Shown here: positions 1 through 49,233 of the stretch, in pieces | Layout: every line of letters begins with the position of its first letter | How positions within the stretch are numbered: position 1 is the stretch's first letter | Source of the DNA: Candidatus Pacearchaeota archaeon | GTDB lineage: Archaea; Nanobdellota; Nanobdellia; Pacearchaeales; GW2011-AR1 | Direction of reading: 5' to 3' | NCBI GenBank assembly: GCA_018304165.1 | Contig: JAGVWS010000011.1 | Coordinates: 1-49,233, forward strand | DNA: 49,233 nt | The notes under the pieces: generated by a model | The model's input: the letters and a program-made list of their open reading frames with translations, nothing else | Told to the model about the DNA's origin: nothing | Databases searched by the model: none | Made by a program: the position numbers and the translations under genes

Positions 1-177
1 AACAATAATTGTCTTATGGAAAGTTGCCAAAAGAAGCATTGTTGTATGATTAATATTATTATACAATGTATTGATATAAGTTATGGTTGCTCATACAATC
101 TATTGCATGCTGTAGCTGCTCATGCAACACAGCACCAAAAGAAGATAATTTAAATAGTAGATTTTGTTATTAGTGAA

Positions 178-540
178 ATGAAAAAGTGGGTTATTGCAGC
201 CGTTATAGTTTTGGCAATGGTAATATTATTAGGTTTCTTTAAACTTAGCGGTTACGCATCATGGTCTCATCAATCGCAGTCAATTAATAACAAATTAAAC
301 AATTGCGAAGATACGGACTCTGGAAAAGACTACACTACTCCTGGAACAGCAACATGGACATGGGCTCTTAACAACAAAAAATATACTTACAAAGATTTCT
401 GTTCTCTTGGATTAGCAGTTAAAACAAGAATAACAGAATATTACTGCACCGCACAAAATACTGCATCTCCAATCTCTTACAATTGCGCAGCGATAGGAAA
501 AACATGCAAGAGCGGACCTGATGGAGCTTATTGCGGGTGA
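178..540 (+). CDS. Secreted/membrane-anchored Cys-rich protein (CxDTDxG-type repeat domain)
   Basis: N-terminal basic+hydrophobic signal; CEDTDSGKDY...G motif, EYYC and terminal C-x6-C...GxYC; TATA-like TTTAAATA about 22 nt upstream. Confidence 0.7.
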   Translation: MKKWVIAAVIVLAMVILLGFFKLSGYASWSHQSQSINNKLNNCEDTDSGKDYTTPGTATWTWALNNKKYTYKDFCSLGLAVKTRITEYYCTAQNTASPISYNCAAIGKTCKSGPDGAYCG

Positions 541-558
541 GATAAAAACTAGTTAGTT

Positions 559-858
559 TCAAAGAATTTTTAATAATCCAAAAACAAAAATCGCCGCCGA
601 AATAATCATTAGTACTGCTCCGTTAAGCTTCATCTTCTTAATCGCACTTTCTCTTCCGTATCTTTTCTCATAACTCTTGTTTAATGACTTATCGCTAAAG
701 TTCCAGCCACCAACGCCCCTAACAAATGGAATGCCAATAAACCTTTCAGGATTCCTATAAATAAATAATCCAAAAAAGAACAAAACCGCGCCGACGATTA
801 GGAACGATAATGAAACAGCTAGGGGATTTTCAAGCCTAATGCCAGTGCGAACAACCAT
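559..858 (-). CDS. Small two-TM membrane protein, unknown function
   Basis: Two hydrophobic segments at the N- and C-termini of a 99 aa ORF. Confidence 0.6.
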   Translation of the reverse strand: MVVRTGIRLENPLAVSLSFLIVGAVLFFFGLFIYRNPERFIGIPFVRGVGGWNFSDKSLNKSYEKRYGRESAIKKMKLNGAVLMIISAAIFVFGLLKIL

Positions 859-1206
859 GATAAATTATTGATTATAACGTTAATAAAACTATACCTTAAG
901 CAAAATTATCTGAACATACATTAGACTTGCTCAACAACTTATATTAACTTGCATTTAACATAGCGTGTCAATATTAGTAGATAATTCCTGTTTTATTCAT
1001 TGAGCGAATTTTAGATAATAATTAACTTTGTTCCCATCCAAACTAAATTTATCAGCATAAATGGTTCATTATCTAAACATTAACTTGACATTAACCTCGA
1101 TAGGTAATCTTAAACACGGCTTGTCTCATTAATACATAACCTTGCATAGCCCATCGTATTTAGATGATTATCAATTTATTTGTTCGAGATAATTATAGAT
1201 AATTGA

Positions 1207-3783
1207 CTACTCCTTCTTCCCTTCTCCGTTTCCGTCGCCATTCCCATTCATTTCTATCTCCTCAACGAGCTTCACTAAATCACTTACTTTATCGCCTTCC
1301 TGAAGCTTAACAATACGAACGCCTTGAGTAGCACGGGACATGACACGGATTTCTTTGACATTAGTCTTGATGACCATTCCCTTCTCGCTCGTAACAATTA
1401 TTTTATCCTTATTATTGATGCTGACGCTTGTAACGACATTGCCGGTCTTATCATGACTGACTTTTAGATTAATGACTCCCTTGCCGGCCCTGCCAGTAAG
1501 CCTGTAATCTTCAACGAGCGAGCGCTTGCCGTATCCTCTTTCAGTAATTGTAAGAATTGAAACATCTTTGTTATTCTCTGGAGATGGCAGGACTTCCAGG
1601 CTCATGACTCTGTCATTCTTGTCAAGTTTTATTCCAGTAACGCCATAAGCAGCCCTGCCCATGCTTCTAACCTCGCTACTGGCAAACCTTATAGCCTGGC
1701 CCTTCTTAGTTATGAGAAGAATCTGCTCCTTTTCCTTGATGAGCTTGACGTCAATTAATTCATCATTGCTATCAACTGGGAAATTCATAACTCTAACACC
1801 TGAAGAACGGGGCTTGGAGAACATCTTGAGAGGCATCTTCTTAATGATTCCGTTAGCAGTAACTAATAATAATTCACCCTCAAATTCCTTGACAGCCATG
1901 ACACTTGAGAGCTTTTCATCTTTTAGGTTGAGTAGGTTAATAATTGCCTTTCCCTTGCTGTATCTTTCTGCTGCAGGGACATCATGAGCCTTGAGCCAAT
2001 AAACACGTCCTTTTGAAGTGAAGAATAACAAGAAATCATGAGTTGAGCAGGTCATCAGCTGCTTAACAAAATCGCCTGTTGATAAGTCACTGCCAATAAT
2101 TCCCTTTCCTCCGCGCTTCTGCTCCTTGTAAGTCGCGATGTCCATCCTCTTGCAATAACCCTTGTCAGTAATCGTAATGACAACATCCTTCTTCTGAACG
2201 AGGTCTTTTTCTTCAAGTTCTTTAATAGCGCCAGCCATGACTCTAGTCCTTCGCTCATCACCATACTTCCTCTTAATCTCCATGACTTCCTTTCTAATCA
2301 CAGATAATATTTCTTCCTTGGAAGACAAGATTTTCTTCAGTTCTTTTATTTTTTCTTCAAGATCTTTCTCTTCTTTCTTTAATTTATCCTGCTCTAGATG
2401 AGTGAGTGCTGAAAGCTTTATTTCAAGGATTGCCTCAGCCTGCCTAATGGATAATTTGTATTTATGAACGAGCTTTTCCTTAGCATCAGTAGAGTTATCA
2501 GCCTTCTTGATGAGAGTTATAACATCATCAATATCCTTCAACGCAATTATTAAGCCTTTGACAATTTCTAAGCGGTCTTCAGCCTTTCTCAGGTCAAACT
2601 TTGTACGCTTCTCAACAACTTCAACACGATGCCTGACATATTCCTGAAGAATCCTCTTCAAGTCAAGAGTTAGAGGCTTGCCCCTGACAAGGGCAAGAAG
2701 GTTAACATCAAAATAATCCTGAAGCCTTGTGAATTTGTACAATTTATTAATAACAAATTTGCTGTCAACGCCTCGGCGAAGGTCAATAACAACACGAATC
2801 TTGCCCTTGGCAGATTCGTCACGGATATCACTAATCTCTGTGAGTTTCTTTTCCTGAGCAAGCTGGGCTATTTGTGTGACGAGATCGGCTTTATTAACCA
2901 TGTAAGGAATTTCAGTAATAATTATTCTCTCCTTGCCCTTCTTAGTCTCAGTGCCAATCCTTCCACGAACAGTTATTCTTCCCCTGCCAGTGCTATAAAC
3001 TTCTTTCATATCACCAGAAGCAGAACCCCCAGTAGGGAAATCAGGACCCTGAACTATTTCTAAGAGTTTATCAATTGTGATATCATGATTATCAATGTAC
3101 TTAATCGTTGCATCACAAACCTCTGTTAAGTTATGGGGGGGGATGTTTGTTGCCATTCCGACAGCGATTCCGCTTGCTCCATTGATTAAGAGGTTTGGGA
3201 GTTTTGCCGGAAGAAGTTCAGGCTCATCAAGAGTATTGTCAAAATTAGGAATCATCTTGACGGTTTCTTTATCAAGATCTTCTAAAATGTCCATTGCTGG
3301 AGCAGAAAGCTTGGCCTCGGTATATCTTTCTGCAGCTGGAGGATCTCCATCTCTGCTACCAAAATTTCCTTGGCCAATGACTAAAGGATACCTTAGTGAA
3401 AAATCCTGCGCCATCCTGACAAGCGCATCGTAGATCGCGAGATTTCCATGCGGATGCAATTTGCCCATAATGTCCCCAACAATTCTTGCACTCTTCTTTG
3501 TTTGAGCTGTTGGTTTTAAGCCAAGAAGGTCCATAGCGTAGAGAATACGGCGATGAACTGGCTTCAAGCCATCCTCAACAGCAGGGAGTGCTCTTGAAAC
3601 AATGACTGACATGGCATAATTAATATATGCCTTCTCCATTTCTTCAGTTATTTCAGCGTTAACAACACCCTTTTCATTAATAGCAGCCGCTGCGTGCTCT
3701 TTCCTGCTCTCTTCAGACTCTTCATCTTCTTCGAAAGCGTCGTCGTTTTCTCCGTTTTTGTTATTTTCTTTGTCGGTTGCCAT
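1207..3783 (-). CDS. gyrA: DNA gyrase subunit A
   Basis: [16 protein letters not shown], catalytic RYTE, GyrA-box QKRGGKG, C-terminal beta-pinwheel repeats. Confidence 0.98.
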
Positions 3784-3945
3784 GATTAATTATTGAATTT
3801 TATTAGTTAAATAAACCCCCTTATCAATTAATGTTAATCTATTATGCTTAACAATTAAGGCTACATCAGCTGATAGCGTCGTTTTAACTATATCATCTGC
3901 CGCTTCAGTATTTTTATTGTCGACTAATTTATTCATTTTATCATC

Positions 3946-5838
3946 CTAAGTATCTATAAACGCCTCGTGAGCTCTTTCAACTATGAACGCTTTTCTTGGT
4001 TCAACATCATCACCCATTAGTGTTGAGAAAACCCTGTCAGCTTCAACGGTGTCTTCAACAGTTACTTTCTTAAGCGTGCGGGTAGCAGGATTCATCGTAG
4101 TTTCCCATAACTGCTCTGAATTCATTTCGCCCAGACCCTTGAAACGGTTTACCGTAGCATTGCTGCCAACTTTATCAAGGACTTTCTTCAATTCCTCGTC
4201 AGAATAAACCCAGATATCCTCTTTTTTCCTTACTTTATACAGGGGGGAAACAGCGATAAAGATATTGCCGTTCTCAATTAGCTGAGACATGAAGCGGAAG
4301 AAGAAAGTTAACAGCAAAGTACGGATGTGCTCGCCGTCAACATCTGCGTCGGTATTAATAATAATCTTATTGTACCTTAATTTAGAGATATCAAACTGCT
4401 CTCCAACACCCGTGCCTATTGCTGTAATCATGTTGGCGATTTCCTCGCTTGACAAAACTTTAACAGGGTTTGCTTTTTCAACATTTAAAATTTTACCCTT
4501 CAGGGGAAGAATAGCCTGGTACTCTTTGTTTCTGCCTTCCTTTGCAGTGCCTCCGGCGCTCTGACCCTCGACAAGGAACAGTTCTGTCTTATCATGCTTC
4601 TTGGAAGAGCAATCGGCGAGTTTTCCTGGAAGCCCTCCAGAACCAAAAGCAGATTTCCTGCGGATCATGTCACGAGCCTTAGCAGCAGCAAGCCTTGCTT
4701 TAGCAGAATCATAAGCCTTTTGGGCAATCTTCTTAGCTATTTGCGGATTCTCCTCAAAAAATTCTGCGAGAGCAGAAGTACTAATAGAATCCATAATTCC
4801 TTTGATTTCGGAGTTGCCAAGCTTAGTCTTAGTCTGGCCTTCAAATTGGGGCTCGGGAATCTTGATAGAGACGACAGCAGTCAGGCCTTCGCGGACATCA
4901 TCGCCGGTAAGGTTTTCCTTGGCCTTCAGAATATTTTGCTTTTGGGCGTAGTCATTAATAACCCTCGTTAAAGCAGTTTTAAATCCGGCAATGTGAGTGC
5001 CTCCCTCAACAGTGTTAATTGTATTTACGAAACCAAAAATATTCTCCTGATAAGTATTATTGTACTGGACAGAAACTTCAGCAATCACAGAGTCTGTCTG
5101 CTTCTTGAAATAAATAGGCTTATGAAGCGTTTCCTTGCTTCTATTGAGCCATTTTACAAACTCAACAAGCCCTCCCTCAAAATGGAATTCTTCCTTCTTA
5201 TCCTTTCTCTCATCACTAAGAATTATTTTAAGGCCAGCATTGAGAAATGCAATCTCCCTAAAACGCGTAGCGAGGACATTGTAATCAAAATCGGTTGTTG
5301 AAAAAATCTTCCCGTCAGGAAAGAAAATTACTTTGGTTCCGGTTTCTTTTCCTTCGTACTTGCCAATTATCTTGACATTATAAAGCGGAGTGCCACCTTC
5401 GTATTCCTGCTTGTGGATTTTTCCATCTCTTCTGACCTCGACTGCCATATGTTTGGAAAGAGCAGCAACAACGCTTATCCCAACGCCATGCAAACCCCCG
5501 GAAACAGCGTATGATTTCTTATCAAATTTGCCGCCAGCGTGAAGTTTTGTAACTACAATTTCAAGGGCAGATTTTTTGTAAACAGGATGAACATCTACCG
5601 GAATACCTCTGCCATTATCTTCAACAGTAACTGAGCCATTCTTGTTAATAATAACCCTGATTAAGGTGCAGATGTCAGCCATGGCTTCGTCTACGGCGTT
5701 GTCAACAACCTCCCAGACAAGATGATGCAGGCCTTCCTTCCCTGTAGAGCCGACATACATGGCAGGCCTCAACTTAACTCCCTCAAGGCCTTCCAATACC
5801 CGTATTTCTTTTGCGTCGTACTCTTTTTTGTCTGCCAT
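3946..5838 (-). CDS. gyrB: DNA gyrase subunit B (start more likely MADKK at 5838 than 5871)
   Basis: LRPAMYVG, EVVDNAVDE, DNGRGIP, GGLHGVG, TOPRIM EGQSAGG/PLKGKILN/DADVDG, RFKGLGEM. Confidence 0.98.
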   Translation of the reverse strand: MADKKEYDAKEIRVLEGLEGVKLRPAMYVGSTGKEGLHHLVWEVVDNAVDEAMADICTLIRVIINKNGSVTVEDNGRGIPVDVHPVYKKSALEIVVTKLHAGGKFDKKSYAVSGGLHGVGISVVAALSKHMAVEVRRDGKIHKQEYEGGTPLYNVKIIGKYEGKETGTKVIFFPDGKIFSTTDFDYNVLATRFREIAFLNAGLKIILSDERKDKKEEFHFEGGLVEFVKWLNRSKETLHKPIYFKKQTDSVIAEVSVQYNNTYQENIFGFVNTINTVEGGTHIAGFKTALTRVINDYAQKQNILKAKENLTGDDVREGLTAVVSIKIPEPQFEGQTKTKLGNSEIKGIMDSISTSALAEFFEENPQIAKKIAQKAYDSAKARLAAAKARDMIRRKSAFGSGGLPGKLADCSSKKHDKTELFLVEGQSAGGTAKEGRNKEYQAILPLKGKILNVEKANPVKVLSSEEIANMITAIGTGVGEQFDISKLRYNKIIINTDADVDGEHIRTLLLTFFFRFMSQLIENGNIFIAVSPLYKVRKKEDIWVYSDEELKKVLDKVGSNATVNRFKGLGEMNSEQLWETTMNPATRTLKKVTVEDTVEADRVFSTLMGDDVEPRKAFIVERAHEAFIDT

Positions 5839-6107
5839 TTTTCTGTGTTTATAATATGAAAAATCAAACATAGTTTAAAAACCTTTCGTGAAAGGTTTTA
5901 CGTTTTATCGTCGATAAAAAGCTTTTTGGCACCAATTATATACTTTAAGATATATATTGGAGAATATATTTAACTCCGGACAATTTATGTAAGAATATCG
6001 CTCAAAATCAGCTGTGATCCGTTAATCTGATGTCTCTCTAAGCTGAAGTTTAACTGGTTTTATTTCAGCTAATAGTATAATTTTATGGGCTAAACTTGGA
6101 TTAACAA

Positions 6108-6317
6108 TCACTTCTTCACGTGCTCTTTAGGGTGTTTTTCAGCTTTTTTCTTTTCGTGATAAATAGAAGTCCACTTAACTTTGTCACTCTCTCTTCTCAT
6201 TTTGAAATTTTTCCTGCATTTTGAAGAGCAATAATGCCTTGTGTGGCCTGTTGTGTCAAACTCTGTCAATCCATATGGGGCTTCATATTCCCTGCCGCAG
6301 AATGTGCATTTAGCCAT
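6108..6317 (-). CDS. rpl24e: 50S ribosomal protein L24e
   Basis: CTFCG...YCSSKC zinc motif, KVKWT; conserved L7Ae-S28e-L24e order. Confidence 0.93.
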   Translation of the reverse strand: MAKCTFCGREYEAPYGLTEFDTTGHTRHYCSSKCRKNFKMRRESDKVKWTSIYHEKKKAEKHPKEHVKK

Positions 6318-6539
6318 TTTTATTATTTATATTCCTAAATTAAATTTAATTTACAGTTTAGACTGCAATAACCCTTAATTAATTGTAAATCGCTGATAGC
6401 CTTATTAACATTGCGAGTTCTGTTAAATGATTTAAAACAACCGCTTATTAAATGCAAACAGTTAAGCTTAGCGGCTATATTTATTTGATTTATAGCTAAT
6501 TCGTTATTGCCTGTCTTATTATCGGCTAACATCTTTTCC

Positions 6540-6935
6540 TTATGTAAACGCCCCCTTTGTTACAGATGTCCTGATTCTGCGGGCTTCAATCTCTGTTTCC
6601 CTTAACATTAATATGTCTTTGAGCCTTACAGGACCCTTTACATTTCTTCTCATTGAACGCCCCTTGTTTCTTCCCTGTAATACTCTGCACTTGACCTGAG
6701 TTATTTCCCCCCTCACTCCCGTCCTGCCAATTATCTGCTCAACTATTGCAGGGACTGCTTCACCAACTGCAAGAGTTCTTCCCGCTCTTTCTGCTCTTTC
6801 CGTTTTTTCAGTTTTCCCGGAAGATTTATTATCTTTACCCTCAGAAGATTCAGACTGCTTCCCCTGCTCTTGAGGATCTTCCTCCTGCTTTCCCTGTCTT
6901 TGAGAGTATTCTTCTTGTTTTTGTTCTTCTGCCAT
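6540..6935 (-). CDS. rps28e: 30S ribosomal protein S28e with long N-terminal extension
   Basis: [17 protein letters not shown]...[20 protein letters not shown]. Confidence 0.95.
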
Positions 6936-6980
6936 TTTAGTATACCTGCAGTATTAATTTATCCTAAAATTAATTCGATA

Positions 6981-7340
6981 TTACCTGCTCTTTTTCTTTT
7001 CGGGCTTTTCTGTCTTTTCAGCTTTTTTCTCTGCTCTTGCTCTTTCTGCCTTAGGTTTTTCTGCTCTTGTTTCGCTGGCTTCTACTATAGCTATGGCGGA
7101 GCATGGAACATTTATTCCTGCAGCAGCCCCGAGCTTTGCTTTGCTGTCAGCTTCATTGCATTCTATGCCCCTTTCCTTGCATAATGCCGGCAGATGAGCA
7201 ACGATCTCCTTGGGCTCAACATCTTTAGCATAGAAGACGGCCTTTGCTGTGCCTCTTTCAATAGCTTTAGTAACTTCGTTGATACCTTTCTCAATTTTTC
7301 CCGATTTTCTGGCTTGCTCTATTGTGGAGTAGAAATCCAT
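6981..7340 (-). CDS. rpl7ae: 50S ribosomal protein L7Ae
   Basis: GKIEKGINEVTKAIERG, DVEPKEIVAHLPALCKE, LGAAAGI; GGAGG RBS upstream. Confidence 0.96.
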   Translation of the reverse strand: MDFYSTIEQARKSGKIEKGINEVTKAIERGTAKAVFYAKDVEPKEIVAHLPALCKERGIECNEADSKAKLGAAAGINVPCSAIAIVEASETRAEKPKAERARAEKKAEKTEKPEKKKSR

Positions 7341-7543
7341 TTTTCCTCCTATTGTATTTAGTCATTGGAATAAAGAGTAATGCGGAAAAATGGTTTATAA
7401 ATGTGTCGGTAGTTTTTTGAAAAGTATAAACCATTTTTCATTACAATAATGAATCTAAAGCGGCTACAATACTCTATTATGAATATAAAACTGCTACAAT
7501 ACTCTACTTCATGGATCATTTATGGAAAACCAACAAGATAAAC

Positions 7544-7572
7544 TCACTTCCAGAAAACTTCTACCTGATGAG
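7544..7572 (-). repeat. Duplicated 3' end of kae1 (direct repeat of 8896-8924)
   Basis: 25/29 identity; both copies encode QVEVFWK-stop. Confidence 0.85.
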
Positions 7573-7591
7573 CCTAAAAACTCAAGGATTT

Positions 7592-8839
7592 TTATTTTAA
7601 AAGCCACTTCCATGCAGGAATCATTTTTATTATTCCTTCATCAACCTTTAATTTTCCTTCATCTTTCTTAGTTATTAAGTATGCTTCTTTTCTGCCGAAT
7701 TTCCTCATGAATTCTTTTAGTGTCTTAAAGTCTTCATTGTTAATTTTTTCTTGATACTTGATTTCAATTGGAGTGTCATTATGTATTATGTCTAATTCGT
7801 TGCCATTCTTCCAGAAGCTTTTAGCATCCATAGAATTAATTATTGCCGTTTCAACCATTCTGCCGAAGAAGTCACTATTAATTGGCGTTTTGTAAAGCTT
7901 TATTATCCCATTGTCTGTTGGATAAGCTCTTTTTTTCTTTCTTAGAGTAGTACTTCCTCTCCTGTAATTTCCAAGCATTCTAATAAGGAAACTTTCCTGC
8001 AAGTAGCTAATATAACTCTTTATTACCCTTCTGTCTTTTTCAAATTGTTTGCTCAATGATTGGTAATCAATATACATTCCTGGATTATAAGTTATTAATT
8101 GAAGTAGCGTCCTCAACAATTCTGGCTCTTCAATCTTAAATCTTTGGGGGATATCTTTGTAAATTATCCTGTCAATCACTAATGCTTGTATATATTCTTT
8201 AAAATCTTTTTCGCTTTCTAATCTGAAAGTTTCTGGAAAACCTCCATTTTCAACATACTTTATGAATAATGGGTTGATTTTTGTTTCATATTTGTATTCT
8301 GTTTCTAAAACATTGTTGAATTTCAGGTACTCAGTAAATCTGAACGGAGTTATCATGAATTCTGCTATTCTACCAGCTAGTGTTTCTTTAGTCTTCTTTC
8401 TTATGAATAGTGATTCTGAACCAGTTATAACAAATTTTATTTTTGGATAAATATCATAATATTTTTTCATCTCATTTTCCCAATTATTGCATTTTTGAAT
8501 CTCATCTAAGAATATATAGACTTTTTCTTCACGAAAATCTTTTTTCTCTGCTTCTTTGTAAGATTCTAAAACTTCTCCAAACGTTGCTTTAATTTCATCA
8601 AAAGAATAGAATAGAATATTCTCTTTCTTGATACCTTCTTCAAGTAATTTTTCAATAAGCTGGTAAGCAATAGTAGTCTTGCCAACTCTTCTAAGACCGA
8701 TTAATGCGATAATAAATCTTTCCTTCATTCTCCTGTTTACATCTAAAAAAACCTCGCGTTTGAAAGGCAGAGCTAATTCAGGATCAACCTTGTTACTAAT
8801 CCACCAATGATTAACCTGCTCTAACGATAATTTTTCCAT
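7592..8839 (-). CDS. AAA+ superfamily ATPase (AAA_14/DUF4143 type)
   Basis: Walker A GLRRVGKT, Walker B IFLDEIQ, ITGS, GGFPE, C-terminal ELD..PIEIKY nuclease-like motif. Confidence 0.9.
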   Translation of the reverse strand: MEKLSLEQVNHWWISNKVDPELALPFKREVFLDVNRRMKERFIIALIGLRRVGKTTIAYQLIEKLLEEGIKKENILFYSFDEIKATFGEVLESYKEAEKKDFREEKVYIFLDEIQKCNNWENEMKKYYDIYPKIKFVITGSESLFIRKKTKETLAGRIAEFMITPFRFTEYLKFNNVLETEYKYETKINPLFIKYVENGGFPETFRLESEKDFKEYIQALVIDRIIYKDIPQRFKIEEPELLRTLLQLITYNPGMYIDYQSLSKQFEKDRRVIKSYISYLQESFLIRMLGNYRRGSTTLRKKKRAYPTDNGIIKLYKTPINSDFFGRMVETAIINSMDAKSFWKNGNELDIIHNDTPIEIKYQEKINNEDFKTLKEFMRKFGRKEAYLITKKDEGKLKVDEGIIKMIPAWKWLLK

Positions 8840-8895
8840 ATGTACATTATATTGTACTTATTTATAAACCTTATGGTCATTGCAATGTACATATT

Positions 8896-9908
8896 TTACT
8901 TCCAAAAAACTTCTACTTGATCAGTCCTCTGTCTCGGATTAATATCAATATTCTCAATCTTCTGAAAAGGAATTTTCTTTTTTTTCATTGCCTTGTACAT
9001 TATCTCTCCGGTAAAAGCAATCATCGCTGCGTTATCAACAAGGAATTGATTTTCAGGGACGAAGAATTTGGCTTCGCGCTCTTCGCACATAATCCTACAC
9101 ATCTCCTGAAGCCTTTTGTTGCAGGCAACTCCTCCTCCGAGAAGAAGCTCGCTTTTTCCGACATGGGCCAATGCTCTCTCACTGGCTTCAACGAGCATCG
9201 CGAAAGCTGTTTCCTGCAAACTATAAGCTAAATTCTTAAGGTCATACTTTTTACTATCAAGTTTTTGCTTGAGATTAGTAAGCATTCCGGAGAAAGCAAC
9301 ATCCATGCCCTTAATAGTGTAAGGAAGCTCAATGTATTCTCTTGATGATTCCTGCGAGAGTTTGTCAATAATTGGTCCTCCGGGAAAGCCGATTCCTGCG
9401 TGGCGTGCGAAGGTATCAATGAAGTTGCCGATGCCGACATCCAAAGTTTCTCCGAAAACTCTGTATTTTCCTTCGGCGTAAGCGATAATTTGAGTATTAG
9501 CGCCACTAGCGTAGAGAAGAACAGGATTCTTAGCACCAGTCAACGCACCAATCTCCAAGTGAGCAATGCAGTGATTTACTGGAATTATTGGAATATTGAG
9601 TTTCTTTGCCAGGTTTTTAGCGAAGCGCATTCCTTCAACGAGGCAGGGAGCTAGGCCGGGAGCGTTGGATACAGCTACTGTCAGTATCTCTGATTCGCTG
9701 ATTCTGGCTTTTTCAAGGGCTTCCCTGTAGACTCTCTCTACAACTTCTTTGTGATGTTTAGCAGCATGAATTGGAATAATTCCTCCGGATTCTGTTGTGT
9801 AGCTGTCTTTAATGTTAGCAAGAATCTTCCTGCTGCCAAATTCAACGATGCCAACACCGAAAGTGTGGGCTGTTGTTTCAATGCCGAGGATGTATTTCTT
9901 AGAAGCAT
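8896..9908 (-). CDS. kae1: Kae1/TsaD t6A tRNA threonylcarbamoyltransferase; frame open from about 9909 but the ATG at 9908 is out of frame
   Basis: Frame upstream of the tracked ORF reads YASKKYILGIETTAHTFGVGIV...GGIIP..AAKHH...PGLAPCL, then VNHCIAHLE, SGANTQ, ETLD, GGVACN, DNAAMIA. Confidence 0.93.
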
Positions 9909-10019
9909 AGTAGTTAAGTGAATAAATGCTTATAAAATGCTTTTGGTTTAAGGTGTATTGCTTGTCTATATAGAGGCATTTTGAAAAGGGTTAAAAAGTA
10001 TTCTTTTCTTTAAATTAAT

Positions 10020-10571
10020 ATGATTAAAAAGATTAAATCCGTTAACGCTTATATCAAAGAATATTTTGAAGCCCATCCAAATCAAGATATAGAACATGGC
10101 AAAGTTGTAGATTATGTTTTTAAGTTCATACCAAAAGCAAGAGACCCATGGAGGGCTGTGAGAATGTTATATCAAAGGGGATGGCTTATTCAAGTAAGAA
10201 AAGGAGTCTATAGAAGAGACCCAAATTATAAAGGACAAGATGTTACAGCCCTTTTTCCAAATGAGATTAGAGAAGAAATCTTTAGGAGAGATAGCTATCG
10301 CTGTGTTGTTTGTGGAAATGGTAAACATAATGGTTATGAAATCCATGCAGACCATATTAAACCACAAGCCAAAGGCGGAACCTCTACTTTAGAAAACGGG
10401 CAGACATTATGCAGTGAACACAATTTGATAAAAAAAAGATATGGTGTAATTGAATTTCTAGGAAAATATTGTAGAAGTATGATTGAGAGAGCAATACAAT
10501 ATAAAGATGCGATTACTGAAAAAATGTTTAGAGAAATTCTTGCAGTATTAAAAAGGTATAAAGCGGATTAG
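10020..10571 (+). CDS. HNH endonuclease with N-terminal wHTH-like region; probable restriction enzyme
   Basis: RDSYRCVVCG...HADHIKP..KGG....NGQTLCSEHN..K; convergent with and overlapping an MTase. Confidence 0.85.
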   Translation: MIKKIKSVNAYIKEYFEAHPNQDIEHGKVVDYVFKFIPKARDPWRAVRMLYQRGWLIQVRKGVYRRDPNYKGQDVTALFPNEIREEIFRRDSYRCVVCGNGKHNGYEIHADHIKPQAKGGTSTLENGQTLCSEHNLIKKRYGVIEFLGKYCRSMIERAIQYKDAITEKMFREILAVLKRYKAD

Positions 10572-11332
10572 ATTATCTTATTTTGCGACATTTCTCCCTT
10601 AACTTTTTCTAATCTCTTTTTTGCAGTTTCACAATACTCCTTTGAAATATCAATATGTGTAAATTTTCTACCAGTCTTATGAGAAACAACTGCCACCGTT
10701 CCAGTCCCACCAAACATATCTAGAATATTATTGCCTTTATATGAATAAAATTTTATTAATCTATAAATTAATTCCTCTGGAAAAGGTGCAGGATGCCCAT
10801 TTCTTTGTCTTTCTGGTTGAATCTCCCAAAAACCGTCTGAAAACTTTTTAAATTCTTCTGCAGTAATATCTGCGTCTTTTAAATTGCCTTGTAATCTATC
10901 GCCATCTTTAGAAAAGATTAATACATATTCCCATGATGGAACTATATGGGGATTTGCTGGGCTTTTCCAACTTCCCCAAGCAGTCCTTTTAAGCATTGTT
11001 TGTTTATACCAGATTATCTCAGTTCTGAATTTCATTCGTAATTTTCTTAACTGATTTGTAAAATCATGATGTATTGGGATAAAGTCTTTTATGCCTGTTG
11101 GAGCGATATTGAGTGCAAATCTTCCGCCCGGGACTAACACTCTTTGAGTTTCTTTCCAAACATCATTCAACCAATTAAGATACTCTTGATACTCCATTTT
11201 ATCATCATGATTATCATAATTTTTACCAACATTATATGGCGGTGAAGTTATAGCCAGATGAATGCTCTCGCTTGGTATTTTCTTCATTATCTCTAGTACG
11301 TCGCCATTGATTATCTGATTTTCAAATTCCAT
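10568..11332 (-). CDS. Beta-class amino DNA methyltransferase (probably N4-cytosine); start likely MEFEN at 11332
   Basis: Motif IV TSPPY precedes HPAPFP and motif I DMFGGTGT. Confidence 0.92.
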   Translation of the reverse strand: MEFENQIINGDVLEIMKKIPSESIHLAITSPPYNVGKNYDNHDDKMEYQEYLNWLNDVWKETQRVLVPGGRFALNIAPTGIKDFIPIHHDFTNQLRKLRMKFRTEIIWYKQTMLKRTAWGSWKSPANPHIVPSWEYVLIFSKDGDRLQGNLKDADITAEEFKKFSDGFWEIQPERQRNGHPAPFPEELIYRLIKFYSYKGNNILDMFGGTGTVAVVSHKTGRKFTHIDISKEYCETAKKRLEKVKGEMSQNKII

Positions 11333-11336
11333 ATTC

Positions 11337-11483
11337 TCACTTTTTTTTATCATTATTTAGAGGTTTATTCCAATAAGGTGACTTGCATTTAGGGCAGACT
11401 ACCGGAACTTCTTCACTTCGTGTTATCCATTCGTGCTCGCATCTTTCACATTTACATTTATATAATTTAATATCCTTTTTCAT
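11337..11483 (-). CDS. 48-aa zinc-ribbon protein (not in ORF track)
   Basis: MKKDIKLYKCKCERCEHEWITRSEEVPVVCPKCKSPYWNKPLNNDKKK; two CxxC knuckles; ends just before the MTase start. Confidence 0.8.
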   Translation of the reverse strand: MKKDIKLYKCKCERCEHEWITRSEEVPVVCPKCKSPYWNKPLNNDKKK

Positions 11484-11673
11484 GAAAGACTTAAGCAATT
11501 TTTACTTTAAATACTTTACTATAGTCTATTACTACACAGAAAGCTTGATGATGCTTTTGGTCAAGCAAAAACCTACAAAAAATAAAAAACGAATACGAAA
11601 AATAAAGTTAAAAAAATAAAAAATAAAACCCCTATCTCTTATCGCGAAACTACTGGAGAATATTGAAAGGAAA

Positions 11674-11799
11674 TTATCTTTTCTTCTTCTTTCTTCCGCC
11701 GCGCGCCATTCTAGCCTCGCAGACGTTACCTTTACCATCAACATAGTAGAGGTATCCCTTCTTTCTCTTGACAGCGCCTCTAAGAATTATTTGTCCCAT
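11674..11799 (-). CDS. 41-aa highly basic protein, putative nucleic-acid binding (not in ORF track)
   Basis: MGQIILRGAVKRKKGYLYYVDGKGNVCEARMARGGRKKKKR; GGAGG RBS 6 nt upstream. Confidence 0.85.
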   Translation of the reverse strand: MGQIILRGAVKRKKGYLYYVDGKGNVCEARMARGGRKKKKR

Positions 11800-11849
11800 T
11801 TCGAACCTCCTTTTATGATTATTTCTTTTTATTATAACGACGTGTATAT

Positions 11850-12224
11850 TTAAACCTTTCCTCTCTCGAGGAGAAATTCAACGACGGGAGAGTATTTACT
11901 ATTAAGAGGCACTTCAATTAATTTTCTGAATAGCTTCTCCGGCCTGACTGAAAATCTATTCGAAGAAATTATTTTGTATTCAACAATTTTATTGTTTTCG
12001 TTCAGCCATATTGCCATGAACGGCGGACAGAATAAGGAATGAATAGATCTTTTTGTATCTTCTGAAAACTCAAAGAGAAGGGCATTTGCCTTTTCTTTTC
12101 TGGAAAACATCAATCCTTTTATTTTGGAGAAGCCGGAGCACTTGTTTATATCCTTGATGTGGATTATATGCCCGCTTATTTTGAGATTTGCATTGAAAAG
12201 CTTGGGCATAATTTTTGCTGCCAT
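11850..12224 (-). CDS. DUF192-family protein
   Basis: KIKGLMFS, ALLFEF, SIHSLFC, AIWL, IEVP pattern. Confidence 0.75.
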   Translation of the reverse strand: MAAKIMPKLFNANLKISGHIIHIKDINKCSGFSKIKGLMFSRKEKANALLFEFSEDTKRSIHSLFCPPFMAIWLNENNKIVEYKIISSNRFSVRPEKLFRKLIEVPLNSKYSPVVEFLLERGKV

Positions 12225-12235
12225 GAAGATTGCAA

Positions 12236-12625
12236 CTATTTTTGAGTTTTTAACCTTTTATATTCTTGAAAGAACTGGTTTATATTTCTGTGATTTACAA
12301 AATCATGGTGCTTGAATCCTCCGCCGAACGACTTTGGGATGTGCAGAAGCTCATGGATTATTGTTTTTGTTTTATCATCTTCGGCAAGTTTGTCAAAGCG
12401 TTCAGAAATAAACTCTAGGACATAAAATCCTCTTCTTTCGCGCCCCAGAGCCTTCTGCATAATTTTTCCAAGGGCATGGCAGCGGGCTACTGTGCCTCTG
12501 GAAGAACTGCCATGGCTTCTCATAACTGAAATATTATCCATCTGTATGTGAAACATTCCCATAGTGTCCCTTAAATCTCTGACTATCTCAAGAATGTCCG
12601 GAGCGTCTTCGTACTTAATGCCCAT
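12236..12625 (-). CDS. Putative metallopeptidase (HExxH)
   Basis: RSHGS...ARC, FDKL, IIHELLHIP..FGGG..HH. Confidence 0.8.
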   Translation of the reverse strand: MGIKYEDAPDILEIVRDLRDTMGMFHIQMDNISVMRSHGSSSRGTVARCHALGKIMQKALGRERRGFYVLEFISERFDKLAEDDKTKTIIHELLHIPKSFGGGFKHHDFVNHRNINQFFQEYKRLKTQK

Positions 12626-12797
12626 TATTTAAGGTTTAAAGGGAGAAAATTTAGTTGAGCAAAAGCCGTCAATTAGCTTAAATTCGCTAACACTAATTGC
12701 AGCAAGTGTAGCTAAGCTTAAGTTTAACGTATTGTGTCGGCAGTAATTATCTATAATTAATTCTGTTCCAGATTTTCCATTAATTAATCTGTTCATA

Positions 12798-13016
12798 TCA
12801 AAAATCAACCTCCACTAATTTATAGTTTGAGCTGGCTCCGGATTTGATGTGAATTCTGCGATGATCAACGCCGTACTTTCTGCATAATAATCTTATAAGC
12901 TCTATATTTGCTTTATTGTTTTCAGCCGGTGCTTTAATATTAGCAATAAAATAATCACCTGTTTTCTTCAATTCACTATTATCTGAAGAAGGCTTCACCT
13001 TAACTTTTATTATCAT
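12798..13016 (-). CDS. DUF167/YggU-family protein
   Basis: VKVKPSS, APAENNKANIELI, IKSGASS.YK. Confidence 0.88.
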   Translation of the reverse strand: MIIKVKVKPSSDNSELKKTGDYFIANIKAPAENNKANIELIRLLCRKYGVDHRRIHIKSGASSNYKLVEVDF

Positions 13017-13066
13017 AATAAAAAATTTCTAAGTAAGTTTATAAATTCTTTTGTTGATAAAATACA

Positions 13067-13208
13067 ATCATATTCATCACACAGAAAGACCACCAGCGGG
13101 TCATCAAAAACGTAAGTTTTTGAATGTGCTCAAGATGTAAAATTCAAACATCTTGACATTTTCTAATCCTGCAACCAGTGTGATGAAGAATATCATATTC
13201 ATCACACA
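13067..13208. repeat. 17-bp direct repeat enclosing a family-A hairpin element
   Basis: ATCATATTCATCACACA at 13067-13083 and 13192-13208; internal 13098-13163 is the reverse complement of the TGTCAAGA/TCTTGAGCA unit. Confidence 0.8.
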
Positions 13209-13251
13209 AGCTGTGGTGAAGGGCCGGCTGTCTCGCGGCGATGGCCGGCTC
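13198..13251 (+). ncRNA. Candidate structured RNA (two abutting stems)
   Basis: 9-bp and 12-bp stems whose non-Watson-Crick pairs are all G-U on the + strand; GC-rich island in AT-rich DNA. Confidence 0.4.
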
Positions 13252-13332
13252 ACTCATAATCGCCACCAATCGCCACCATGATTATCTTTTATAACAATAA
13301 TATTTAATAATAGCAGAATTATTTGGTATTTA

Positions 13333-13968
13333 ATGACTAAAACTGATTTTCTATCAAGGCTAGTTAATAGTACTAAATTATCGATAACCTCCGGCGAGTT
13401 GCTCATTGCAGACCCTCTTTTCCTGAATGGTTTTAATGACCGCGAATTAAAAGAGCTATCGTTCTGGCAGGAAGAGAGAGAGGTTATAAAGTCATTTACC
13501 GGGGGGCTTGACAAACTTATTAGAAATGCCAGAGCATCTCTTGAAGAATCAAGTTTTTCTGAAGAAGACAAGAAAAAATTAAGAGCTAATTATGATGGAT
13601 TAGAACGGAAGCATGAGCAGATGAAATCTAGACTTTCAAAGACGGAAGATGTTAATTATAGACCGCCTCATTTTTTTCTATGAGGTAATTACATATCATT
13701 ACGAGTACATCACTGCGGGGTTGGGCCAGTAGTCAGATGGCCAAACGGCGGAATAGCTATACTAAACGGCGTTAAAAACCCAAGAGAAGAAATATTATCT
13801 GATATTGATACTGAAGCGTGTAATTTAGTTATAGCTAATGGGAACAGCTATCAGCCTAAAGCAGATGCTCCAGAAAGATCTTATTTCAGAACAAGGCTGA
13901 ATAATAGAATCTATGAATGCAGTTATCAGGGAGAAGCATTTGTTGTTCAGAGTATCTCCGATGGATGA
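13333..13968 (+). pseudogene. Hypothetical gene split by an in-frame TGA at 13681-13683
   Basis: The same frame stays open for 94 more codons without an ATG after the stop. Confidence 0.6.
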
Positions 13969-14153
13969 GATTATAGCTAATGAGAGATGATTGCCAGATA
14001 TCAGACTCCATTAATTAACTTTGATATGATGAAGTGGCGGCGTTATTGGCGATGATAATATTATCCTTTACTTGATAATGCTTGTTAAATCGTATTAGCA
14101 TTAACAGTATATTCTTAGATTTATTGCTAACTTATGGCTGTATCGGAGATACT
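13951..14153. mobile_element. MITE-like element, about 200 bp
   Basis: 12-bp perfect terminal inverted repeat AGTATCTCCGAT; GTTCAG on both flanks; second degenerate copy from 31774. Confidence 0.65.
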
Positions 14154-14204
14154 GGTTCAGCCATAAGGCCTATAAATGTTATTGTTTGTAACTGATTATC
14201 TGAA

Positions 14205-16025
14205 TTAACACCATCTGCATCTAAATGGAACATCTGCACAAAGTGCTTCTCCTTCTACTGGTTCTTCATTGCTCCCAATAAGCTCATTTACATCTGGTGG
14301 AACAATCTCTTTTCTGGCAACATCCATACGATTATTAAAGATATAAACTTCATCATCAACACAATCCTCATTAAATTCCCCTATATTCGCACTAGAGACA
14401 ATATTTAATCCGATATTATTCTTAGTTATATTTACAATACTCATCTTAATTAATCCATCTGATAAAGCCAGCGCAGACAATTCGGCTCCCTCTATTCTTG
14501 CTTTATGAAACTCAAGTTCTGGAACACCCTCTGCAATATTTTCAGAAGTTTGCCTAACAACAATATTATTTCCTCCGCCATATTCCTGACCATCCACTTC
14601 ATAAGGATTTAAAATTTTACCAGTGTCAAAAACATTAGTATTTCTAAAATGAGCTCTGCCTGATTCAACAACAGAAATTCCCGCATATCTATTATTTTGA
14701 ATAACGCTGTTTTCTAAAAGCAGCAAAGCTCGATTTCTTGATTCAACAGCTCCAATTCCGATCTCAGGACGCGGATCCTCCCTGAATCTCTCATCATCTG
14801 CCTCATTATTATAAACATATAAATTATCAGAATAAACTCTTGTTCCTCTACCATCCACTCTTAAAGCTCCATTATCATTTGCAACCAAACTGATATTCCT
14901 AAGAACAGCCTCCACCCCGCCTCCAAGAAAGATTCCTGCCCCACTATCAACACTATACTTTACAGAATAAACTTCTCCCCCGCCATAAAAACCCAAAAGC
15001 ATCATTCTGGGATTAGTTCCGGTTATAGAAACATCATCAATCTCTATCCTCCCTCCAAGTTGTTTTATTCCAAAATCTAAAGCATTTTCTATAATTACAT
15101 TCTCAATTTCAGTCTCAGCATTTTCATTATTAACACTAACTCCTGCTTCTGTTATTTTTTCTTCATTCCCGGAAATAACAAGATTCTTCAGTTCAAATTT
15201 ATAAGCTCCGGAATTAACAAAATATGCATCATAAAGAACGATTTCAGAAGCCACAACATCATTGCTTCTTGTGACCATGTCATATCCAGAAACTTTTGTA
15301 TTAGTAGCAATATCAAGTCTGTCCTCGAGATATTCCCCCTTATCTACATAAATATTAATTTCATCACAGCCTAAATCATTGCCATAATCCAAAGCGTCTT
15401 TAACTTTATTAAACGGCCCCGCAATAGTCCCATCTGCCTCATCATTAATAGAATCAGAGTCCACATACAAATCAATCTCTTCGCATAAATCATCAAAAAA
15501 CCAGTTAGCAAAAAAGAAAACAAATCCAAATTTGATTTTCTTCCGGAATCCAACAGCACTATAGTCAATCCTCTTATCAAGAAGTGCCTGCTGAAAAGCT
15601 CCAACAGGATTCTCTGAATTAAGAACAATATTTATTGTATTTTCATCTGTATACATATCAAAAGTATTATAATCTAACCCACCATCCTGAAAGGACTTTA
15701 TCTCATTATCCTCTGTAACAACCCCAAAAACTAACTCCCTTCCCCCATTAGTATTTACATACAAGTTGATCTTCTCATTAACAAATAAATTCCCGGCCAA
15801 TCCATCAAATCTCTGGCCTTCTATTCTACTTCCAGACAAAACAAGATTCCCAGAAAGTTCAATAATTGGATCAACCATAGAATCATCAATTCCCTGTTTT
15901 AAAACCCCGTTATTATCATAAAACTCCCCATAATTTATAATTTCTCTTGCTTGAGCATAATTCATCAAACTCATTAAAACTATAAAAATCCAAATAAAAA
16001 TTCCTATTGTCACCTTCTTTTTCAT
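14205..16025 (-). CDS. Secreted right-handed parallel beta-helix protein (DUF1565/pectin-lyase-like), acidic surface protein
   Basis: Signal peptide; YVD...DGT..PF..V.DAL...IYV..GEY.E cap; repeated I..N..GI beta-helix turns. Confidence 0.75.
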   Translation of the reverse strand: MKKKVTIGIFIWIFIVLMSLMNYAQAREIINYGEFYDNNGVLKQGIDDSMVDPIIELSGNLVLSGSRIEGQRFDGLAGNLFVNEKINLYVNTNGGRELVFGVVTEDNEIKSFQDGGLDYNTFDMYTDENTINIVLNSENPVGAFQQALLDKRIDYSAVGFRKKIKFGFVFFFANWFFDDLCEEIDLYVDSDSINDEADGTIAGPFNKVKDALDYGNDLGCDEINIYVDKGEYLEDRLDIATNTKVSGYDMVTRSNDVVASEIVLYDAYFVNSGAYKFELKNLVISGNEEKITEAGVSVNNENAETEIENVIIENALDFGIKQLGGRIEIDDVSITGTNPRMMLLGFYGGGEVYSVKYSVDSGAGIFLGGGVEAVLRNISLVANDNGALRVDGRGTRVYSDNLYVYNNEADDERFREDPRPEIGIGAVESRNRALLLLENSVIQNNRYAGISVVESGRAHFRNTNVFDTGKILNPYEVDGQEYGGGNNIVVRQTSENIAEGVPELEFHKARIEGAELSALALSDGLIKMSIVNITKNNIGLNIVSSANIGEFNEDCVDDEVYIFNNRMDVARKEIVPPDVNELIGSNEEPVEGEALCADVPFRCRWC

Positions 16026-16086
16026 TTTCTATTAAGTATTTTAGACATTAGTTTATCTAATTTAAAGATATAAAAATGTTTCTAAT

Positions 16087-16902
16087 TTAATACCTATAGT
16101 GATAGACAAGCAGCCCTTTATCATCTCTCAAGAACAAATTATCTCCGTCGTCATTCCATATGCTGGCGCATGAGTCTTTATTATTCCAGAATAGGTAACT
16201 GGATGAGTCATTTCCCCTCCCGCCGTAGAGGGTTATTGAAGACTGCGGGTTTATTGAAATATTTATAAATTTATAGATATGGGTTGCGGAGTCTTTTATA
16301 AGCCATCTGTTGATATCGCATTTTATACTGCAGATGTTTTTTAGCCTGACAAACTCTACTCCTGCTTTGCAGTCGTTTTCATTCGCCCCGTTATACAATT
16401 CGTCAAGAGCAATGCATTGAGAGCAGGGATTATTGCTTTTTTGCCATATGCCGAGGTTATTATTACGGGCGCTAAGCTCTGCTTTTAAAATATCTTTCTT
16501 ATGGCTGTCATCTCCGTAGTAATAGCTGCTTGCTAGTCCGCGCAAAACCAGTTCTTTGTTAATTATTAAACTGCCAAAGTGCAGATATCCCAGAGTACGG
16601 CCGTATTTGTCCAGCCCATAAGCTTCAAATAGGGAAGAATTGCCTTCAAATCCTTTAAAGAAGTTTTTTGCCTCGTTATAAAGATATTCGTTCTTTTCAG
16701 GCGTATTTATTCCAAGCAGGCGAAATCTTGAGCCATTAGACTCAAAAGTATCTCCGTCAATTACCCTGTCAATTGTTAACTCTCTGAGTTCAACAGGAGT
16801 TTTATTAGCTTCTTCATTATCTTTGATTAAGTACCCTGTCAATATCAATGTAAAAATGATGAGAGGAAGCAGGTTACCTCTTAGGAACTTGATAAAATTC
16901 AT
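16087..16902 (-). CDS. Membrane-anchored thermonuclease (SNase) with lamin-tail-like C-terminal domain
   Basis: VIDGDT, RLLGINTPE, DKYGRTLGY, A...LGIW; EFVRLKN...WLIKD...WNDDGD.LFLRD. Confidence 0.9.
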   Translation of the reverse strand: MNFIKFLRGNLLPLIIFTLILTGYLIKDNEEANKTPVELRELTIDRVIDGDTFESNGSRFRLLGINTPEKNEYLYNEAKNFFKGFEGNSSLFEAYGLDKYGRTLGYLHFGSLIINKELVLRGLASSYYYGDDSHKKDILKAELSARNNNLGIWQKSNNPCSQCIALDELYNGANENDCKAGVEFVRLKNICSIKCDINRWLIKDSATHIYKFINISINPQSSITLYGGRGNDSSSYLFWNNKDSCASIWNDDGDNLFLRDDKGLLVYHYRY

Positions 16903-16913
16903 GAAAAGTCTAA

Positions 16914-16927
16914 GAAAGGTTTATAAA
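16914..16927 (+). promoter_or_regulatory. BRE+TATA promoter of rps10
   Basis: GAAAGG TTTATAAA, 23 nt before the ATG. Confidence 0.65.
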
Positions 16928-16950
16928 TAAACTTTTTCAATCCATTAATT

Positions 16951-17256
16951 ATGAGCAAGGTAAGAATAAAACTAAACAGCATTGATATTGACCAGCTTAA
17001 TCATATTTGCAATTCTATAAAGGAAATTGCTTCTCAGTCCGGCATCACTATTTCAGGACCCATACCTCTGCCGACGAAGAGGCTCAAAGTAACAACAAGA
17101 AAGTCACCTTGTGGAAGCGGAACAGCGACGTTTGACCGGTTTGAGATGAGAATCCATAAAAGGATAATTGACATGCCTTCCAACGACAGAGTTCTTCATG
17201 CAATTATGCGCACGAGCATACCCCCGACGGTTCATATAAAGATACAGATAATTTGA
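16951..17256 (+). CDS. rps10: 30S ribosomal protein S10
   Basis: SGPIPLPTK, TTRKSPCGSGTATFDRFEMRIHKRII. Confidence 0.98.
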   Translation: MSKVRIKLNSIDIDQLNHICNSIKEIASQSGITISGPIPLPTKRLKVTTRKSPCGSGTATFDRFEMRIHKRIIDMPSNDRVLHAIMRTSIPPTVHIKIQII

Positions 17257-17373
17257 TTGAGATTGATATTGTATCTTAGAGAAGGTTATAATTTATTGTA
17301 GAGCTTTTTTATTGATAATATCTTTATCCTGCATTATAATAATGTTTAAAAATTGCCGCTGCTTCTGGGCATA

Positions 17374-17922
17374 ATGGAAGGAGCAGCTGAAGGGAGGCTT
17401 AGTGCTGGGAGGAGTGCCCGTGAGGTCCCTTATGAATTTTTTCTCAGGGAGATAATGGAGCTGGAAAGAGAAGGCAGATATCGGGGAGTTGACTTGGTAC
17501 ATTCGGATAATTTGGCTCTTCAGGGAGAGCGCAGGAAGAAGTTTAATGCTCCAATAAATTTTAGAAATCTTGGCAGGATTACTCTATCTACTGATTCAAA
17601 GGGCATTCTTGATGATATAGAGAAAAGGGAAAAAGACATGAAGAGGTTGGCAGGTGTGGTTACTCATTTTAAGTCTCTGGGTTATGAGCCAGATAGCATT
17701 AATTTGGAGTACCTTCTTGATGAATATGGCAAACTCCTTCCAAAATTTCCTGTTGCTTCTACTGACCCCTCCATGTTATATGTGAGGTTTGACGTTCCAG
17801 CCGGAAGATGGCAGCTCGTTCATACGGGCGGGGGAGGAAGAGATGAAGATTTTTCTGAAGAAGGCGCCTCTCTCGACAGAATATTAATAGGATATTTTCT
17901 TGAGGACAGAAATTTCTTTTGA
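17374..17922 (+). CDS. Hypothetical protein (start likely ATG 17374)
   Basis: Long ORF with TTTAAAAA box about 22 nt upstream; no motif recognised. Confidence 0.6.
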   Translation: MEGAAEGRLSAGRSAREVPYEFFLREIMELEREGRYRGVDLVHSDNLALQGERRKKFNAPINFRNLGRITLSTDSKGILDDIEKREKDMKRLAGVVTHFKSLGYEPDSINLEYLLDEYGKLLPKFPVASTDPSMLYVRFDVPAGRWQLVHTGGGGRDEDFSEEGASLDRILIGYFLEDRNFF

Positions 17923-18119
17923 TGATAGAAGCGTAACCACTAATAATAAGTTAAGCAGCTATGAGCGTAGTTGTATTATACTTAATTAATAGAATTTATC
18001 CAGGGTGGCTTTTCCTACTACATCTTTTTAGTTTTATAGTTGTTTATGATTAGAATTTATCAGAGTTATTCCATTATGCGATAGTTTAAAAAATCACCAT
18101 TCTTGTGGATACAAGTTAA

Positions 18120-18202
18120 GCCCGCATCGCATAGTGGTATTGCACGGCCCTGGAAAGGCCGGCCCTTTACTGGGCATCCAGGTTCAATTCCTGGTGCGGG
18201 CG
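18120..18202 (+). tRNA. tRNA-Ser(GGA)
   Basis: Acceptor GCCCGCA/TGCGGGC, anticodon arm CGGCC-CTGGAAA-GGCCG, long variable arm, T arm CCAGG-TTCAATT-CCTGG; no CCA. Confidence 0.97.
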
Positions 18203-18297
18203 TTCAGTTCTAGGAATTGAACTTCAATTACTTTAATCTCGTGAGAGTTAAAGTTACCAAAATTTCAAAGAAATTTTTAGTACCTAGTGCGGGCGTT
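18203..18297. mobile_element. Miniature multi-hairpin insert ending in a duplicated tRNA 3' end
   Basis: CCTRGTGCGGGCGTT at 18190 and 18283; three internal palindromes. Confidence 0.7.
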
Positions 18298-18590
18298 TTA
18301 TATTTTGATATAATACCTTATACCGCAATTAATATTGAAAAGGGTTATTTTTCTTAAGAATAATGCGCAATGGTATTAATAGAAGAGTAATACGGGCAAC
18401 TAATAGATCTATTGCTAGAGTGACTCCAGTTTACCTAATTACTTTAATAAATAATATGTCAACAAGGTTTATGAGATAAGCCAGGTTGCATTTACATATT
18501 CAACGTTAATTTACAAGAGCTAATTTATTGTAGCTATCAAACTCTGTTAATAGAGCGATGTTGAGGGATTTGCTGATAAGCAATCACACT

Positions 18591-18652
18591 CTCTCGACAT
18601 GTCGAAGTTGTTAAACTTCGGGCACGCTCGAGAGCTAAGACAAGCTCTCGAC
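18591..18652. mobile_element. Family-A hairpin element inserted in the guaB 3' end
   Basis: 8-bp direct repeat CTCTCGAC 54 bp apart; removal gives HDVERV-stop instead of HDVESLS-stop. Confidence 0.7.
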
Positions 18653-20086
18653 GTCATGTGCATGGCTTTCCTTTAATCCTGCTGATGTAATCTGCACGAA
18701 TTCTGCATTGCCCCTGATTTCTTCTATGTTTTTGGCTCCGGCATAACTCATTCCGGACTTTAATCCTCCAATTAACTGGTAAATTATTTCTGAAACGCTT
18801 CCTGCATACGGGACCATTGCCTCAACTCCTTCAGGAATGAAGTCAAAAATATTGTCATAGCTTTTATTTCCATTTCCTTTCTCTCCACCATCTCTTTCTT
18901 CTCTTCCCAATTTTGCCCCAAATGAAGCCATGCCTCTTATTACTTTGTACTTTTTATTGTCCTTGACTATTGGGATTCCTGGAGATTGGTCGGTTCCTGA
19001 AAAGAGCCTTCCAATCATTGCTGTTGATGCTCCTGCAGCTATAGCTTTAGTTATGTCACCGGAGCTCCTGATGCCTCCATCAGCAATTATCGGGATTCCG
19101 TATTTGCCGGCTTCTCTTGCACAGTTTGTGATAGCGGAAAGTTGAGGGAATCCTGCGCCGGTAATAATGCGGGTAGTGCAAACAGAACCTCCTCCAACTC
19201 CTACCTTAACTGCGTCTGCACCTACTTCAATTAATTCTTTTGTGCCTTCAGCTGTGCAGACATTTCCTGCAATTACAGGAATGTTAGGAAATTGAGACTT
19301 GAGCTTCTTTAAAGTGTTAATTGCCAAATCTGAATGGCCGTGGGCAATATCTATTACGAGGATATCCGCTCCTGCTTCTATTAAAGCCCTTGCTCTTTGC
19401 AGTGCGTCTTCTTTAACGCCTATTGCTGCTCCGACCAGCAGCCTGCCTTTAGAATCAAGGGATGAATTTGGATGGCTTATTTGCTTTTCAATATCTTTCT
19501 TTGTTATTAATCCGGCGATAGTCCAGTCAGGATTTATCAATGGGAGCTTCTCCACCCTGTTAATTACCATTAAGGAATCGGCTTCACCAATGCTGATGTC
19601 AGGAGAGGAGACAACGAGCCTCTCTCTTGGAGCCATTATTTCTGATATTGGTATCTCATAATTGTTCTTTATGAGCTTCAGGTCCCTGCTTGTTAAAATT
19701 CCGGTGAGCTTATCATCATCTGAGACAACAAGAAGGCTCTTGACGCCTTTGTCCTTCATGAATTTTAATGCATCGCTTAATTTAGAGTTGTATTTTATTG
19801 TATATGGGTTCTTTATGACGGCATTCCTGTACCTTTTGACTTTCAGGACTTCGTGAGCTTGATCATAAATTGAGAGAAACCTGTGTATTATGCCAATTCC
19901 CCCCAATTCTGCAATAGCGATGGCCATATTAGCTTCAGTGATTGTGTCCATGTTTGCGCTGAGCAGGGGAATTTTGAGCTTAATCTTCTTGGTAAGAAAA
20001 GTTTCAGTTGAGACCTCTTTTCTTGAAGTGACTCCGGATTTCTTTGGGACAAGAAGCACGTCATCATAGCTTAAGCCGAGTTCCAT
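18635..20086 (-). CDS. guaB: IMP dehydrogenase with CBS domains
   Basis: [54 protein letters not shown]. Confidence 0.93.
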
Positions 20087-20179
20087 ATCATCTCATTCAT
20101 GGAACTTGGTATAAATAGATATTCGTGATGAAAAATATGTTAGATTTTTTATAACATCCGTTATGGTTAAAGTTTAATA

Positions 20180-21454
20180 TCAGACTTCATGGAATTTTTT
20201 TCCATGGCTGTTGCTGAAGAATACTACAAAGAGAGCCCATGCCAGGAAAGTTGCAGCAGCTGCTATTAACGTGGGAAGCTCTGCATGAACTGCTACTACA
20301 AAGCCTGCTATTACAGGAGGAATAGCTTGTGCGAGAGACTGCATTGACTGGTTAATTCCGAGAATCTCCCCCTGCGAGTCTTCCCTGCCAAGGTTTGATA
20401 TGATCGCGTTGTAGCTTGGCATTGTCAATCCGGTGAAGATAGCTGTCAGTGGAGCTATGAAGTAAAGAGTTATTGATTTCTTTGGCATGGTGATGAGGAA
20501 GAGTGAAATTGCCAGCGCTATTAAAGATGTGCGGAGAATTTTTTCTGCAGAATATCTCCTGGAAACAGGGCGTATTATAAAAATCTGAGTCAGAACAATC
20601 CACATCCCAAGGTAAGCCAGAAGGTAGCCTATAAGAGATTCATTGTAATTGAATTTCTCTATAAGGAACACCGGAAGGAAGTAAATAAAGAAAGCGAACC
20701 CCAGCATTATAAGGAAAACGACTGAAAACATTGTTCTTAAGTTTGGCATTCTAAACGCTTTTCTTATATTCCTGAATCCTGCAAAGAAGCTTAATGGAGT
20801 TTCAATTCTTTTTTTGAGGGTTTCCGGGAAGAATTTGATAAGGAGAAGCATGTTTGCGAATGTGAGGATGGCAGCGAATAGGAATGGAGTTGAATGACTG
20901 AACCAGCTTACTAAATTGCTGTTGGAGAGAACGCCGCCTATAACCGGCCCAAGTATCAGCCCTGCTCCGTAAGCAGCTCCTACCAGGCCAAAATTCTTTG
21001 TCTTTGAATTCTTGTTGCTTACATCCGCAATTGCCGAGAGAGCTACAGATATATTCCCTCCGGTAAATCCATCAATTAACCTGCTTGCAAAGAGAATAGC
21101 AAGGCTTCCAAATATTAATCCGGTGCTGAACATCACATATCCTATCAGGCTTCCCGCCATTGACAGGAATAATATTTTTTTTCTTCCATATTTGTCAGAT
21201 AATGCCCCGAAAATTGGAGCTCCAAAGAACTGCGCTAGGGGATAACTGCTTAAAAGAAATCCCAGGAGAATTGTTCTTGTGCTGCTGGAGACATCTGCTG
21301 CGAGAATAGTAGTTGATTTGTCAAGGAAAATTGGAGCGAGCACAGGAATCATTATAGTCATTCCAAGAATGTCAAGGAACACAATAAGGATTATCGGAAC
21401 TAAAGCGGATTTTAACCTGCCTTGCGGGATGTTTCTGCCTGTTTCTCTAAGCAT
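20180..21454 (-). CDS. MFS transporter, TetA/DHA1-like drug:H+ antiporter
   Basis: About 12 TM; motif A GALSDKYGRK, R.IDG.TGGN, motif C G..LGPVIGG. Confidence 0.9.
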   Translation of the reverse strand: MLRETGRNIPQGRLKSALVPIILIVFLDILGMTIMIPVLAPIFLDKSTTILAADVSSSTRTILLGFLLSSYPLAQFFGAPIFGALSDKYGRKKILFLSMAGSLIGYVMFSTGLIFGSLAILFASRLIDGFTGGNISVALSAIADVSNKNSKTKNFGLVGAAYGAGLILGPVIGGVLSNSNLVSWFSHSTPFLFAAILTFANMLLLIKFFPETLKKRIETPLSFFAGFRNIRKAFRMPNLRTMFSVVFLIMLGFAFFIYFLPVFLIEKFNYNESLIGYLLAYLGMWIVLTQIFIIRPVSRRYSAEKILRTSLIALAISLFLITMPKKSITLYFIAPLTAIFTGLTMPSYNAIISNLGREDSQGEILGINQSMQSLAQAIPPVIAGFVVAVHAELPTLIAAAATFLAWALFVVFFSNSHGKKFHEV

Positions 21455-21483
21455 TATGATAATAATTTGTCGGGGTTTAAAAA

Positions 21484-21529
21484 TATAGCATATGACTTAA
21501 CAAATTGAGCAGATTTGTCATATGATATA
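21484..21529. repeat. Family-B TA-flanked hairpin element
   Basis: TATAGCATATGAC-20nt-GTCATATGATATA; reverse complement resembles 35519-35563. Confidence 0.65.
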
Positions 21530-21682
21530 TTCAGAAAACCTAAATTACTTTGCTCAGCTATTAAGGTTTTACGTTATATATGAGTTTATGTGGCCAGGCT
21601 GGAAAGAGCAAAGCTTCCTTTGAGGAAGGAAGCTTTATAAAGGGCCTCTCATAAGGAAAGTTTGAGATGATTTTGCCGTAAA

Positions 21683-22519
21683 ATGAATGGAATAAATGTT
21701 AATGAACTCACTGTAAAGATAAAGCAGAAGAGAACTTTAAGATCTCTTCCGGATTTCTTTGTAAGAAAAGAAATAGCGGAATATTTAGGGAAGCATCCTG
21801 ATGCAGGGTGGAGGGAAGTGTTCAAATTTGTAAGAAGGAAGCTTCACGAGTCCTATGGCGCTTTTCAGACCCGAAGGAAGAAAAAGAGATATCTCTATTT
21901 AGAAGAGCTTGAGATTGTTAAAGAAGAGAATGGAGATAAGATAACAAGAGACGGGGTGGTAGAGGAGATAAGGGAGAGAATTCTTAGGACGAGCGTTTCT
22001 TCAAGAGAGAGGCTTGAAGCAGATTACAAAAATCTCTATTCGCAGATAAGAAGTGTTGTTGGGAAATTTCATTCAATAATGGATCTTGGGAGCGGAATAA
22101 ATCCTGTTTCCTTTGAGCCTGTAGAATTCAGGGACGTGAAGATATACTCTTATGACATTGACAAGAATGACACGGCTTTTCTGAATGATTACTTTAAGGT
22201 TATGGATTTGGACGGAGAGGCAAGGGTATTGGATATTCATGACCTTGATAGAGTCGGAAAGCTTCCGCAGGTTGATGTCTGCCTTCTGTTTAAAGTAATT
22301 GATCCTCTGGAGAGAAGGGGGCATGAATTCTCGGAGATGCTTATAGAAAGAATCCGCGCGAAGTATATCATAGTGAGCTTTGCAACCAAGACCATAACAA
22401 GAAGAGCAATGAACCATCCCCAAAGAGGATGGTTTGAAAGGATGGTAACAAGGCTTGGAATGAAATTCAAGACAATAAGAACGAAGAATGAGATTTATTA
22501 TTTGGTGAAGAAAACTTAA
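21683..22519 (+). CDS. ArmA/Rmt (FmrO)-like 16S rRNA m7G1405 methyltransferase homolog
   Basis: SVSSRERL, DLGSGINPVS, YDID, DVCLLFKVIDPLE, IVSFATKTI, NEIYY match the order of Arm/Rmt family motifs. Confidence 0.75.
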   Translation: MNGINVNELTVKIKQKRTLRSLPDFFVRKEIAEYLGKHPDAGWREVFKFVRRKLHESYGAFQTRRKKKRYLYLEELEIVKEENGDKITRDGVVEEIRERILRTSVSSRERLEADYKNLYSQIRSVVGKFHSIMDLGSGINPVSFEPVEFRDVKIYSYDIDKNDTAFLNDYFKVMDLDGEARVLDIHDLDRVGKLPQVDVCLLFKVIDPLERRGHEFSEMLIERIRAKYIIVSFATKTITRRAMNHPQRGWFERMVTRLGMKFKTIRTKNEIYYLVKKT

Positions 22520-22570
22520 AAGATTAATGCAGGAACAGAATTTAAAAACATCTGTGTACTTCTTTAAATT

Positions 22571-23155
22571 ATGGATTACAACTCTGAAAAAAGAGAGATA
22601 AAGCTTGACAAGGAATTAAGCAGGCTTGACAAATTGGTGTTAAGGTTTCTCGATGTAATAAAGAAGCATGTCGATTATGTTATCATTTCAGGATATATCT
22701 CCATACTCTTCGGCAGAAGCAGAGCAACAGAGGATGTCGACATATTCATAAAGCCATTAACTTATGACGAGTTTGCTGGATTATATAAAAACCTAAAAAT
22801 GCATGGATTTTGGTGCCTCAACGCCGAAAATCCAGAAGAGATATATAATTACCTTAAAAATTACGAAGCGGCTCGGTTTGCTGAAGAGGGAATGTCAATA
22901 CCTAATTTTGAGATGAAATTCCCAAAAAGAGAAATTGACAAAGAAACTTTCACTGATGATTCAATAAATGTAATCATGCCTGAAGGCACAATAAAGATTT
23001 CTTCATTAGAAAGGCAGGTAGCCTTTAAAAAGTATTATCTTAAGTCAGACAAGGATTTGGAAGATGCCAGACACATTGAAGAAGTCTTTAAGGGAAAGAT
23101 TGATTACGATAAAATTAATAAACTTAAAGTAATTATTGATAATATATGGCCGTAA
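22571..23155 (+). CDS. Nucleotidyltransferase-fold protein
   Basis: YVIISGY...GRSRATEDVD, K....SDKDLEDA. Confidence 0.7.
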   Translation: MDYNSEKREIKLDKELSRLDKLVLRFLDVIKKHVDYVIISGYISILFGRSRATEDVDIFIKPLTYDEFAGLYKNLKMHGFWCLNAENPEEIYNYLKNYEAARFAEEGMSIPNFEMKFPKREIDKETFTDDSINVIMPEGTIKISSLERQVAFKKYYLKSDKDLEDARHIEEVFKGKIDYDKINKLKVIIDNIWP

Positions 23156-23343
23156 TTAAAGAAGAGGGCGCTAAGGAAGAGAAAGAAAGAAGAGTATTTA
23201 TGAAGCCCGGAAAAGACAACCGCGAAGATCGCATGAACTTTGTTAAGTACTGGGCTGAATATGTTAGAACTCATAGCGATAAGGAATGGAGCAGACAGCA
23301 GAATATCGTTATTGACTCGCAATACCCAAAACTGAAAGACTGA
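23146..23343 (+). CDS. Small partner protein of the upstream NTase (TA-like pair)
   Basis: Coupled ORF, RMNFVKYWAEYV...WSRQQN; true start may be 23200. Confidence 0.6.
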   Translation: MAVIKEEGAKEEKERRVFMKPGKDNREDRMNFVKYWAEYVRTHSDKEWSRQQNIVIDSQYPKLKD

Positions 23344-23519
23344 AAACTCTCTCAGTAATAAATAATGAATAGAGTTATCTTCTAAGAATAATAAATAAAA
23401 CCATGAATGAAGAATTAACTGCTGTAATTAAAGAGTCAATGATAGCATAGAATGAGTTTTTAAAAATAAGTTCCGACCAAAGAATGATGAAGAGGAAAAG
23501 AAAGAACAGGAAGAGTTAC

Positions 23520-23996
23520 TCACCTCCCATAATTAGCCATGCGCCAATTAACATACTTGTTCTGCGATCTATTAAGGAATCTTAGCACGTATTCATTTTC
23601 TGAAAATACTCCAAAATCATGCGCCTTTTTAGGGTCTGTTCCATCGGTAATCATCAATGCTTCCGCAACCTCATGAGCCACTATTGGTCCTCTAAATAAT
23701 ACAGGGACAACGTCACCCATGAATATAACTACTTCTGCAAGAAAGTATCTCTCAAGCTTTTCAGAATATTCTTCATTTGCAGGAAATATCCTGAAGAAAG
23801 TGTCTCTTGATTTAGGACAAATATTTGTCCGCAAATAAAGTCCTCTATGTGCGAGTATTAAAGAATCACCAACATCATCAATTTTATCAATAACTCTAAC
23901 TCTGTCCAATTCTCTAAAGAAGTAATCATCAATGCAATCTTTGAATAAGGGCTTTCCCGAATGCTCGCGAAAACCCGCTGATAGAATAGGTTTCAT
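23520..23996 (-). CDS. Hypothetical protein with HExxE motif (start likely 23996)
   Basis: VP.LFR..IVAHEVAE...AH; AGGAG RBS; last gene of the operon. Confidence 0.65.
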   Translation of the reverse strand: MKPILSAGFREHSGKPLFKDCIDDYFFRELDRVRVIDKIDDVGDSLILAHRGLYLRTNICPKSRDTFFRIFPANEEYSEKLERYFLAEVVIFMGDVVPVLFRGPIVAHEVAEALMITDGTDPKKAHDFGVFSENEYVLRFLNRSQNKYVNWRMANYGR

Positions 23997-24009
23997 GTAG
24001 CTGAAACTC

Positions 24010-24660
24010 CTATTTCTTCTTCTCAACAGCCTTTCTGACTTTGGACGGCGCTTGAGCCATCATCATCCATGAATCAATGCTCTTGCCGTTGTAAATTGCG
24101 TTAAGCATTTGAGTAACATAGCCAAAACTTGAAGGGTCTGCCTGAAGCCCGGAAACAAGGGCTTGCCTTTCTTCAGCCGTCGCTGTTCTGTAATAATCTA
24201 CTTCTTCGGCGAGAATATCGATAAGCTGCATCACGCCATCGGCTCTTTCTTCAGGCGTTGGAGAATAAACTCTTGCCTTAATAACTAAATGACCTTTCTC
24301 TTCAAGAGTTGCTTCTATAATCCTTGCAGCCCTTCTCAAATCTCTAACGGCTTCTTCTAATCCTGTTAAAGATTCGCCCATTACAGCCCTTCTCAAATCC
24401 TCATTGCGCTGATTGTCGGGATGATTCTCAATATTGAAGCATTCTAATCCGGTAAGCTCATAAAGAATTTTTTTGTTACGCCAGGAAACTTTGCTCAAAT
24501 CTTTAATTCTTCCGGTACGATAATCATAAAAAGTTCCGCTATGCAGTCCGATTTTTTCAATATCGGAAACTTTCTTCCCGCTCTTAGAGAACCACTCGTT
24601 TAATTTTTGGTTCCAGGATTTAGAATACTCCGGAGTGCAATGAACTAAAGAGTCAGTCAT
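24010..24660 (-). CDS. Hypothetical protein with N-terminal HTH(XRE)-like region and coiled coil
   Basis: KKVSDIEKIGLHSGTFYDYRTGRI; ATGA-coupled. Confidence 0.65.
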   Translation of the reverse strand: MTDSLVHCTPEYSKSWNQKLNEWFSKSGKKVSDIEKIGLHSGTFYDYRTGRIKDLSKVSWRNKKILYELTGLECFNIENHPDNQRNEDLRRAVMGESLTGLEEAVRDLRRAARIIEATLEEKGHLVIKARVYSPTPEERADGVMQLIDILAEEVDYYRTATAEERQALVSGLQADPSSFGYVTQMLNAIYNGKSIDSWMMMAQAPSKVRKAVEKKK

Positions 24661-25691
24661 AATATTCTCCCTTCAGAATGTTTATCCTTATCTGGATTGT
24701 CAGATTTCTTATCGGCTTGCAGCGTTCCTGTTATTTCATCAAGAGCTCTGCGAAGCTGGTTCTGGTAATGCTTCTCAAAATCAGAAATTTTAGATTCATC
24801 AACATCACGGAATCTTGCCTTAATTGTTTCTAAATTCCATCCTCTATACCTGGCCTGGCAATATTGGTATTGAGTAAGCCTTGGAAGAGGCCTCTTTCTT
24901 TCCTTATCTTCTGATTGTTTTTCTGATGTTTCATCAGCTCCGACGCTTCTCAGTTTCAATACATATTTTTCATAATTCAGGCGGAATCCTAAGAATCTGT
25001 GATTCTTGTAATCAATAGAAAACTTCTGCTTTATTTCTTCATCAGACTTTCCGCTCTCTCTAAGCGAGCAATAAAGGCTATAATTCAAACCAGGAGTGAC
25101 GAATTTTTTTCTTGGTTTTGATTCTTCTTGGCTTGGTTGAGAAATTTGTGCTGGTTTTGAACTTGATATTGACTTTACTGATTCAATTGATTCACGTGCC
25201 TTTCTTCTAGAATAAGCCCTGGAATAAGGACCTATCTGCCTGGGCTTCAAGGGTTTGAACATAGCTTTTGCCTCTTCATGAGTCTTGCCGGAATTCCTAG
25301 CCCCACAATAAGCCTCATAAGTAAGAACTGGACGATTATCTGGCAAGTGAACAATGGCTTTCTCGTGTTCCGGCGTTTCACTTATTGAAGGAGTTGCAAC
25401 AGCCGCCTCAACGCCTGACGAACCTGACGAACTTGATGACGGCGCGGGAATTTCCTCAACAACTTCCTCCAAATCACCAAACTTAATTCCAATGGTTATC
25501 CTGCTATTGATTGTCTTTTCAAAAGCATCAATATCTGCAAGTTTTCCAGAATCATAAGCTTCATTAGCAACGAAGGATAAATAATTTTCAAGTTTTGCTA
25601 AGCCAACGACTCTGGCTCTCGCTAGCAACATTCCAACATAGTACTTCTTTCTCTCATCAAGAATCTCACGCAAAGATTTATCGGAGGTCAT
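24657..25691 (-). CDS. Hypothetical protein with three internal repeats (start likely MTSDK at 25691)
   Basis: Three P.L.Y/Q..YC..R..G....I/AK..F units separated by low-complexity linkers. Confidence 0.75.
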   Translation of the reverse strand: MTSDKSLREILDERKKYYVGMLLARARVVGLAKLENYLSFVANEAYDSGKLADIDAFEKTINSRITIGIKFGDLEEVVEEIPAPSSSSSGSSGVEAAVATPSISETPEHEKAIVHLPDNRPVLTYEAYCGARNSGKTHEEAKAMFKPLKPRQIGPYSRAYSRRKARESIESVKSISSSKPAQISQPSQEESKPRKKFVTPGLNYSLYCSLRESGKSDEEIKQKFSIDYKNHRFLGFRLNYEKYVLKLRSVGADETSEKQSEDKERKRPLPRLTQYQYCQARYRGWNLETIKARFRDVDESKISDFEKHYQNQLRRALDEITGTLQADKKSDNPDKDKHSEGRIL

Positions 25692-26188
25692 TCTAAGCCC
25701 CCCAGAGAGCATAATTCATCCAGATGCTTAAAACTCTCACGAAAACCAGCTATATCTATAGGTTTGTAGTTATGCTCCTCGGCGTATTTTACTAAGTCCC
25801 TGAAGAAATCACGACGGAAAGGAAGATATCTGCGTTTTAATTCTTCCGGAACGGCTCTTAATTCATAATCAAGAGCTCCTAAGCAAGGGCATATTCTTCC
25901 TTGTAAAGATAATTCTAATTGTTCATGAAGAATGGGGTAGGGCCTGAATTCTTCCGGAGTTTCTTCTGATACACCATAAACGCCATTGATTATATCCTTG
26001 GAATCATCTTCAACGGCGCACTGCCAAACAAAATTAGGAAGTTCCGGACAAATGCTCTTAGGCATAACAAAGTAAGCCAGCCTTATCTCTACAGAATCAG
26101 ACTTTACAAATTTTTCTTCTTTAGGAAATCCCTGACTCTCAGCCCATTCACGAGCCAATTCAAAATCTCTCTCGCTGAATGTTTTCAT
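25688..26188 (-). CDS. Hypothetical protein with HExxE motif
   Basis: GVSEETPEEFRPYPILHEQLE; ATGA-coupled. Confidence 0.7.
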   Translation of the reverse strand: MKTFSERDFELAREWAESQGFPKEEKFVKSDSVEIRLAYFVMPKSICPELPNFVWQCAVEDDSKDIINGVYGVSEETPEEFRPYPILHEQLELSLQGRICPCLGALDYELRAVPEELKRRYLPFRRDFFRDLVKYAEEHNYKPIDIAGFRESFKHLDELCSLGGLE

Positions 26189-27804
26189 TTTATCCCCAGC
26201 CTGTTTAATGTGTGAAAGCGGAGAAATTCTGCTTTCTCTAAAGCTTCCCTGACGGAGTCAGAAGTAGTGCCAACTAATTTTCCCTGCCTTTCATTATTGC
26301 GAATCTCATAACTGGCAGCTTCTTTAGCAACTAACTCTACAATGTATCTCAGGAAAGAAGTCTTGTCAGAAGCATTCTGCCTGTTCTTATAATCAGAGTG
26401 AGCAGAATTGAGATAAATAATGGGAGTGCCTAACTGGTCTTCTAATTTGCTTCTAAGATGAGCGTCGCTAATTTGGAAATCAATTGGCTGGGGCTGGCCG
26501 AAAGGAACTGGGCCTCTTGGAACAACTCTCTCCTCAAAACCAGACTCGTCCTCAACAAAAGTTCCGGGGCCAGGATGCTTTCCGGATGGAGTTTTTGGAC
26601 CTCTTCTTCCCCCACCGCCTCCTGATTCAACGGGCTGAGCGCCAATGACTCTGACTAATTCTCCTTCGCCAGACCTTGTTAGGGAGCCTCCCAAACCAAG
26701 CTTCCTTAATTCTTTGAAAGCGTCCTGCATCGCTTCATAAGCCTTTTTAATCTCAATAGTGCTGCTTCTTTGACTGCCTTTCTTTGATAGTTCCGCAACT
26801 ATAGGCCTTAATTTATCCTCAATCTCCTTGATAGTTTCAAACCAGGCTCTATAAGTGCGGCTGTTCTTATCAATGGCATCTCTTCCAAGAACAAGCCTGT
26901 TGAAACGGTCATTGATAAAACCGCTTACTTTACCGGAATTCCAGACAAGATTGCTTTCTAATTCTGACAATTGAGTTAAGGAATCATAAACCAAAACATC
27001 TTTAGAATAAACAGCGACGGCATCGCCAATCGAGTCAGGATTCAGGAATAATACAACTTCCAAACCTCCGGGAGTTTCTTCGTTCTTAATTGGGACTCTC
27101 AAAACTTCGTCCATGAAAGGAGCAGAAGAACCAATTAAGTAGTTAGCTGCCTCAACAGGAGAAACTAATCTTCTCCTGCCATCATCCCTTCCAACGCTCA
27201 TATTAACAATGCCGCTGCGAAGAGCGGGAGCGTATAATTTTTGAAGCCACTTCTTCAAAGCAGGAGTAGTCAAAACTTTCTCCATGACGTGGTCGCCAAT
27301 CTGGTCAACGATTACTCTTGTTCCGTGCTTGAAAACGCCGCCAAAGCATTGCTCAACATCAGAAGCACTAAGCCTGTCAGTCCTGAACTTAACGCCATTC
27401 TTGCCTAATTCCCATCTAACATAAGAATAACCGGCATTGATAGGACCATCATAAGCTCTGGAGATAACATGCATCACTTCTCCAAGAGAGCCAAAGCCGA
27501 GAATTCCCATGCCCTTCTCCCCGCGCTGGTCAGTTCTTTCCCTCTTATCAGAATAACCAACACTAAGGGGAAGACTGAAGAGTTTGTTCTCAGTCATTCC
27601 TCTCCCATTATCAGAAATAATTAATCTTCTCTGAGGGGGAGCAGAAATAACAGAGATATCCTCTATCTGTCCGGAAACTCTGGCATCAAGGCTGTTAGTA
27701 ACGAATTCCCTGATAGAATTCTTCTCATTATAAGCCCTTGAAAGTTCAACAATGGCATAACCCTGCCCCTGACCATGAAACTGAACCATGCCTTCGGAAG
27801 TCAT
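26185..27804 (-). CDS. MORC-like GHKL ATPase without recognisable nuclease domain
   Basis: REFVTNSLDA, ISDNGRGM, GEKGMG, GTRV boxes; S5-like domain; Gly-rich linker; C-terminal IYLNSAHSDY domain. Confidence 0.85.
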   Translation of the reverse strand: MTSEGMVQFHGQGQGYAIVELSRAYNEKNSIREFVTNSLDARVSGQIEDISVISAPPQRRLIISDNGRGMTENKLFSLPLSVGYSDKRERTDQRGEKGMGILGFGSLGEVMHVISRAYDGPINAGYSYVRWELGKNGVKFRTDRLSASDVEQCFGGVFKHGTRVIVDQIGDHVMEKVLTTPALKKWLQKLYAPALRSGIVNMSVGRDDGRRRLVSPVEAANYLIGSSAPFMDEVLRVPIKNEETPGGLEVVLFLNPDSIGDAVAVYSKDVLVYDSLTQLSELESNLVWNSGKVSGFINDRFNRLVLGRDAIDKNSRTYRAWFETIKEIEDKLRPIVAELSKKGSQRSSTIEIKKAYEAMQDAFKELRKLGLGGSLTRSGEGELVRVIGAQPVESGGGGGRRGPKTPSGKHPGPGTFVEDESGFEERVVPRGPVPFGQPQPIDFQISDAHLRSKLEDQLGTPIIYLNSAHSDYKNRQNASDKTSFLRYIVELVAKEAASYEIRNNERQGKLVGTTSDSVREALEKAEFLRFHTLNRLGIK

Positions 27805-28400
27805 AACAAAACCCTCCCTGATTTAGGCAATGATAGAGCAACTTCTAGGTGAGGAGTTGCAAGAATTGGATTTGGGAAGTCTTTGTTTAATTCATCCAAA
27901 GAACTTCTAATTGCTAAAGGATTCCTTGCAGCAATAGCTTCTAAGCAATCGTCATCAGTTAAAAGTCTTCTAACAGTATCAACAGATTTAGGAATATCAA
28001 AGGCATAACCTGCTTCTTCAGCAGTTCTGCCAGTATAATCACTAGGACCTCTGTAAAAAATGCTGAATCGTGCAACTAACAAACCATCATTCATAGCGTC
28101 CATAACAATGTCCTCCATTTCAGAAACAGCGCCAGCAATGTACAAGTCAGGAATGAAATTACGATCGCCGGAGAGTTCAGAGTTCATACCTCTAGCAGTA
28201 AGAGCGACAACTCTTCCATTAGGAGAAACAAGCCTTCTAGTACTACTCAAAGTTACTTGTTCCTGACCAAAAGCCAGTGACTGAATAATGGCTTTTGTTG
28301 GACCACATGCCATAACTACATCTTCAAAAGAGTAAGTCAAATAAGGAGTCTTGAGATCAACGACCAAGAATGGTGCTTGATGAACAGATTGAGAAGTCAT
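27801..28400 (-). CDS. Hypothetical protein
   Basis: 199 aa ORF, ATGA-coupled on both sides. Confidence 0.75.
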   Translation of the reverse strand: MTSQSVHQAPFLVVDLKTPYLTYSFEDVVMACGPTKAIIQSLAFGQEQVTLSSTRRLVSPNGRVVALTARGMNSELSGDRNFIPDLYIAGAVSEMEDIVMDAMNDGLLVARFSIFYRGPSDYTGRTAEEAGYAFDIPKSVDTVRRLLTDDDCLEAIAARNPLAIRSSLDELNKDFPNPILATPHLEVALSLPKSGRVLL

Positions 28401-28732
28401 CTTCTTTCAGCCTCCTTTCTTATCCTTTCTATCTTCTCTCTTATTGGCCTAATTCTCTCATAAAAATCCTCAACTTTATCAAAATCTTCTTTGTTTCTTA
28501 TTTCATCATAATGTTTTTCGCACTCTTCAAGTGTTAAGTCAACATCAACACCATCGCTATAACTTGGTCCAGCTTGAGACAAAGTAATATCTTTCTGAGA
28601 GTATAACAAAAGATATTTTGTCTTTCCAAGATCTAAGATATCACTCACCCAGCTATGTATCTCTAATCTCTCTTCTAATTGTCCTTTGTTAAACTCGCTT
28701 GGCTCAAGGATTTTTGATTTTAAGATTTTCAT
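28397..28732 (-). CDS. Hypothetical protein
   Basis: 111 aa ORF, ATGA-coupled, GGAGG RBS. Confidence 0.7.
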   Translation of the reverse strand: MKILKSKILEPSEFNKGQLEERLEIHSWVSDILDLGKTKYLLLYSQKDITLSQAGPSYSDGVDVDLTLEECEKHYDEIRNKEDFDKVEDFYERIRPIREKIERIRKEAERR

Positions 28733-29532
28733 TCTAACTTTCCTCCCAATTCTTTCACTAATTTTTCCAGTCTCTCGGCAACTCTTGAGCGATGAGCAAA
28801 GTTATCCTTTGACATGGCGGCGATTCTTCTGAGAAATTCTTTCTCGCTAAGCCCTGCATACTTTCCTGTAGATGGAGAATCATCGCTCGTTCTCTGGCGC
28901 TGCTCATAAAATCTTCCCATGTTATCCATTAAGAAGTAACTTCCGGCATCAACACTCATTTCAATAACGTCAGGAAAAGTGTTCCATCTAAGAACAATGC
29001 ATTTATCATGATTGTCATGCCTTGCAGCTCTGTGAATCCTTGATTCTGTAGTGTTGGGAAAAATACCTCCGACTAATTCAATAATCTTTGGAATGGCAGA
29101 CCATATTCTTCTAAGACTGGCGTCATCTCCAACAACGGCCTTGATTTCGGCCTCTGCTCTCTTTCTTTCAATGCCCCGCTCATATTCAGTTCTGATGTTA
29201 TAAAAAGAATCAGAGTTAGTTATGCGAGCGAATAATGCCTGCGCCTCTTCAAGAGTCAGACCCTCTCTAAGTCCTAAGTAAGACTTAATGCTTTCAATAG
29301 TATCTGACGGGGCGAAGATTCTCTCTCCCTCATCATTCCTTCTGGTCAGGTATTCTCTTGCAGTATACACTAAATGGCAGCTGTTTTCTCTTGGCTTGTC
29401 TTCAGCATCTTTCCATGCCCTTATTTCAAGGCTTTCAAGAAGCCCAAGCTGCCTTGAAGCGACGAGCGCTGTCCTCTCATCGTCTTTCTCCTGCTGGTAT
29501 GTCTTAGTTGTTTCGGCGTTTGTTTCAGCCAT
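28729..29532 (-). CDS. Hypothetical protein, first gene of the MORC operon
   Basis: 267 aa ORF divergent from the AbrB-PhoU gene. Confidence 0.75.
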   Translation of the reverse strand: MAETNAETTKTYQQEKDDERTALVASRQLGLLESLEIRAWKDAEDKPRENSCHLVYTAREYLTRRNDEGERIFAPSDTIESIKSYLGLREGLTLEEAQALFARITNSDSFYNIRTEYERGIERKRAEAEIKAVVGDDASLRRIWSAIPKIIELVGGIFPNTTESRIHRAARHDNHDKCIVLRWNTFPDVIEMSVDAGSYFLMDNMGRFYEQRQRTSDDSPSTGKYAGLSEKEFLRRIAAMSKDNFAHRSRVAERLEKLVKELGGKLE

Positions 29533-29690
29533 AGTGCATTGTTTTGTATTTCTTTAATAGTAACATATAATAACATATTTGATTTTAATATCTAACTGAT
29601 ATTATTGATATGAGTGATATTAAAAAGCGAAAGAGTTAAAAACCGTAAAGGATTACCCTTAACAGGTCAACCCAGACTAAATAAAGAAAA

Positions 29691-30608
29691 ATGGAAGAAC
29701 GAAAACTGATAAAGCAAGGCGGAGGCGGACTTACAATCTACCTTCCTAAGAAGTGGCTTGACAGGAAAGGGCTGAAGGAAGGAGATAAGGTAAGCGTCAT
29801 TGAAGACGAAGGTTCATTGATTATTGAAGGGAAAGTTAACAAAAAGAACGAAATCATAATTGGCATTAATGAGTCTAATATTAATGACTTAAGACACCTG
29901 CTCACTCACGCTTACAGGAGAGGTTTTAGTAGAATAATCATCAATCATGAAAGAACTGAAAGAATCATCAAAGAAGTAAAGAAAGTTGTAAGTAACGTTC
30001 TGCTAGGTTTTGAATTAACAAAAATTGAAGGAAATGAACTACTGATAGAAAACATCTCCGAGCCAAGCGAAGAAAAATATGAAGTGATGATGCAGAAAGT
30101 TTTTCTGGTAATAAGTGAAACAATGCAATTAATGTCTAACGATTTTTCCAAGGGAAAGTTTGATGATGCTAATGAGATGAAAGAACTTCGAGACCAGTCT
30201 GACAAATTCATAATCTTCTGCAAGAGGCTGTTAAGCAAGAACAAGCATGAAAGAAACCTGCTCTTTGAATGGGAATTTTTGACATTCATGATGGATATCC
30301 AGCACACATGCTACTACCTATACCACTATTGCTATGATAACAAAATAAAAGGCACTAAAGAAATGATAGCATTTAGCAAAGAATTAGAATCATACTTTTC
30401 TCACCTAAAAACAGCCTATAACAAAAAAGACGCAGCAACAGTCCACAAGATCAATGAATTAAAGAAGAAATACCACTTTGGTGACATCACTAAAATGATT
30501 GAGAAATCAAGAGGCAAAGAAAGCAGTGTTTACGCTTATTTTAGAGAAGTATTCAGAAGCATTCAATTATCAACAAGCCCGATAATGTCCATGAGTTTTA
30601 AGTACTAA
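29691..30608 (+). CDS. AbrB/SpoVT-PhoU phosphate-uptake-regulator-like protein
   Basis: RKLIKQGGGGLTIYLPKKW...LKEGD; AYRRG; LLGFE; helical PhoU-like C-terminus. Confidence 0.85.
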   Translation: MEERKLIKQGGGGLTIYLPKKWLDRKGLKEGDKVSVIEDEGSLIIEGKVNKKNEIIIGINESNINDLRHLLTHAYRRGFSRIIINHERTERIIKEVKKVVSNVLLGFELTKIEGNELLIENISEPSEEKYEVMMQKVFLVISETMQLMSNDFSKGKFDDANEMKELRDQSDKFIIFCKRLLSKNKHERNLLFEWEFLTFMMDIQHTCYYLYHYCYDNKIKGTKEMIAFSKELESYFSHLKTAYNKKDAATVHKINELKKKYHFGDITKMIEKSRGKESSVYAYFREVFRSIQLSTSPIMSMSFKY

Positions 30609-30664
30609 AAAACACTTTATATAGCGTGCTTCAGAATTAAAAGATTTACAAACCGCATCAAATA

Positions 30665-30678
30665 GAAAGCTTTAAATA
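30665..30678 (+). promoter_or_regulatory. BRE+TATA promoter of MNT-HEPN module 1
   Basis: GAAAGC TTTAAATA. Confidence 0.6.
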
Positions 30679-30691
30679 TACTCTTACTCAT

Positions 30692-31264
30692 ATGAATAAT
30701 ATGTTACTCAATAATAAAAAGGTATTAATCTTGGAACAGTTTGTACTAGATTATGATACTAAGAAGTATGGAAGAGATATTGCGAAGAGACTGAAACTAA
30801 ACCAGAAGACTGTTGCTAATATGCTGAACGAACTGGAAAGAGAAGATATCCTGAAATATTCACGGGAAGGAAAGAACAAATATTATTTTCTGAACAAGCT
30901 TAATCCGCACATCAGAGAAATTATTAAATTGGTTGAAGTTGGCAGAAAAATCAGGTTTTTAGAAAAGAATTCTAAATTAAAGGACCTTTTTAATAAACTA
31001 GAAGAAAGAGCCAGCGGGATGGTTCTTATTTTTGGCAGTTATGCAAGCGGGAAGAGCAATGATAAGTCAGACCTTGATGTTTTTGTCATTGGAAGCATAA
31101 AGGATATTAAAGATTTAGAAGATCTCTACAATATTAAAATAAATATTGTAAAAAGCATCAAGAACAAATTTGACAAGAATGAAATTTTTATTAATGAAAT
31201 AATTAAAAATCATATTATTCTCAAAGGAATAGAGGAGTATATCGGTTTAGCATGGCAAGCATAA
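30692..31264 (+). CDS. wHTH-MNT (minimal nucleotidyltransferase) antitoxin-like
   Basis: N-terminal HTH; FGSYASG....SDLDV. Confidence 0.88.
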   Translation: MNNMLLNNKKVLILEQFVLDYDTKKYGRDIAKRLKLNQKTVANMLNELEREDILKYSREGKNKYYFLNKLNPHIREIIKLVEVGRKIRFLEKNSKLKDLFNKLEERASGMVLIFGSYASGKSNDKSDLDVFVIGSIKDIKDLEDLYNIKINIVKSIKNKFDKNEIFINEIIKNHIILKGIEEYIGLAWQA

Positions 31265-31734
31265 AATGGTGCTGCGCACAAAAAGAAGGGATTAGGTTAA
31301 TTGAGCCCAGCGATAACCTGGCGTCAGGTTATATGAAGATGGCTGAGGATGCAATAGGCACAATGAACAGAGAGAGAAATTACAATCCTGCCTTCGCAGT
31401 ATCTGCATGTTATTACTCAATGTATTATTCACTTTATTCAATAATGATGAAAATAGGAATCAAATGTGAAATTCATTCATGCAGCCTGGAATTTATGAGG
31501 AGATTTTTGAACAAATTTTATTCTTCAGAATATATTAAAATTATAGAGAGGGCATTTGGATGCAGAGGGATAGCGCAGTATTATGTTGATAAAGTTGTCA
31601 GAAGAGAAGATTCCGATTTTATAATGCTTAAAGCCCCATTTTTCTTATCAAAGTCCAAAGAGATTCTTTCCAAAATAAACCAGAAAGATATTCAGGAAGT
31701 AAGAAAAGGATTATCTTTATTTCTGCCGGAATAA
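31252..31734 (+). CDS. HEPN domain protein
   Basis: YYSMYY, KCEIHSC, R..AQYY. Confidence 0.85.
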   Translation: MASIKWCCAQKEGIRLIEPSDNLASGYMKMAEDAIGTMNRERNYNPAFAVSACYYSMYYSLYSIMMKIGIKCEIHSCSLEFMRRFLNKFYSSEYIKIIERAFGCRGIAQYYVDKVVRREDSDFIMLKAPFFLSKSKEILSKINQKDIQEVRKGLSLFLPE

Positions 31735-31764
31735 TCAACAAGCCCAATAATGTCCATGAGTTTT
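31734..31764 (+). repeat. Duplicated 3' end of the AbrB-PhoU gene (direct repeat of 30569-30599)
   Basis: 30/31 identity; the single difference is synonymous CCG/CCA. Confidence 0.9.
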
Positions 31765-31981
31765 GGATATTATAGTATCTCCGATGGATGATATTATGGC
31801 TTACAGAAATATAGCTATGAGAGATACTTCTATTATCCTTAATATGATTAGCAAGTTTAATGAGCAGGTTAGCAACGACAAATGGTTAGGTGCTTATCAA
31901 AAGTTAATTTAAGAGGGTTAGAGCTAATGGTGGTTGATTCTGAAGTTATTGCTAAATTGTGGCTGGAGCGAAGATATTCTA

Positions 31982-33628
31982 TTAACGATTCTTCATCCTC
32001 TCTTCTCTGCGTTCTTTTAAAATTCTGTCAGCAGTGCCTTCGCCCTGCTCTTCATCAAGCTTCTTCTTGGCTTCATAAAGAAGCTTTAGTGTTTCCCATC
32101 TTTCGCGAGCATGGTCATAAGGGTCGTGAAAGGCAGAATTTTGAGGGAACCTTTGCCAATTATCAATAGCAGGATTGGCGTATTTACCTACTGCCTCCCA
32201 TGCCCTTGAATTCTCCATGTCTACAAGTATTGGAGCAATATCGTCATATTTTGTGCTTCCATTAGCCATCATAATTGCTTCATAAGTAGCCCTTGAATCA
32301 AAAAAGGCGGCTGTTGCTGTTCTTGGATCCTCTAACAAATCAAGCCAGCCCTGAAATTCTCTGGTCTGATAGTAATTAATATCGTTAAGATTCAAAGTGT
32401 TAATATTTCTATCTTTTCCACCAGTAAGAAATATACTAACTACTCCGCCTTTCTTTTCAAACTCTACATCATTCTTACTGGATTCTAATTTTTCTTCTAA
32501 AGCTACTTTTGTAGAGTTCAAGTCAACAAATTTGTTCATTATGGGAATTGCACCTAGGGTTAAAGCCGCTCCAATGCCTGCAACAACACACAATCTCTTA
32601 ATCCTGGATATGGGTTTTGAGCGCTCATATTTCTTAAGAGCTTTATTGAACTCATTCTGCAATACTTCGCCGTTTTCAGGCCTGTTTTTTGGATTATAAG
32701 AAAGGCAAGAACGAAGAAATGGTTTGAGAGCTTTAGGGATATCAGCCAAAGAATCTTCAACTAGTCCCTCATATTCATGTTGTCCCATATTCTGAATTGC
32801 TAAAACCGGATCAATAGTTTCCTCTAACTTTTTTTGCGTTGGATATTTGCCTGTTAATAACCTTACTCCGAGAGCGCCTACTGACCAGACATCTGATTGA
32901 GTAGTTGGATGAGAATCAGTTCTAAATTGTTCAGGAGCTCTGATTGCAATAAAACCAATGTTATCCCTCGGGCTCCTGCTCCATTCTTCTGGACTGACAG
33001 TTGTGGCAGTGCCTGTATCTGCAATAACGATTCTTCTGTTAACAAGACCGGCAGGCTGATAATCCATCAGATTAGCAGGATTCAAATCACCATGAACCCT
33101 GTCAAAATCTGCGTGCAATTCTTTAACGCCATGAACAATATCGCCGAGATACTCCATTTGTAAATCTCTAAATAATTTGGGATTAGAATCCGAGCCCCAG
33201 TTCATCATTTCTTCTAGAGTAGCTCTACACTGGGGCATCCAGATAAATGGCTTTTTATCATCATCCTCAAAAACAACTGATGGGAGAACATAACTAGCTG
33301 GCTGAAAACGAACTTCTCTGGTAATAACTGCGTCATCATTAATCACTCTATGTTCTCTCTGCTTCTGGGAAATTTTTGAATGAGAAAGAAGCTTGATAGC
33401 ACCATATTGCCCTGTTCTTTGATCGCGAGCAGCATAAACAACGCCATTACTCCCCTGGCCTAACTTCCTGCCGACAATGAATCGCTGTGAATTAATAACT
33501 CTCGGAGTTATCTCGCCAAAATCTCTGATTGAGCCGGCCCTGATTAATTCTTCATGAGTCATACCTTGATAAGCAGTATCATCAATAAGCTGAAAATTTT
33601 CACCGCCTGCCGATTCGTCCTTAGTCAT
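31982..33628 (-). CDS. Membrane-anchored Hanks-type Ser/Thr protein kinase
   Basis: LGQGSNGVVY, AIK, HGDLNPAN, DTG, APE, SDVWSVG; one TM, then a C-terminal domain. Confidence 0.9.
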   Translation of the reverse strand: MTKDESAGGENFQLIDDTAYQGMTHEELIRAGSIRDFGEITPRVINSQRFIVGRKLGQGSNGVVYAARDQRTGQYGAIKLLSHSKISQKQREHRVINDDAVITREVRFQPASYVLPSVVFEDDDKKPFIWMPQCRATLEEMMNWGSDSNPKLFRDLQMEYLGDIVHGVKELHADFDRVHGDLNPANLMDYQPAGLVNRRIVIADTGTATTVSPEEWSRSPRDNIGFIAIRAPEQFRTDSHPTTQSDVWSVGALGVRLLTGKYPTQKKLEETIDPVLAIQNMGQHEYEGLVEDSLADIPKALKPFLRSCLSYNPKNRPENGEVLQNEFNKALKKYERSKPISRIKRLCVVAGIGAALTLGAIPIMNKFVDLNSTKVALEEKLESSKNDVEFEKKGGVVSIFLTGGKDRNINTLNLNDINYYQTREFQGWLDLLEDPRTATAAFFDSRATYEAIMMANGSTKYDDIAPILVDMENSRAWEAVGKYANPAIDNWQRFPQNSAFHDPYDHARERWETLKLLYEAKKKLDEEQGEGTADRILKERREERMKNR

Positions 33629-33798
33629 TTTATCCCCTCCACTACTTCTTTCTCTTCCGGGCTATCAATAACATCAATCGCCAGCTTCACGATAGTGCCG
33701 GGCTTTAATTTATTTTCAAGAAATCTCGGAATAACAATTATCGCCTGCGAGCCATGCTTGGCGATGCGCTTGGTGAGGGAGAATTTTTTGGAGGTCAT
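33625..33798 (-). CDS. 57-aa AbrB-like protein (not in ORF track)
   Basis: MTSKKFSLTKRIAKHGSQAIIVIPRFLENKLKPGTIVKLAIDVI...; ATGA overlaps at both ends, GGAGG RBS. Confidence 0.85.
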   Translation of the reverse strand: MTSKKFSLTKRIAKHGSQAIIVIPRFLENKLKPGTIVKLAIDVIDSPEEKEVVEGIK

Positions 33799-34283
33799 TT
33801 TCCTTTCCTCCTCAATATTTTATCCAATCCTACGGCTGCTGCAGCTCCAGCAGCATAAGCGATGAAATCACCAGGCATATTCCAATCAGCGTATTGAGAG
33901 TCGAATATTTTGGCGTACAAACCAAGATGCTCAGAAACTTCCAGAGCATAAGTAAGTACAGTTACTGCAAGAGCGGGTTTTAAAAGAGATTTTGAAACTT
34001 TTGGATTTCTAAAAGCAAGAGTTCCTCCAAACGCAGAAATAGCATTCCACCCGTACTCACGAACGAAGCCTTCAGGAATCTTAGCTAATTTTCCAATAAC
34101 ATAAGTAGCAACAAGTAGAGGAAAAGGGGTTAATAAACCACCAAGAAGTATAGAAGAGGCTGAACTTTCACCAATTTTAATAATGGGAGTATCAAATACT
34201 CTCGTCATCACTCTACTTCTGATGTTGCTATGGCTAAATGAATCACTATCTTTTTCAACTCCTATTTCTAAAGTGGATTCCAT
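33795..34283 (-). CDS. Multi-TM membrane protein (start likely 34283)
   Basis: Hydrophobic segments; LEVSEHLG...GDFIAY..G, reminiscent of VanZ-like membrane proteins. Confidence 0.65.
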   Translation of the reverse strand: MESTLEIGVEKDSDSFSHSNIRSRVMTRVFDTPIIKIGESSASSILLGGLLTPFPLLVATYVIGKLAKIPEGFVREYGWNAISAFGGTLAFRNPKVSKSLLKPALAVTVLTYALEVSEHLGLYAKIFDSQYADWNMPGDFIAYAAGAAAAVGLDKILRRKGK

Positions 34284-34407
34284 TTTATGTATAAAATACA
34301 TAAGCCTAAAGGGTATTTAAACCTTATGGAATGTGATTACTTAAAAGTTACATTAAAAGTACGCATCAGTAAAGATTTATATATCCAAGAATGGCTATTA
34401 ATCACCC

Positions 34408-34905
34408 ATGGCAATTGTAAGAATTCAGCGTTATGTTGACAGAAATAAAGGATATCAGGCTCTTGATGAAGGCACTGTATCAGTCTGGGCTCCCTCTTTC
34501 AGGTGGCATCTTAATCACGGAACGCAGGTCGGGGTTGAGGCGGCAATGCCAAACCTTTCGCAGAGATTTATAGGAGGGCTTCTTGTTGCAGAAGGCGACG
34601 AACTGCTTGTTACAGCGTCAGTTGATGGCTCCGGAGAAGCTGGAATGCAGAGAAGAAGATTTCTAGATATGGATTACGGATACTTCCGCGACGGACAGGT
34701 GAAAGATTTAGGAGAGTTATTATCATCCGGAAGAGAAATACACCTGTTTGCCGGAAGCAACAGAACCACTTATGATTCGTATGGGAGAGTGCTGGTATTT
34801 TCATTAAAAGCTCCTCCGGAAGAGTATTACGAGAGAGTGCAGGAATTAAGAGCGATAGTCATGGGGTTTGATGCTGGGGGGAAGAGAAGAGTCAAAAAGG
34901 CTTAA
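34408..34905 (+). CDS. Hypothetical protein
   Basis: 165 aa ORF with TTTATATA box upstream. Confidence 0.65.
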   Translation: MAIVRIQRYVDRNKGYQALDEGTVSVWAPSFRWHLNHGTQVGVEAAMPNLSQRFIGGLLVAEGDELLVTASVDGSGEAGMQRRRFLDMDYGYFRDGQVKDLGELLSSGREIHLFAGSNRTTYDSYGRVLVFSLKAPPEEYYERVQELRAIVMGFDAGGKRRVKKA

Positions 34906-34989
34906 ATATTAGTAATCCCTAAGGATTACATCAAAATTTGTAACTAAATTTTGTGGCTTAAAAAATTAAAACCCCCAAATTTTTAAACT

Positions 34990-35223
34990 ATGAAGACTAT
35001 TACTGTTAAATTGCCTGAGCGAGAAGCTGAAGAGTTAGACTTATTTGTCAGGGGAAGTGGTTTATCAAAATCTGAATTTATAAGACATTTGCTTATTCAA
35101 AAAATTGGTTTAGACAGAAAAGAAAAACTTGGCTGGATGATGATAGCTGAGAAAGCATTAGCTAAAAGATGGGATAATCCTAAAGACAATAAAGTTTGGA
35201 GCAAATATCTAGAAAATGATTGA
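34990..35223 (+). CDS. Ribbon-helix-helix antitoxin
   Basis: KTITVKLP...LD......SKSEFIR; C-terminal E..L...WD.P.D..VW. Confidence 0.85.
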   Translation: MKTITVKLPEREAEELDLFVRGSGLSKSEFIRHLLIQKIGLDRKEKLGWMMIAEKALAKRWDNPKDNKVWSKYLEND

Positions 35224-35647
35224 ACAAGGTAATTTATTATTAGCACCATTCCCCTTTTCAGACCAATCTGGAAGAAAGGTAAGACCAATAATTGTGATAA
35301 GCAATAATCGTTACAATCAGTATCATGATGATTTGGTAGTTGTTGGAGTTACTTCAAACTTGTTTAAAGACCCCTACTACATTGATTTTACTAATTCTGA
35401 CCTTGATTTTGGCAATTTAACGGCTATTTGTCAAATAATGACTGATGCTCTAACATTAATGGACAAAGAACTATAACGAGAGACCAAAATATTTCACCAT
35501 GTTTTTTGTTCTCTCGAATATATCATAAGACATTATGAGGAAATATTAAAGTCTTATGCTATAATAAGAAAGAGAATAGGTAGAGTTAATAGAAACAAGA
35601 TGAAAGCGATTAATGACAAAATCTTAGAGTTAATAAAGATAAAATGA
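35216..35647 (+). pseudogene. PemK/MazF toxin interrupted by a 90-bp hairpin insertion
   Basis: PFPFSD...K.RP..VIS..VTS; the C-terminus IRKRIGRV...IKIK resumes at 35564. Confidence 0.85.
35474..35563. mobile_element. Family-B composite of two TA-flanked hairpins
   Basis: TA duplication (35472-73/35562-63); the modules recur at 38505-38664 and 39554-39645. Confidence 0.85.
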
Positions 35648-35778
35648 CGATTCTCACTACTAAAGTCGTAAAAGTTGATGGAGAGTATGGAGTGTATTTT
35701 CCAAAATGGTTTGTTAAGAAAGAAAATTTAAAAGAAAGACAAAAACTTACAATTAATATTATTGCTGTTGAACATTAA
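35644..35778 (+). CDS. 44-aa AbrB-like protein (not in ORF track)
   Basis: MTILTTKVVKVDGEYGVYFPKWFVKKENLKERQKLTINI; ATGA overlap with the restored toxin stop. Confidence 0.7.
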   Translation: MTILTTKVVKVDGEYGVYFPKWFVKKENLKERQKLTINIIAVEH

Positions 35779-36161
35779 TTAGCAGGCTCACTCAAATAAC
35801 CCTTTATCTCTTCAATCATTTTCTTAACCTCGTCAGTCATCGGCGCCCTTCCTTCCTCAGCAAGAACTTTGCGGGCTTTTCTTATTATCTTTGCAAATGG
35901 GATGAGAGGAATGGATCTTTGCTCTGCACCCATACATAAAGCAGATTTGTAAAGTATATCTGTGTAAAGCCCTGCTTTGAGATTTAGTATCTGCCCTCTT
36001 GGAGAGAATGTTTCTTCTTTAAGAATTTTGTATATGGGGCAGAGAGATTTTGAAAACCCCGTTTCTATAACATCAGAATTTCCGGCTGCATCCATTATTA
36101 ATTCATGAACCTCTTCCTTTGCGTTGTGAGACTCAATGGTTTCCTTAGCCTGTTTTTTCAT
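35775..36161 (-). CDS. Degenerate 4Fe-4S dicluster (GlcF N-terminal-like) protein; start likely MKKQ
   Basis: GFSKSLCPIY...SPRG...YKSALCMGAE; most cluster Cys are replaced. Confidence 0.65.
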   Translation of the reverse strand: MKKQAKETIESHNAKEEVHELIMDAAGNSDVIETGFSKSLCPIYKILKEETFSPRGQILNLKAGLYTDILYKSALCMGAEQRSIPLIPFAKIIRKARKVLAEEGRAPMTDEVKKMIEEIKGYLSEPAN

Positions 36162-37641
36162 TTTGAATATTATCCTCTTTAATTTTCCCAAGCTCCTTAT
36201 CAAGCTCTTCAACTTCTCTCAACAGCTTCTCAAATTTTTCTGTTATGATATCATCACTGATATTATTAATCTCTTTTGTTGTATTATTAACTTCGCTTAT
36301 TTTATTAGCAGCACCTTTAATAGTACCAGCTGCTTCATCAAGAGCATCAGCTTTTTTGAGCGTATCATTGATGTTATCAGTTTTATTAGCAGCCTCTTTG
36401 GTAGTTTCTTCAGCAATCTCCTTGGATATTTCCCTCTTTATTTCATTGTCAATTCTTTCACCACCTTCACCGGCATCAATTATAACTCCTCTGTTTAGCT
36501 TGTTTTTTGGATCATAGCGCTTCTTTATCCTCTCAACGAGCTTCTTGTCGTTTATGTCAAGAAATTCTTTTTTTAACCTTCCAACTCCATAGGTTCCTGC
36601 TACCTGCCCCCTTATCTTTCTTACAAACATTCTTAAGTTGTTTATTTTGTCGTCCTCGTTCTCCTTGAAAACAGGATGTATTATTCCAGGTCCGAGATTT
36701 GCATAGTAAGGAATATCATTAAGAGAAAGGTATTCTGATAAGTCGGGAAGCTTGTCAAGGAATATTTTTGGATCATCACTCTTTACATAGCCGGACTGCG
36801 CTATAAGCCATGGCAGTTCCTCTACTGCCTTTATCCTGCTCTTGTAGTCTTCGCCTTTAAACTCCCCGTCATTAGATTCAAATTCAACAAAGAGGTGATA
36901 ATTATTAGAAAGCCCAAGTATCAGAGAGAGGCGGCCGTCAAATAATTGTATTATGCTTACGCCCGGAAGAAGCCTGAGTTTCCTGACTAATTCAATTACT
37001 TTAAATAGCTCGTCAGAGCGGTAAATTGTCAGGCTTCTTTTAGGCCTGCTTATGAGCTTTAGCTTTGCTCTGTAAATGACTCCTGTTATTCCTTCCATTC
37101 CGACAAAGTTGGATGCGTCAATCCTGCTTATTCTTTGCAGCCTGCCCTGCCCGTCCACAATATCCATCTCCAATACCAAGTCAGCCATTCTCTTGTACTT
37201 TGTGCTTCTCGGTCCGCTGGCGTTCACAGCGAGCATCCCTCCTATAGTGCAGATGGACTTTGAGAGGGGAGATATTGGAAACTCCAATTCGTATTTTTCA
37301 AGCCTGTCGTTAAGCTCCTGCAAAATAACTCCTGCTTCAACTACTGCGGTTTTTCTTGCAGGATCAATATCAATAATTTTATCCATCTTGCTCAGGTCAA
37401 TTACTACAGAATTTTCTGATGCAGGCACACAGCCGCCCATCAATCCGCTTCCGCCTCCTCTTATTGTTATATTTTTGTTCATAACAATTATGCTCTGGAG
37501 TTCTTTTTCATCAAGAGGAGCAATTACTTTAAGAGCTTCTCCAGACAGGCCGCTTGCGTCTGTTGAATAAGCGTTGAGCTTTAATTCTTTAGAAAGCTCT
37601 TCATCAGCTTTTTCGCTTCTTAATTTATTTATACCATTCAT
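36145..37641 (-). CDS. FAD-binding oxidoreductase (GlcD/D-lactate dehydrogenase-like) with coiled-coil tail
   Basis: YSTDAS, RGGGSGL.GG, CTIGGM...NASG..S.KY, GMEGITG, YDPKNKLNRG. Confidence 0.88.
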   Translation of the reverse strand: MNGINKLRSEKADEELSKELKLNAYSTDASGLSGEALKVIAPLDEKELQSIIVMNKNITIRGGGSGLMGGCVPASENSVVIDLSKMDKIIDIDPARKTAVVEAGVILQELNDRLEKYELEFPISPLSKSICTIGGMLAVNASGPRSTKYKRMADLVLEMDIVDGQGRLQRISRIDASNFVGMEGITGVIYRAKLKLISRPKRSLTIYRSDELFKVIELVRKLRLLPGVSIIQLFDGRLSLILGLSNNYHLFVEFESNDGEFKGEDYKSRIKAVEELPWLIAQSGYVKSDDPKIFLDKLPDLSEYLSLNDIPYYANLGPGIIHPVFKENEDDKINNLRMFVRKIRGQVAGTYGVGRLKKEFLDINDKKLVERIKKRYDPKNKLNRGVIIDAGEGGERIDNEIKREISKEIAEETTKEAANKTDNINDTLKKADALDEAAGTIKGAANKISEVNNTTKEINNISDDIITEKFEKLLREVEELDKELGKIKEDNIQNEKTG

Positions 37642-38414
37642 GCTCTTGCTCCTATTTGTTTAATTCCAAGAGCGTGGCATATTAATTCAGAAATTTCAAA
37701 GACTCTTATTTCTGGGAATCCTGAAGAGTTTCTCTTTAAGTGTTCTGAAGTTCTTATTCCGGAAGTTACTAAAATATTAACCTTTGAGTCTCTGGCCTGC
37801 CTTAGCCTTTCCTTTGCTATTTCATCTGCGAGTTCAGGGTTTGTCTCAGGCAAACCCCCGCAAGAGCCGCTTGAAAATGAGTCTTCTCTTGAATATTTTA
37901 ATTCTGTTAAACTGTGGCCGAGGACATGCAAAATATTCCGCGGAGTGTCATAAATTCCGCAGTATCTGCCAAGATAGGAAGGGTCGTGGTAAGTTAGGCT
38001 TAAGGCATTGTCCTCCTTAAGCTTCTTCTTCCTGAGCCTTTTAAGTATTACTTCCAGGGCGAATTCTATTTCAATATTCCAATCCATTATGAACTCTTTG
38101 TAATCCTGGCTTAGTGCCTTAAAACACTCGGGGCACACAGCAATTATTCTCTTAATCCCGAGAGTTTTAAGCATCTTTAGGTTTCTGCGCGCTATCTTTA
38201 TGAAGTCTTTTTCATAGCCTAAATCCAAGGCCAGCGAGCCGCAGATGAGAGGCTTGCCTAGCTTCTCCGGGCTGATAAAATCAATCCCTAATTTGTCCAA
38301 TATTTCTTCATAATTCTCTCTTAACTCTTTATTGTCATACTTTCCAAGAAGGCATCCTGTATGAAGGATAGCCTTTCCTTTTTTCCCGCCCTTTACAAGC
38401 CCAAATAATGCCAT
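37638..38414 (-). CDS. Cysteine-rich (CCG) Fe-S domain protein (GlcF/HdrD-like)
   Basis: HTGC, ICG, VCPEC, TYHDPSYLGR, YDTPR. Confidence 0.85.
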   Translation of the reverse strand: MALFGLVKGGKKGKAILHTGCLLGKYDNKELRENYEEILDKLGIDFISPEKLGKPLICGSLALDLGYEKDFIKIARRNLKMLKTLGIKRIIAVCPECFKALSQDYKEFIMDWNIEIEFALEVILKRLRKKKLKEDNALSLTYHDPSYLGRYCGIYDTPRNILHVLGHSLTELKYSREDSFSSGSCGGLPETNPELADEIAKERLRQARDSKVNILVTSGIRTSEHLKRNSSGFPEIRVFEISELICHALGIKQIGARA

Positions 38415-38504
38415 GAAATAAAGAAACTTTGTAGAGTTAAAAGGATTTATTTGGTGCAGGATAATATAGCGTTATGTTGATATCAAACTTTAATGCTATA
38501 TTAA

Positions 38505-38664
38505 TATAACGAGAGACCAAAATATTTTACCATGTTTTTTGTTCTCTCGAATATGTCAAGATGCTGGAGCTTGCATCTTGAGCACACTCAAGATGTCAAA
38601 ATGTTGAAGTATTACATTTTGAGCAACAGACAAAATGGTCAAATACCTAAGTCTGTTGCTGTAG
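38505..38664. mobile_element. Family-B composite hairpin with nested family-A insertion (38555-38621)
   Basis: Aligns to 39554-39645 except for 67 extra bp made of two TGTCAA..TTGAGCA hairpins. Confidence 0.85.
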
Positions 38665-38804
38665 ATTTAATTGGAAATAAACTCATTAACTTTACTTGGT
38701 AGGCAAATTATATCCACAATAACCTAATTAACTAAATATCAGCGTCATTCGCTCAACTAAACTTATGCATCATCTTAAACTTCCACCGTAGTTTATGCCT
38801 TAGA

Positions 38805-39335
38805 TTAATTGGGCATACTCTGCGTAGCATTTTTTACATAACTATCAATCTCAACGCCGATGCTGTTTGAGAAATCCTTGAAATAAATATCATTAGTAAA
38901 AATCATTGGAATGATTATTGGCTCTTCCACAGAATAGTTTTCAATGAACTCCTTAAAGAGCTTTTTGTTGTCAGGGTCAAAGGACATCTCGTGCATCTTT
39001 AAATTTATTGAGGAGTACTTCTTTTTGAGGCCTTCCATGAAAGCTCTTCCTTCAATGCATCGCGAGCAGTCCTTGGAGTTTTCATAGAAGTAGTGTATCT
39101 CAATGAGCTTTGGCTTGGCCGTCTCAAGAGACTTGACGGCCTCAGCGCTGATTGTCGGCTCTGGAGAAGGAATGGTGAAGAAGTAAATCATAATCAGAAT
39201 TACTGACACAGCAAAGATAGCATTTGGGATGTTTACAAATTTTTTCCATACGTGTTGACCGGCCTCTTTTTTGTACGGCTGGAGCTTTCCCACGGCGCTT
39301 AAATCTTTCAAGTCAGCTAAGTGCTCTTCTGGCAT
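38805..39335 (-). CDS. Membrane-anchored thioredoxin/glutaredoxin-fold protein (start likely 39335)
   Basis: One TM; YFYE...CSRC; cis-Pro motif IIPMIF. Confidence 0.75.
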   Translation of the reverse strand: MPEEHLADLKDLSAVGKLQPYKKEAGQHVWKKFVNIPNAIFAVSVILIMIYFFTIPSPEPTISAEAVKSLETAKPKLIEIHYFYENSKDCSRCIEGRAFMEGLKKKYSSINLKMHEMSFDPDNKKLFKEFIENYSVEEPIIIPMIFTNDIYFKDFSNSIGVEIDSYVKNATQSMPN

Positions 39336-39553
39336 AAAGAACAAGGGCAGGAGGAATTTATAAACATTGATGTTGCAGGAAGCGGTCAAAATGAATTGGG
39401 ATGAGAATTATCATAAGGGCTATAAGATCAACAAATAAGTACCTCTGAATGTACATAAGATAGTGTTACAAAAATTGTATCACTTAGAAAAATCAACCAA
39501 GCAAAGATTTGTAAAATATGATGTTTGTAGATAACATAAAATATAAAGTATGT

Positions 39554-39645
39554 TATAATGAGAGACCAAAATATTTTACCATGTTTTTTGTTCTCTCGAA
39601 TATAGCAACAGACAAAATGGTCAAATACTTAAGTCTGTTGCTATA
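39554..39645. mobile_element. Family-B composite hairpin (empty-site version)
   Basis: Near-identical to the 35472-35522 and 38505-38664 modules. Confidence 0.85.
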
Positions 39646-39688
39646 GTTTAAAATAACATACTTTAGATACAGGCTTTCTCAGCTATTC

Positions 39689-39790
39689 TCATAACCCATA
39701 CTCTTCTAATCTCTTAGCTATAACTCTTGATGTTAAACGCCTTTTATCTAGAATTATTGGATAAATATCCTGCATTATGTGTTGATTGGT
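39689..39790 (-). repeat. Orphan 3' end of response-regulator gene, copy 3
   Basis: Encodes HIMQDIYPIILDKRRLTSRVIAKRLEEYGL-stop. Confidence 0.85.
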
Positions 39791-39798
39791 TCTGATTT

Positions 39799-40080
39799 TT
39801 ATCTTCTCCAAAAGATCTTATCATGATGGTCAAAGTCAACAAATAAGATAAACATTTGAGCAATATCGACCGTGAAAGTCAGAACAAAACTCTTATCGAT
39901 ATGAACCTCTTTTAAATTACTCATATCATACTTCAAGTTTTTATAACGCTTAATAGTCTCATAATCATTATTAATTATCTCCCTGATCTTCTTATTAATT
40001 ATCTCCGCTTTCTTCCTGTCTTTCTTAACAAGCTTTTTTATCTTTAGCTTTAATTTATCAGTCAAATCAAAAGAAAACAT
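39799..40080 (-). CDS. RelE/YafQ-family toxin (start likely MFSFD at 40080)
   Basis: YKNLKY......VHID.SFVL.F......F.DFDHHD.I. Confidence 0.85.
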   Translation of the reverse strand: MFSFDLTDKLKLKIKKLVKKDRKKAEIINKKIREIINNDYETIKRYKNLKYDMSNLKEVHIDKSFVLTFTVDIAQMFILFVDFDHHDKIFWRR

Positions 40081-40352
40081 CAAACCTCGCAAAGAGAATC
40101 AAGCTGCTCAAGAGTCATTTTGCGACTCTTATGACTCTTCATATGCTTATTAATAACCTCTAAGACCTCTTTAACATAATCTTCTCTAGCTTCTTCATTA
40201 ATCAAGTCGTGGCCATGAATTTCTAAAAACTTATTAATGGCTTCAGACTTATCCTTAAAATTATATTTAGCCTTCACAACATTTATTATTCTGTTAGCTT
40301 GAGGAGTCAATTCAATTCTGGCAGATATGCTTTCTTGTGATTCCATATGCAT
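40080..40352 (-). CDS. Antitoxin (DUF2683-like)
   Basis: NRIINVVKAKY.FKDKSEAIN; directly upstream of the RelE-like toxin. Confidence 0.8.
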   Translation of the reverse strand: MHMESQESISARIELTPQANRIINVVKAKYNFKDKSEAINKFLEIHGHDLINEEAREDYVKEVLEVINKHMKSHKSRKMTLEQLDSLCEV

Positions 40353-40395
40353 ATGATATGCATATTGAGTATTTAAGGCTTTCGCTCCAGACGCG

Positions 40396-40500
40396 TTACA
40401 ATCCGTACTTTTTCAGTCTTTTAACTATGAGTCTTGGTGACAGACGACTTTTATCGGGTATAATGGGATAAATGTCATTCATTATTCTATCATTTTGGGT
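40396..40500 (-). repeat. Orphan 3' end of response-regulator gene, copy 2
   Basis: Encodes TQNDRIMNDIYPIIPDKSRLSPRLIVKRLKKYGL-stop. Confidence 0.85.
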
Positions 40501-40580
40501 AAATATATAAAAACTCATTCTAATAAAAAATAGAGCAGAATCTTAGGGATTAAGAATATCCTTTAGGTTAAACTGGTTTA

Positions 40581-40892
40581 TTAAACAGCGGTGTTAATCT
40601 CTTTTTCAGAACCTTTAATCAAATTCCAATCCATTTTTATTAATTGCCTTACAGCAGGGTTTTGTGTATTTAACTTGTAAAGGTCTGATTTTCCGATTCT
40701 TCTTGTTTTTATAACTATCTTGTTCATTTCTAATCTACTCCAAAATGTTTGAAGAGTGGAGTAACTAACTTCAGACTTTCTAGCTATTTCAGTCAAGGGA
40801 TAATCAAACAACTGGAAGCTTATAAGAAAATCTAGAACTTTCATTACGGGATTTGATCCGAATACCTGAATCAAGGGAGTTTCATTTTCCAT
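40581..40892 (-). CDS. Winged-helix DNA-binding protein
   Basis: FG..P..KVLDFL....FDY..TEIA..S.VS..T; TR.IGK..LYKLN. Confidence 0.8.
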   Translation of the reverse strand: MENETPLIQVFGSNPVMKVLDFLISFQLFDYPLTEIARKSEVSYSTLQTFWSRLEMNKIVIKTRRIGKSDLYKLNTQNPAVRQLIKMDWNLIKGSEKEINTAV

Positions 40893-40988
40893 ATTGTTTA
40901 ATGGAGATAGGGATATATAAATGTTTTGGTTAATGTTTTTATATTACAATATTAGAAACATTTAAATATATGCTGTATTTCTAAATTT

Positions 40989-41264
40989 ATGGAATTTAAT
41001 AGTGAAGATAAAATCAAAGCAACTATTCTTTATCATTTGAGAAGAAAGAAGGTTATTGGCGGGGTTCATACTCCTATGGATACTTTAAGAAGAGGTTTTC
41101 CTTCTCATGCTGGGAAAGAAGTTGATAGGGCTGCTAAAGAATTAATCAAGCAGGGATTTTTGTTAACTAAGCCCACCAATCAAGGACTTCATGTGATGTT
41201 AAACAAAGACAGACTGATAAAGATTGAAGAGTTTATCAAGAAAGTTTTGGGCCATGAGTTTTGA
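40989..41264 (+). CDS. Small winged-helix-like hypothetical protein
   Basis: IGG.HT...L..GFP.H....V.....LIK.GFL..KPT; divergent from the wHTH gene, own TATA. Confidence 0.7.
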   Translation: MEFNSEDKIKATILYHLRRKKVIGGVHTPMDTLRRGFPSHAGKEVDRAAKELIKQGFLLTKPTNQGLHVMLNKDRLIKIEEFIKKVLGHEF

Positions 41265-41289
41265 ATAGTTATTGCGTTGCTAAAAGAAT

Positions 41290-41846
41290 TCATAATCCAT
41301 ACTCCTCAAGCCTCTTAGCTATAACCTTTGATGTTAATCGCTTTTTATCAAGTATTATTGGATAAATGTCTTTCATAATCCTATCATTTTGAGCAAAATC
41401 TGCAACTATTGACATGTCAAGAATCTTGGACTCCGATTCTTGAGCATGCTCAAAATGTCAAGAACATTAGTTCTTGAGCACATTCAAAATGTCAAGAATT
41501 TACAATTCTTGAGCACAGTCAAGGATTAACATCCTTGATGATTAACATTTTTGATGACTAAGACAAGTTTTTGACACTCCAACTCTCAAGCAATCAGGAT
41601 TGGCTTGAGCAATCCATCTCGCAGAGATTATAGCATCAGCCTTCCATGAATCACTATTCAAATCAAAATCAACTACGGCTAATTGCTAAACATTGCTCAC
41701 GAGCTTCGCTCTCAACTCTTTTTCAGACGAAACAAGGTCTGCTCTCAATGAATAATCCTTTAAAGCTTCTCTAAAAACTTTAGATAATTCCTGCTGATGC
41801 CGAGGCTCGTCTTCAACAATAATAACAGAAAGAGAGAGCGGGTCAT
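41290..41846 (-). pseudogene. Single-domain response regulator (CheY-like receiver) pseudogene
   Basis: SVIIVEDE...QLAVVDFDL...VGVS[insertion]IVADF...ILDKK; 2-nt frameshift near the start, TAG at 41686-88, 162-bp hairpin insertion. Confidence 0.8.
41409..41576. mobile_element. Family-A tandem hairpin array with 6-bp TTGACA duplication
   Basis: 3-4 units of ATGTCAAGA-loop-TCTTGAGCA; removal restores GTG TCA ATA GTT (V-S-I-V). Confidence 0.85.
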
Positions 41847-43096
41847 TTTGATTTTAAAAGCCACTTCCAAACAGGTATTATCTTTATTTTTTTTCCATCT
41901 ATTTTTATTTCTTCTTCCTGATCTAATGTTAAGATGAGGCCTTCAGAAAGGCCATATTTCTGCATGGAATCCAACAATCCTTCAATTTCTCTATTTTTAG
42001 TGGCAGGATTGTTAAGGTTTGTCGATACTTGTATAGCTTGAGTTATTTTCAAGCCCCTTTTTATTACAAAATCGCATTCTCTTTTTTCAAGATGATAATA
42101 GACATCTAAACCATGCTTAACTAACTCTATAAAAACTAAATTTTCCAGCCTTTTTCCTTCATTTTCAGTAAAATTAAAAGCCACCGTTCTTAAGAAACTA
42201 TTATCCATGACATAAAATTTTGATGATGATACCTTCTGTTTCTTTATTGAGTAATCGAACTTAGTTATTGTTGATGCAATAAACACGTTTTTTAAGTATT
42301 CAATATATTTCTTTATCATGCTTAAACTCTTTATACTTGATACTTGTTTCAAAGTAGCATAAGAATATGTTCTGCTGACATTAGAGAAAAGATAAAGGAT
42401 TAAATCATTCAGCTCTTTTACTTTTCTTATGTTATATCTCTTTATTATATCTTTGTTTATTATATCTTCAAAGTATTGTTTGGACAGGCTTAGATCGTCA
42501 TTTTTAATAATTAAAGGAAATCCGCCGGTCTTAAAGTATTCATTAAATGCCTTAAAGACTTCTACTCTCTCGCTCGTGGTCTTGTATTCCGGATTTATTT
42601 TTTTTAGTTTTAAAAATTCTCTGAAAGAGAAGGGCAACAGCTTTATTATTTTATTTCTGCCAGTCAAAAAAGTTGATATCTCAGAACTCAACAGATTTGA
42701 ATTTGAACCAGTAACGAACACCTTGATTTTTTTTGCATAAAGATTATTTACCCATCTTTCCCACGATTTAGCATCCTGTATTTCATCAAGAAAATAAACG
42801 ACTTCCTCTTTCCCATATTTTTCCGCTACTATCTCCTCAATATGAGAAAAATTTTCAATATTAAAATCTGAGAATTTTATATCATCAAAACTCAAGTAAA
42901 ATAACTTCTGTTTAATATTTTTAGATATTATTTTTAGGAGTGAGCTTTTCCCGCATCTTCTTATACCCGTTATAATAACAATCTCATTGCCTTTTAGAAA
43001 TTCATCTATAGAAATTTCCCGATCAATAAGATTGTCCATCTTTCTAAAAAGTTCTTGTTGGTCATTAATTACTTCTCTTAGCTTGTCTTTTTCCAT
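41843..43096 (-). CDS. AAA+ superfamily ATPase (AAA_14/DUF4143 type)
   Basis: GIRRCGKS, FLDEIQ, VTGSNS, GGFP, ENLVF, ECDF...IQV. Confidence 0.9.
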   Translation of the reverse strand: MEKDKLREVINDQQELFRKMDNLIDREISIDEFLKGNEIVIITGIRRCGKSSLLKIISKNIKQKLFYLSFDDIKFSDFNIENFSHIEEIVAEKYGKEEVVYFLDEIQDAKSWERWVNNLYAKKIKVFVTGSNSNLLSSEISTFLTGRNKIIKLLPFSFREFLKLKKINPEYKTTSERVEVFKAFNEYFKTGGFPLIIKNDDLSLSKQYFEDIINKDIIKRYNIRKVKELNDLILYLFSNVSRTYSYATLKQVSSIKSLSMIKKYIEYLKNVFIASTITKFDYSIKKQKVSSSKFYVMDNSFLRTVAFNFTENEGKRLENLVFIELVKHGLDVYYHLEKRECDFVIKRGLKITQAIQVSTNLNNPATKNREIEGLLDSMQKYGLSEGLILTLDQEEEIKIDGKKIKIIPVWKWLLKSK

Positions 43097-43228
43097 AGCT
43101 TTTGCAAGATTTTCTTCTTTATAAACCTTTCTTTTCTATTTAATAAGGCTTTATAAATATATGTTAAACAGTAAAGAAAGGTATTCTGTTTAAATTAGTA
43201 GAAGCTTTTATTGAATCAGCAATTCACG

Positions 43229-43279
43229 TTAATGCTTTAGGTCATCTTCAACAATAATGATGGAGAGGGAGCGGGTCAT
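43229..43279 (-). repeat. Orphan 5' end of the response-regulator gene
   Basis: MTRSLSIIIVEDDLKH-stop; direct repeat of 41810-41846. Confidence 0.85.
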
Positions 43280-43641
43280 CTTCTTTTCCTTTTTGATAAA
43301 ATTGGTGTATAACATGTGTCTTCTCTCAAGGTCCTTGGATTTCCGCTATCTATATATTTCCTAAAGGTCATACTAAAATATCTATCCTCCGCCTCACCAT
43401 GACCAGCATAAGTTACTCTAGTTACTCTTCCTGGACCGTATGGATGACGGCCCATGAAGCATCTTACTTCAAACCTTGGGAACCTTCCGTTACTATCACA
43501 CCTAGACAAAATTTTAACGAGACAATTATTAGCTGAATCTTCATATTCTTCACTCTCTAATCTTCCGGACTTATAGGTTATTGATTGTCTATGAAAAACG
43601 GTTGAAGGACATTTAACTTGGAGGAGTGTTTTTGAAGTCAT
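43276..43641 (-). CDS. Hypothetical protein
   Basis: 121 aa, ATGA-coupled. Confidence 0.65.
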   Translation of the reverse strand: MTSKTLLQVKCPSTVFHRQSITYKSGRLESEEYEDSANNCLVKILSRCDSNGRFPRFEVRCFMGRHPYGPGRVTRVTYAGHGEAEDRYFSMTFRKYIDSGNPRTLREDTCYTPILSKRKRR

Positions 43642-43925
43642 CTTCTCTTTCCTTCAAATTTTTTTCTATACTCTTCTCTCAACCCGGAAAAATCTTCTCC
43701 GCTGTTTATCCTATCAAAATAATCATAGCATTCTTCCAAAGTCGTCCGTCTTCTGCAGCCTTTATCAAGAGCTACCCCAAATGCTACACCCTCGGCAGCT
43801 ATATAGTGCCATAATCCATAATTGGCTCTTCCGCGAAGTATATTCCAGCCAATGGTTCTCGTTATAAATAACTCTTCTAAATAACCAATATTTTTATGCC
43901 TAAGAACACCATGTATAGAAGTCAT
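43638..43925 (-). CDS. Hypothetical protein
   Basis: 95 aa, RBS, ATGA-coupled downstream. Confidence 0.65.
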   Translation of the reverse strand: MTSIHGVLRHKNIGYLEELFITRTIGWNILRGRANYGLWHYIAAEGVAFGVALDKGCRRRTTLEECYDYFDRINSGEDFSGLREEYRKKFEGKRR

Positions 43926-43937
43926 TTTCTTTCCCCC

Positions 43938-45209
43938 TTAAAAATTATAACTTACCGCTAGAGCACCAGAAATTGTGCCCCTAGCATCTTCAGGTTTAGT
44001 ATAGCGAATGCCAAGATGAACAGCCCAGGACTCATTACCATTCTTATCCTTGCCACCGCTAAGCAGAGTGGTATGATATTCTAGGTTACTGACGTCGCTG
44101 TTAGAACTCTGGTTATCAAGATAAGAAGTCCTTCCAATCTGGAATTTGTTATGGGTGAGGAAGTTATGACTAATATCTCCAAGGCCGACAGCTATGTCAG
44201 TCTTTAATGTTCTGTCGCTTATCCCTGGATTAGAATACTTAATATCAAAGCTGAACTTTCCGGCTTCTCCGCTATTTGAAGCTGCAGCTCCGAAGAAATC
44301 AAACTTGAATGGATCACTGCCAATGCCAAAAGGGAATGTAGCATCACCGTCGCCAGCAAGGAAGCCAGTAATGGAATTGAATAATGTGTCCTGGACACCA
44401 TTAACAAAAGCACCACCGGGAGTTTTATCACCAAATCTAATCCTAGCTTCAAGTCCATTATTTAAACCCTCACCATTCTCAAAAATTTTAGCATGAGCCC
44501 AAACCTTATAACCCTCGAGAGCACCACTACCCCACTTATTATGAGCAGAGATATTGAAAGTATCTAAATCATTAATTCTATGACCACCAACAGCAATGCC
44601 TGAATTCTCGCTTGTGTTCCAGATAAGAGCATAACCAAAATTGCCCTCACTATCAAGAGTGAATTGGGGCCTGACATTATCCTTGTCCTTTAAAACATCA
44701 GAAAATTTCAGTCCAATAGCGCCAGCAATACGATCATCAAGAGGCTTGGCTAAGTCCTGAACTTCAAGATTCCAGAAGTCAAGCCACTTGCTATCTTTAT
44801 AAGATTTTTCAATGAGAGCGCGGCTGTTTGTATCACCAGAACTCTTAATCTCTTCAGTACCAGCATTAAATCTGAAGCCTGCTAAATCATTGTAAATTTC
44901 ACCAAGAGCCAAATCAGCACCAGTTATTCTGGAGTCGCCTTCGTCCCTGAAAGCAAGCTTTCCAAAGCCATTGCTGACAATAACATGAGATTGAAGATTA
45001 CCATGACCATCAGAATAGCCCCTGGTAAGAATATTAATTGGGCCGCCAGCTCTTTCAACGGCAGGAGCCTGCTCAATAGCAGCCTCTAAATCAGACTGCT
45101 CCTTGATAATTTCGTCGTCATCAGCGAGAGCAAGAGCACCAACGGCGTAAGGCATGACAGCAGCACTAAGAGCGGCAGCGTTAGCGATTTTTTTGAATTT
45201 GTTTGTCAT
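43938..45209 (-). CDS. Secreted beta-strand-rich, porin-like protein (start likely MTNK at 45209)
   Basis: Sec signal ending ALA; many amphipathic strands; C-terminus ISGALAVSYNF. Confidence 0.6.
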   Translation of the reverse strand: MTNKFKKIANAAALSAAVMPYAVGALALADDDEIIKEQSDLEAAIEQAPAVERAGGPINILTRGYSDGHGNLQSHVIVSNGFGKLAFRDEGDSRITGADLALGEIYNDLAGFRFNAGTEEIKSSGDTNSRALIEKSYKDSKWLDFWNLEVQDLAKPLDDRIAGAIGLKFSDVLKDKDNVRPQFTLDSEGNFGYALIWNTSENSGIAVGGHRINDLDTFNISAHNKWGSGALEGYKVWAHAKIFENGEGLNNGLEARIRFGDKTPGGAFVNGVQDTLFNSITGFLAGDGDATFPFGIGSDPFKFDFFGAAASNSGEAGKFSFDIKYSNPGISDRTLKTDIAVGLGDISHNFLTHNKFQIGRTSYLDNQSSNSDVSNLEYHTTLLSGGKDKNGNESWAVHLGIRYTKPEDARGTISGALAVSYNF

Positions 45210-45336
45210 TTTGTTTGTCTTCCTCATCATCTCATGGCTTGTTGTAACCACTTCATGATAACAGGATATCAGAAAAATCACAATATAAACATTTCCATTA
45301 AACTATATAAATTAGTATAAATCTATATATATTTTA

Positions 45337-45350
45337 GAAAAGTTTAAATA
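45337..45350 (+). promoter_or_regulatory. BRE+TATA promoter of AbrB-PhoU gene 2
   Basis: GAAAAG TTTAAATA, 21 nt before the ATG. Confidence 0.7.
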
Positions 45351-45371
45351 GTACCTCTTTTTTAACGCTCT

Positions 45372-46259
45372 ATGAAGAGAAAATTAGTTCAGCAGGGCGC
45401 CAGCACTTTAATGATTAGCCTGCCTTCAAAATGGGCCAAGCAGTTTAATTTAAAGAAGGGCGATGAAGTTGACATTAATGAAAAGGATAAACTGCTTATT
45501 ATAGCAAAAGAGAGCACCAGCGGAGATAAAAAAACAGCTAAAATTGATGTTTCATCATGGCATCCGCTTATTAATCGCTTGTTATTATCTTATTTCCTCA
45601 AAGGATATGATGAAGTTGAGATTCATTATTCCAATCATGAGCAGGTGAAAAGGTTCCAAAAGGATATCCTAACAACCGAATTATTGGGGTGGGAAGTTAT
45701 CAAGCAGAGTCCCGGAGTATTGGTTGTCAAGGACTTGACCGCTGGAGAAATGGGAAATACTGATGACGTTTTAAAGAGGCTGTTCTTCATGCTTGATAAT
45801 ATGTGCGGAGAACTTATTGAAAGCCTTGAGAAGAAACATGATGCAGGGGTTATTGAAAGCGACAAAGTAATTAATAGATTTGTTTACTACTGCTTAAGGC
45901 TTTTGAACAAAAAAGGATATAAAGAATATGATAAAACTTCGCAGGTTTACAGCATAATAACACTTGTTGAAGAAACCGGCGACTTATTCAAGGACATTGC
46001 AAAGAAGAAGTTCAAAGCAATGAAGGATGACCTTGCTGCGCTTAAAGATATAAAAAACTCGTTCGCATTATTCAAAGAGGCATTCTTTAATTTCACCCGC
46101 GAGGTTGAGATAAAGCTCGCTCACAATTACGAAAAAATAAAAAAAGAAATTCATCCTAAGAGCGAGATTGACTCATACCTTCACGCTATAAATGGCAACA
46201 TAATAAGGATGAATAATGAGCTAATGATGATGAATGTTGGCTCTATTTCTGTTCATTAA
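45372..46259 (+). CDS. AbrB/SpoVT-PhoU phosphate-uptake-regulator-like protein (paralog 2)
   Basis: KRKLVQQG.STLMISLPSKW...LKKGDEV; KGYDE; LLGWEV; D..INRF..YCLR.LNK. Confidence 0.88.
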   Translation: MKRKLVQQGASTLMISLPSKWAKQFNLKKGDEVDINEKDKLLIIAKESTSGDKKTAKIDVSSWHPLINRLLLSYFLKGYDEVEIHYSNHEQVKRFQKDILTTELLGWEVIKQSPGVLVVKDLTAGEMGNTDDVLKRLFFMLDNMCGELIESLEKKHDAGVIESDKVINRFVYYCLRLLNKKGYKEYDKTSQVYSIITLVEETGDLFKDIAKKKFKAMKDDLAALKDIKNSFALFKEAFFNFTREVEIKLAHNYEKIKKEIHPKSEIDSYLHAINGNIIRMNNELMMMNVGSISVH

Positions 46260-46316
46260 TATAGACAATGGTCTCGTAAAAGTTCGCTTGAGCTTATTTA
46301 GAACGCTATAGTCTTA

Positions 46317-46330
46317 GAAAAGTTTATATA
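46317..46330 (+). promoter_or_regulatory. BRE+TATA promoter of MNT-HEPN module 2
   Basis: GAAAAG TTTATATA, 21 nt before the ATG. Confidence 0.7.
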
Positions 46331-46351
46331 GGGCTTATAATATTCATAATA

Positions 46352-46930
46352 ATGAAGAAATCAATTAAAGGCGTAAAAGTAGAAGAATTTGAGAGGGCTT
46401 ATAGGAAAACTTTGGCATGGTTCTTCGCCTTTCCAGAAAGAAAAACAGGACTTACAGAGCTTTCTAAACTAATCAAATCCTCAAAAACAGCTACTAAAGA
46501 AGCTGTAGAAACTCTGATTAACAATGAATTTATTAACAGAGAAATTGCAGGCAAGGCATGGATTCTATCAGCTAACGAAAGAAATAAGCACTTCCAAATC
46601 AAAAAAATTCCTTATCACTTGGATAAAATTTATGAATCGGGAGTCATAGAGGTTATTTATCAAATTATACCCCAGCCGAGAGCAATAGTTTTATTTGGAA
46701 GCTATAGGCATGGAGTTGATACTGAGGAAAGTGACTTGGACATCGCTGTGGAAGTCTTGGGAAATGAAGAGTTCCGGATAAGGAAGATTGTGGCTATTGA
46801 ACAATTGGGTTACAGAAAGAACATCCCTGTTAATATTCATATCTTTTCCAGGAATAAAATCGATATAAATTTATTTTCAAACATTGCCAACGGGATAGTG
46901 CTTGATGGATTCTTGGAGGTCAGGCCATGA
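46352..46930 (+). CDS. wHTH-MNT nucleotidyltransferase
   Basis: N-terminal HTH; LFGSYRHG.D.EESDLDIA; NIANGIVL.G. Confidence 0.88.
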   Translation: MKKSIKGVKVEEFERAYRKTLAWFFAFPERKTGLTELSKLIKSSKTATKEAVETLINNEFINREIAGKAWILSANERNKHFQIKKIPYHLDKIYESGVIEVIYQIIPQPRAIVLFGSYRHGVDTEESDLDIAVEVLGNEEFRIRKIVAIEQLGYRKNIPVNIHIFSRNKIDINLFSNIANGIVLDGFLEVRP

Positions 46931-47349
46931 GAACTAAATTTCCTGATAAGAAAAGGGCGTTGAGTGTTATCGCTGCTTCAGAAAAAGAAATGAAATACAC
47001 ACTTAATCTGCCAGTCAGTGAAGAGTCTGCATTTAATATCATAAGAAATATTTATGAATGCTTCAGAATGCTCGGAGACGCTCTATTAATATCCAGAGGC
47101 TTTGCTTCTGAAGACCACGCAGAGCAGGTAACAGAACTTCAATCAATACCTGTTAAAACTGATAGGCCTGTTAAGCTGATTGATTCGCTTAGAAAAATAC
47201 GCCATAACATAAATTATTATGGCTACATTCCATCAATAGCTGAAGCTGAAGATGCAATCTCAATAACTAAAGCATGCTATTACCAGTTATTAGAATCTAT
47301 TAAGAAAGAAATAAAAATGAAGGTGATTAGGAAATTTTCGCACCAATAA
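46927..47349 (+). CDS. HEPN-like protein
   Basis: YECFR....A....G....H; LRKIRHNINYYG. Confidence 0.8.
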   Translation: MRTKFPDKKRALSVIAASEKEMKYTLNLPVSEESAFNIIRNIYECFRMLGDALLISRGFASEDHAEQVTELQSIPVKTDRPVKLIDSLRKIRHNINYYGYIPSIAEAEDAISITKACYYQLLESIKKEIKMKVIRKFSHQ

Positions 47350-47616
47350 GTTACCTCAAAACCAGGAATAATCAACTAATATAGATAATTCCCTTGATTG
47401 TAGCACCTGTTTTAGAATTATCTATCACGGAAATTCTGGACAAATCTGTGCTACAATTACCAGAATTTACGATAGCTTGTAAAACGCTGCTCTAAGCTGC
47501 ATGCGGGTGTCTGATATATTAATTAATATCAAGAGGGTTGTTTATAATAATTATAAAGGCTATTGATAATAGTTATATTGAAACTTAGTGTGGATTTCCG
47601 CTGCTCACCAAATGAA

Positions 47617-49233
47617 TTATTTCTCTTCAGCCTTATCCTTTAACGGCTCAATCCTTTTAGGTATCTTCCGCCAGCCGAGCCTTAAACCTTTCTCGTAATT
47701 TTCATCTGGATGATTATTTATCTCCCATTTGTAATTTGGAGGGTCATTCTTATGGTCTGGATTCTCCCTATAAATAATGTCCTTACTTCGTATTGGAATA
47801 CCAGTATAATTAATCAAGTCACCATTAGAATTGTAGAGGCCAACGGCTAACGTCCTGTTCGTTATCTTATTGGCTGCTGGAATGTCAAAATTCCCTACGT
47901 CATGAACATTAACCGCTGATCTGAAAGAATTATACTCTGGAATTACCCTTGAGTCATCTTCTGGAAATACGACTATGCTTCTGAGATCATGAGAAACCCT
48001 TCCCATCTCGTCATCAACCCTTCTGAAATTCAATTTTTCAGCCCCAAACCACCCGATAGTTGCTCTTCCAAGCTTTAATTGCTCTGAAGTATTATCCTTA
48101 TCAGGAATCTTGCCAACTACTACTGGAACTAATAGCCTGGCAATGACTGTATTTGGATTGTCATAAACAATGTCCTTTCTTCTATCTTCTTCTCTGACAT
48201 CATGATTGTCTGGGGCATAGACTTCAATCGCTATATTCCTTACATTGCCAAATTCTTCTCTTGGAGGCAATTCAATTGTCGGCCAGCAAAATCCAATCAT
48301 TGAGGTTTGAGCTCCATATTCACTAGACCTGTTATAACCTGAAGGGTAGATGCTGAAGTCCTTGCCTTCAAATCCCTCAAAATAAATCCTTCCCTTCAAA
48401 GTGCCAATAGAGCTGGAATTAATGCTATCTCTTTTCTTTCTGGGAATTTCTCTGGCATTAATAGTAGCAAATAATCCTCTAGGGCTTCTGCTCCTGTATT
48501 CTTCTTCAGGAATTAGAATAAAATCACCAGCGTCATGATATTCTGAAACATAGGGCTTTTCATTAGCAGAACTTTCACCAACAAACATGACATTGGCTCC
48601 TAACTCTAATAAATTATTACCAATGGCTATGTTCTTGCTGTCCCAATCAGAGGTAACAACAACTGAAGTTTCTGAAGCTCTTGCTTCCAAACTTTTCTCC
48701 TTATTGTTAGCCATGATTCCAGCTCCTACTGCGAGTATCCCTCCAATAACCGTCATGCCTACCATTGGATGCCAATAATTCCAGTAAGAGCGATCCGCCT
48801 TAGCTTTATCATTAAAGTCTCTGGACAAATCCTTAACAGTCCTATATCTTTCATCAAGGTCGGGACTCAAACAATTTCTAATTATTTTGCGCCATTTTCT
48901 TGGAACTTTTTTTATGGCTTTCTTCAAATCATTAATATCAGGTATTTCTCCAGTAAGAGCATAATACATATCAGCACCAAGAAAGTGAATTTCTGACTGC
49001 TCATCATGAATACCTGAAGATGAACGAGGATCAGAAATAGACTTGTTCAAATAAGTTGTAACTACTTCACATCTTGAATTATCACCAATCCTCTTAGCCA
49101 GAGCAAGGTCAGTAAGCCTTCCTTTTCCCTCAGAAGTCACGAGAATATTCCTGGGAGTAGGATCACGATGATAAATACCATTCTCAACTAAGTAACGCTC
49201 GCCCTCAATAACATCAGTAAAAACACCAATGAA
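47617..49233 (-). CDS. Membrane-anchored Ser/Thr protein kinase, 5'-truncated by the window edge
   Basis: Frame upstream of the tracked start reads GIYHRDPTPRNILV...LTDLAL; LTG..P, CL.PD..ERY; one TM and a large beta-rich C-terminal domain. Confidence 0.85.
   Translation of the reverse strand, partial: FIGVFTDVIEGERYLVENGIYHRDPTPRNILVTSEGKGRLTDLALAKRIGDNSRCEVVTTYLNKSISDPRSSSGIHDEQSEIHFLGADMYYALTGEIPDINDLKKAIKKVPRKWRKIIRNCLSPDLDERYRTVKDLSRDFNDKAKADRSYWNYWHPMVGMTVIGGILAVGAGIMANNKEKSLEARASETSVVVTSDWDSKNIAIGNNLLELGANVMFVGESSANEKPYVSEYHDAGDFILIPEEEYRSRSPRGLFATINAREIPRKKRDSINSSSIGTLKGRIYFEGFEGKDFSIYPSGYNRSSEYGAQTSMIGFCWPTIELPPREEFGNVRNIAIEVYAPDNHDVREEDRRKDIVYDNPNTVIARLLVPVVVGKIPDKDNTSEQLKLGRATIGWFGAEKLNFRRVDDEMGRVSHDLRSIVVFPEDDSRVIPEYNSFRSAVNVHDVGNFDIPAANKITNRTLAVGLYNSNGDLINYTGIPIRSKDIIYRENPDHKNDPPNYKWEINNHPDENYEKGLRLGWRKIPKRIEPLKDKAEEK

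Follow-up and report, generated by a model that had tools for sequence, protein, structure and literature searches.

Bacteria reportedly carry REP, BIME and REPIN elements together with RAYT (TnpA-REP) transposases. Classical MITEs, for instance the Correia elements, and the Rickettsia palindromic elements are tiny and gene-less, and the latter insert in frame. The TnpA transposase of the IS200/IS605 family uses 4-nt guides. Target choice in this family is made by base pairing between the guide and the cleavage site (PMC3201880, PMC5934647). Intrastrand-triplex repeats of bacteria, PIT and BoxC, are described by Holder et al. 2015 (PMC4666352). The double-hairpin elements and repetitive hairpin-forming elements of mitochondria are mobile, lack genes and consist of two adjacent hairpins (PMC2800124). 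Literature searches on double-hairpin elements, on MITEs and hairpins of DPANN archaea, and on small dispersed and triplex repeats, in which subscription journals were sparsely covered, gave no description of the family presented here. Its anatomy is provided below: bulged hairpin feet extended by two pairs, purine and pyrimidine arms, nesting in the loops of other repeats, and no target duplication.

The host assembly comprises 866,627 bases in 42 contigs, with 37% G+C and about 79% completeness; related genomes range from 0.4 to 1.3 Mb. The window, that is, the whole stretch of DNA analysed, is contig C18 of 49,233 nt. It holds a family member at the 3′ end of guaB (Table 1). Two hairpins between two copies of CTCTCGAC had been pointed out by the initial annotation, and the letters quoted there are found at 18591–18652. 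The sequence of nt 18591–18655 reads CTCTCGAC-A-TGT-CGAAGTT-gtta-AACTTCG-GGCACGC-TCGAGAGCT-aagaca-AGCTCTCGA-CG. The core of hairpin 1, CGAAGTT/gtta/AACTTCG, occupies nt 18603–18620 and is followed by the linker GGCACGC. The core of hairpin 2, TCGAGAGCT/aagaca/AGCTCTCGA, occupies nt 18628–18651 and is followed by C; G18653, the last base of hairpin 2, is a native base of guaB. Folded as single-stranded DNA, the + strand reaches −17.1 kcal/mol with a z of −5.3, and none of 200 shuffles equals it. The − strand folded as RNA gives a z of −3.3.

Table 1. Coordinates of the guaB-site element, its parts and other family copies in the window.
Feature	Position	Strand	Remarks
Inserted 54-nt double-hairpin element	18599..18652	+	computed excision; covariance model 34.0 bits
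Left CTCTCGAC, 8-nt direct repeat	18591..18598	.	native guaB, continues into the old tail and old stop (18584–18586)
Right CTCTCGAC	18645..18652	.	3′ arm of hairpin 2; also codons Val-Glu-Ser of present guaB
Hairpin 1	18600..18624	+	stem CGAAGTT/AACTTCG, T·G closing pair, bulged G, outer pairs TG with CA; fold and covariation
Hairpin 2	18625..18653	+	outer pairs C-G and G-C; bulged C; 9-bp stem TCGAGAGCT/AGCTCTCGA; loop AAGACA
guaB (IMP dehydrogenase, 483 aa)	18635..20086	-	final residues SLS and stop TAG supplied by the element
Further double-hairpin copy	13102..13159	-	no flanking repeat
Double-hairpin units nested within a host repeat M copy	38553..38621	+	after TTCTCTCGAATA; empty M copy at about 39593
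162-nt array of four to five family hairpin units	41414..41575	+	ends with canonical CTAAGACAAG-TTTTTGAC

Excising any of nine equivalent 54-nt frames, with starts from 18591 to 18599, yields an identical empty site. After excision guaB ends with HDV, three more residues and a stop codon at nt 18584–18586. The ten nearest guaB homologues (P0002 to P0011) all end three residues past HDV or HDI. P0002, with 85% identity, ends HDVEEV, and others of the nearest homologues end, for example, HDVEEI or HDVNLI; the named homologues carry the labels Woesearchaeota or archaeon. The best homologue among 40 related genomes displays 51% identity and ends HDVSQA. The present C-terminus of guaB is ...HAHDVESLS, with a stop codon that is the complement of CTA within CTAAGACAAG. 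That relatives might already end guaB in ESLS had been named as a point against the proposal, and the homologues do not show it: none of the 39 listed ends in this way. Because the tail obtained by excision matches the endings of the homologues, both copies of CTCTCGAC run into native guaB, and the right copy runs on into the gene body. The guaB copy is a true insertion of 54 nt, and it swapped the guaB tail ...ERV for ...ESLS. The notion of a family of tiny hairpin elements that insert into DNA is supported. The locus provides a clean and datable landing of a 54-nt gene-less element in a housekeeping gene, in a DPANN-type archaeon with a 0.87-Mb assembly.

The empty guaB site can be deduced from the homologues. 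It is predicted to read ...GACGTCGAG(A/G)A.GTGTGA, and a site of this form would support the insertion. A DNA search of the 40 relatives for the guaB region gave distant matches only, and a protein search of the relatives gave guaB at no more than 51% identity, with one genome of the same genus having no guaB. In the contigs of four public runs, which drop rare variants, the element was present wherever the locus was covered and no joint across it appeared; in run X5 a contig break falls within the element. An 88-nt contig from the same sample (X5 record 9) matches guaB at nt 18651–18682 with 2 differences. Its tail differs (HDVQITEESPN...), indicating the guaB of a second organism and not an empty site.

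It was also considered whether the left CTCTCGAC is the 3′ arm of a hairpin further upstream (GTTGAGGGA...TCTCTCGAC, with two G·U pairs), as in the host repeat M described below. This third hairpin was rejected, as the letters to the left are those of the original guaB tail and its stop codon.

The element belongs to a family. A descriptor of the form TGT-hairpin-GCA-hairpin, run over the whole genome and over five shuffled genomes, found 23 modules in the genome versus 0–1 in the shuffled ones. Eleven copies, with neither the guaB copy nor its two closest relatives among them, went into a covariance model. This model scores the guaB copy at 34.0 bits on the + strand, with an E of 1.1e-6 for the window, and at 31.1 bits on the − strand. 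The host genome contains 39 matches at E ≤ 1e-4, about 40 copies altogether, and matches occur in 8 of the 41 genomes searched (G012 19, G019 14, G001 6, G010 4, and three genomes 1 each).

Covariation was scored on 63 matches, including both strands of symmetric copies. In this alignment, which was fitted to the model and so leans towards structure, 96.2% of the cells pair versus 73.8% after shuffling, and 19 of the 21 pairs display changes on both sides. The covariation score is 0.571 versus at most 0.106 for slid-partner controls. Here, as in every statistic on kin genomes or repeat copies, independence is overstated. Past a 1-nt bulge at each hairpin foot, two extra pairs are supported by covariation, and one of these extra pairs occurs as AU 26, UA 12, GC 9, CG 1 and other 10 times. 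The one unpaired base previously seen at the stem foot is this bulge, with two more covarying pairs beyond it. One part of the scaffold proposed along with it needs correction. CTAAGACAAG is no separate box, as its CT/AG forms the inner two pairs of hairpin 2 and its AAGACA forms the loop; alone it occurs in the window no more often than chance predicts (3 times at ≤1 mismatch versus 3.96 expected).

In each stem, A-U and G-C are the sole alternatives at the outer four or five pairs, so that the 5′ arm stays purine and the 3′ arm stays pyrimidine. This restriction could be due to protein read-out, helix geometry or triplex formation.

In family A (TGTC...GAGCATGCTC...GACA), one bulged hairpin unit, TG-TCRRRR...YYYYGA-G-CA, forms an inverted dimer. 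The copies at C1:2421, at C35:33265 and in guaB match the model on both strands and share the centre GCATGC.

Strong covariation and the many copies at gene ends would also be expected of a structured RNA or DNA signal that serves the host, for example in guaB mRNA 3′-end formation or as a protein binding site, and a purine arm facing a pyrimidine arm is a strand-specific constraint. That the family is such a signal and not mobile DNA is nevertheless highly improbable. Its copies lie in both orientations, in arrays, in other repeats and in reading frames. They are patchy among relatives (8 of 41), and related sites differ by presence or absence. G·U counts of 25 on the + strand and 55 on the − strand favor neither strand clearly, and no Rfam family matches the element (none at nt 18450–18750 even at E ≤ 10).

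Host repeats provide further insertions with empty counterparts, although independent insertions with a known empty site form a small sample. Repeat P (...CCTATCCTTAT|AGGCAAGGGTT...) has 8 empty copies and 3 copies filled with family-A inserts, which read ATGTC...TTTTTGAC and follow CCTTAT. Repeat M (...TTCTCTCGAATA|CAGCAACAGAC...) has 9 empty and 5–7 filled copies, the inserts reading TGTC...GATG after CGAATA. Inserts at P and M sites bring the entire second hairpin with them; their junctions are ambiguous by no more than 1 nt, and the sequence on the left is unlike the 3′ arm. The filled M copies have the first hairpin in common, but the second hairpin at this one site comes in three versions, a pattern suggestive of repeated site-specific insertion or of module swapping.

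Repeat P has the form ...agaaCCTATCCTTAT|AGGCAAGGGTT...ttgataaattgcctata... and was observed at G000 C41:5049 and at least 10 other places, among them C5, C14, C34:17245, C36:14911, C38, C25:3589, C35:33253 and C12. Three of its copies hold double-hairpin inserts, at exactly one loop position. The IS200-type gene at C41:4511–4969 has a P copy immediately downstream, which may be the right end or a derivative of that element. Repeat M is a multi-hairpin repeat of roughly 100 nt, CGAGAGACC...TTGTTCTCTCGAATA-CAGCAACAGAC...GTCTGTTGC, with 14 sites in the genome; those in the window are at nt 35511, 38510–38670 and 39593.

The guaB copy is a diverged member of the family. In a gapless alignment with the 54-nt copy at C1:2421 it differs at 17 positions, by 16 transitions and 1 transversion. 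Seven compensatory pairs account for 14 of these differences, and four of the pairs are in hairpin 1. Because the hairpin 1 pairs are unrelated to the target, the guaB copy cannot be read as a canonical copy rewritten at one stem. No second member of its sublineage was found in the host genome (79% complete), nor in genome and viral contig collections searched with loop-anchored and hairpin-1 exact patterns; in a metagenome collection the loop-anchored pattern returned only the C1:2422 locus, twice.

These data bear on the proposal that the stems are templated by the target, with the second hairpin of a canonical element rewritten to the target letters through heteroduplex or G·T mismatch correction or snap-back synthesis. 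The native − strand GTCGAGAG indeed pairs with the canonical arm TTTTTGAC by Watson-Crick and G·T pairs only, and 12 of the 16 transitions go from AT to GC. The four compensatory pairs of hairpin 1, however, could not be templated by any target. Whole second hairpins, unchanged, came with the inserts at the P and M sites, next to unrelated flanks and with no duplication. Several ad hoc steps would be required as well, and we regard templating at guaB as extremely unlikely.

The initial annotation also held that the stems covary with the target, and asked for the correlation between stem and flank over all copies in the genome. The end of the left flank was compared with the 3′ end of the element in 76 model matches, 39 from the host genome and 37 from relatives; some near-duplicates were kept, several registers were allowed, and flanks paired with the element of another copy served as controls. 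The longest repeat is at most 4 nt in 69 copies, as in the mispaired controls, 5 nt in 2, 6 nt in 4, and 8 nt in 1, the guaB copy. Among the 6-nt repeats, two belong to the duplicate pair C7/C21, one is the low-complexity CTTTTT, and one is possibly a junction of neighboring units. In the mispaired controls, repeats of ≥6 nt make up 1.8% of cases and repeats of 8 nt 0.07%. The stems are independent of the target as a rule, and a family-wide covariation of stem with target is not borne out. What stands is the guaB case itself, in which the 3′ stem arm equals the target word CTCTCGAC.

The canonical subfamily points the same way. TTTTTGAC is its fixed 3′ end at unrelated targets, and of six copies with the CTAAGACAAG loop motif, five (one with a single mismatch) end in TTTTTGAC at different places. 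A genome-wide search for 8-nt triples of the form word, complement, word identified 18 places versus 0–2 in shuffles; they are mostly arrays or AT-rich, and no further clear case was found among them. The family is not a programmable insertion system, and no family-wide link exists between flank and stem. With the programmable stem rejected at the family level, attention stays on what mobilises the elements.

The second case from which the covarying stems had been drawn is an array at a supposed response regulator. This copy, quoted at nt 41409–41576, ends CTAAGACAAG-TTTTTGACA, and TTGAC flanks the array on both sides (nt 41409–41413 and 41571–41575). The match of TTGAC, with or without a further A, is confirmed, but it covers 5–6 nt only, and the TTTTTGAC arm is the one fixed at unrelated targets. 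The array lies in frame in a receiver-like reading frame (VIIVEDEP...VVDFDL...) at nt 41572–41853 of the − strand, which has an in-frame TAG at nt 41686–41688. The pieces of this frame gave no Response_reg match in Pfam and no homologues, and Rfam at nt 41300–41700 returned chance-level matches only. The frame is probably a decayed or orphan gene. A 40-aa paralogue of the frame next to the array does not reach across the junction. The site is not confirmable as native coding sequence because there is no Response_reg match, there are no homologues, and the paralogue misses the junction. Two paralogous frames of 40–41 aa (...QNDRIM.DIYPII.DK..L....KRL..YGL) are located on the − strand at nt 40396–40518 and 41290–41415. 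They resemble each other in DNA over about 150 nt, up to a point 16 nt before the array.

To account for the guaB copy, we favor, with confidence a little above even, that a diverged gene-less double-hairpin copy joined guaB at a site sharing 8 nt with its own 3′ end. The element would be mobilised in trans, probably as single strands; this form of mobilisation is suggested because copies sit in hairpin loops, form arrays and leave no duplication. The donor lineage would already have diverged, with a hairpin 2 reading TCGAGAGCT/AGCTCTCGA. A single-stranded or circular intermediate would then join by short homology at the 8-nt match to the 3′ end of the element, and the layout of word, element, word would be the one expected from a single crossover or from joining at short homology. 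The mirroring of the target by the stem has a simple cause: the repeated 8-nt word is the terminal hairpin arm of the element, and the opposite arm is its complement. The P and M sites clearly need no homology, and the short-homology step is thus invoked for a minority of events.

The 8-nt identity between flank and 3′ arm may instead be a coincidence in an ordinary duplication-free insertion, helped by the low complexity of the pyrimidine arm. The flank repeats as a whole are near the mispaired null, with ≥5 nt in 7 of 76 copies versus 4.2% expected. The genome has CTCTCGAC at 5 further positions, and the guaB case was chosen for its striking look. About 0.05 eight-nt repeats are expected in 76 copies. 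Against coincidence, the repeat stops exactly at both junctions, and the placement needs either a duplication or a shared 8-mer. A second, coding-like site has TTGAC plus A, and two more sites have 5–7 nt. The complementarity to native guaB, moreover, reaches one base past the repeat. We consider coincidence unlikely.

This extra base leads to another explanation, in which the element carries its own guide. Nine bases of native guaB (CTCTCGACG) can pair with the 5′ strand of hairpin 2, CG(C)TCGAGAG, in a complementarity that spans the conserved 1-nt bulge and goes one base beyond the repeat, to G18653. This strand would pair with the 3′ end in cis and with the identical target word in trans; an HUH-type enzyme would cut after ...GAC at both places, and a change of the stem would retarget the element. 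The complementarity at G18653 fits such a guide slightly better than it fits the short-homology join. Target recognition of IS608 is reported to be made by base pairing and to be re-programmable (PMC5934647, PMC3201880).

Candidate enzymes exist in the host. Three Y1 transposase genes (Y1_Tnp, IS200-type) are located on contigs C34, C41 and C37, and the C34 copy is accompanied by tnpB. An HUH or IS110-type enzyme flanked by the family hairpins had been anticipated, and none was found: the flanks of the Y1 genes carry other hairpins, the covariance model has no match at these loci (L001–L003) at E ≤ 0.1, and PF01548 of the IS110 type has no match in the genome (79% complete). Among 41 genomes, 12 have a Y1 match, 8 have hairpins and five, among them the four with the most copies, have both. 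The Y1 matches in G010 and G018 carry in-frame stops; G001, with 6 copies, lacks a Y1 match. Since the genomes are kin, this co-occurrence counts at most as a hint. On contig C48 of G012, a Y1 gene was considered as one lying beside hairpins and was rejected, since the two copies are 1.8 kb off with two unrelated ORFs between.

The three Y1 genes, and the Y1 matches in all four copy-richest genomes (that of G010 with its in-frame stops), would suit a guide. The insertion sites do not. The same TCAAAAACT/AGTTTTTGA stem follows CCTTAT at the three P sites and also GCTTAAT, and M-nested copies that differ in the second hairpin, of which there are three kinds, share one site. No repeat beyond chance is seen in 69 of the 76 copies. 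The IS200-type genes have other end hairpins and no model match nearby, the left junction is too close to hairpin 1 for a guide of the IS608 type, and the six copies of G001 come without a Y1 match. A built-in guide is therefore quite unlikely.

An extended version, in which hairpin 2 is a guide of 8–9 nt, drift of the stem retargets the element, guaB is the first retargeted example, and the P and M sites represent a second, loop-targeting mode, seems to us very doubtful. Compared with IS200/IS605, the guide would be doubled in length relative to what is known, and it would reside in an element of 54 nt without genes. If true, it would amount to a minimal self-targeting DNA element of practical interest. 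The join by short homology remains the reading that we favor for guaB.

By analogy, the family appears to resemble REP/REPIN or PATE elements most and yet to fall outside both. Like REP and REPIN elements, it comprises short many-copy hairpins with a conserved foot motif (here ATGTC and GAGCAC), compensatory drift in the stems, and arrays; the symmetric family A, in which one hairpin unit and its conserved foot motif are doubled in inverted orientation, is built like a REPIN. Unlike them, it occurs in an archaeal host, has bulged feet and purine/pyrimidine outer stems, and is found in coding DNA and repeat loops, and none of the three Y1 (RAYT) genes is flanked by its hairpins. With IS200/IS605 elements and PATEs it shares hairpin ends, the lack of target duplication at the P and M sites and, in the guaB copy, an internal strand complementary to the target. 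However, its ends differ from the hairpins of the resident IS200/IS605 elements (TnpA/TnpB on C34, TnpA on C41 and C37), which sets it apart from a PATE. The words on its left vary (TTAT, AATA, CGAC, TGAC, CTTG), unlike those of IS200/IS605. The guide geometry of IS608 does not fit, and target complementarity is present in one copy only.

Other known systems are further away. As with MITEs and the Rickettsia elements, insertion can rewrite or extend proteins, as seen in the guaB tail and the 162-nt in-frame array. A classical MITE would have a fixed duplication, whereas here it is 0–1 nt at the P and M sites and 8 nt at guaB; the terminal inverted repeats of the family are only 4–5 nt (TGTCA...TGACA). 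The outer stems are strictly purine/pyrimidine like those of PIT and BoxC, and the guaB copy has a third pyrimidine word, CTCTCTC, upstream. Unlike in PIT and BoxC, this third strand is present in the guaB copy only, where it is a direct repeat with some non-pyrimidine letters (GAC) and is native coding sequence. The elements differ from IS110/IS1111 bridge-RNA elements in that no DEDD transposase gene (PF01548) occurs in the genome at its 79% completeness. The mitochondrial double-hairpin elements have unrelated hosts and sequences, and the likeness is one of description (PMC2800124).

Two observations concern tRNA sequences. A tRNA gene at nt 18120–18202, 380 nt downstream of guaB, was identified by the Rfam tRNA model with 55.6 bits. 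It covers 83 nt compared with 71 positions of the model, and may contain an insertion or intron. At G000 C27:~12270, on the − strand, the tRNA T-arm-like TCAAATCC is arranged as word, complement and word within 40 nt; this triple may have arisen when an integrating element duplicated a tRNA 3′ end.

Follow-up and report, generated by a model that had tools for sequence, protein, structure and literature searches.

The 49,233-nt stretch of DNA analysed here (hereafter, the window) carries two copies of one gene layout, in which an operon on the minus strand is divergent from plus-strand genes for an AbrB-PhoU regulator (AP), a winged-helix-turn-helix nucleotidyltransferase (wHTH-MNT) and a HEPN protein, and these converge on a minus-strand gene for a single-pass Ser/Thr kinase. 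Copy 1 consists of the operon (23520-29532), AP1 (29691-30608), MNT1 (30692-31264), HEPN1 (31252-31734) and, on the minus strand, KIN1 (31982-33628), the small gene S57 (33625-33798) and a membrane protein gene (33795-34301). Copy 2 comprises the minus-strand genes at 43276-45281, AP2 (45372-46259), MNT2 (46352-46930), HEPN2 (46927-47349) and the minus-strand KIN2 (47617-49233), which is truncated by the contig end at position 49233 and runs on into contig C7 via a 99-bp overlap of the contig ends that is exact and unique. The ORF coordinates and strands confirm that order and orientation are identical in the two copies, as the preliminary description had it, and the paralogs are strongly diverged: AP1 and AP2 are 26% identical (pairwise E = 2e-15) and MNT1 and MNT2 37% identical over 81 aa (E = 4e-7), with pairwise similarity not significant for either the HEPN proteins (E = 0.11) or the kinases (E = 0.031). 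Contigs from two other samples (X4 and X5) span AP1-MNT1-HEPN1-KIN1 and AP2-MNT2, which rules out misassembly as the source of the layout.

AbrB-PhoU regulators and the elements upstream of them

AP1 (305 aa) combines an AbrB/MazE domain, a small alpha/beta domain and a PhoU-like helical bundle, and is 68% identical to its ortholog in G001, a genome of the same genus that is nevertheless fairly distant (~64-78% protein identity for neighbouring genes). In both AP1 and AP2 (295 aa), the AbrB/MazE domain (PF04014) scores over the Pfam cut-off (E = 1e-6 and 2.5e-10, respectively). By sequence, the PhoU signal is weak, with a score of 13.8 bits for AP2, below the Pfam cut-off, no match for AP1, and matches at E ≤ 0.1 in 15 of 40 members of the family. 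The PhoU label is supported by the predicted fold: in the AF2 model of AP2 (pLDDT 90.4), the C-terminal two-thirds form a PhoU-type six-helix bundle, the ten best Foldseek PDB matches are all PhoU structures, and the N-terminus matches MazE.

Bacterial PhoU, a modulator of the PhoR kinase and PstSCAB, contacts PhoR and PstB. Given the bundle predicted for AP2, a PhoU domain working beside a signalling kinase would be an attractive parallel. Unlike bacterial PhoU, however, the AP proteins are fused to an AbrB DNA-binding domain, score below the Pfam cut-off for PhoU and are partnered by a Hanks kinase rather than a histidine kinase. Furthermore, no pst gene lies beside either copy, in agreement with the preliminary description, and the genome (79% complete) contains no PstB match over the cut-off; nor are the AbrB-PhoU genes linked to pst in the surveyed loci of relatives. 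The same domain architecture is annotated for TK2245 of Thermococcus kodakarensis, a SpoVT/AbrB-PhoU protein found among chromosome-associated proteins (PMC7325993), for which the table passage of that source reports neither a function nor a link to a kinase.

The divergent intergenic regions contain a conserved operator-like element before each regulator. M1 (29583-29625), upstream of AP1, consists of three TGATAT repeats ~10 nt apart, which lie within a 10-nt inverted repeat. It is followed by the BRE/TATA-like GAAAGAGTTAAAAA, which we take, from the archaeal consensus, to be a promoter. The M1 core of ~55 nt is almost identical between G000 and G001, with diverged flanks, and M1 is also kept in G002. 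M2 (45313-45330, plus strand) reads TAGTATAAATCTATATAT and lies 59 nt ahead of the AP2 start codon, with the BRE/TATA-like GAAAAGTTTAAATA at -35. M2 recurs at -59/-60 in 10 of the 90 sequences upstream of AP genes, where L003 and L111 stand for a single piece of G001 DNA, and has a total of 22 matches in 2.86 Mb of strand-bases. Both elements are conserved across genera and keep their distance to the AP start codon, not to the cargo; they are candidate operators of the regulator genes.

Receptor-type kinases and variable cargo

KIN1 encodes a Hanks-type Ser/Thr kinase (residues 52-327; Pkinase 94.6 bits in Pfam) in which the catalytic motifs HGDLNPAN, IADTG and AIK can be read, followed by a single predicted transmembrane helix (343-361) and a ~190-aa outer domain that matches no known family; it has a single close homolog (51% identity) among 5.8 billion proteins. 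KIN2, of which the C-terminal 538 aa lie in the window and the N-terminus on C7, is likewise a Hanks-type kinase (Pkinase 30.9-33.7 bits; HRD...N motif), whose kinase domain is followed by one predicted transmembrane helix; its outer domain measures ~360 aa. Comparison with the second G001 kinase gave no significant match, and on this basis the two are not orthologous. The preliminary description had coupled kinase 1 to a small gene and a membrane protein, and 4-nt overlaps at both boundaries bear this out: the stop codon of S57 overlaps the start of KIN1, and the first gene of the operon, encoding a 168-aa protein with hydrophobic segments and no homolog in G001, overlaps S57. The very conserved S57 protein, which possibly adopts an AbrB/MazE-like cradle-loop fold, on weak fold evidence, has homologs in 9 of 80 loci, with 8 of 12 matches directly upstream of a kinase-fold gene; a second copy is found on C7 (850-1053), where KIN2 continues.

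Pairing of a eukaryote-like Ser/Thr kinase with an AbrB-fold DNA-binding protein resembles the case of PrkC, PrkD and YabT acting on AbrB (Ser86) in Bacillus subtilis, where, according to a passage of PMC4837961 citing Kobir et al. 2014, phosphorylation lowers AbrB DNA binding; PrkC and YabT are membrane-anchored there, as the window kinases are predicted to be. In contrast to the bacterial proteins, the DPANN regulator bears the extra PhoU-like bundle, the cassette genes are archaeal and fixed tail-to-tail neighbours, and phosphorylation is putative. To our knowledge, B. subtilis abrB is not linked to kinase genes.

The cargo differs between the copies, as originally described. Cargo operon 1 comprises eight tightly packed ORFs (overlaps of 4-25 bp), including one for a 539-aa GHKL/MORC-type ATPase (26185-27804), whose MORC label is not confirmed, its sole basis being a HATPase_c_3 match (E = 4e-11); the other ORFs are orphans without a Pfam or PADLOC match. 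Cargo 2 consists of three orphan genes, equally without matches in Pfam or PADLOC, the first of which (43938-45281) encodes an N-terminal signal-like hydrophobic segment. The response regulator previously assigned to it was not recovered, with no Pfam match at E ≤ 0.001, ≤ 0.01 or ≤ 0.05 in the ORFs scanned between 38805 and 45281. The divergently oriented genes share no relationship across loci, and this variability extends to two members of a single genus, as the operon that takes the place of cargo 1 in G001 is unrelated to it. For the 447-aa cargo 2 protein, G001 has a 46%-identical ortholog at the corresponding position. The shared intergenic regions suggest that AbrB-PhoU might control interchangeable effector operons; the cargo operons are best read as occupants of a variable region, neighbouring but unrelated.

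MNT-HEPN modules at the regulator-kinase junctions

MNT1 (190 aa) joins a winged HTH to a minimal nucleotidyltransferase domain with a GS...DxD motif; Polbeta and NTP_transf_2 exceed the Pfam cut-off, and the PADLOC profile PDC-M05A matches across nearly the full length (E = 1e-16). MNT2 (192 aa) has the same composition (NTP_transf_2 32.2 bits; PDC-M05A E = 3e-8). HEPN1 (160 aa), the start of which overlaps MNT1 by 13 nt, remains below the Pfam HEPN cut-off (18.7 versus 22 bits; E = 0.002), and HEPN2 (140 aa) has no Pfam match and is matched by PDC-M05B (E = 5e-5). A search seeded with HEPN1 gathers 12 HEPN proteins of this genome into one family, HEPN2 included at E = 1e-25. In the characterised HEPN/MNT systems described in PMC7641770 and PMC11586414, MNT AMPylates the HEPN RNase, and PDC-M05, a nucleotidyltransferase plus HEPN enriched in Archaea, is given as having an unconfirmed antiviral role (PMC12988326). 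The MNT gene followed by an overlapping HEPN gene and the PDC-M05A/B matches recall both the HepT/MntA type VII toxin-antitoxin system and PDC-M05. Unlike MntA, the window MNTs carry the N-terminal winged HTH and score 25.8 and 32.3 bits against the NCBIfam MntA cut-off of 60 bits; the RNase activity of the HEPN family is uncertain because R-x4-Y replaces the expected motif R-x4-6-H.

The 0.87-Mb genome contains at least 12 MNT-HEPN pairs of the PDC-M05 type (20 NTP_transf_2 matches, 18 wHTH-MNT genes and 12 HEPN genes). Each of the two window pairs is preceded by a BRE/TATA-like promoter sequence of its own (~25 nt upstream of MNT1); the other pairs occur in varied contexts. In the tree of the 18-gene MNT family, MNT1 groups with copies on contigs C26 and C9 (support 91/92) and MNT2 with those on C13, C22 and C42 (99/99); they belong to different subfamilies and are sisters in none of 200 bootstrap trees.

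Both cassettes are present in G001 without MNT-HEPN, the AP/kinase junctions there measuring 12 and 0 bp. In copy 1, the module sits inside the last codons of AP1, flanked by plus-strand direct repeats of 35 nt (30565-30599 and 31730-31764; 94% identical, spacing 1165 nt), the second of which is followed by GGATAT..., resembling the last codons of the G001 ortholog, and reads as what remains of the 3' end that AP1 originally had. Copy 2 has just a 13-nt AT-rich repeat and no target sequence in common with copy 1. A paralogous pair on C26 is likewise flanked, by 23 nt of the start of the next gene, which is unrelated to AP. We saw no insertion-free variant that would date the event. Interspersed repeats occupy both spacers before the kinases: element c (31774-31836), one of five copies in the genome (74-100% identity, all intergenic), between HEPN1 and KIN1, and nested elements a and b (47377-47612; no Rfam match) between HEPN2 and KIN2. 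The hairpin element a (47377-47477; fold z-score -3.7; 13 genome copies) is nested within element b (about 47311-47381 plus 47464-47612; 17 copies), both mostly intergenic; matches to b extend into 47311-47349, and the last ~28 nt of HEPN2 lie inside it.

A probable signalling cassette of DPANN archaea

A search of genome contigs yielded 336 confirmed stretches of the AbrB-PhoU family. Among AP loci from other Woese-, Pace- and Nanoarchaeota genomes, 73 were usable, with at least 1.5 kb downstream. In 36 of the 73 the gene at +1 has a kinase fold, and extending the search to +3 raises this to 43, counts biased upward because the kinase profiles were derived from genes downstream of AP; by Pfam, a smaller share of the +1 genes (20/78) match a kinase at E ≤ 0.001. 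AP and kinase are convergent in 42 of the 43 cases, with 3' ends usually abutting or overlapping (mostly -53 to +20 nt from stop to stop). The partners fall into three kinase-fold families (Pkinase, TPR+APH-like and APH/CK2-like), and therefore adjacency has outlived partner replacement. AbrB-PhoU and the receptor-type kinase thus form a lineage-wide, non-random pair, of which we found no description in the literature searched.

We consider it likely that a DPANN signalling cassette is present in the window in two ancient copies and that an autonomous toxin-antitoxin or defence-candidate module subsequently entered each of them. Chance is an uncomfortable explanation for the double occupancy, since random placement of 12-18 modules over ~1050 gene junctions gives it a probability of ~1e-4 to 3e-4, and the modules may have been targeted to, or selected at, these sites. 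It is conceivable, if unlikely, that modules preferentially land or are retained at the AbrB-PhoU/kinase junction and were co-opted there at the strain level, either because they target the regulator 3' end or because transcripts reading through from the promoter of the regulator link HEPN, acting in dormancy or abortive infection, to the kinase pathway. The position of insert 1 within duplicated AP1 codons and the location of both modules 83-92 nt past AP and on its strand are in line with this, whereas the lack of a common target sequence, the similar duplication on C26 at the 5' end of a gene unrelated to AP, the varied contexts of the remaining pairs and the lack of enrichment in 91 loci of other genomes speak against it.

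Because the convergent AP and kinase genes are not co-transcribed, synteny alone ties them functionally, and they might be uncoupled neighbours brought together by inherited gene order or shared variable islands; 30 of the 73 loci show no detectable kinase within +3, and other genes adjoin several of the AP genes found in relatives. We regard this as improbable, however, given that AP proteins of 25-45% identity are still encoded next to a kinase, from any of three non-orthologous families of the kinase fold, that the kinase beside AP2 was exchanged for an unrelated one between G000 and G001 with adjacency retained, and that these genomes encode few large Hanks kinases, half of which abut AP (6 of 12 Pkinase matches in open frames of at least 400 aa in 41 related genomes); in the present genome, a single MNT-HEPN insert separates each of the two kinases of this class from an AP gene. 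Equally improbable is the platform originally proposed, in which AbrB-PhoU sensor, MNT-HEPN pair and receptor kinase jointly control interchangeable effector operons: although the copies agree in gene order, strand and spacing (AP stop to MNT start, 83 and 92 nt) and double occupancy has low odds, MNT-HEPN adjoins AbrB-PhoU in one of 91 loci elsewhere (at +1, with no positional preference), is absent from the abutting G001 genes, derives from different subfamilies, has promoter-like boxes of its own and, in copy 1, is flanked by a target duplication. Of that proposal, the regulator-kinase association, the variable cargo and the absence of a pst link stand; the nucleotidylation pair does not.

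The four-part layout would accordingly consist of a conserved signalling core to which, in this strain alone, two insertions were added later. The cassette, widespread in DPANN archaea and anciently diverged in the two window copies, would comprise an operon ending in a single-pass receptor-type Ser/Thr kinase, preceded in this subclade by a tiny conserved protein, and, tail to tail with it, the gene of an AbrB-PhoU DNA-binding regulator with its own conserved operator and promoter. In the strain's lineage, self-contained wHTH-MNT and HEPN modules of an expanded, toxin-antitoxin-like family appear to have invaded both junctions, where short interspersed repeats were likewise inserted. As for the biochemical steps, all of which we infer, an external signal would act on the kinase outer domain, and the kinase would modify or bind the AbrB-PhoU protein, presumably by phosphorylation, or the small protein; altered operator binding by AbrB-PhoU would then shift expression of its own gene and of the divergent neighbour, and the MNT-HEPN pairs may act independently, as addiction or abortive-infection modules.

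Two copies of the arrangement and their AbrB-PhoU regulators

The gene arrangement recognized in the preliminary description is indeed present twice in the window, which corresponds to the complete contig C18, one of the 42 contigs of an 867-kb genome (79% complete), and is archaeal judging from the encoded ribosomal proteins S28e and L7Ae. In copy 1, a packed minus-strand cargo operon (23520-29532), including a gene for an HATPase_c_3 ATPase (26185-27804), is separated by a divergent spacer of 158 nt from the AbrB-PhoU regulator gene AP1 (29691-30608), which is followed by MNT1 (30692-31264), encoding a winged helix-turn-helix (wHTH) nucleotidyltransferase, HEPN1 (31252-31734), overlapping the MNT1 3' end, and, on the strand opposite to AP1, the kinase gene KIN1 (31982-33628). 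The KIN1 operon also carries, ahead of the kinase, a gene for a hydrophobic 168-aa protein (33795-34301) and S57, a 57-aa gene (33625-33798) whose 3' end shares 4 nt with the start of KIN1. Copy 2 consists of three minus-strand orphan genes (43276-45281), AP2 (45372-46259), MNT2 (46352-46930), HEPN2 (46927-47349) and KIN2 (47617-49233), the last truncated by the contig end. The AP-to-kinase separation, insert plus spacer, is 1373 nt in copy 1 and 1357 nt in copy 2. The final 99 bases of the contig are the first 99 of contig C7 and are matched by no other contig; C7 holds the KIN2 N-terminus (Pkinase positions 84-131), a 94-aa ORF and, separated from KIN2 by this ORF, a second copy of S57. The region upstream of the KIN2 operon on the same contig (C7:1751-3918) contains a Peptidase_M78/IrrE-like gene (E 1e-5) together with a divergently oriented gene of the Fic/DOC family (E 2e-20). 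The arrangement is not an assembly artefact, because it is spanned by contigs from two other samples, one covering AP1-MNT1-HEPN1 and HEPN1-KIN1, and the other the stretch from the AP1 3' end to KIN1 as well as AP2-MNT2.

The N-termini of both regulators match the AbrB/MazE/SpoVT domain PF04014 (28.9 bits for AP1 and 40.6 bits for AP2, gathering cut-off 24.7), an AbrB/MazE match shared by 40 of 40 members of the AP family, and Foldseek aligned the AP2 N-terminus to MazE (1ub4_C). The PhoU domain PF01895 stays below its cut-off in AP2 (13.8 versus 23.5 bits) and does not match AP1; at E<=0.1, it was matched by 15 of the 40 family members (best 2e-5) and by nothing in a genome-wide search. In the AlphaFold (AF2) model of AP2 (pLDDT 90.4), the N-terminus is of the AbrB type and is accompanied by a small alpha/beta domain and by six long helices spanning residues 130-289, and the best ten Foldseek matches of the model in the PDB are all PhoU proteins (probability 1.00, TM for the target 0.45-0.61, E 0.025-0.096), so that the modelled protein is predicted to have the six-helix PhoU bundle fold. 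A PDB search with the AP family profile returned designed helical bundles only. Relatives of the AP proteins are named 'phosphate uptake regulator' in the source annotations. The lack of linkage to pst genes remarked on previously was corroborated: no Pst-type domain is encoded among 78 genes directly downstream (+1) and 76 directly upstream (-1) of AP genes or in the window, and no PstB match over the cut-off was found in the genome at its 79% completeness.

The kinase/AbrB-PhoU cassette in related genomes

Woese-, Pace- and Nanoarchaeota have many members of the AP family, with 105 protein clusters and 336 confirmed stretches on contigs of one genome per species. We examined 80 AP loci with 10-kb flanks, with ORFs obtained by simple longest-ORF calling, and found a large convergent gene directly after AP in most of them. 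Of 78 proteins at position +1, Pfam assigned 9 to Pkinase and 11 to APH alone. The large downstream proteins cluster into three families of 24, 15 and 13 members; the two families without a clear Pfam name match aminoglycoside/choline kinases (together with TPR) and casein kinase 2/spectinomycin phosphotransferase in the PDB, and their consensus retains the H-x-D...N and D-x-E catalytic pattern. When all three families were searched for by profile, a kinase-fold gene was detected at +1 in 36 and within +3 in 43 of the 73 AP genes having at least 1.5 kb of downstream sequence (42 of these genes being convergent), a count that is biased because the profiles were derived from the downstream genes themselves. 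The spacers between AP and kinase genes are mainly -53 to +20 nt, and 51 of the 58 kinase-fold ORFs among a total of 1447 occupy positions +1 to +3, with 2 located upstream of AP. A check that is unbiased by neighbour-built profiles points in the same direction: in 41 related genomes, Pkinase matches are mostly in small proteins of about 200 aa, which are probably Bud32-like, and among the 12 matches whose frames measure 400 aa or more, 6 abut an AP gene (two in the genome studied here, two in the same-genus genome G001, and one each in the relatives G002 and G004). The association of kinase and regulator suggested by the preliminary description extends to other genomes. In 29 of 76 loci, 27 of them showing an AsnC-specific domain, gene -1 encodes a regulator of the Lrp/AsnC type; these are chiefly from more distant relatives, and in the closest ones the gene is an unrelated orphan. 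Besides the convergent kinase, which is present in both window copies, the cassette of this genome includes a small conserved gene upstream of the kinase. Judging from gene order, the kinase and the AbrB-PhoU regulator form a conserved unit, and we found no paper on this cassette in the literature searched.

KIN1 is, by sequence, a clear Hanks-type Ser/Thr kinase (PF00069, 94.6 bits versus a cut-off of 31.7; motifs AIK, HGDLNPAN and IADTG); KIN2, cut by the contig end, scored 30.9 and 33.7 bits in two scans and has the motifs YHRDPTPRN and TDLA. In both, a single predicted transmembrane helix after the kinase domain leads to an outer domain without a known family; KIN1 has one close homologue only, and the protein atlas yielded no usable match for the outer domain of KIN2. 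Outside the catalytic core, KIN2 (47617-49233) shares no significant similarity with the kinase of the same-genus genome (L111:17000-18589), while the AP2 proteins are 44% identical; the kinases convergent on AP2 are not orthologous in the two genomes, the partner having been exchanged or diverged beyond recognition. A complex prediction for KIN1 residues 1-342 and AP1 from separate alignments scored 0.00 in two runs without controls and is not evidence either way.

The preliminary description had also coupled the first kinase to a small AbrB-like gene and a membrane protein. Both the small gene and the hydrophobic 168-aa gene do belong to the KIN1 operon, and the AbrB-like label stays a suggestion. 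S57, with the core ITKRIAKHGSQAIIVIPRILE-LKPGT, is strongly conserved and present in 9 of the 80 loci, and 8 of 12 S57 matches directly precede a kinase-fold gene of the Pkinase or APH-like type. S57 had no Pfam or NCBIfam match; hhalign placed it in register with the AbrB domain of AP (E 0.015, probability 3%), and the only compact PDB matches that Foldseek found for its AF2 model (pLDDT 72.8) are RIFT-fold designs and MazE (E 1.8-3.2).

Upstream of the regulators, the cargo differs, as had been proposed from the window. The operon preceding AP1 is entirely different in the two same-genus genomes and consists of eight genes, including the GHKL ATPase gene, in the genome studied here and of twelve small genes in G001, with conserved flanks. 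The twelve genes (L111:4250-10435) are co-directional and mostly encode proteins of 116-193 aa, a single one reaching 432 aa; a Sigma54_DBD-like match (E 2e-10) in one of the twelve is odd for an archaeon. In the 26185-27804 protein, a putative MORC-type GHKL ATPase, HATPase_c_3 (E 4e-11) covers residues 29-118 of 539, the remainder, where S5-fold or MORC-specific modules would be expected, having no Pfam or PADLOC match, and PADLOC matched nothing in the cargo operons. A family common to the cargo genes was sought and discarded: 28 upstream proteins of at least 200 aa fell into 19 unrelated clusters, the largest with at most 3 members. The response regulator attributed to the second cargo was not found by Pfam searches of the window.

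The conserved DNA in the divergent intergenic regions, where a motif search had been advised, lies at a fixed distance from the start codon of the regulator rather than from the cargo. The operator-like element M1, ahead of AP1, has a core of ~55 nt with three TGATAT repeats in a 10-nt inverted repeat, near-identical in the two same-genus genomes and kept in G002; TGATAT-N4-TGATAT has one unrelated match in the window versus 0.83 expected, with a spacing wrong for M1. The AP2 counterpart, M2 (TAGTATAAATCTATATAT), occurs in 10 of 90 AP upstream regions, 59-60 nt ahead of the start codon, with one and the same piece of G001 DNA accounting for two of the ten, and a whole-locus scan added loci L002 and L001, in the latter preceding an ORF that overlaps the AP start. 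M2 matches number only 22 in 2.86 Mb of strand-bases, with one good match in the entire genome studied here. No copy was found before the kinase operons.

MNT-HEPN modules and repeats at the AP/kinase junctions

Both MNT proteins combine an N-terminal winged HTH with NTP_transf_2 (PF01909, 24.8 bits for MNT1 and 32.2 bits for MNT2, cut-off 21), the G[SG]x9-13DxD motif being FGSYASGKSNDKSDLDV and FGSYRHGVDTEESDLDI, and each MNT ATG is preceded at about 25-37 nt by a box, AAAGCTTTAAATA or GAAAAGTTTATATA, resembling the BRE/TATA consensus. HEPN1 is below the PF05168 cut-off (18.7 versus 22 bits) and HEPN2 has no match; a profile seeded with HEPN1 gathers 12 proteins of the genome, including HEPN2 (E 1e-25), and seven HEPN matches over the cut-off in a whole-genome Pfam scan are mostly at the places of this family. 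The catalytic motif of HEPN RNases is R-x4-6-H; the alignment of the 12 proteins has instead a conserved R-x4-Y, with Tyr at the position expected for His. For NF047752 (type VII antitoxin MntA), the MNTs score 25.8 and 32.3 bits versus a cut-off of 60. In PADLOC, which has no curated cut-offs for these models, PDC-M05A matches MNT1 (E 1e-16) and MNT2 (E 3e-8), and PDC-M05B matches HEPN2 (E 5e-5) but not HEPN1. PDC-M05 is described as an unvalidated defence candidate enriched in archaea (PMC12988326), and MNT-HEPN modules are well-known mobile toxin-antitoxin (TA) systems (PMC2701414, PMC7641770, PMC11586414).

The preliminary description regarded this nucleotidylation pair as part of the regulatory platform, a view which the comparison with relatives does not support. 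G001 carries both cassettes 5.5 kb apart, with stop-to-stop gaps of 12 and 0 bp and neither MNT nor HEPN in either of them; its orthologues of AP1, KIN1, AP2 and the 447-aa cargo-2 protein are 68%, 51%, 44% and 46% identical, respectively, and the stretch also contains the small S57-type gene, an RHH-PemK pair and a kinase gene beside the AP2 orthologue. Relatives of MNT and HEPN in 91 AP loci of other genomes occur at positions -13 to +7 without preference, with one at +1. The genome studied here has 20 NTP_transf_2 and 9 HEPN matches in Pfam; local profiles detect 18 wHTH-MNT genes in differing surroundings, and 12 of these have a HEPN partner. The maximum-likelihood tree places MNT1 with its counterparts from contigs C26 and C9 (support 91/92), and MNT2 with the copies from C13, C22 and C42 (99/99); none of 200 bootstrap trees has MNT1 and MNT2 as sisters. 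Sequence comparison thus argues that MNT-HEPN is a later addition, a passenger in the cassette.

The first insert lies between 35-nt direct repeats that are 94% identical (30565-30599 and 31730-31764). The repeated sequence is that with which the AP1 reading frame ends, and its second occurrence runs on like the last codons of the G001 orthologue. Similarly, the close kin of MNT1-HEPN1 on another contig (C26:12760-13867) is bounded by a 23-nt direct repeat, in which the initial codons of the 569-aa gene downstream are duplicated. These gene-end duplications may point to a shared mechanism of insertion, or to selection for insertions which spare the target gene. At the matching places of copy 2, there is a 13-nt AT-rich repeat only, which may be due to chance. 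Among the joints listed for the contigs of four DNA runs over 29234-49233, none skips exactly 30600-31764 or 46260-47376, as an insertion-free allele would; a joint 45352 -> 46681, supported by 21 letters of a single contig, was disregarded. Metagenome contigs contain 7 loci with AP2 relatives (best identity 46%), none near enough for dating the insertions.

If 12-18 modules landed randomly among about 1050 gene junctions, the chance of occupying the junctions behind both AP genes would be about 1e-4 to 3e-4; this low post-hoc figure leaves room for junction preference or selective retention. The AP/kinase junction could then be a specific landing or retention site, with the kinase and AbrB-PhoU of this lineage gating a HEPN dormancy or abortive-infection effector by read-through transcription, which would amount to a new sensor-to-suicide circuit, assembled in a symbiotic archaeon. 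We consider this improbable. Against a sequence-specific target, no clear repeat is common to the two junctions, an unrelated gene carries the C26 insertion at its 5' end, and there is no junction enrichment in other genomes.

Next to the passenger MNT-HEPN modules, the spacers remaining at both junctions are interspersed repeats, nearly all copies of which are intergenic. Element a (47377-47477), which is 101 nt long and present in 13 copies with identities of up to 100%, forms a strong hairpin (z -3.7) and is contained in element b (within 47311-47612; about 150-210 nt, 17 copies), which extends into the last codons of HEPN2, whereas element c (31774-31836) has 63 nt and 5 copies. These repeats look MITE-like, and Rfam had no match on 28000-49233 at E<=1. 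Further repeat-like places are at about 35474-35540 and 41507-41540, and the contig depth of other samples peaks at such places near 35.5, 39.5 and 41.5 kb. Between the cassettes lies an RHH (CopG) and PemK/MazF toxin-antitoxin pair (34990-35476), found at the same place in G001 with 76-78% identity. Of two AAA_14/DUF4143 ATPases (41843-43096 and 7592-8839), the first is a full-length match to PADLOC PDC-S01 (E 4e-109). Taken with the TA pairs, the genome-specific DNA between the cassettes looks like mobile or defence material. An HNH endonuclease gene convergent with an N6/N4 DNA methylase gene, near a gene of a 'phage metallopeptidase' family (10020-11353 and 12236-12625), suggests that the first third of the contig contains additional DNA of mobile or viral origin.

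A candidate signalling unit

From synteny and analogy, we propose that the kinase would act on the AbrB-PhoU protein, which in turn would act at M1 and M2. PhoU acts beside the PhoR kinase, a looser parallel to this pairing than AbrB of B. subtilis. The latter, with its Hanks-type kinases, is the nearest described analogue of the cassette: phosphorylation of AbrB at Ser86 by PrkC, PrkD and YabT is reported to lead to loss of DNA binding (PMC4837961). The AbrB-PhoU architecture itself is annotated in Thermococcus (TK2245), where the protein was detected on chromatin (PMC7325993).

Overall, the earlier interpretation was half right: the unit of kinase and regulator is conserved and the cargo variable, but the nucleotidylation pair is a passenger. 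The case cautions that gene order repeated inside one genome does not make a functional unit without comparison to relatives. The window separates a conserved core, the kinase operon and the regulator, from later additions, namely, MNT-HEPN and the interspersed repeats, and documents the spread of mobile TA or defence-candidate modules in a tiny genome, at about one pair per 70 kb, with two insertions bearing duplicated gene ends. To our knowledge, next to nothing has been reported on the ways in which DPANN archaea perceive their environment or hosts; the receptor-kinase/AbrB-PhoU cassette, with its definable operator motifs, is a concrete and testable candidate for a DPANN signalling unit.

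Follow-up and report, generated by a model that had tools for sequence, protein, structure and literature searches.

Integrase-less elements can accrete in tandem at the end of a gene, as described for the CIMEs of streptococci, which are of the ICESt1 type (PMC5704250). Known CIMEs are bacterial, derive from ICEs or IMEs by decay and measure several kilobases, and a related integrase-bearing element usually lies nearby. In Thaumarchaeota, 14 of 68 integrated elements occupy the 3′-distal part of a protein gene, which they supply with a new stop codon, and re-use of a site gives rise to arrays of elements (PMC6563490). The elements that this survey characterizes carry integrases or casposases, are much larger than the units considered here, and have short att sites or target-site duplications. 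Tycheposon arrays of Prochlorococcus are separated by partial tRNAs (bioRxiv 10.1101/2020.12.28.424599); according to that preprint's description of them, the targets are tRNA or tmRNA genes and the elements encode tyrosine recombinases.

We analyzed a window of 49,233 nt (the whole stretch of DNA under study) from the genome of a tiny groundwater archaeon, Candidatus Pacearchaeota, and compared an array of small modules and repeated gene ends with these systems. Judged by the properties described for CIMEs, the array resembles them in having no integration genes, in attL/attR-type repeats that would take in the target gene's end, and in tandem stacking that may reflect re-use of the site. It differs in its units of 0.6-1.4 kb with one module each, in its DPANN archaeal host, in having no matching integrase, and in its repeats, which are 87-104 nt of diverged coding sequence with no long identical core. 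With the thaumarchaeal elements, as surveyed, it shares an archaeal host, location at protein-gene ends, a new stop codon and possible site re-use, and a PhoU-like gene discussed below behaves likewise. The likeness to the published tycheposon arrays lies in the streamlined genome and in the proposed successive integrations at the same site, which would push older elements outward. Phage 21 and e14, integrated in icd of Escherichia coli, bring a diverged replica of the 3′ end of the gene, the copies differing at silent sites; phage 21 differs from the present case in encoding its own integrase. IMEX elements lack a recombinase, borrow XerCD at dif, and form tandem arrays through the host Xer enzyme; the likeness here is that this genome yielded no intact tyrosine recombinase other than XerA.

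An earlier note on this DNA had called the array integron-like. In outline it does recall integrons, with ordered single-module cassettes next to one anchor, yet it fails every integron-defining feature tested. There is no adjacent intI, the repeat unit is a coding tail without attC-type palindromes, and the cassettes, far from being promoterless, have their own promoter-like boxes and include one gene on the opposite strand; integron membership is therefore rejected. Among known systems, integrated elements that lack an integrase and accrete in tandem offer a closer frame. Accretion of cassettes at a gene end is a known route of island growth, and the locus is most likely an unusually minimal instance of it that lacks an integrase.

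Organization of the island

The accessory island spans 39.4-43.9 kb of the window. Its GC content is 27-34%, versus 38-45% in the flanks, synteny with the sister genome breaks at it, and its genes are without relatives. As the note had stated, its accessory modules are separated by copies of gene termini, and no recombinase was found by Pfam among the 57 ORFs of the window. An orphan 5′ end, an AAA ATPase and three 3′ ends with gene pairs between them are present as described there. The features are as follows, in the direction of the minus strand.

43638..43925, minus strand: 95-aa ORF, first gene of a small operon; stop and following start overlap (ATGA)
43276..43641, minus strand: 121-aa ORF; stop and the 5′ fragment's ATG overlap (ATGA)
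43221..43279, minus strand: orphan 5′ fragment (MTRSLSIIIVEDD), which reads MTRSLSIIIVEDDLKH, an internal stop, then REL
41843..43096, minus strand: AAA_14/DUF4143 ATPase; TATA-like box at -29; stop and the broken ORF's ATG overlap
41577..41846, minus strand: weakly receiver-like small ORF, broken, running up to the start of the hairpin repeat
41410..41576: ~166-nt copy of a modular hairpin repeat that is dispersed in the genome, between the broken ORF and tail A
41290-41397, minus strand: tail A, with 28 codons and TGA at 41290-41376; ends in DIYPIILDKKRLTSKVIAKRLEEYGL and the stop
40989..41264, plus strand: 91-aa ORF, paired with the 103-aa gene in divergent orientation; TATA-like box at -28
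40581..40892, minus strand: 103-aa winged-helix-like protein; weak matches to IscR (0.0017) and PDC-M05A (3e-5)
40396-40503, minus strand: tail B, with 28 codons and TAA at 40396-40482; ends in DIYPIIPDKSRLSPRLIVKRLKKYGL and the stop
40080..40352, minus strand: 90-aa putative antitoxin, with 13 nt shared between its gene and that of the toxin; TATA-like box at -24
39799..40092, minus strand: 97-aa RelE/YafQ-like toxin (TIGR00053, 2.7e-13)
39689-39778, minus strand: tail C, with 28 codons and TGA at 39689-39775; ends in DIYPIILDKRRLTSRVIAKRLEEYGL and the stop
39554..39652: second dispersed intergenic repeat, with two hairpin modules, closing the array

The two operon genes upstream of the 5′ fragment are equally isolated. 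The 95-aa ORF has no Pfam, NCBIfam or PADLOC match and no relatives; the 121-aa ORF is absent from 200 genomes of the family and, among 5.8 billion clusters, matches itself only.

Divergence of the tail copies

The three tails are direct copies on the minus strand, with a repeated segment of 87-104 nt, and one gene pair lies between each two of them. Each consists of an ATG, 27 further codons and a stop, within listed ORFs of 41, 40 and 40 aa; tail C starts 23 nt past the stop of the toxin gene. In a BLAST search of the window against itself, tails A and C are 83% alike over 90 nt (E 6e-20) and tails A and B 73% alike over 104 nt (E 3e-10). These repeats are real and far beyond chance.

The note's statement that the copies differ mostly at synonymous or conservative positions was borne out. 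Synonymous changes account for 10 of 14 differences between A and C (binomial P 8e-5), 14 of 25 between A and B (P 2e-4), and 14 of 24 between B and C (P 1e-4), a share of 56-71% against an expectation of about 21%; dN/dS between A and C is about 0.06. Since synonymous changes dominate, the copies diverged while coding and not by neutral drift in place. Such divergence would fit alleles from different lineages. The likeness also reaches unequally far: in tail A it ends at the stop codon, tails A and B are alike for 8 more codons upstream of the common ATG in a coding-type manner, and tails B and C are alike for about 20 nt after the stop. These differences, read from the alignments, may reflect replicas of different extent. 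The longest run invariant across all three tails is 8 nt, with no longer identical core. A repeat search of the window found no inverted-pair arms at the cassette junctions within 39689-41415; a single inverted arm lies within a tail (I15, 39713-39732), and its partner at 44735-44754 is beyond the array.

The broken ORF and the dispersed repeats

The small ORF between the ATPase gene and tail A carries a frameshift after codon 6 (MTRSLS) and an in-frame TAG, and its letters are identical in contigs of two other sequencing runs (X5 record 15; X7 record 24). It had been read as a receiver-domain pseudogene. The broken frame stands, and the receiver identity is weak: Response_reg (PF00072) yields 16.1 bits where the cut-off is 30.2, with the match confined to profile positions 1-54 of 111. 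When its first 58 residues are compared by hhalign with the receivers of relatives, 13 in all, P is 1.4e-4 and the alignment spans just 54 columns. Its 5′ end is duplicated. About 66 nt of the orphan fragment resemble 41846..41786 (71-83%; 81% over 43 nt), so that two 5′ copies of the small ORF bracket the ATPase gene.

The tails may be the lost end of this ORF. Together with tail A, it would total about 128 aa, and the single-domain receivers of relatives measure 117-131 aa. The proposal that it runs into tail A did not hold, as the ~166-nt hairpin repeat intervenes; the edges of the repeat are placed only to within 1-2 nt, and on their exact position depends whether the frame is restored by its removal. 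When the ORF is read through into tail A, the Response_reg match still covers positions 1-54 only. Two profile tests of the tails as the end of a receiver-like ORF were negative: hhalign of the three tails against the 13 receivers gave a probability of 0.6%, and when 9511 C-terminal pieces were ranked by a profile of the final ~50 receiver columns, the tails came 919th, 1136th and 5303rd.

The hairpin repeat is built of units of the form GCTCAAGAA-loop-TTCTTGAC (DNA fold z = -5.4). It is 97% alike over 118 nt to positions 25458-25575 of contig C34, with more copies on contigs that include C12, C40, C29 and C25. The repeat that closes the array also occurs at 38505-38670 and 35472-35578, and has copies on more than 20 contigs.

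Cassette content

The modules between the copies are intact and tightly packed, and the ATPase, winged-helix, 91-aa and antitoxin genes have TATA-like boxes at -24 to -29. The ATPase (AAA_14, 1.1e-35; DUF4143, 1.2e-18) corresponds over its full length to the PADLOC candidate defence gene PDC-S01 (PDLC04787, 4.1e-109 over residues 19-415). For most PDCs, as their description has it, defence activity is untested (PMC12988326). Of the winged-helix pair that had been proposed, the 103-aa protein retains its weak family matches, and the 91-aa partner has none in Pfam and other profile searches; a 50% identical paralog of the 103-aa protein lies on contig C27, in the same divergent pair layout. The supposed antitoxin/RelE pair fared similarly. 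The toxin is YafQ-like, with 50.3 bits for TIGR00053 (YafQ), below the NCBIfam cut-off of 87.25, and 19.9 bits for RelE_StbE, below 27.9; the antitoxin has no family match. A paralogous pair lies on contig C15.

Similar layouts at other genes

We found comparable arrangements, in recent form, at other genes, including two of the three for which the note had claimed duplicated ends. In the Kae1 gene, 22 of 24 nt of the tail are repeated after an AAA_14 ATPase gene (7592..8839), and in the PhoU-like gene 33 of 35 nt of the tail (30565-30599 versus 31730-31764) are repeated around an NTase pair. At tRNA-Ser, the repeat comprises 12 of 13 nt at 18283-18295 only, which is too short alone. Additionally, 21 of 22 nt of the ArgRS tail are repeated around a VapB and PIN gene pair (VapBC), and two tRNA-Gln genes flank 1.5 kb. 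The PhoU-like case can be polarized: the NTase pair is absent beside this gene in the sister genome, whose gene ends in SMSLGY and a stop, matching the distal copy (SMSFGY) and not the proximal one (SMSFKY and stop). The case would thus fit an incoming replica, by which the gene's attached copy gained a new end and the displaced copy kept the ancestral one.

A genome-wide scan for repeated gene tails, along lines that the note had proposed, found them enriched, at 19 of 814 ORFs versus 0 of 814 in a reversed-query control. About 9 of these 19 are immediate tandem copies without cargo. Tandem Repeats Finder (TRF) located 73 tandem arrays of period 25-120 in the 867 kb scanned, of which 47 are intergenic, 8 straddle a stop codon, 11 straddle a start and 7 are internal, although ORFs make up 78% of the genome. 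Since 19 of the 73 cross gene starts or stops, duplicated termini can arise without cargo. Likewise, of 78 further Kae1 loci in Pace-/Woesearchaeota, 3 repeat the gene's tail 40-213 nt downstream with no cassette (control 0), and one of these carries three copies with a 43-nt hairpin spacer between them.

Recombinases and searches for related copies

The metagenome-assembled genome is 79% complete. Within it, PF00589 matches are confined to contigs C34, which holds XerA (229.6 bits; cut-off 220), and C35, with a broken XerA-like gene. Neither Cas1 nor any further recombinase was found in this 79%-complete genome, so the search for a trans-acting enzyme that the note had suggested yielded nothing beyond XerA. 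Joints between tail copies, or between copies of the PhoU tail, were absent from the assembled contigs of four runs, contigs being prone to drop rare forms.

The note had also supposed that the cassettes travel with a fragment of the anchor gene, and no copy of such a fragment was found anywhere else. Among 1.84 billion representatives, the tail has no relative besides the window's own 41-aa entry, and two pattern scans gave no copy elsewhere. Sixty relatives yielded no significant match, three other genomes giving chance-level matches only (E 0.087-0.18). This genome has no second locus with a copy of the small ORF or tail, and no copy of the tail, the small ORF or its operon partner was found outside the locus, the ORF having been searched in this genome and the protein database. 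Therefore, no intact allele, empty site or cassette with a replica was found. A finding that the note had named as fatal to its proposal, whole-gene tandem paralogs, did not appear: there are none in this genome, and the tail is unmatched in the 60 relatives.

Origin of the array

The explanation that we favor, tentatively and at somewhat less than an even chance, is that minimal cassettes with defence or toxin-antitoxin functions built up the island through serial insertions of the Campbell type at gene ends. Compact, self-promoted cassettes would have inserted serially at both ends of one small receiver-like gene, for which no relatives are known. Each incoming DNA would have carried a replica of a gene terminus, and recombination with the resident terminus would have produced flanking copies in the manner of attL and attR. 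At the 3′ end, two such events in succession would give the order tail A, winged-helix pair, tail B, RelE pair, tail C, and one event at the 5′ end would give the 5′ fragment, the ATPase and then the gene. The anchor gene would have decayed since, through the frameshift, the stop codon and the insertion of the hairpin repeat. The recombination itself may have been site-specific, by an unidentified or lost recombinase, or driven by homology.

The tails could instead be a small paralogous family of free-standing micro-genes of 28-41 aa, kept by selection, for example as DNA-binding or regulatory peptides of the neighboring modules, and placed after the broken ORF by coincidence. That all three keep the ATG, the frame, the 28 codons and the stop under strong purifying-type divergence speaks for such genes, as does their lack of likeness to the end of a receiver in the profile tests. 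A TATA-like box precedes the ATG of tail B at -29, the spacing seen before real genes, and tail C may be co-transcribed with the toxin gene; however, no such box precedes tails A and C. Feature matches in the Atlas point to short winged-helix fragments (DUF2582, DUF977), and, being all under 0.85, are leads only. Against micro-genes stand the database and pattern searches, which recovered no relative, and the coding likeness of A and B upstream of the ATG, which is expected of a piece of a longer gene. They would also leave the parallel 5′ duplication and the layouts at Kae1, the PhoU-like gene and ArgRS unexplained, and we consider them rather unlikely.

Duplication may also have come first, with ORF termini or the whole gene copied locally and the copies spread apart by unrelated insertions or rearrangements, so that the cassettes never carried a gene fragment. 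The TRF arrays across starts and stops, the tandem tail repeats without cargo, and the cassette-free Kae1 repeats of other loci all show this tendency, and the dispersed repeats (35472, 38505, 39554 and 41410-41576) are potential drivers of rearrangement. Yet untranslated copies left in place should drift neutrally, which the excess of synonymous changes rejects. The ORF body leaves no trace upstream of tails B and C, where intact genes fill the space, and every insertion would need to land exactly between copies. At the PhoU-like gene, moreover, it is the displaced copy that keeps the ancestral end, and the attached one that differs from the sister. Such an origin seems improbable. That the array is an assembly artefact or a chance resemblance is far less probable still, even in a metagenome-assembled genome with many dispersed repeats, at which Logan contigs break. 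The BLAST E values argue against chance, and single contigs of other runs span tail C, the toxin-antitoxin pair, tail B and the winged-helix gene (X5 record 14, 39619-40875; X4 record 6, 39604-40638) with 0-1 differences, as do those that span the broken ORF.

Implications

One conceivable though doubtful extension of serial insertion at gene ends is that minimal defence and toxin-antitoxin cassettes of these DPANN archaea spread without a recombinase of their own, the terminus replica serving as a portable landing sequence beside the same gene in another cell, by homologous recombination or through a borrowed XerA. If true, gene ends would be open, integron-like collection sites in these archaea, and the many cargo-less tail duplications of the lineage would be by-products or footprints of cassette insertion.

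Layout of the array

The genome studied (G000; 867 kb in 42 contigs, 79% complete), of which the window is contig C18, encodes a Kae1 protein nearest to those of MAGs labelled Pacearchaeota, Woesearchaeota or Nanoarchaeota; the host is therefore a DPANN archaeon. The array reads on the - strand from 43925 to 39554 and is made up of the following features.

Features of the array
from 43925, - strand: 95-aa ORF and 121-aa ORF, coupled via an ATGA overlap
on the - strand: 66-nt 5' fragment, MTRSLSIIIVEDDLKH*REL, its ATG overlapping the stop of the 121-aa ORF
between 5' fragment and ATPase: spacer of ~125 nt with a TATA-like box
41843..43096, - strand: AAA_14/DUF4143 ATPase
on the - strand: broken ORF, with a second MTRSLS... 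start over the ATPase stop; post-frameshift reading VIIVEDEPRHQQELSKVFREALKDYSLRADLVSSEKELRAKLVSNV(TAG)QLAVVDFDL...CLRVGV
41576 to ~41410: hairpin-rich 166 nt, separating the broken ORF from tail A
41290-41397, - strand: tail A, 3' of the hairpin-rich stretch
between tails A and B: divergent gene pair, 91 aa on + and 103 aa on -
40396-40503, - strand: tail B, after the divergent pair
between tails B and C: 90-aa and 97-aa genes on -, with a 13-nt overlap
39689-39778, - strand: tail C, then a dispersed intergenic repeat closing the array at 39554

In full, the order is 5' fragment, ATPase, broken ORF, hairpin stretch, A, pair, B, pair, C. The array is reproduced with 0-1 differences in contigs of four other sequencing runs, seen as Logan contigs; single contigs cross tail C to past tail B, and others cross the broken ORF. 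In one of these runs (X4), a variant contig carries six clustered substitutions at 40771-40794; contigs of X4 also lack 100-138 nt of the promoter region separating the diverging 103-aa and 91-aa genes, all of this within 40771-40947. At 41875 (32 nt inside the ATPase 3' end), 43100 (4 nt before the ATPase ATG) and 43652 (11 nt from the 95/121-aa junction), one low-depth contig each from other runs matches up to that point and then continues into unrelated sequence.

The window's two AAA_14/DUF4143 genes match the PADLOC candidate PDC-S01 (4e-109 and 1e-66), which one paper describes as common in archaea and mostly unvalidated (PMC12988326). The 97-aa protein has YafQ/RelE family matches beneath the family cut-offs, and the 103-aa protein is weakly winged-helix-like (wHTH). 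For the wHTH pair as for the TA pair, G000 contains a paralogous pair elsewhere. TATA-like boxes lie 24-29 nt 5' of the ATPase, wHTH, 91-aa and antitoxin genes; another precedes the ATG of tail B, and none was found before tails A and C.

The hairpin repeat at 41576 to ~41410 matches C34:25458-25575 at 97% identity across 118 nt, with further copies on contigs including C12, C40, C29 and C25, and its fold is much more stable than those of shuffled sequences (z = -5.4). Two modular hairpin-repeat families extend over >20 contigs, with window copies at 35472-35578, 38505-38670, 39554-39652, 41410-41576 and 13118-13162, and joints in Logan contigs of other runs link hairpin-repeat copies. Three Y1 (IS200/RAYT-type) transposases of the genome are candidate movers of these repeats and not of the cassettes.

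The terminus repeats are coding-like

A repeat search of the window found a 104-nt repeat in three copies, spaced by 707 and 894 nt; this is the exact tail copy number in G000. By self-BLAST, tails A and C are 83% identical over 90 nt (E 6e-20), and A and B 73% over 104 nt (E 3e-10). Each tail consists of an ATG, 27 codons and a stop, and 21 of the 41 aligned residues are invariant.

Differences between tails (Nei-Gojobori)
A-C: 10 synonymous, 4 non-synonymous; pS 0.56, pN 0.06
A-B: 14 synonymous, 11 non-synonymous; pS 0.77, pN 0.17
B-C: 14 synonymous, 10 non-synonymous; pS 0.76, pN 0.15

Synonymous sites make up ~21% of tail sites, and the excess of synonymous changes has a binomial P of 8e-5 to 2e-4. 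These counts bear out the earlier observation that the copies differ mostly synonymously or conservatively: the tail repeats are real and coding-like. The likeness of tail A stops at the stop codon, while A and B are alike for 8 more codons upstream and B and C for ~20 nt downstream; the longest stretch identical across all three is 8 nt. At the other end of the array, ~66 nt of the 5' fragment are 71-83% alike to the beginning of the broken ORF.

Parentage of the tails and setting of the island

The broken ORF matches Pfam Response_reg at 16.1 bits, against a cut-off of 30.2, over profile positions 1-54. An alignment of its first 58 residues to 13 single-domain receivers of relatives (hhalign) gave P 1.4e-4; these receivers came from a sample in which a receiver match was present in 55 of 151 genomes from the order. 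By these comparisons the ORF is only weakly receiver-like. No PF00072 match above the cut-off was found anywhere in G000.

Together, the ORF and tail A would total ~128 aa, the size of the relatives' receivers. The ORF does not continue into tail A, a copy of the dispersed hairpin repeat intervening at 41576 to ~41410. The tail is a putative end of the broken ORF, proposed from where it lies, its strand, the combined length and the matching duplication at the 5' end, not from homology. The tail was rejected as a receiver C-terminus, with an hhalign probability of 0.6%; a profile of the C-terminal columns ranked the three tails 919th, 1136th and 5303rd of 9511 C-terminal pieces from G000.

A three-copy profile searched against 1.84 billion representatives recovered only the window's own 41-aa entry, and tail pattern scans of genome contigs (58 pattern matches) and metagenome contigs (234) gave none that was confirmed. 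Among 60 relatives there was no significant match to the tail, the best E values (0.087-0.18) being at chance level. In the ESM Atlas, tail A reached a top score of 0.83, under the level where shuffled proteins stop scoring, and this candidate was discarded. Relatives of the broken ORF were not found among proteins of 52-167 aa, and a search for relatives of the 121-aa neighbor likewise found none.

GC content is 37% in the window and falls to 27-34% in the island. The sister genome G001 carries genes of both island flanks, in a different order, and no counterpart of 39.4-43.9 kb was found there. Because the tail, the ORF and the neighbor lack relatives, G001 lacks a counterpart and GC is low, 39.4-43.9 kb is an accessory island made of genes without relatives. 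Over the whole window, an Rfam search returned tRNA-Ser only. Outside the island, eight co-directional overlapping ORFs at 23520-29532 (-), with a single Pfam match (HATPase_c_3, 539 aa), could form an uncharacterised defence-type operon.

Comparable layouts elsewhere in the genome

Kae1 ends in ...DQVEVFWK*, and 22 of the 24 nt of its tail recur past the adjacent AAA_14 gene. The copies differ by CAA/CAG, TTT/TTC and TAA/TGA, and G001 has TGA, as in the distal copy. At 7440-8960, the final 24 nt of Kae1 thus stand on either side of the PDC-S01 gene (1e-66) that follows it; a DNA methylase and an HNH endonuclease lie just 5' of Kae1.

The PhoU-like gene at 29691..30608 shares 33 of 35 nt with 31730-31764, and the two copies enclose an NTase and 160-aa pair that G001 lacks. 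The PhoU-like end in G001 (...SMSLGY*) resembles the distal copy (...SMSFGY), unlike the gene-attached end (...SMSFKY*). These ends show the attL/attR pattern expected when an element supplies a new gene end. Two distant PhoU-like paralogs (29691-31764 and 45372-47349) share a MazE/AbrB-type N-terminus, each followed by an NTase and small-protein pair (MNT/HEPN-like). The two NTase pairs are 37% alike over 81 aa, and neither is present after the G001 orthologues; only the first has the flanking repeat.

At G000 C37:12232-13164 (locus L040:733-1665), the last 22 nt of ArgRS, including the stop, recur 889 nt downstream (21/22), enclosing an 85-aa VapB-like gene and one with a PIN domain; the post-cassette gene has weak homologues in G001, where they come straight after ArgRS. 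On other contigs, 1.5 kb separates two tRNA-Gln genes (C36), and an AbiEii pair lies between 234-nt repeats of 85% identity (C11). The tRNA-Ser repeat comprises 12/13 nt only.

Gene-terminus duplication in the genome and its relatives

We scanned the 814 ORFs that reach 100 aa or more, seeking the last 45 nt (at least 20 of 22 positions matching) up to 4 kb downstream and the first 66 nt upstream. Tails recurred downstream of 19 ORFs and starts upstream of 16, while reversed queries gave 0 and 0. Four of the 19 tail repeats flank cassettes (Kae1, PhoU-like, ArgRS, tRNA-Gln), 3 are tandem paralogs, ~9 are immediate tandem tail copies including the stop codon, and 3 are short-range or doubtful. 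The enrichment of gene-end duplications proposed in the earlier note thus holds for terminus duplication as such (19/814 against 0), whereas most of the repeats carry no cargo.

In the 867 kb of G000, TRF found 73 tandem repeats with periods of 25-120 nt. Although ORFs make up 78% of the DNA, only 7 repeats fall inside them; 47 are intergenic, 11 span a start and 8 a stop. Several perfectly duplicate the final codons and stop of a gene (41-52 nt); examples of tandem repeats are C16:8021-8124, C27:1253-1334, C34:22031-22130, C34:58293-58386 and C39:6452-6641. Among local self-BLAST repeats, tandem paralogs on C13, C34 and C40 were set aside as ordinary paralogy. The trio at C38:13162-21060 is alike only in its first ~33 codons (MPKNLRQRLVGG...GGC, lipoprotein-signal-like) and 37 nt upstream, and was rejected as not cassette-related; such signal-peptide-like N-termini are a source of 5'-end "duplications" apart from cassettes.

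In related MAGs, the Kae1 tail is repeated 40-213 nt downstream in 3 of 78 further Kae1 loci (control, 0), and one of these three loci has three tails with a 43-nt hairpin spacer between. Two to three Kae1 tails lie directly downstream at L190:5693-5900 and L200:5697-6000 (Woesearchaeota MAGs), at L184 and in another relative, G006 (L024), the copies having 40-43 nt hairpin-bearing spacers. Kae1 tail repeats of the L190/L200 type resemble a cassette site with minimal or no cargo. A "repeat" 908 nt downstream of Kae1 at L020 lies within a 438-aa ORF and was dismissed as chance. A degenerate Kae1-tail pattern matched 80 loci in metagenome contigs, none encoding Kae1, and was rejected as too loose.

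Recombinases and mechanism

No recombinase genes were found in the window. G000 encodes a XerA (scoring 229.6 bits where the cut-off is 220) and the three Y1 transposases, besides a broken XerA-like gene by cysS; neither a resolvase above the cut-off nor Cas1 was found in this 79% complete genome. This fragmented XerA-like tyrosine recombinase gene, at C35:7996-8490 (L054:2671-2964) and directly 5' of cysteinyl-tRNA synthetase, may be what is left of an integrated element. In the assembled contigs of the four runs, two of them (X7 and X9) low-depth with regions lacking cover, no joint between tail copies was seen; joints occurred only between dispersed-repeat copies or had short sides.

Since duplicated termini can arise without cassettes, as in the tandem repeats of G000 and the Kae1 loci of its relatives, a duplication-first history of the array, in which termini were copied locally without cassettes, must be considered. 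However, untranslated copies made in place should drift neutrally, which the binomial test rejects through the synonymous excess among the tails, and the inter-tail space is wholly filled by intact genes. To serial Campbell-type insertion with terminus replicas, as a class of mechanism, we give slightly less than an even chance.

Relation to known systems and implications

Known systems include integration in archaea into the 3'-distal part of a protein gene, whose stop codon is then substituted, with arrays arising via site re-use (PMC6563490); integrase-less CIMEs that accrete at a gene end in bacteria (PMC5704250); and tycheposons, which form arrays with partial targets as separators (bioRxiv 10.1101/2020.12.28.424599). 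The repeats and layout described in the earlier note stand in large part, and its interpretation is partly supported, as a class of mechanism, with the tails' parent gene, the mobility of the cassettes and an enzyme as putative elements. The label "integron-like" fails: integrase and attC are absent from the array, and its cassettes have their own TATA-like boxes and are not promoterless, unlike those of integrons. What is unusual here is that the units measure 0.6-1.4 kb, each a single module with hardly any spare DNA; that no cognate recombinase was found; that long diverged coding replicas replace a short identical core; and that the anchor gene itself is without known relatives, in a DPANN host.

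There is little understanding of how TA and single-gene defence modules pass among genomes devoid of plasmids, conjugation and most transposons, especially in DPANN archaea. These archaea are reported to be rich in compact TA and single-gene defence systems (PMC12988326). An array bounded by diverged gene-end replicas, together with its recent counterparts at Kae1, ArgRS and the PhoU-like gene, offers concrete junctions to trace. Should the cassettes indeed bring a landing sequence of their own, islands would have a very simple way to grow, independent of any recombinase; otherwise, the locus still shows the lineage's unusual propensity for gene-terminus duplication.

Follow-up and report, generated by a model that had tools for sequence, protein, structure and literature searches.

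By the textbook account, membrane beta-barrels mark out diderm bacteria, mitochondria and plastids, in which Omp85 proteins insert them. The leftwards-transcribed gene at 43938–45209 in a contig of Candidatus Pacearchaeota archaeon raises the question of why an archaeon would code for an exported protein of this kind, and in which membrane such a protein might reside. The window, i.e. the whole stretch of DNA that was analysed, is 49,233 nucleotides long.

The barrel gene and its operon

The gene (P0001; 43938–45209, minus strand) codes for an exported porin-like beta-barrel protein of 423 residues, predicted from the list of open reading frames, an alignment of its family (A1), an AlphaFold2 model and fold searches. 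The reading frame spans 43938–45281 (minus strand) if a GTG at 45281 is used, and the start chosen in a preliminary description of the sequence is M25, at 45209; ATG codons at M18 and M19 are alternative in-frame starts, and M18, M19 and M25 all retain the same signal peptide. That description had seen a signal peptide, amphipathic strands and a C-terminal phenylalanine in this gene, and all three are present.

The signal peptide (residues 1–29; 45123–45209, minus strand), as read from the sequence, is composed of a lysine-rich n-region (MTNKFKK), an alanine-rich h-region that is the hydrophobicity peak of the protein (19-residue Kyte-Doolittle maximum of 1.78, at residue 11), and a cleavage-type site between ALA and DDD. 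The same layout of n-region, h-region and AxA, which is that of a Sec-type signal, is conserved in all seven family members in A1. It is followed by an N-terminal linker (residues 30–58; 45036–45122, minus strand) with two short predicted helices, a conserved SDLExAI motif and low model confidence, and then by two blocks of predicted strands: b1–b14 (residues 59–260; 44430–45035, minus strand), assigned by DSSP on the model and by strand-face amphipathicity, and b15–b20 (residues 319–423; 43941–44255, minus strand). Between the two blocks lies a 58-residue insert (GGAF..GVQDTLFNS..GDGDATFPFGIG; 44256–44429, minus strand), recognized from alignment A1, pLDDT and connection lengths. This is the best-conserved stretch in the family, with invariant residues G265, G266, F268, D274, D289, T291, P293, F294, I296 and G297; it is poorly modelled (pLDDT below 50 at residues 266–281 and 283–298), and strand parity would place it on the face shared with both termini.

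The closing strand, GALAVSYNF, has hydrophobic residues at positions -1, -3, -5 and -7 and ends in F423, which is invariant in all seven family members (in P0004 it is followed by a lysine). A C-terminal closing strand with an aromatic end is the beta-signal of bacterial outer-membrane barrels, and the terminal aromatic is present here. Searches at the sequence level identify no relatives among described families: P0001 has no Pfam or NCBIfam match at E ≤ 1, a Pfam scan of the seven family members at E ≤ 10 returned no porin family, and the family profile finds only chance-level rows (E > 0.2) among PDB sequences.

The barrel gene heads an operon of three genes that is divergent from a regulator gene at 45372–46259, an arrangement that had been described previously and that the spacing of the open reading frames confirms. 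The second gene (95 codons; 43638–43925, minus strand) starts 12 nt past the barrel stop codon, is preceded by GGGGGAAAG, has no signal peptide or family assignment, and lacks a counterpart in the other loci compared. The third (121 codons; 43276–43641, minus strand) overlaps the second by 4 nt (ATGA), and is weakly similar to the downstream open reading frame of locus L005 (29% identical over 76 aa; E = 5e-4, with nine sequences in the database). Other than this one weak pair, the small downstream open reading frames are not conserved across the loci, and an Rfam search of the window returned a single tRNA and nothing else, so they do not belong to any known family of RNA genes.

An archaeal gene family

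The homologs form a tiny family. A phmmer search of 1.84 billion representative sequences gave nine matches at E ≤ 1e-3, seven of which, none of them bacterial, constitute the family (one is a 121-residue fragment); word-indexed searches by protein and by profile added no members. The long repeat proteins P0010 and P0011 were set aside as relatives because their matches cover short stretches only. Locus scans recovered one locus in genomes and three in metagenomes, and the sequencing runs listed are of DNA from groundwater and soil metagenomes, with no RNA run among them. We found no description of porin-like barrels in this DPANN group in a search of full-text literature, the nearest mention being that of PMC12228718, which notes that PopA may have a distant relative in Altiarchaeales.

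Horizontal acquisition was among the explanations offered initially, and a bacterial gene, present either through mis-binning of the contig or through recent transfer from a diderm bacterium, would account for a fold that is otherwise known solely from bacteria and organelles. We find this hardly credible. The contig is archaeal in origin, as confirmed by the archaeal/eukaryal-type ribosomal proteins S28e and L7Ae, which are encoded in the window together with S10. The L004 homolog lies on a 722-kb contig with S27a, S24e and Rpb7 within 2 kb, and those homologs whose records carry a name come from Nanoarchaeota MAGs. L002 and L004 share with the window a syntenic set of kinase, regulator and barrel genes, placing the gene in related archaeal chromosomes; the G+C content of the barrel gene resembles that of the remainder of the window, and the adjoining regulator and intergenic element are of archaeal type. 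The lack of any bacterial relative, either among the 1.84 billion representatives or in the Pfam scan described above, also argues against recent acquisition.

A conserved control cassette

Between the barrel and regulator genes is an AT-rich intergenic element of 68 bp (45283–45350, no strand assigned) that contains TATA-like boxes and imperfect palindromes nested in one another, and that from its sequence probably serves both divergent genes as promoter and operator. It is 91% identical in L002 and L004, 96% over 50 nt in L013, 89% in L015 and 84% in L012, and identity across genera ranges from 75 to 96%, with values of 84–96% at loci that have different cargo. Near-full-length copies are present in 10 of the 251 genomes sampled from the order, and every such copy is adjoined by a regulator gene and by one to three open reading frames with a hydrophobic N-terminal stretch.

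The regulator (45372–46259, plus strand) has an AbrB/SpoVT DNA-binding domain followed by a helical domain, and its position is conserved in L002, L004 and other cassette loci. The preliminary description had called it PhoU-like, and this is correct only in part. The AbrB assignment is solid, with PF04014 matching at the N terminus of the window's regulator (E = 2.5e-10) and scoring above cut-off in 14 of 14 cassette regulators, whereas similarity of the C-terminal domain to PhoU (PF01895) is sub-threshold: the window's regulator scores 13.8 bits (E = 0.079) relative to a cut-off of 23.5, and five of the 14 match at E ≤ 0.1, with the best at 21.6 bits and no PhoU match listed for the rest. The regulator profile matches no solved structure in the PDB at E < 0.03.

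The third component is a membrane Ser/Thr protein kinase (47617–49233, minus strand) with Pkinase matches, one transmembrane helix and an outer domain of approximately 370 residues, truncated by the end of the contig. Its gene is convergent with the regulator gene, and in L002, L004 and several more loci the two are immediate neighbours; in the window a nucleotidyltransferase pair separates them. The membrane kinase, the AbrB-type regulator and the 68-bp element thus constitute a conserved control cassette, and in related genera the same cassette adjoins different cargo genes, likewise of barrel type. We propose that the AbrB regulator would switch expression of the cargo, probably downstream of the kinase.

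The arrangement had also been likened to that of phosphate-regulated porins, in which case the barrel would be induced at low phosphate by a PhoU-like regulator, much like PhoE or OprP. The weak PhoU similarity and the Asp/Gly-rich character of the conserved insert are in keeping with this, but the analogy is a poor one: the PhoU similarity stays below cut-off, the surrounding genes include no pst or pho gene, the adjoining signalling partner is a Ser/Thr kinase instead of a Pho system, and no similarity to the PhoE or OprP families was detected. We consider a phosphate-starvation porin highly improbable.

Predicted fold of the barrel and of a second cargo family

AlphaFold2, given the seven-sequence A1 alignment, predicts an up-down barrel with 20 strands by DSSP (mean pLDDT 69.7, pTM 0.66), exceeding the more than 12 strands claimed previously. 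The strands quoted in that description all fall on strands of the model (AGAIGLKFS is b8, GLEARIRFG b14, KFSFDIKYS b15, WAVHLGIRY b19 and GALAVSYNF b20). In the model the strand number is even and the strands are antiparallel and amphipathic, as the outer-membrane barrel class requires. A Foldseek search of the PDB gave 118 matches at E ≤ 1e-3, with OprB at the top (5.3e-8) and outer-membrane barrels throughout the matches listed. With VIA-align (48,161 chains) the first-ranked structure is ChiP (Z = 16.9, 268 residues aligned, rmsd 4.2), together with Occ channels (Z = 16.0–16.7), VDAC1 (15.4), Tom40 (15.4), AlgE (15.2) and maltoporin (14.5), and every one of the best 50 matches is a transmembrane barrel.

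The lipid-facing belt was probed indirectly, through the hydrophobicity of strand faces. The mean difference between faces is 2.39, compared with 1.31 ± 0.22 in column shuffles, and none of 2000 shuffles reaches 2.39; the hydrophobic face is weak in six of the 20 strands, where the Kyte-Doolittle mean for the family is below 0.7. The nearest clusters by language-model features are of spirochaete cell-surface proteins (0.92) and an OmpG porin (0.90), which we take as a lead only.

A second cargo family, A2 (eight sequences), was found beside the element. Aligned by hhalign, its profile shows no similarity to that of A1 (probability 0.7%), and we therefore do not claim homology in spite of the common layout. 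Its AlphaFold2 model (mean pLDDT 66.4) also has 20 strands, arranged as in A1 as 14 strands, a conserved insert and six strands, and its top structural match is again ChiP (Z = 17.5). One A2 member only just reaches the Pfam cut-off for the Autotransporter beta-domain (26.1 versus 26 bits) and has sub-threshold matches to OMP_b-brl and Porin_4. A terminal phenylalanine is present in nine of 15 complete cargo proteins (which include homologs, and are not independent events) and in 31 of 640 open reading frames of the window's own genome.

An unusual feature is the distribution of the connections between strands. In classical outer-membrane proteins the turns on the periplasmic face, where the termini lie, are short, and the loops on the far face are long. 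The A1 and A2 models have the reverse asymmetry, with 116 residues on the termini face versus 53 on the far face in A1, and 69 versus 38 in A2, counts that depend on the DSSP strand number being exactly right. In the A1 model the far face, opposite the termini, has tight hairpins of 2–9 residues only.

The barrel fold is a prediction of middling confidence from shallow alignments of seven and eight sequences, and an over-confident AlphaFold2 rendering of a closed barrel could disguise a secreted or surface-layer beta-rich protein that does not enter a membrane. The mean pLDDT of both models, the six weakly hydrophobic strands, and the fact that no recipient membrane is known are compatible with such a protein, which we nonetheless judge quite unlikely. 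The structural neighbours listed by Foldseek and the best 50 from VIA-align are all transmembrane barrels, with Z as high as 16.9 where 7–8 is the typical best value for models with no clear match, and the same fold is obtained for two families between which no sequence relation was detected. The Autotransporter match in A2, the OmpG porin clusters among the language-model neighbours, and the recurring terminal phenylalanine point in the same direction. A soluble sandwich or solenoid, either of which would have contradicted the original reading, did not arise in the AlphaFold2 model, and the interpretation as an outer-membrane-type barrel is supported.

Candidate location and route of insertion

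In our assessment, the interpretation with a somewhat better than even chance of being correct is that the gene encodes a Sec-exported, monomeric beta-barrel of approximately 20 strands, of the porin or substrate-channel type, which a DPANN archaeon, catalogued publicly as 'Nanoarchaeota', inserts outside its cytoplasmic membrane, with a partner cell as the favoured site. After export the barrel would insert into a lipid bilayer beyond the cytoplasmic membrane and form a diffusion channel, which the conserved 58-residue insert may gate or narrow. It would enter the partner (host) membrane from outside, at the contact site, and so tap host metabolites. Insertion from outside is favoured because no Omp85 was found, tight hairpins are predicted opposite the termini, and the insert and both termini are placed on one face.

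In the BamA search suggested at the outset, Omp85/BamA (PF01103) scores above cut-off in none of ten cassette genomes, as compared with seven of 14 reference genomes in a control search, and the absence is provisional because the cassette genomes are incomplete MAGs (78–95% complete). We know of no insertion route for a monomeric 20-stranded barrel that dispenses with Omp85. The SLT lytic transglycosylases, the only family of bacterial cell-wall hydrolases tried, were found in none of the five genomes searched and thus give no pointer to a bacterial partner.

The main alternative is that the barrel resides in the archaeon's own outer lipid layer. The archaeon would then be diderm, and the barrel a porin of an unseen outer lipid membrane, placed there by a route other than Omp85. 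The signal peptide, amphipathic strands and terminal phenylalanine make up the full set of sequence hallmarks that a resident outer-membrane protein would have, two or three barrel-type genes lie in tandem in genomes G231 and G032, as in diderm bacteria, and double membranes occur in a few archaea, with Ignicoccus as an example (PMC6349945). A core envelope component would, however, be expected to be widespread, and the A1 superfamily is present in six and A2 in four of the 251 genomes of the order sample; this sparse occurrence fits an accessory trait and speaks against a core envelope component, and is silent on which membrane is involved. Only a single such gene was found in the window's own genome, where comparison of A1, A2 and the other cargo proteins with all open reading frames gave no second barrel gene, and a rough search for further proteins with both a signal peptide and a terminal phenylalanine gave no convincing candidate. 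With the Omp85 result in the ten genomes and the long connections modelled on the termini face, opposite to those of classical resident outer-membrane proteins, we regard a diderm archaeon as unlikely.

Returning to a barrel destined for a partner cell, a broader proposal, to which we assign nearly but not quite an even chance, is that a family of DPANN archaea makes several unrelated or nearly unrelated barrel families under one kinase/AbrB cassette and places them in a partner membrane without an Omp85 protein of its own. The barrels might insert unaided from outside or, with a diderm bacterium as the partner, by way of the partner's BAM recognising the conserved terminal phenylalanine strand, and the channel would serve as a feeding route between symbiont and host. 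A real outer membrane in these archaea, the alternative, would be equally new.

If these predictions are correct, porin-type barrels extend beyond Bacteria and organelles. A native archaeal set of barrel genes under archaeal regulation and with no Omp85 would mean a new insertion route, a new archaeal envelope, or pores planted in a host. DPANN archaea lack most biosynthesis, and how metabolites and lipids are supplied by their partners is a long-open question; a pore-planting symbiont, if real, would offer a testable molecule for their acquisition from partner cells. The 68-bp element, regulator and kinase also provide a handle for finding cargo genes by position instead of sequence.

Comparison with known systems

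The OprD/Occ channels and ChiP, substrate-specific channels of the Gram-negative outer membrane, are the best structural neighbours of both A1 (Z = 16.0–16.9) and A2 (Z = 16.4–17.5), with approximately 250–275 residues aligned; they form large monomeric barrels, carry a signal peptide and end in an aromatic residue, as does the archaeal protein. They have 18 strands where the archaeal barrel is predicted to have 20, and extracellular loops that fold inwards where the archaeal barrel has one long conserved insert on the termini face. The archaeal family has no sequence similarity to them (Pfam, E ≤ 10) and does not match the OprD profile, its host is an archaeon, and Omp85 was not found.

VDAC and Tom40 of the mitochondrial outer membrane (Z = 15.4) give the lowest rmsd among the matches listed (3.7 Å over 247 of 283 residues), and like the archaeal barrel have short connections on both faces and a short helix before the first strand. 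They are 19-stranded with parallel closure, whereas 20 strands are predicted here, with no Porin_3 match or sequence similarity. Mitochondrial barrels have no Sec signal peptide, and the archaeal barrel differs in having a cleavable one.

PopA of Bdellovibrio, a bacterial predator, and its superfamily offer a parallel in lifestyle, a porin-like barrel being likewise produced by a small cell living on other cells; PopA is described as a pentameric porin-like superstructure (PMC12228718). The archaeal barrel is predicted as a single 20-stranded chain, and the two are likened by description, not by sequence.

The insertion mechanism that we favour is analogous to that of the beta-pore-forming toxins. 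These enter a foreign membrane from outside without Omp85, with tight hairpin turns alone crossing it, and they assemble the barrel from hairpins of many subunits, whose soluble precursor carries a large cap domain. Omp85-free entry from outside would be common to both, although the archaeal protein, unlike the toxins, is almost wholly barrel and in one chain.

The cassette itself is reminiscent of Hanks-type Ser/Thr kinase and AbrB signalling in Bacillus subtilis, the likeness being that of a membrane kinase gene beside a gene for an AbrB-domain regulator. Unlike in B. subtilis, the archaeal genes, with putative phosphorylation of the regulator, form a fixed cassette that has its own conserved 68-bp element and an exported barrel as its cargo.

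The barrel gene and its operon

Computation shows here an exported protein with a predicted 20-strand porin-type barrel fold, native to a DPANN chromosome and controlled by a conserved kinase/AbrB/operator cassette, whose barrel-type cargo differs between genera. The full open reading frame spans 43938..45281 on the minus strand and opens with GTG; the start taken in the preliminary description, an ATG at 45209 (M25), gives a protein of 423 aa (P0001), and two further in-frame ATGs (M18 and M19) are possible starts whose only effect is a longer basic n-region. The N terminus (MTNKFKK-IANAAALSAAVMPYAVGALALA/DDDE) has a basic n-region, an Ala-rich h-region more hydrophobic than any other part of the protein, and an AxA-type site; the remainder is acidic (pI 5.0), lacks Cys, is rich in Gly, Ala, Asp, Ser and Asn, and ends in GALAVSYNF. 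P0001 has no match in Pfam or NCBIfam at E<=1.

The second gene (43638-43925, minus strand, 95 aa) starts 12 nt past the barrel stop and is preceded by GGGGGAAAG, and the third (43276-43641, minus strand, 121 aa) overlaps the second by ATGA; from this spacing and overlap the barrel gene, first described as heading an operon, is the head of a three-gene one. Several translationally coupled genes starting MTS.. are present (window 43276-43925 and 26185-28400, and 7505-8035 in L002, a compared locus of the same genus); their starts overlap or follow the preceding stop in the context ..GATGACTTC.., which may be a recurrent coupling signal. Two AAA_14 + DUF4143 ATPase paralogs are on the window (7592-8839 and 41843-43096 (-)), one of them directly downstream of the barrel operon.

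The contig, from an assembly of 867 kb in 42 contigs (79% complete), is archaeal: the window encodes ribosomal proteins S28e, L7Ae and S10, as well as gyrase, Kae1 and IMP dehydrogenase. Public records of homologs are labeled Nanoarchaeota archaeon, the homolog on the 722-kb metagenome contig L004 lies less than 2 kb from S27a, S24e and an Rpb7-type subunit, and the G+C content of the barrel region is close to that of the remainder of the window. The ribosomal genes, labels, L004 context and base composition make mis-binning or recent bacterial transfer, the latter raised earlier as horizontal acquisition, very unlikely. The Kae1/TsaD ORF (8896-9630, minus strand) matches profile positions 70-264 of 264 only, with the N-terminal part missing from the ORF; the gene could be split or frameshifted, or could start elsewhere.

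The A1 family

A phmmer search of 1.84 billion representatives returned nine proteins at E<=1e-3, seven of which form the family of P0001, A1 (six full-length and a 121-aa fragment); the other two, long repeat proteins matched over short stretches, were set aside. Word-indexed searches contributed P0003, for seven full-length sequences in total, and no additional members. The seven are 40-55% identical to the query and align with 41 invariant columns, including the terminal Phe (F423), and a dense conserved block, GG.F...D...D.T.PF.IG, at residues 265-297. The taxonomic spread of homologs, a check proposed at the outset, is two of the 61 GTDB species representatives searched: the A1 profile matched in the source genome and its single congener, and none of the remaining 59 relatives had a match. 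Distant members were later found by position in genomes G231 (358 aa) and G076 (357 aa), each 22% identical, and with these added the profile matches in six of 251 genomes sampled from the order, every one of them in the same family.

Predicted fold

AlphaFold2, run with the seven-sequence alignment, gave a mean pLDDT of 69.7 (62 to 70 across five models) and a pTM of 0.66. Residues 59-422 are modeled as 20 strands in strictly up-down order; the strand blocks have pLDDT values of 70-90, and values are below 50 for residues 1-54, which comprise signal peptide and linker, and for residues 266-298. Foldseek returned 118 PDB matches at E<=1e-3, those listed all being bacterial outer-membrane barrels (OprB at 5.3e-8, OccK7, OmpG, PelB, AlgE and autotransporter domains). 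VIA-align, which is independent of Foldseek and covers 48,161 representative chains, placed transmembrane barrels in all of the best 50 rows listed: ChiP (Z 16.9, 268 residues aligned, rmsd 4.2 A), Occ channels (Z 16.0-16.7), VDAC1 (Z 15.4, 247 aligned, rmsd 3.7 A), Tom40 (Z 15.4), AlgE (Z 15.2) and maltoporin (Z 14.5) are among them, where models without a clear match, as the tool itself notes, typically peak at Z 7-8. Since the neighbors listed in both searches are transmembrane barrels, the model argues against a soluble beta-sandwich or solenoid, the outcome that the preliminary description had named as contrary to its reading, and its signature of signal peptide, alternating strands and GALAVSYNF end is confirmed, with the barrel interpretation borne out at the level of prediction.

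Averaged over the family, the more hydrophobic strand face scores +1.18 versus -1.21 on the other; the mean difference of 2.39 compares with 1.31 +/- 0.22 in column shuffles and was reached in none of 2000. The hydrophobic face is weak (<0.7) in six of the 20 strands, a reservation on the lipid-facing belt as judged from sequence. As a lead only, the clusters nearest by language-model features are those of spirochaete cell-surface proteins (0.92) and one of OmpG porins (0.90).

If the DSSP strands of the model are taken as they stand, the face opposite the termini has only tight connections (2-9 residues each, 53 residues altogether), and those on the termini face total 116 residues, including stretches of 10, 12, 9, 9 and 58. 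No part of A1 is better conserved than the 58-residue stretch, which joins strands b14 and b15.

A conserved control cassette

Divergent from the barrel gene, 162 bp away, is a regulator gene (45372-46259) with an AbrB/SpoVT domain (PF04014, E 2.5e-10). It had been called PhoU-like, recalling phosphate-regulated porins; the divergent placement holds, but the PhoU match is sub-threshold (13.8 bits against a cut-off of 23.5), so that the analogy, drawn from a slight domain similarity, is weak. Among 14 regulators scanned (13 from cassette loci and the second paralog on the window), all have the AbrB/SpoVT domain above cut-off and five have PhoU sub-threshold (best 21.6 bits); a profile of the 13 matched no solved structure. 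The source genome has only two such regulators, both on the window. The kinase of the cassette has, besides its kinase domain, a single hydrophobic segment and a large familyless C-terminal domain. Between regulator and kinase on the window are a nucleotidyltransferase (Polbeta/NTP_transf_2) and an overlapping 140-aa familyless ORF (46352-47349); in L002 and L004 the kinase is directly beside the regulator and this insertion is lacking.

The order kinase, AbrB regulator, barrel is retained in L002 and L004, with barrel proteins 46% and 38% identical to P0001, respectively. A 68-bp AT-rich intergenic core (45283-45350) is 91% identical in both, better kept than the flanking barrel proteins (about 40-46%), and recurs beside related regulators of other genera where the divergent gene is not A1 (loci L013, 96% over 50 nt; L015, 89%; L012, 84%). 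Within it are TATA-like boxes and imperfect palindromes nested in one another (e.g. TTAAACT/AGTTTAA and TATATAAATT/AATCTATATA), and we read it as a putative shared promoter and operator. BLAST with the 68-mer over the 251 order genomes gave matches in 44 at E<=1e-3, most of them short and AT-rich and left uncounted; matches of at least 60 nt at 75-100% identity occur in ten genomes, the source included, one belonging to another family of the order. At all ten loci an AbrB regulator is on one side and between one and three ORFs are on the other; the N termini of these ORFs have a hydrophobic stretch, in most cases behind a basic region.

A second copy of the module, which does not have the 68-bp element, occupies 29691-33628: an AbrB regulator (29691-30608) facing a non-secreted operon, a nucleotidyltransferase (30692-31264), a small partner ORF (31252-31734) and a Ser/Thr kinase (31982-33628, minus strand). 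Divergent from this regulator is a run of packed or overlapping familyless genes (24010-29532, minus strand), whose only family match is a GHKL ATPase (HATPase_c_3, 26185-27804); these genes could form a system not described before, perhaps a defense system.

Cassette cargo and a second predicted barrel family

The cargo, the exported genes divergent from the regulator, is a protein of 394 aa in G161, 494 aa in G249, 394 aa ending ASIKF in G144, 240 aa ending KFKVKF in G077, 357 aa ending FAGFKF in G076, and more than 343 aa in G140, where the contig ends within the gene. G032 has two signal-peptide genes, both with a Phe end (189 aa, IYTDF; 268 aa, LGVSF), and G231 has three consecutive ones behind a single cassette (L048, G231:C3 1304-3733; 218 aa ending VRGTF, 358 aa of the A1 superfamily, and 232 aa ending VGYKF). 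Clustering of the cargo proteins gives the A1 superfamily, another family (A2), a pair made up of the 268-aa G032 and 232-aa G231 proteins, and singletons. A terminal Phe is present in nine of 15 complete cargo proteins versus 31 of 640 source-genome ORFs at least 150 aa long (nominal binomial P 6e-9, the homologs not being independent), and five of the six clusters have Phe-ending members, the exception being A2.

The eight A2 sequences, 25-35% identical to the first, have no profile similarity to A1 by hhalign (probability 0.7%); in the order sample the family is present in four of the 251 genomes. The A2 model (pLDDT 66.4, pTM 0.65) also has 20 strands, 14 of them ahead of a long, conserved insert of low confidence (SSPWIVGR..GDMY..PERVPL) and six after it; its best structural matches are ChiP (Z 17.5), Occ channels, AlgE, maltoporin and VDAC. 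The member P0015 barely reaches the cut-off of the Pfam Autotransporter beta-domain (26.1 vs 26 bits) and matches OMP_b-brl and Porin_4 sub-threshold. A2 appears, in these models, to replicate the barrel fold of A1.

Other features of the window

Two proteins with hydrophobic N termini are encoded at 14205-16902 (minus strand): one of 606 aa is a right-handed beta-helix protein, and the other, of 271 aa, combines staphylococcal-nuclease and lamin-tail domains and looks like an extracellular nucleic-acid scavenger. At 10020-12625, a convergent HNH endonuclease and N4/N6 DNA methylase, followed by a phage-type metallopeptidase ORF, suggest a restriction-modification or mobile patch.

The receiving membrane and comparison with known barrels

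The search for BamA proposed in the preliminary description found no Omp85 (PF01103) above cut-off in the ten cassette genomes (78-95% complete), which as MAGs make this a case of not found rather than absent; the sole row scored 10.2 bits and has three in-frame stops. The same search exceeded the cut-off in seven of 14 control genomes.

The exported protein would form a channel through a lipid bilayer that lies outside the cytoplasmic membrane, with the conserved insert perhaps acting as a constriction, plug or docking element. Between an outer layer of the archaeon itself, the main rival, and the membrane of a partner cell, we favor the partner cell as the place of the barrel, because the trait resembles host-interaction genes in its sparse and variable occurrence, the searches turned up no insertase, nothing longer than tight hairpins would have to pass through the bilayer, and such organisms are regarded as host-dependent. 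Were the partner a diderm bacterium, its BAM could read the conserved terminal Phe strand; this variant is speculative, since SLT, which would have hinted at a bacterial partner, was found in none of five genomes.

Full-text literature searches turned up no account of barrels of this kind in the group; what comes nearest is a Discussion passage that mentions a possible PopA relative in Altiarchaeales (PMC12228718). The present analysis adds the large A1 family with its 20 predicted strands, the 68-bp element common to different cargo types, and the predicted layout of 14 strands, insert and six strands common to A1 and A2. In classical resident outer-membrane proteins the periplasmic turns, on the face of the termini, are short and the loops opposite them are long; the A1 model has the reverse distribution.
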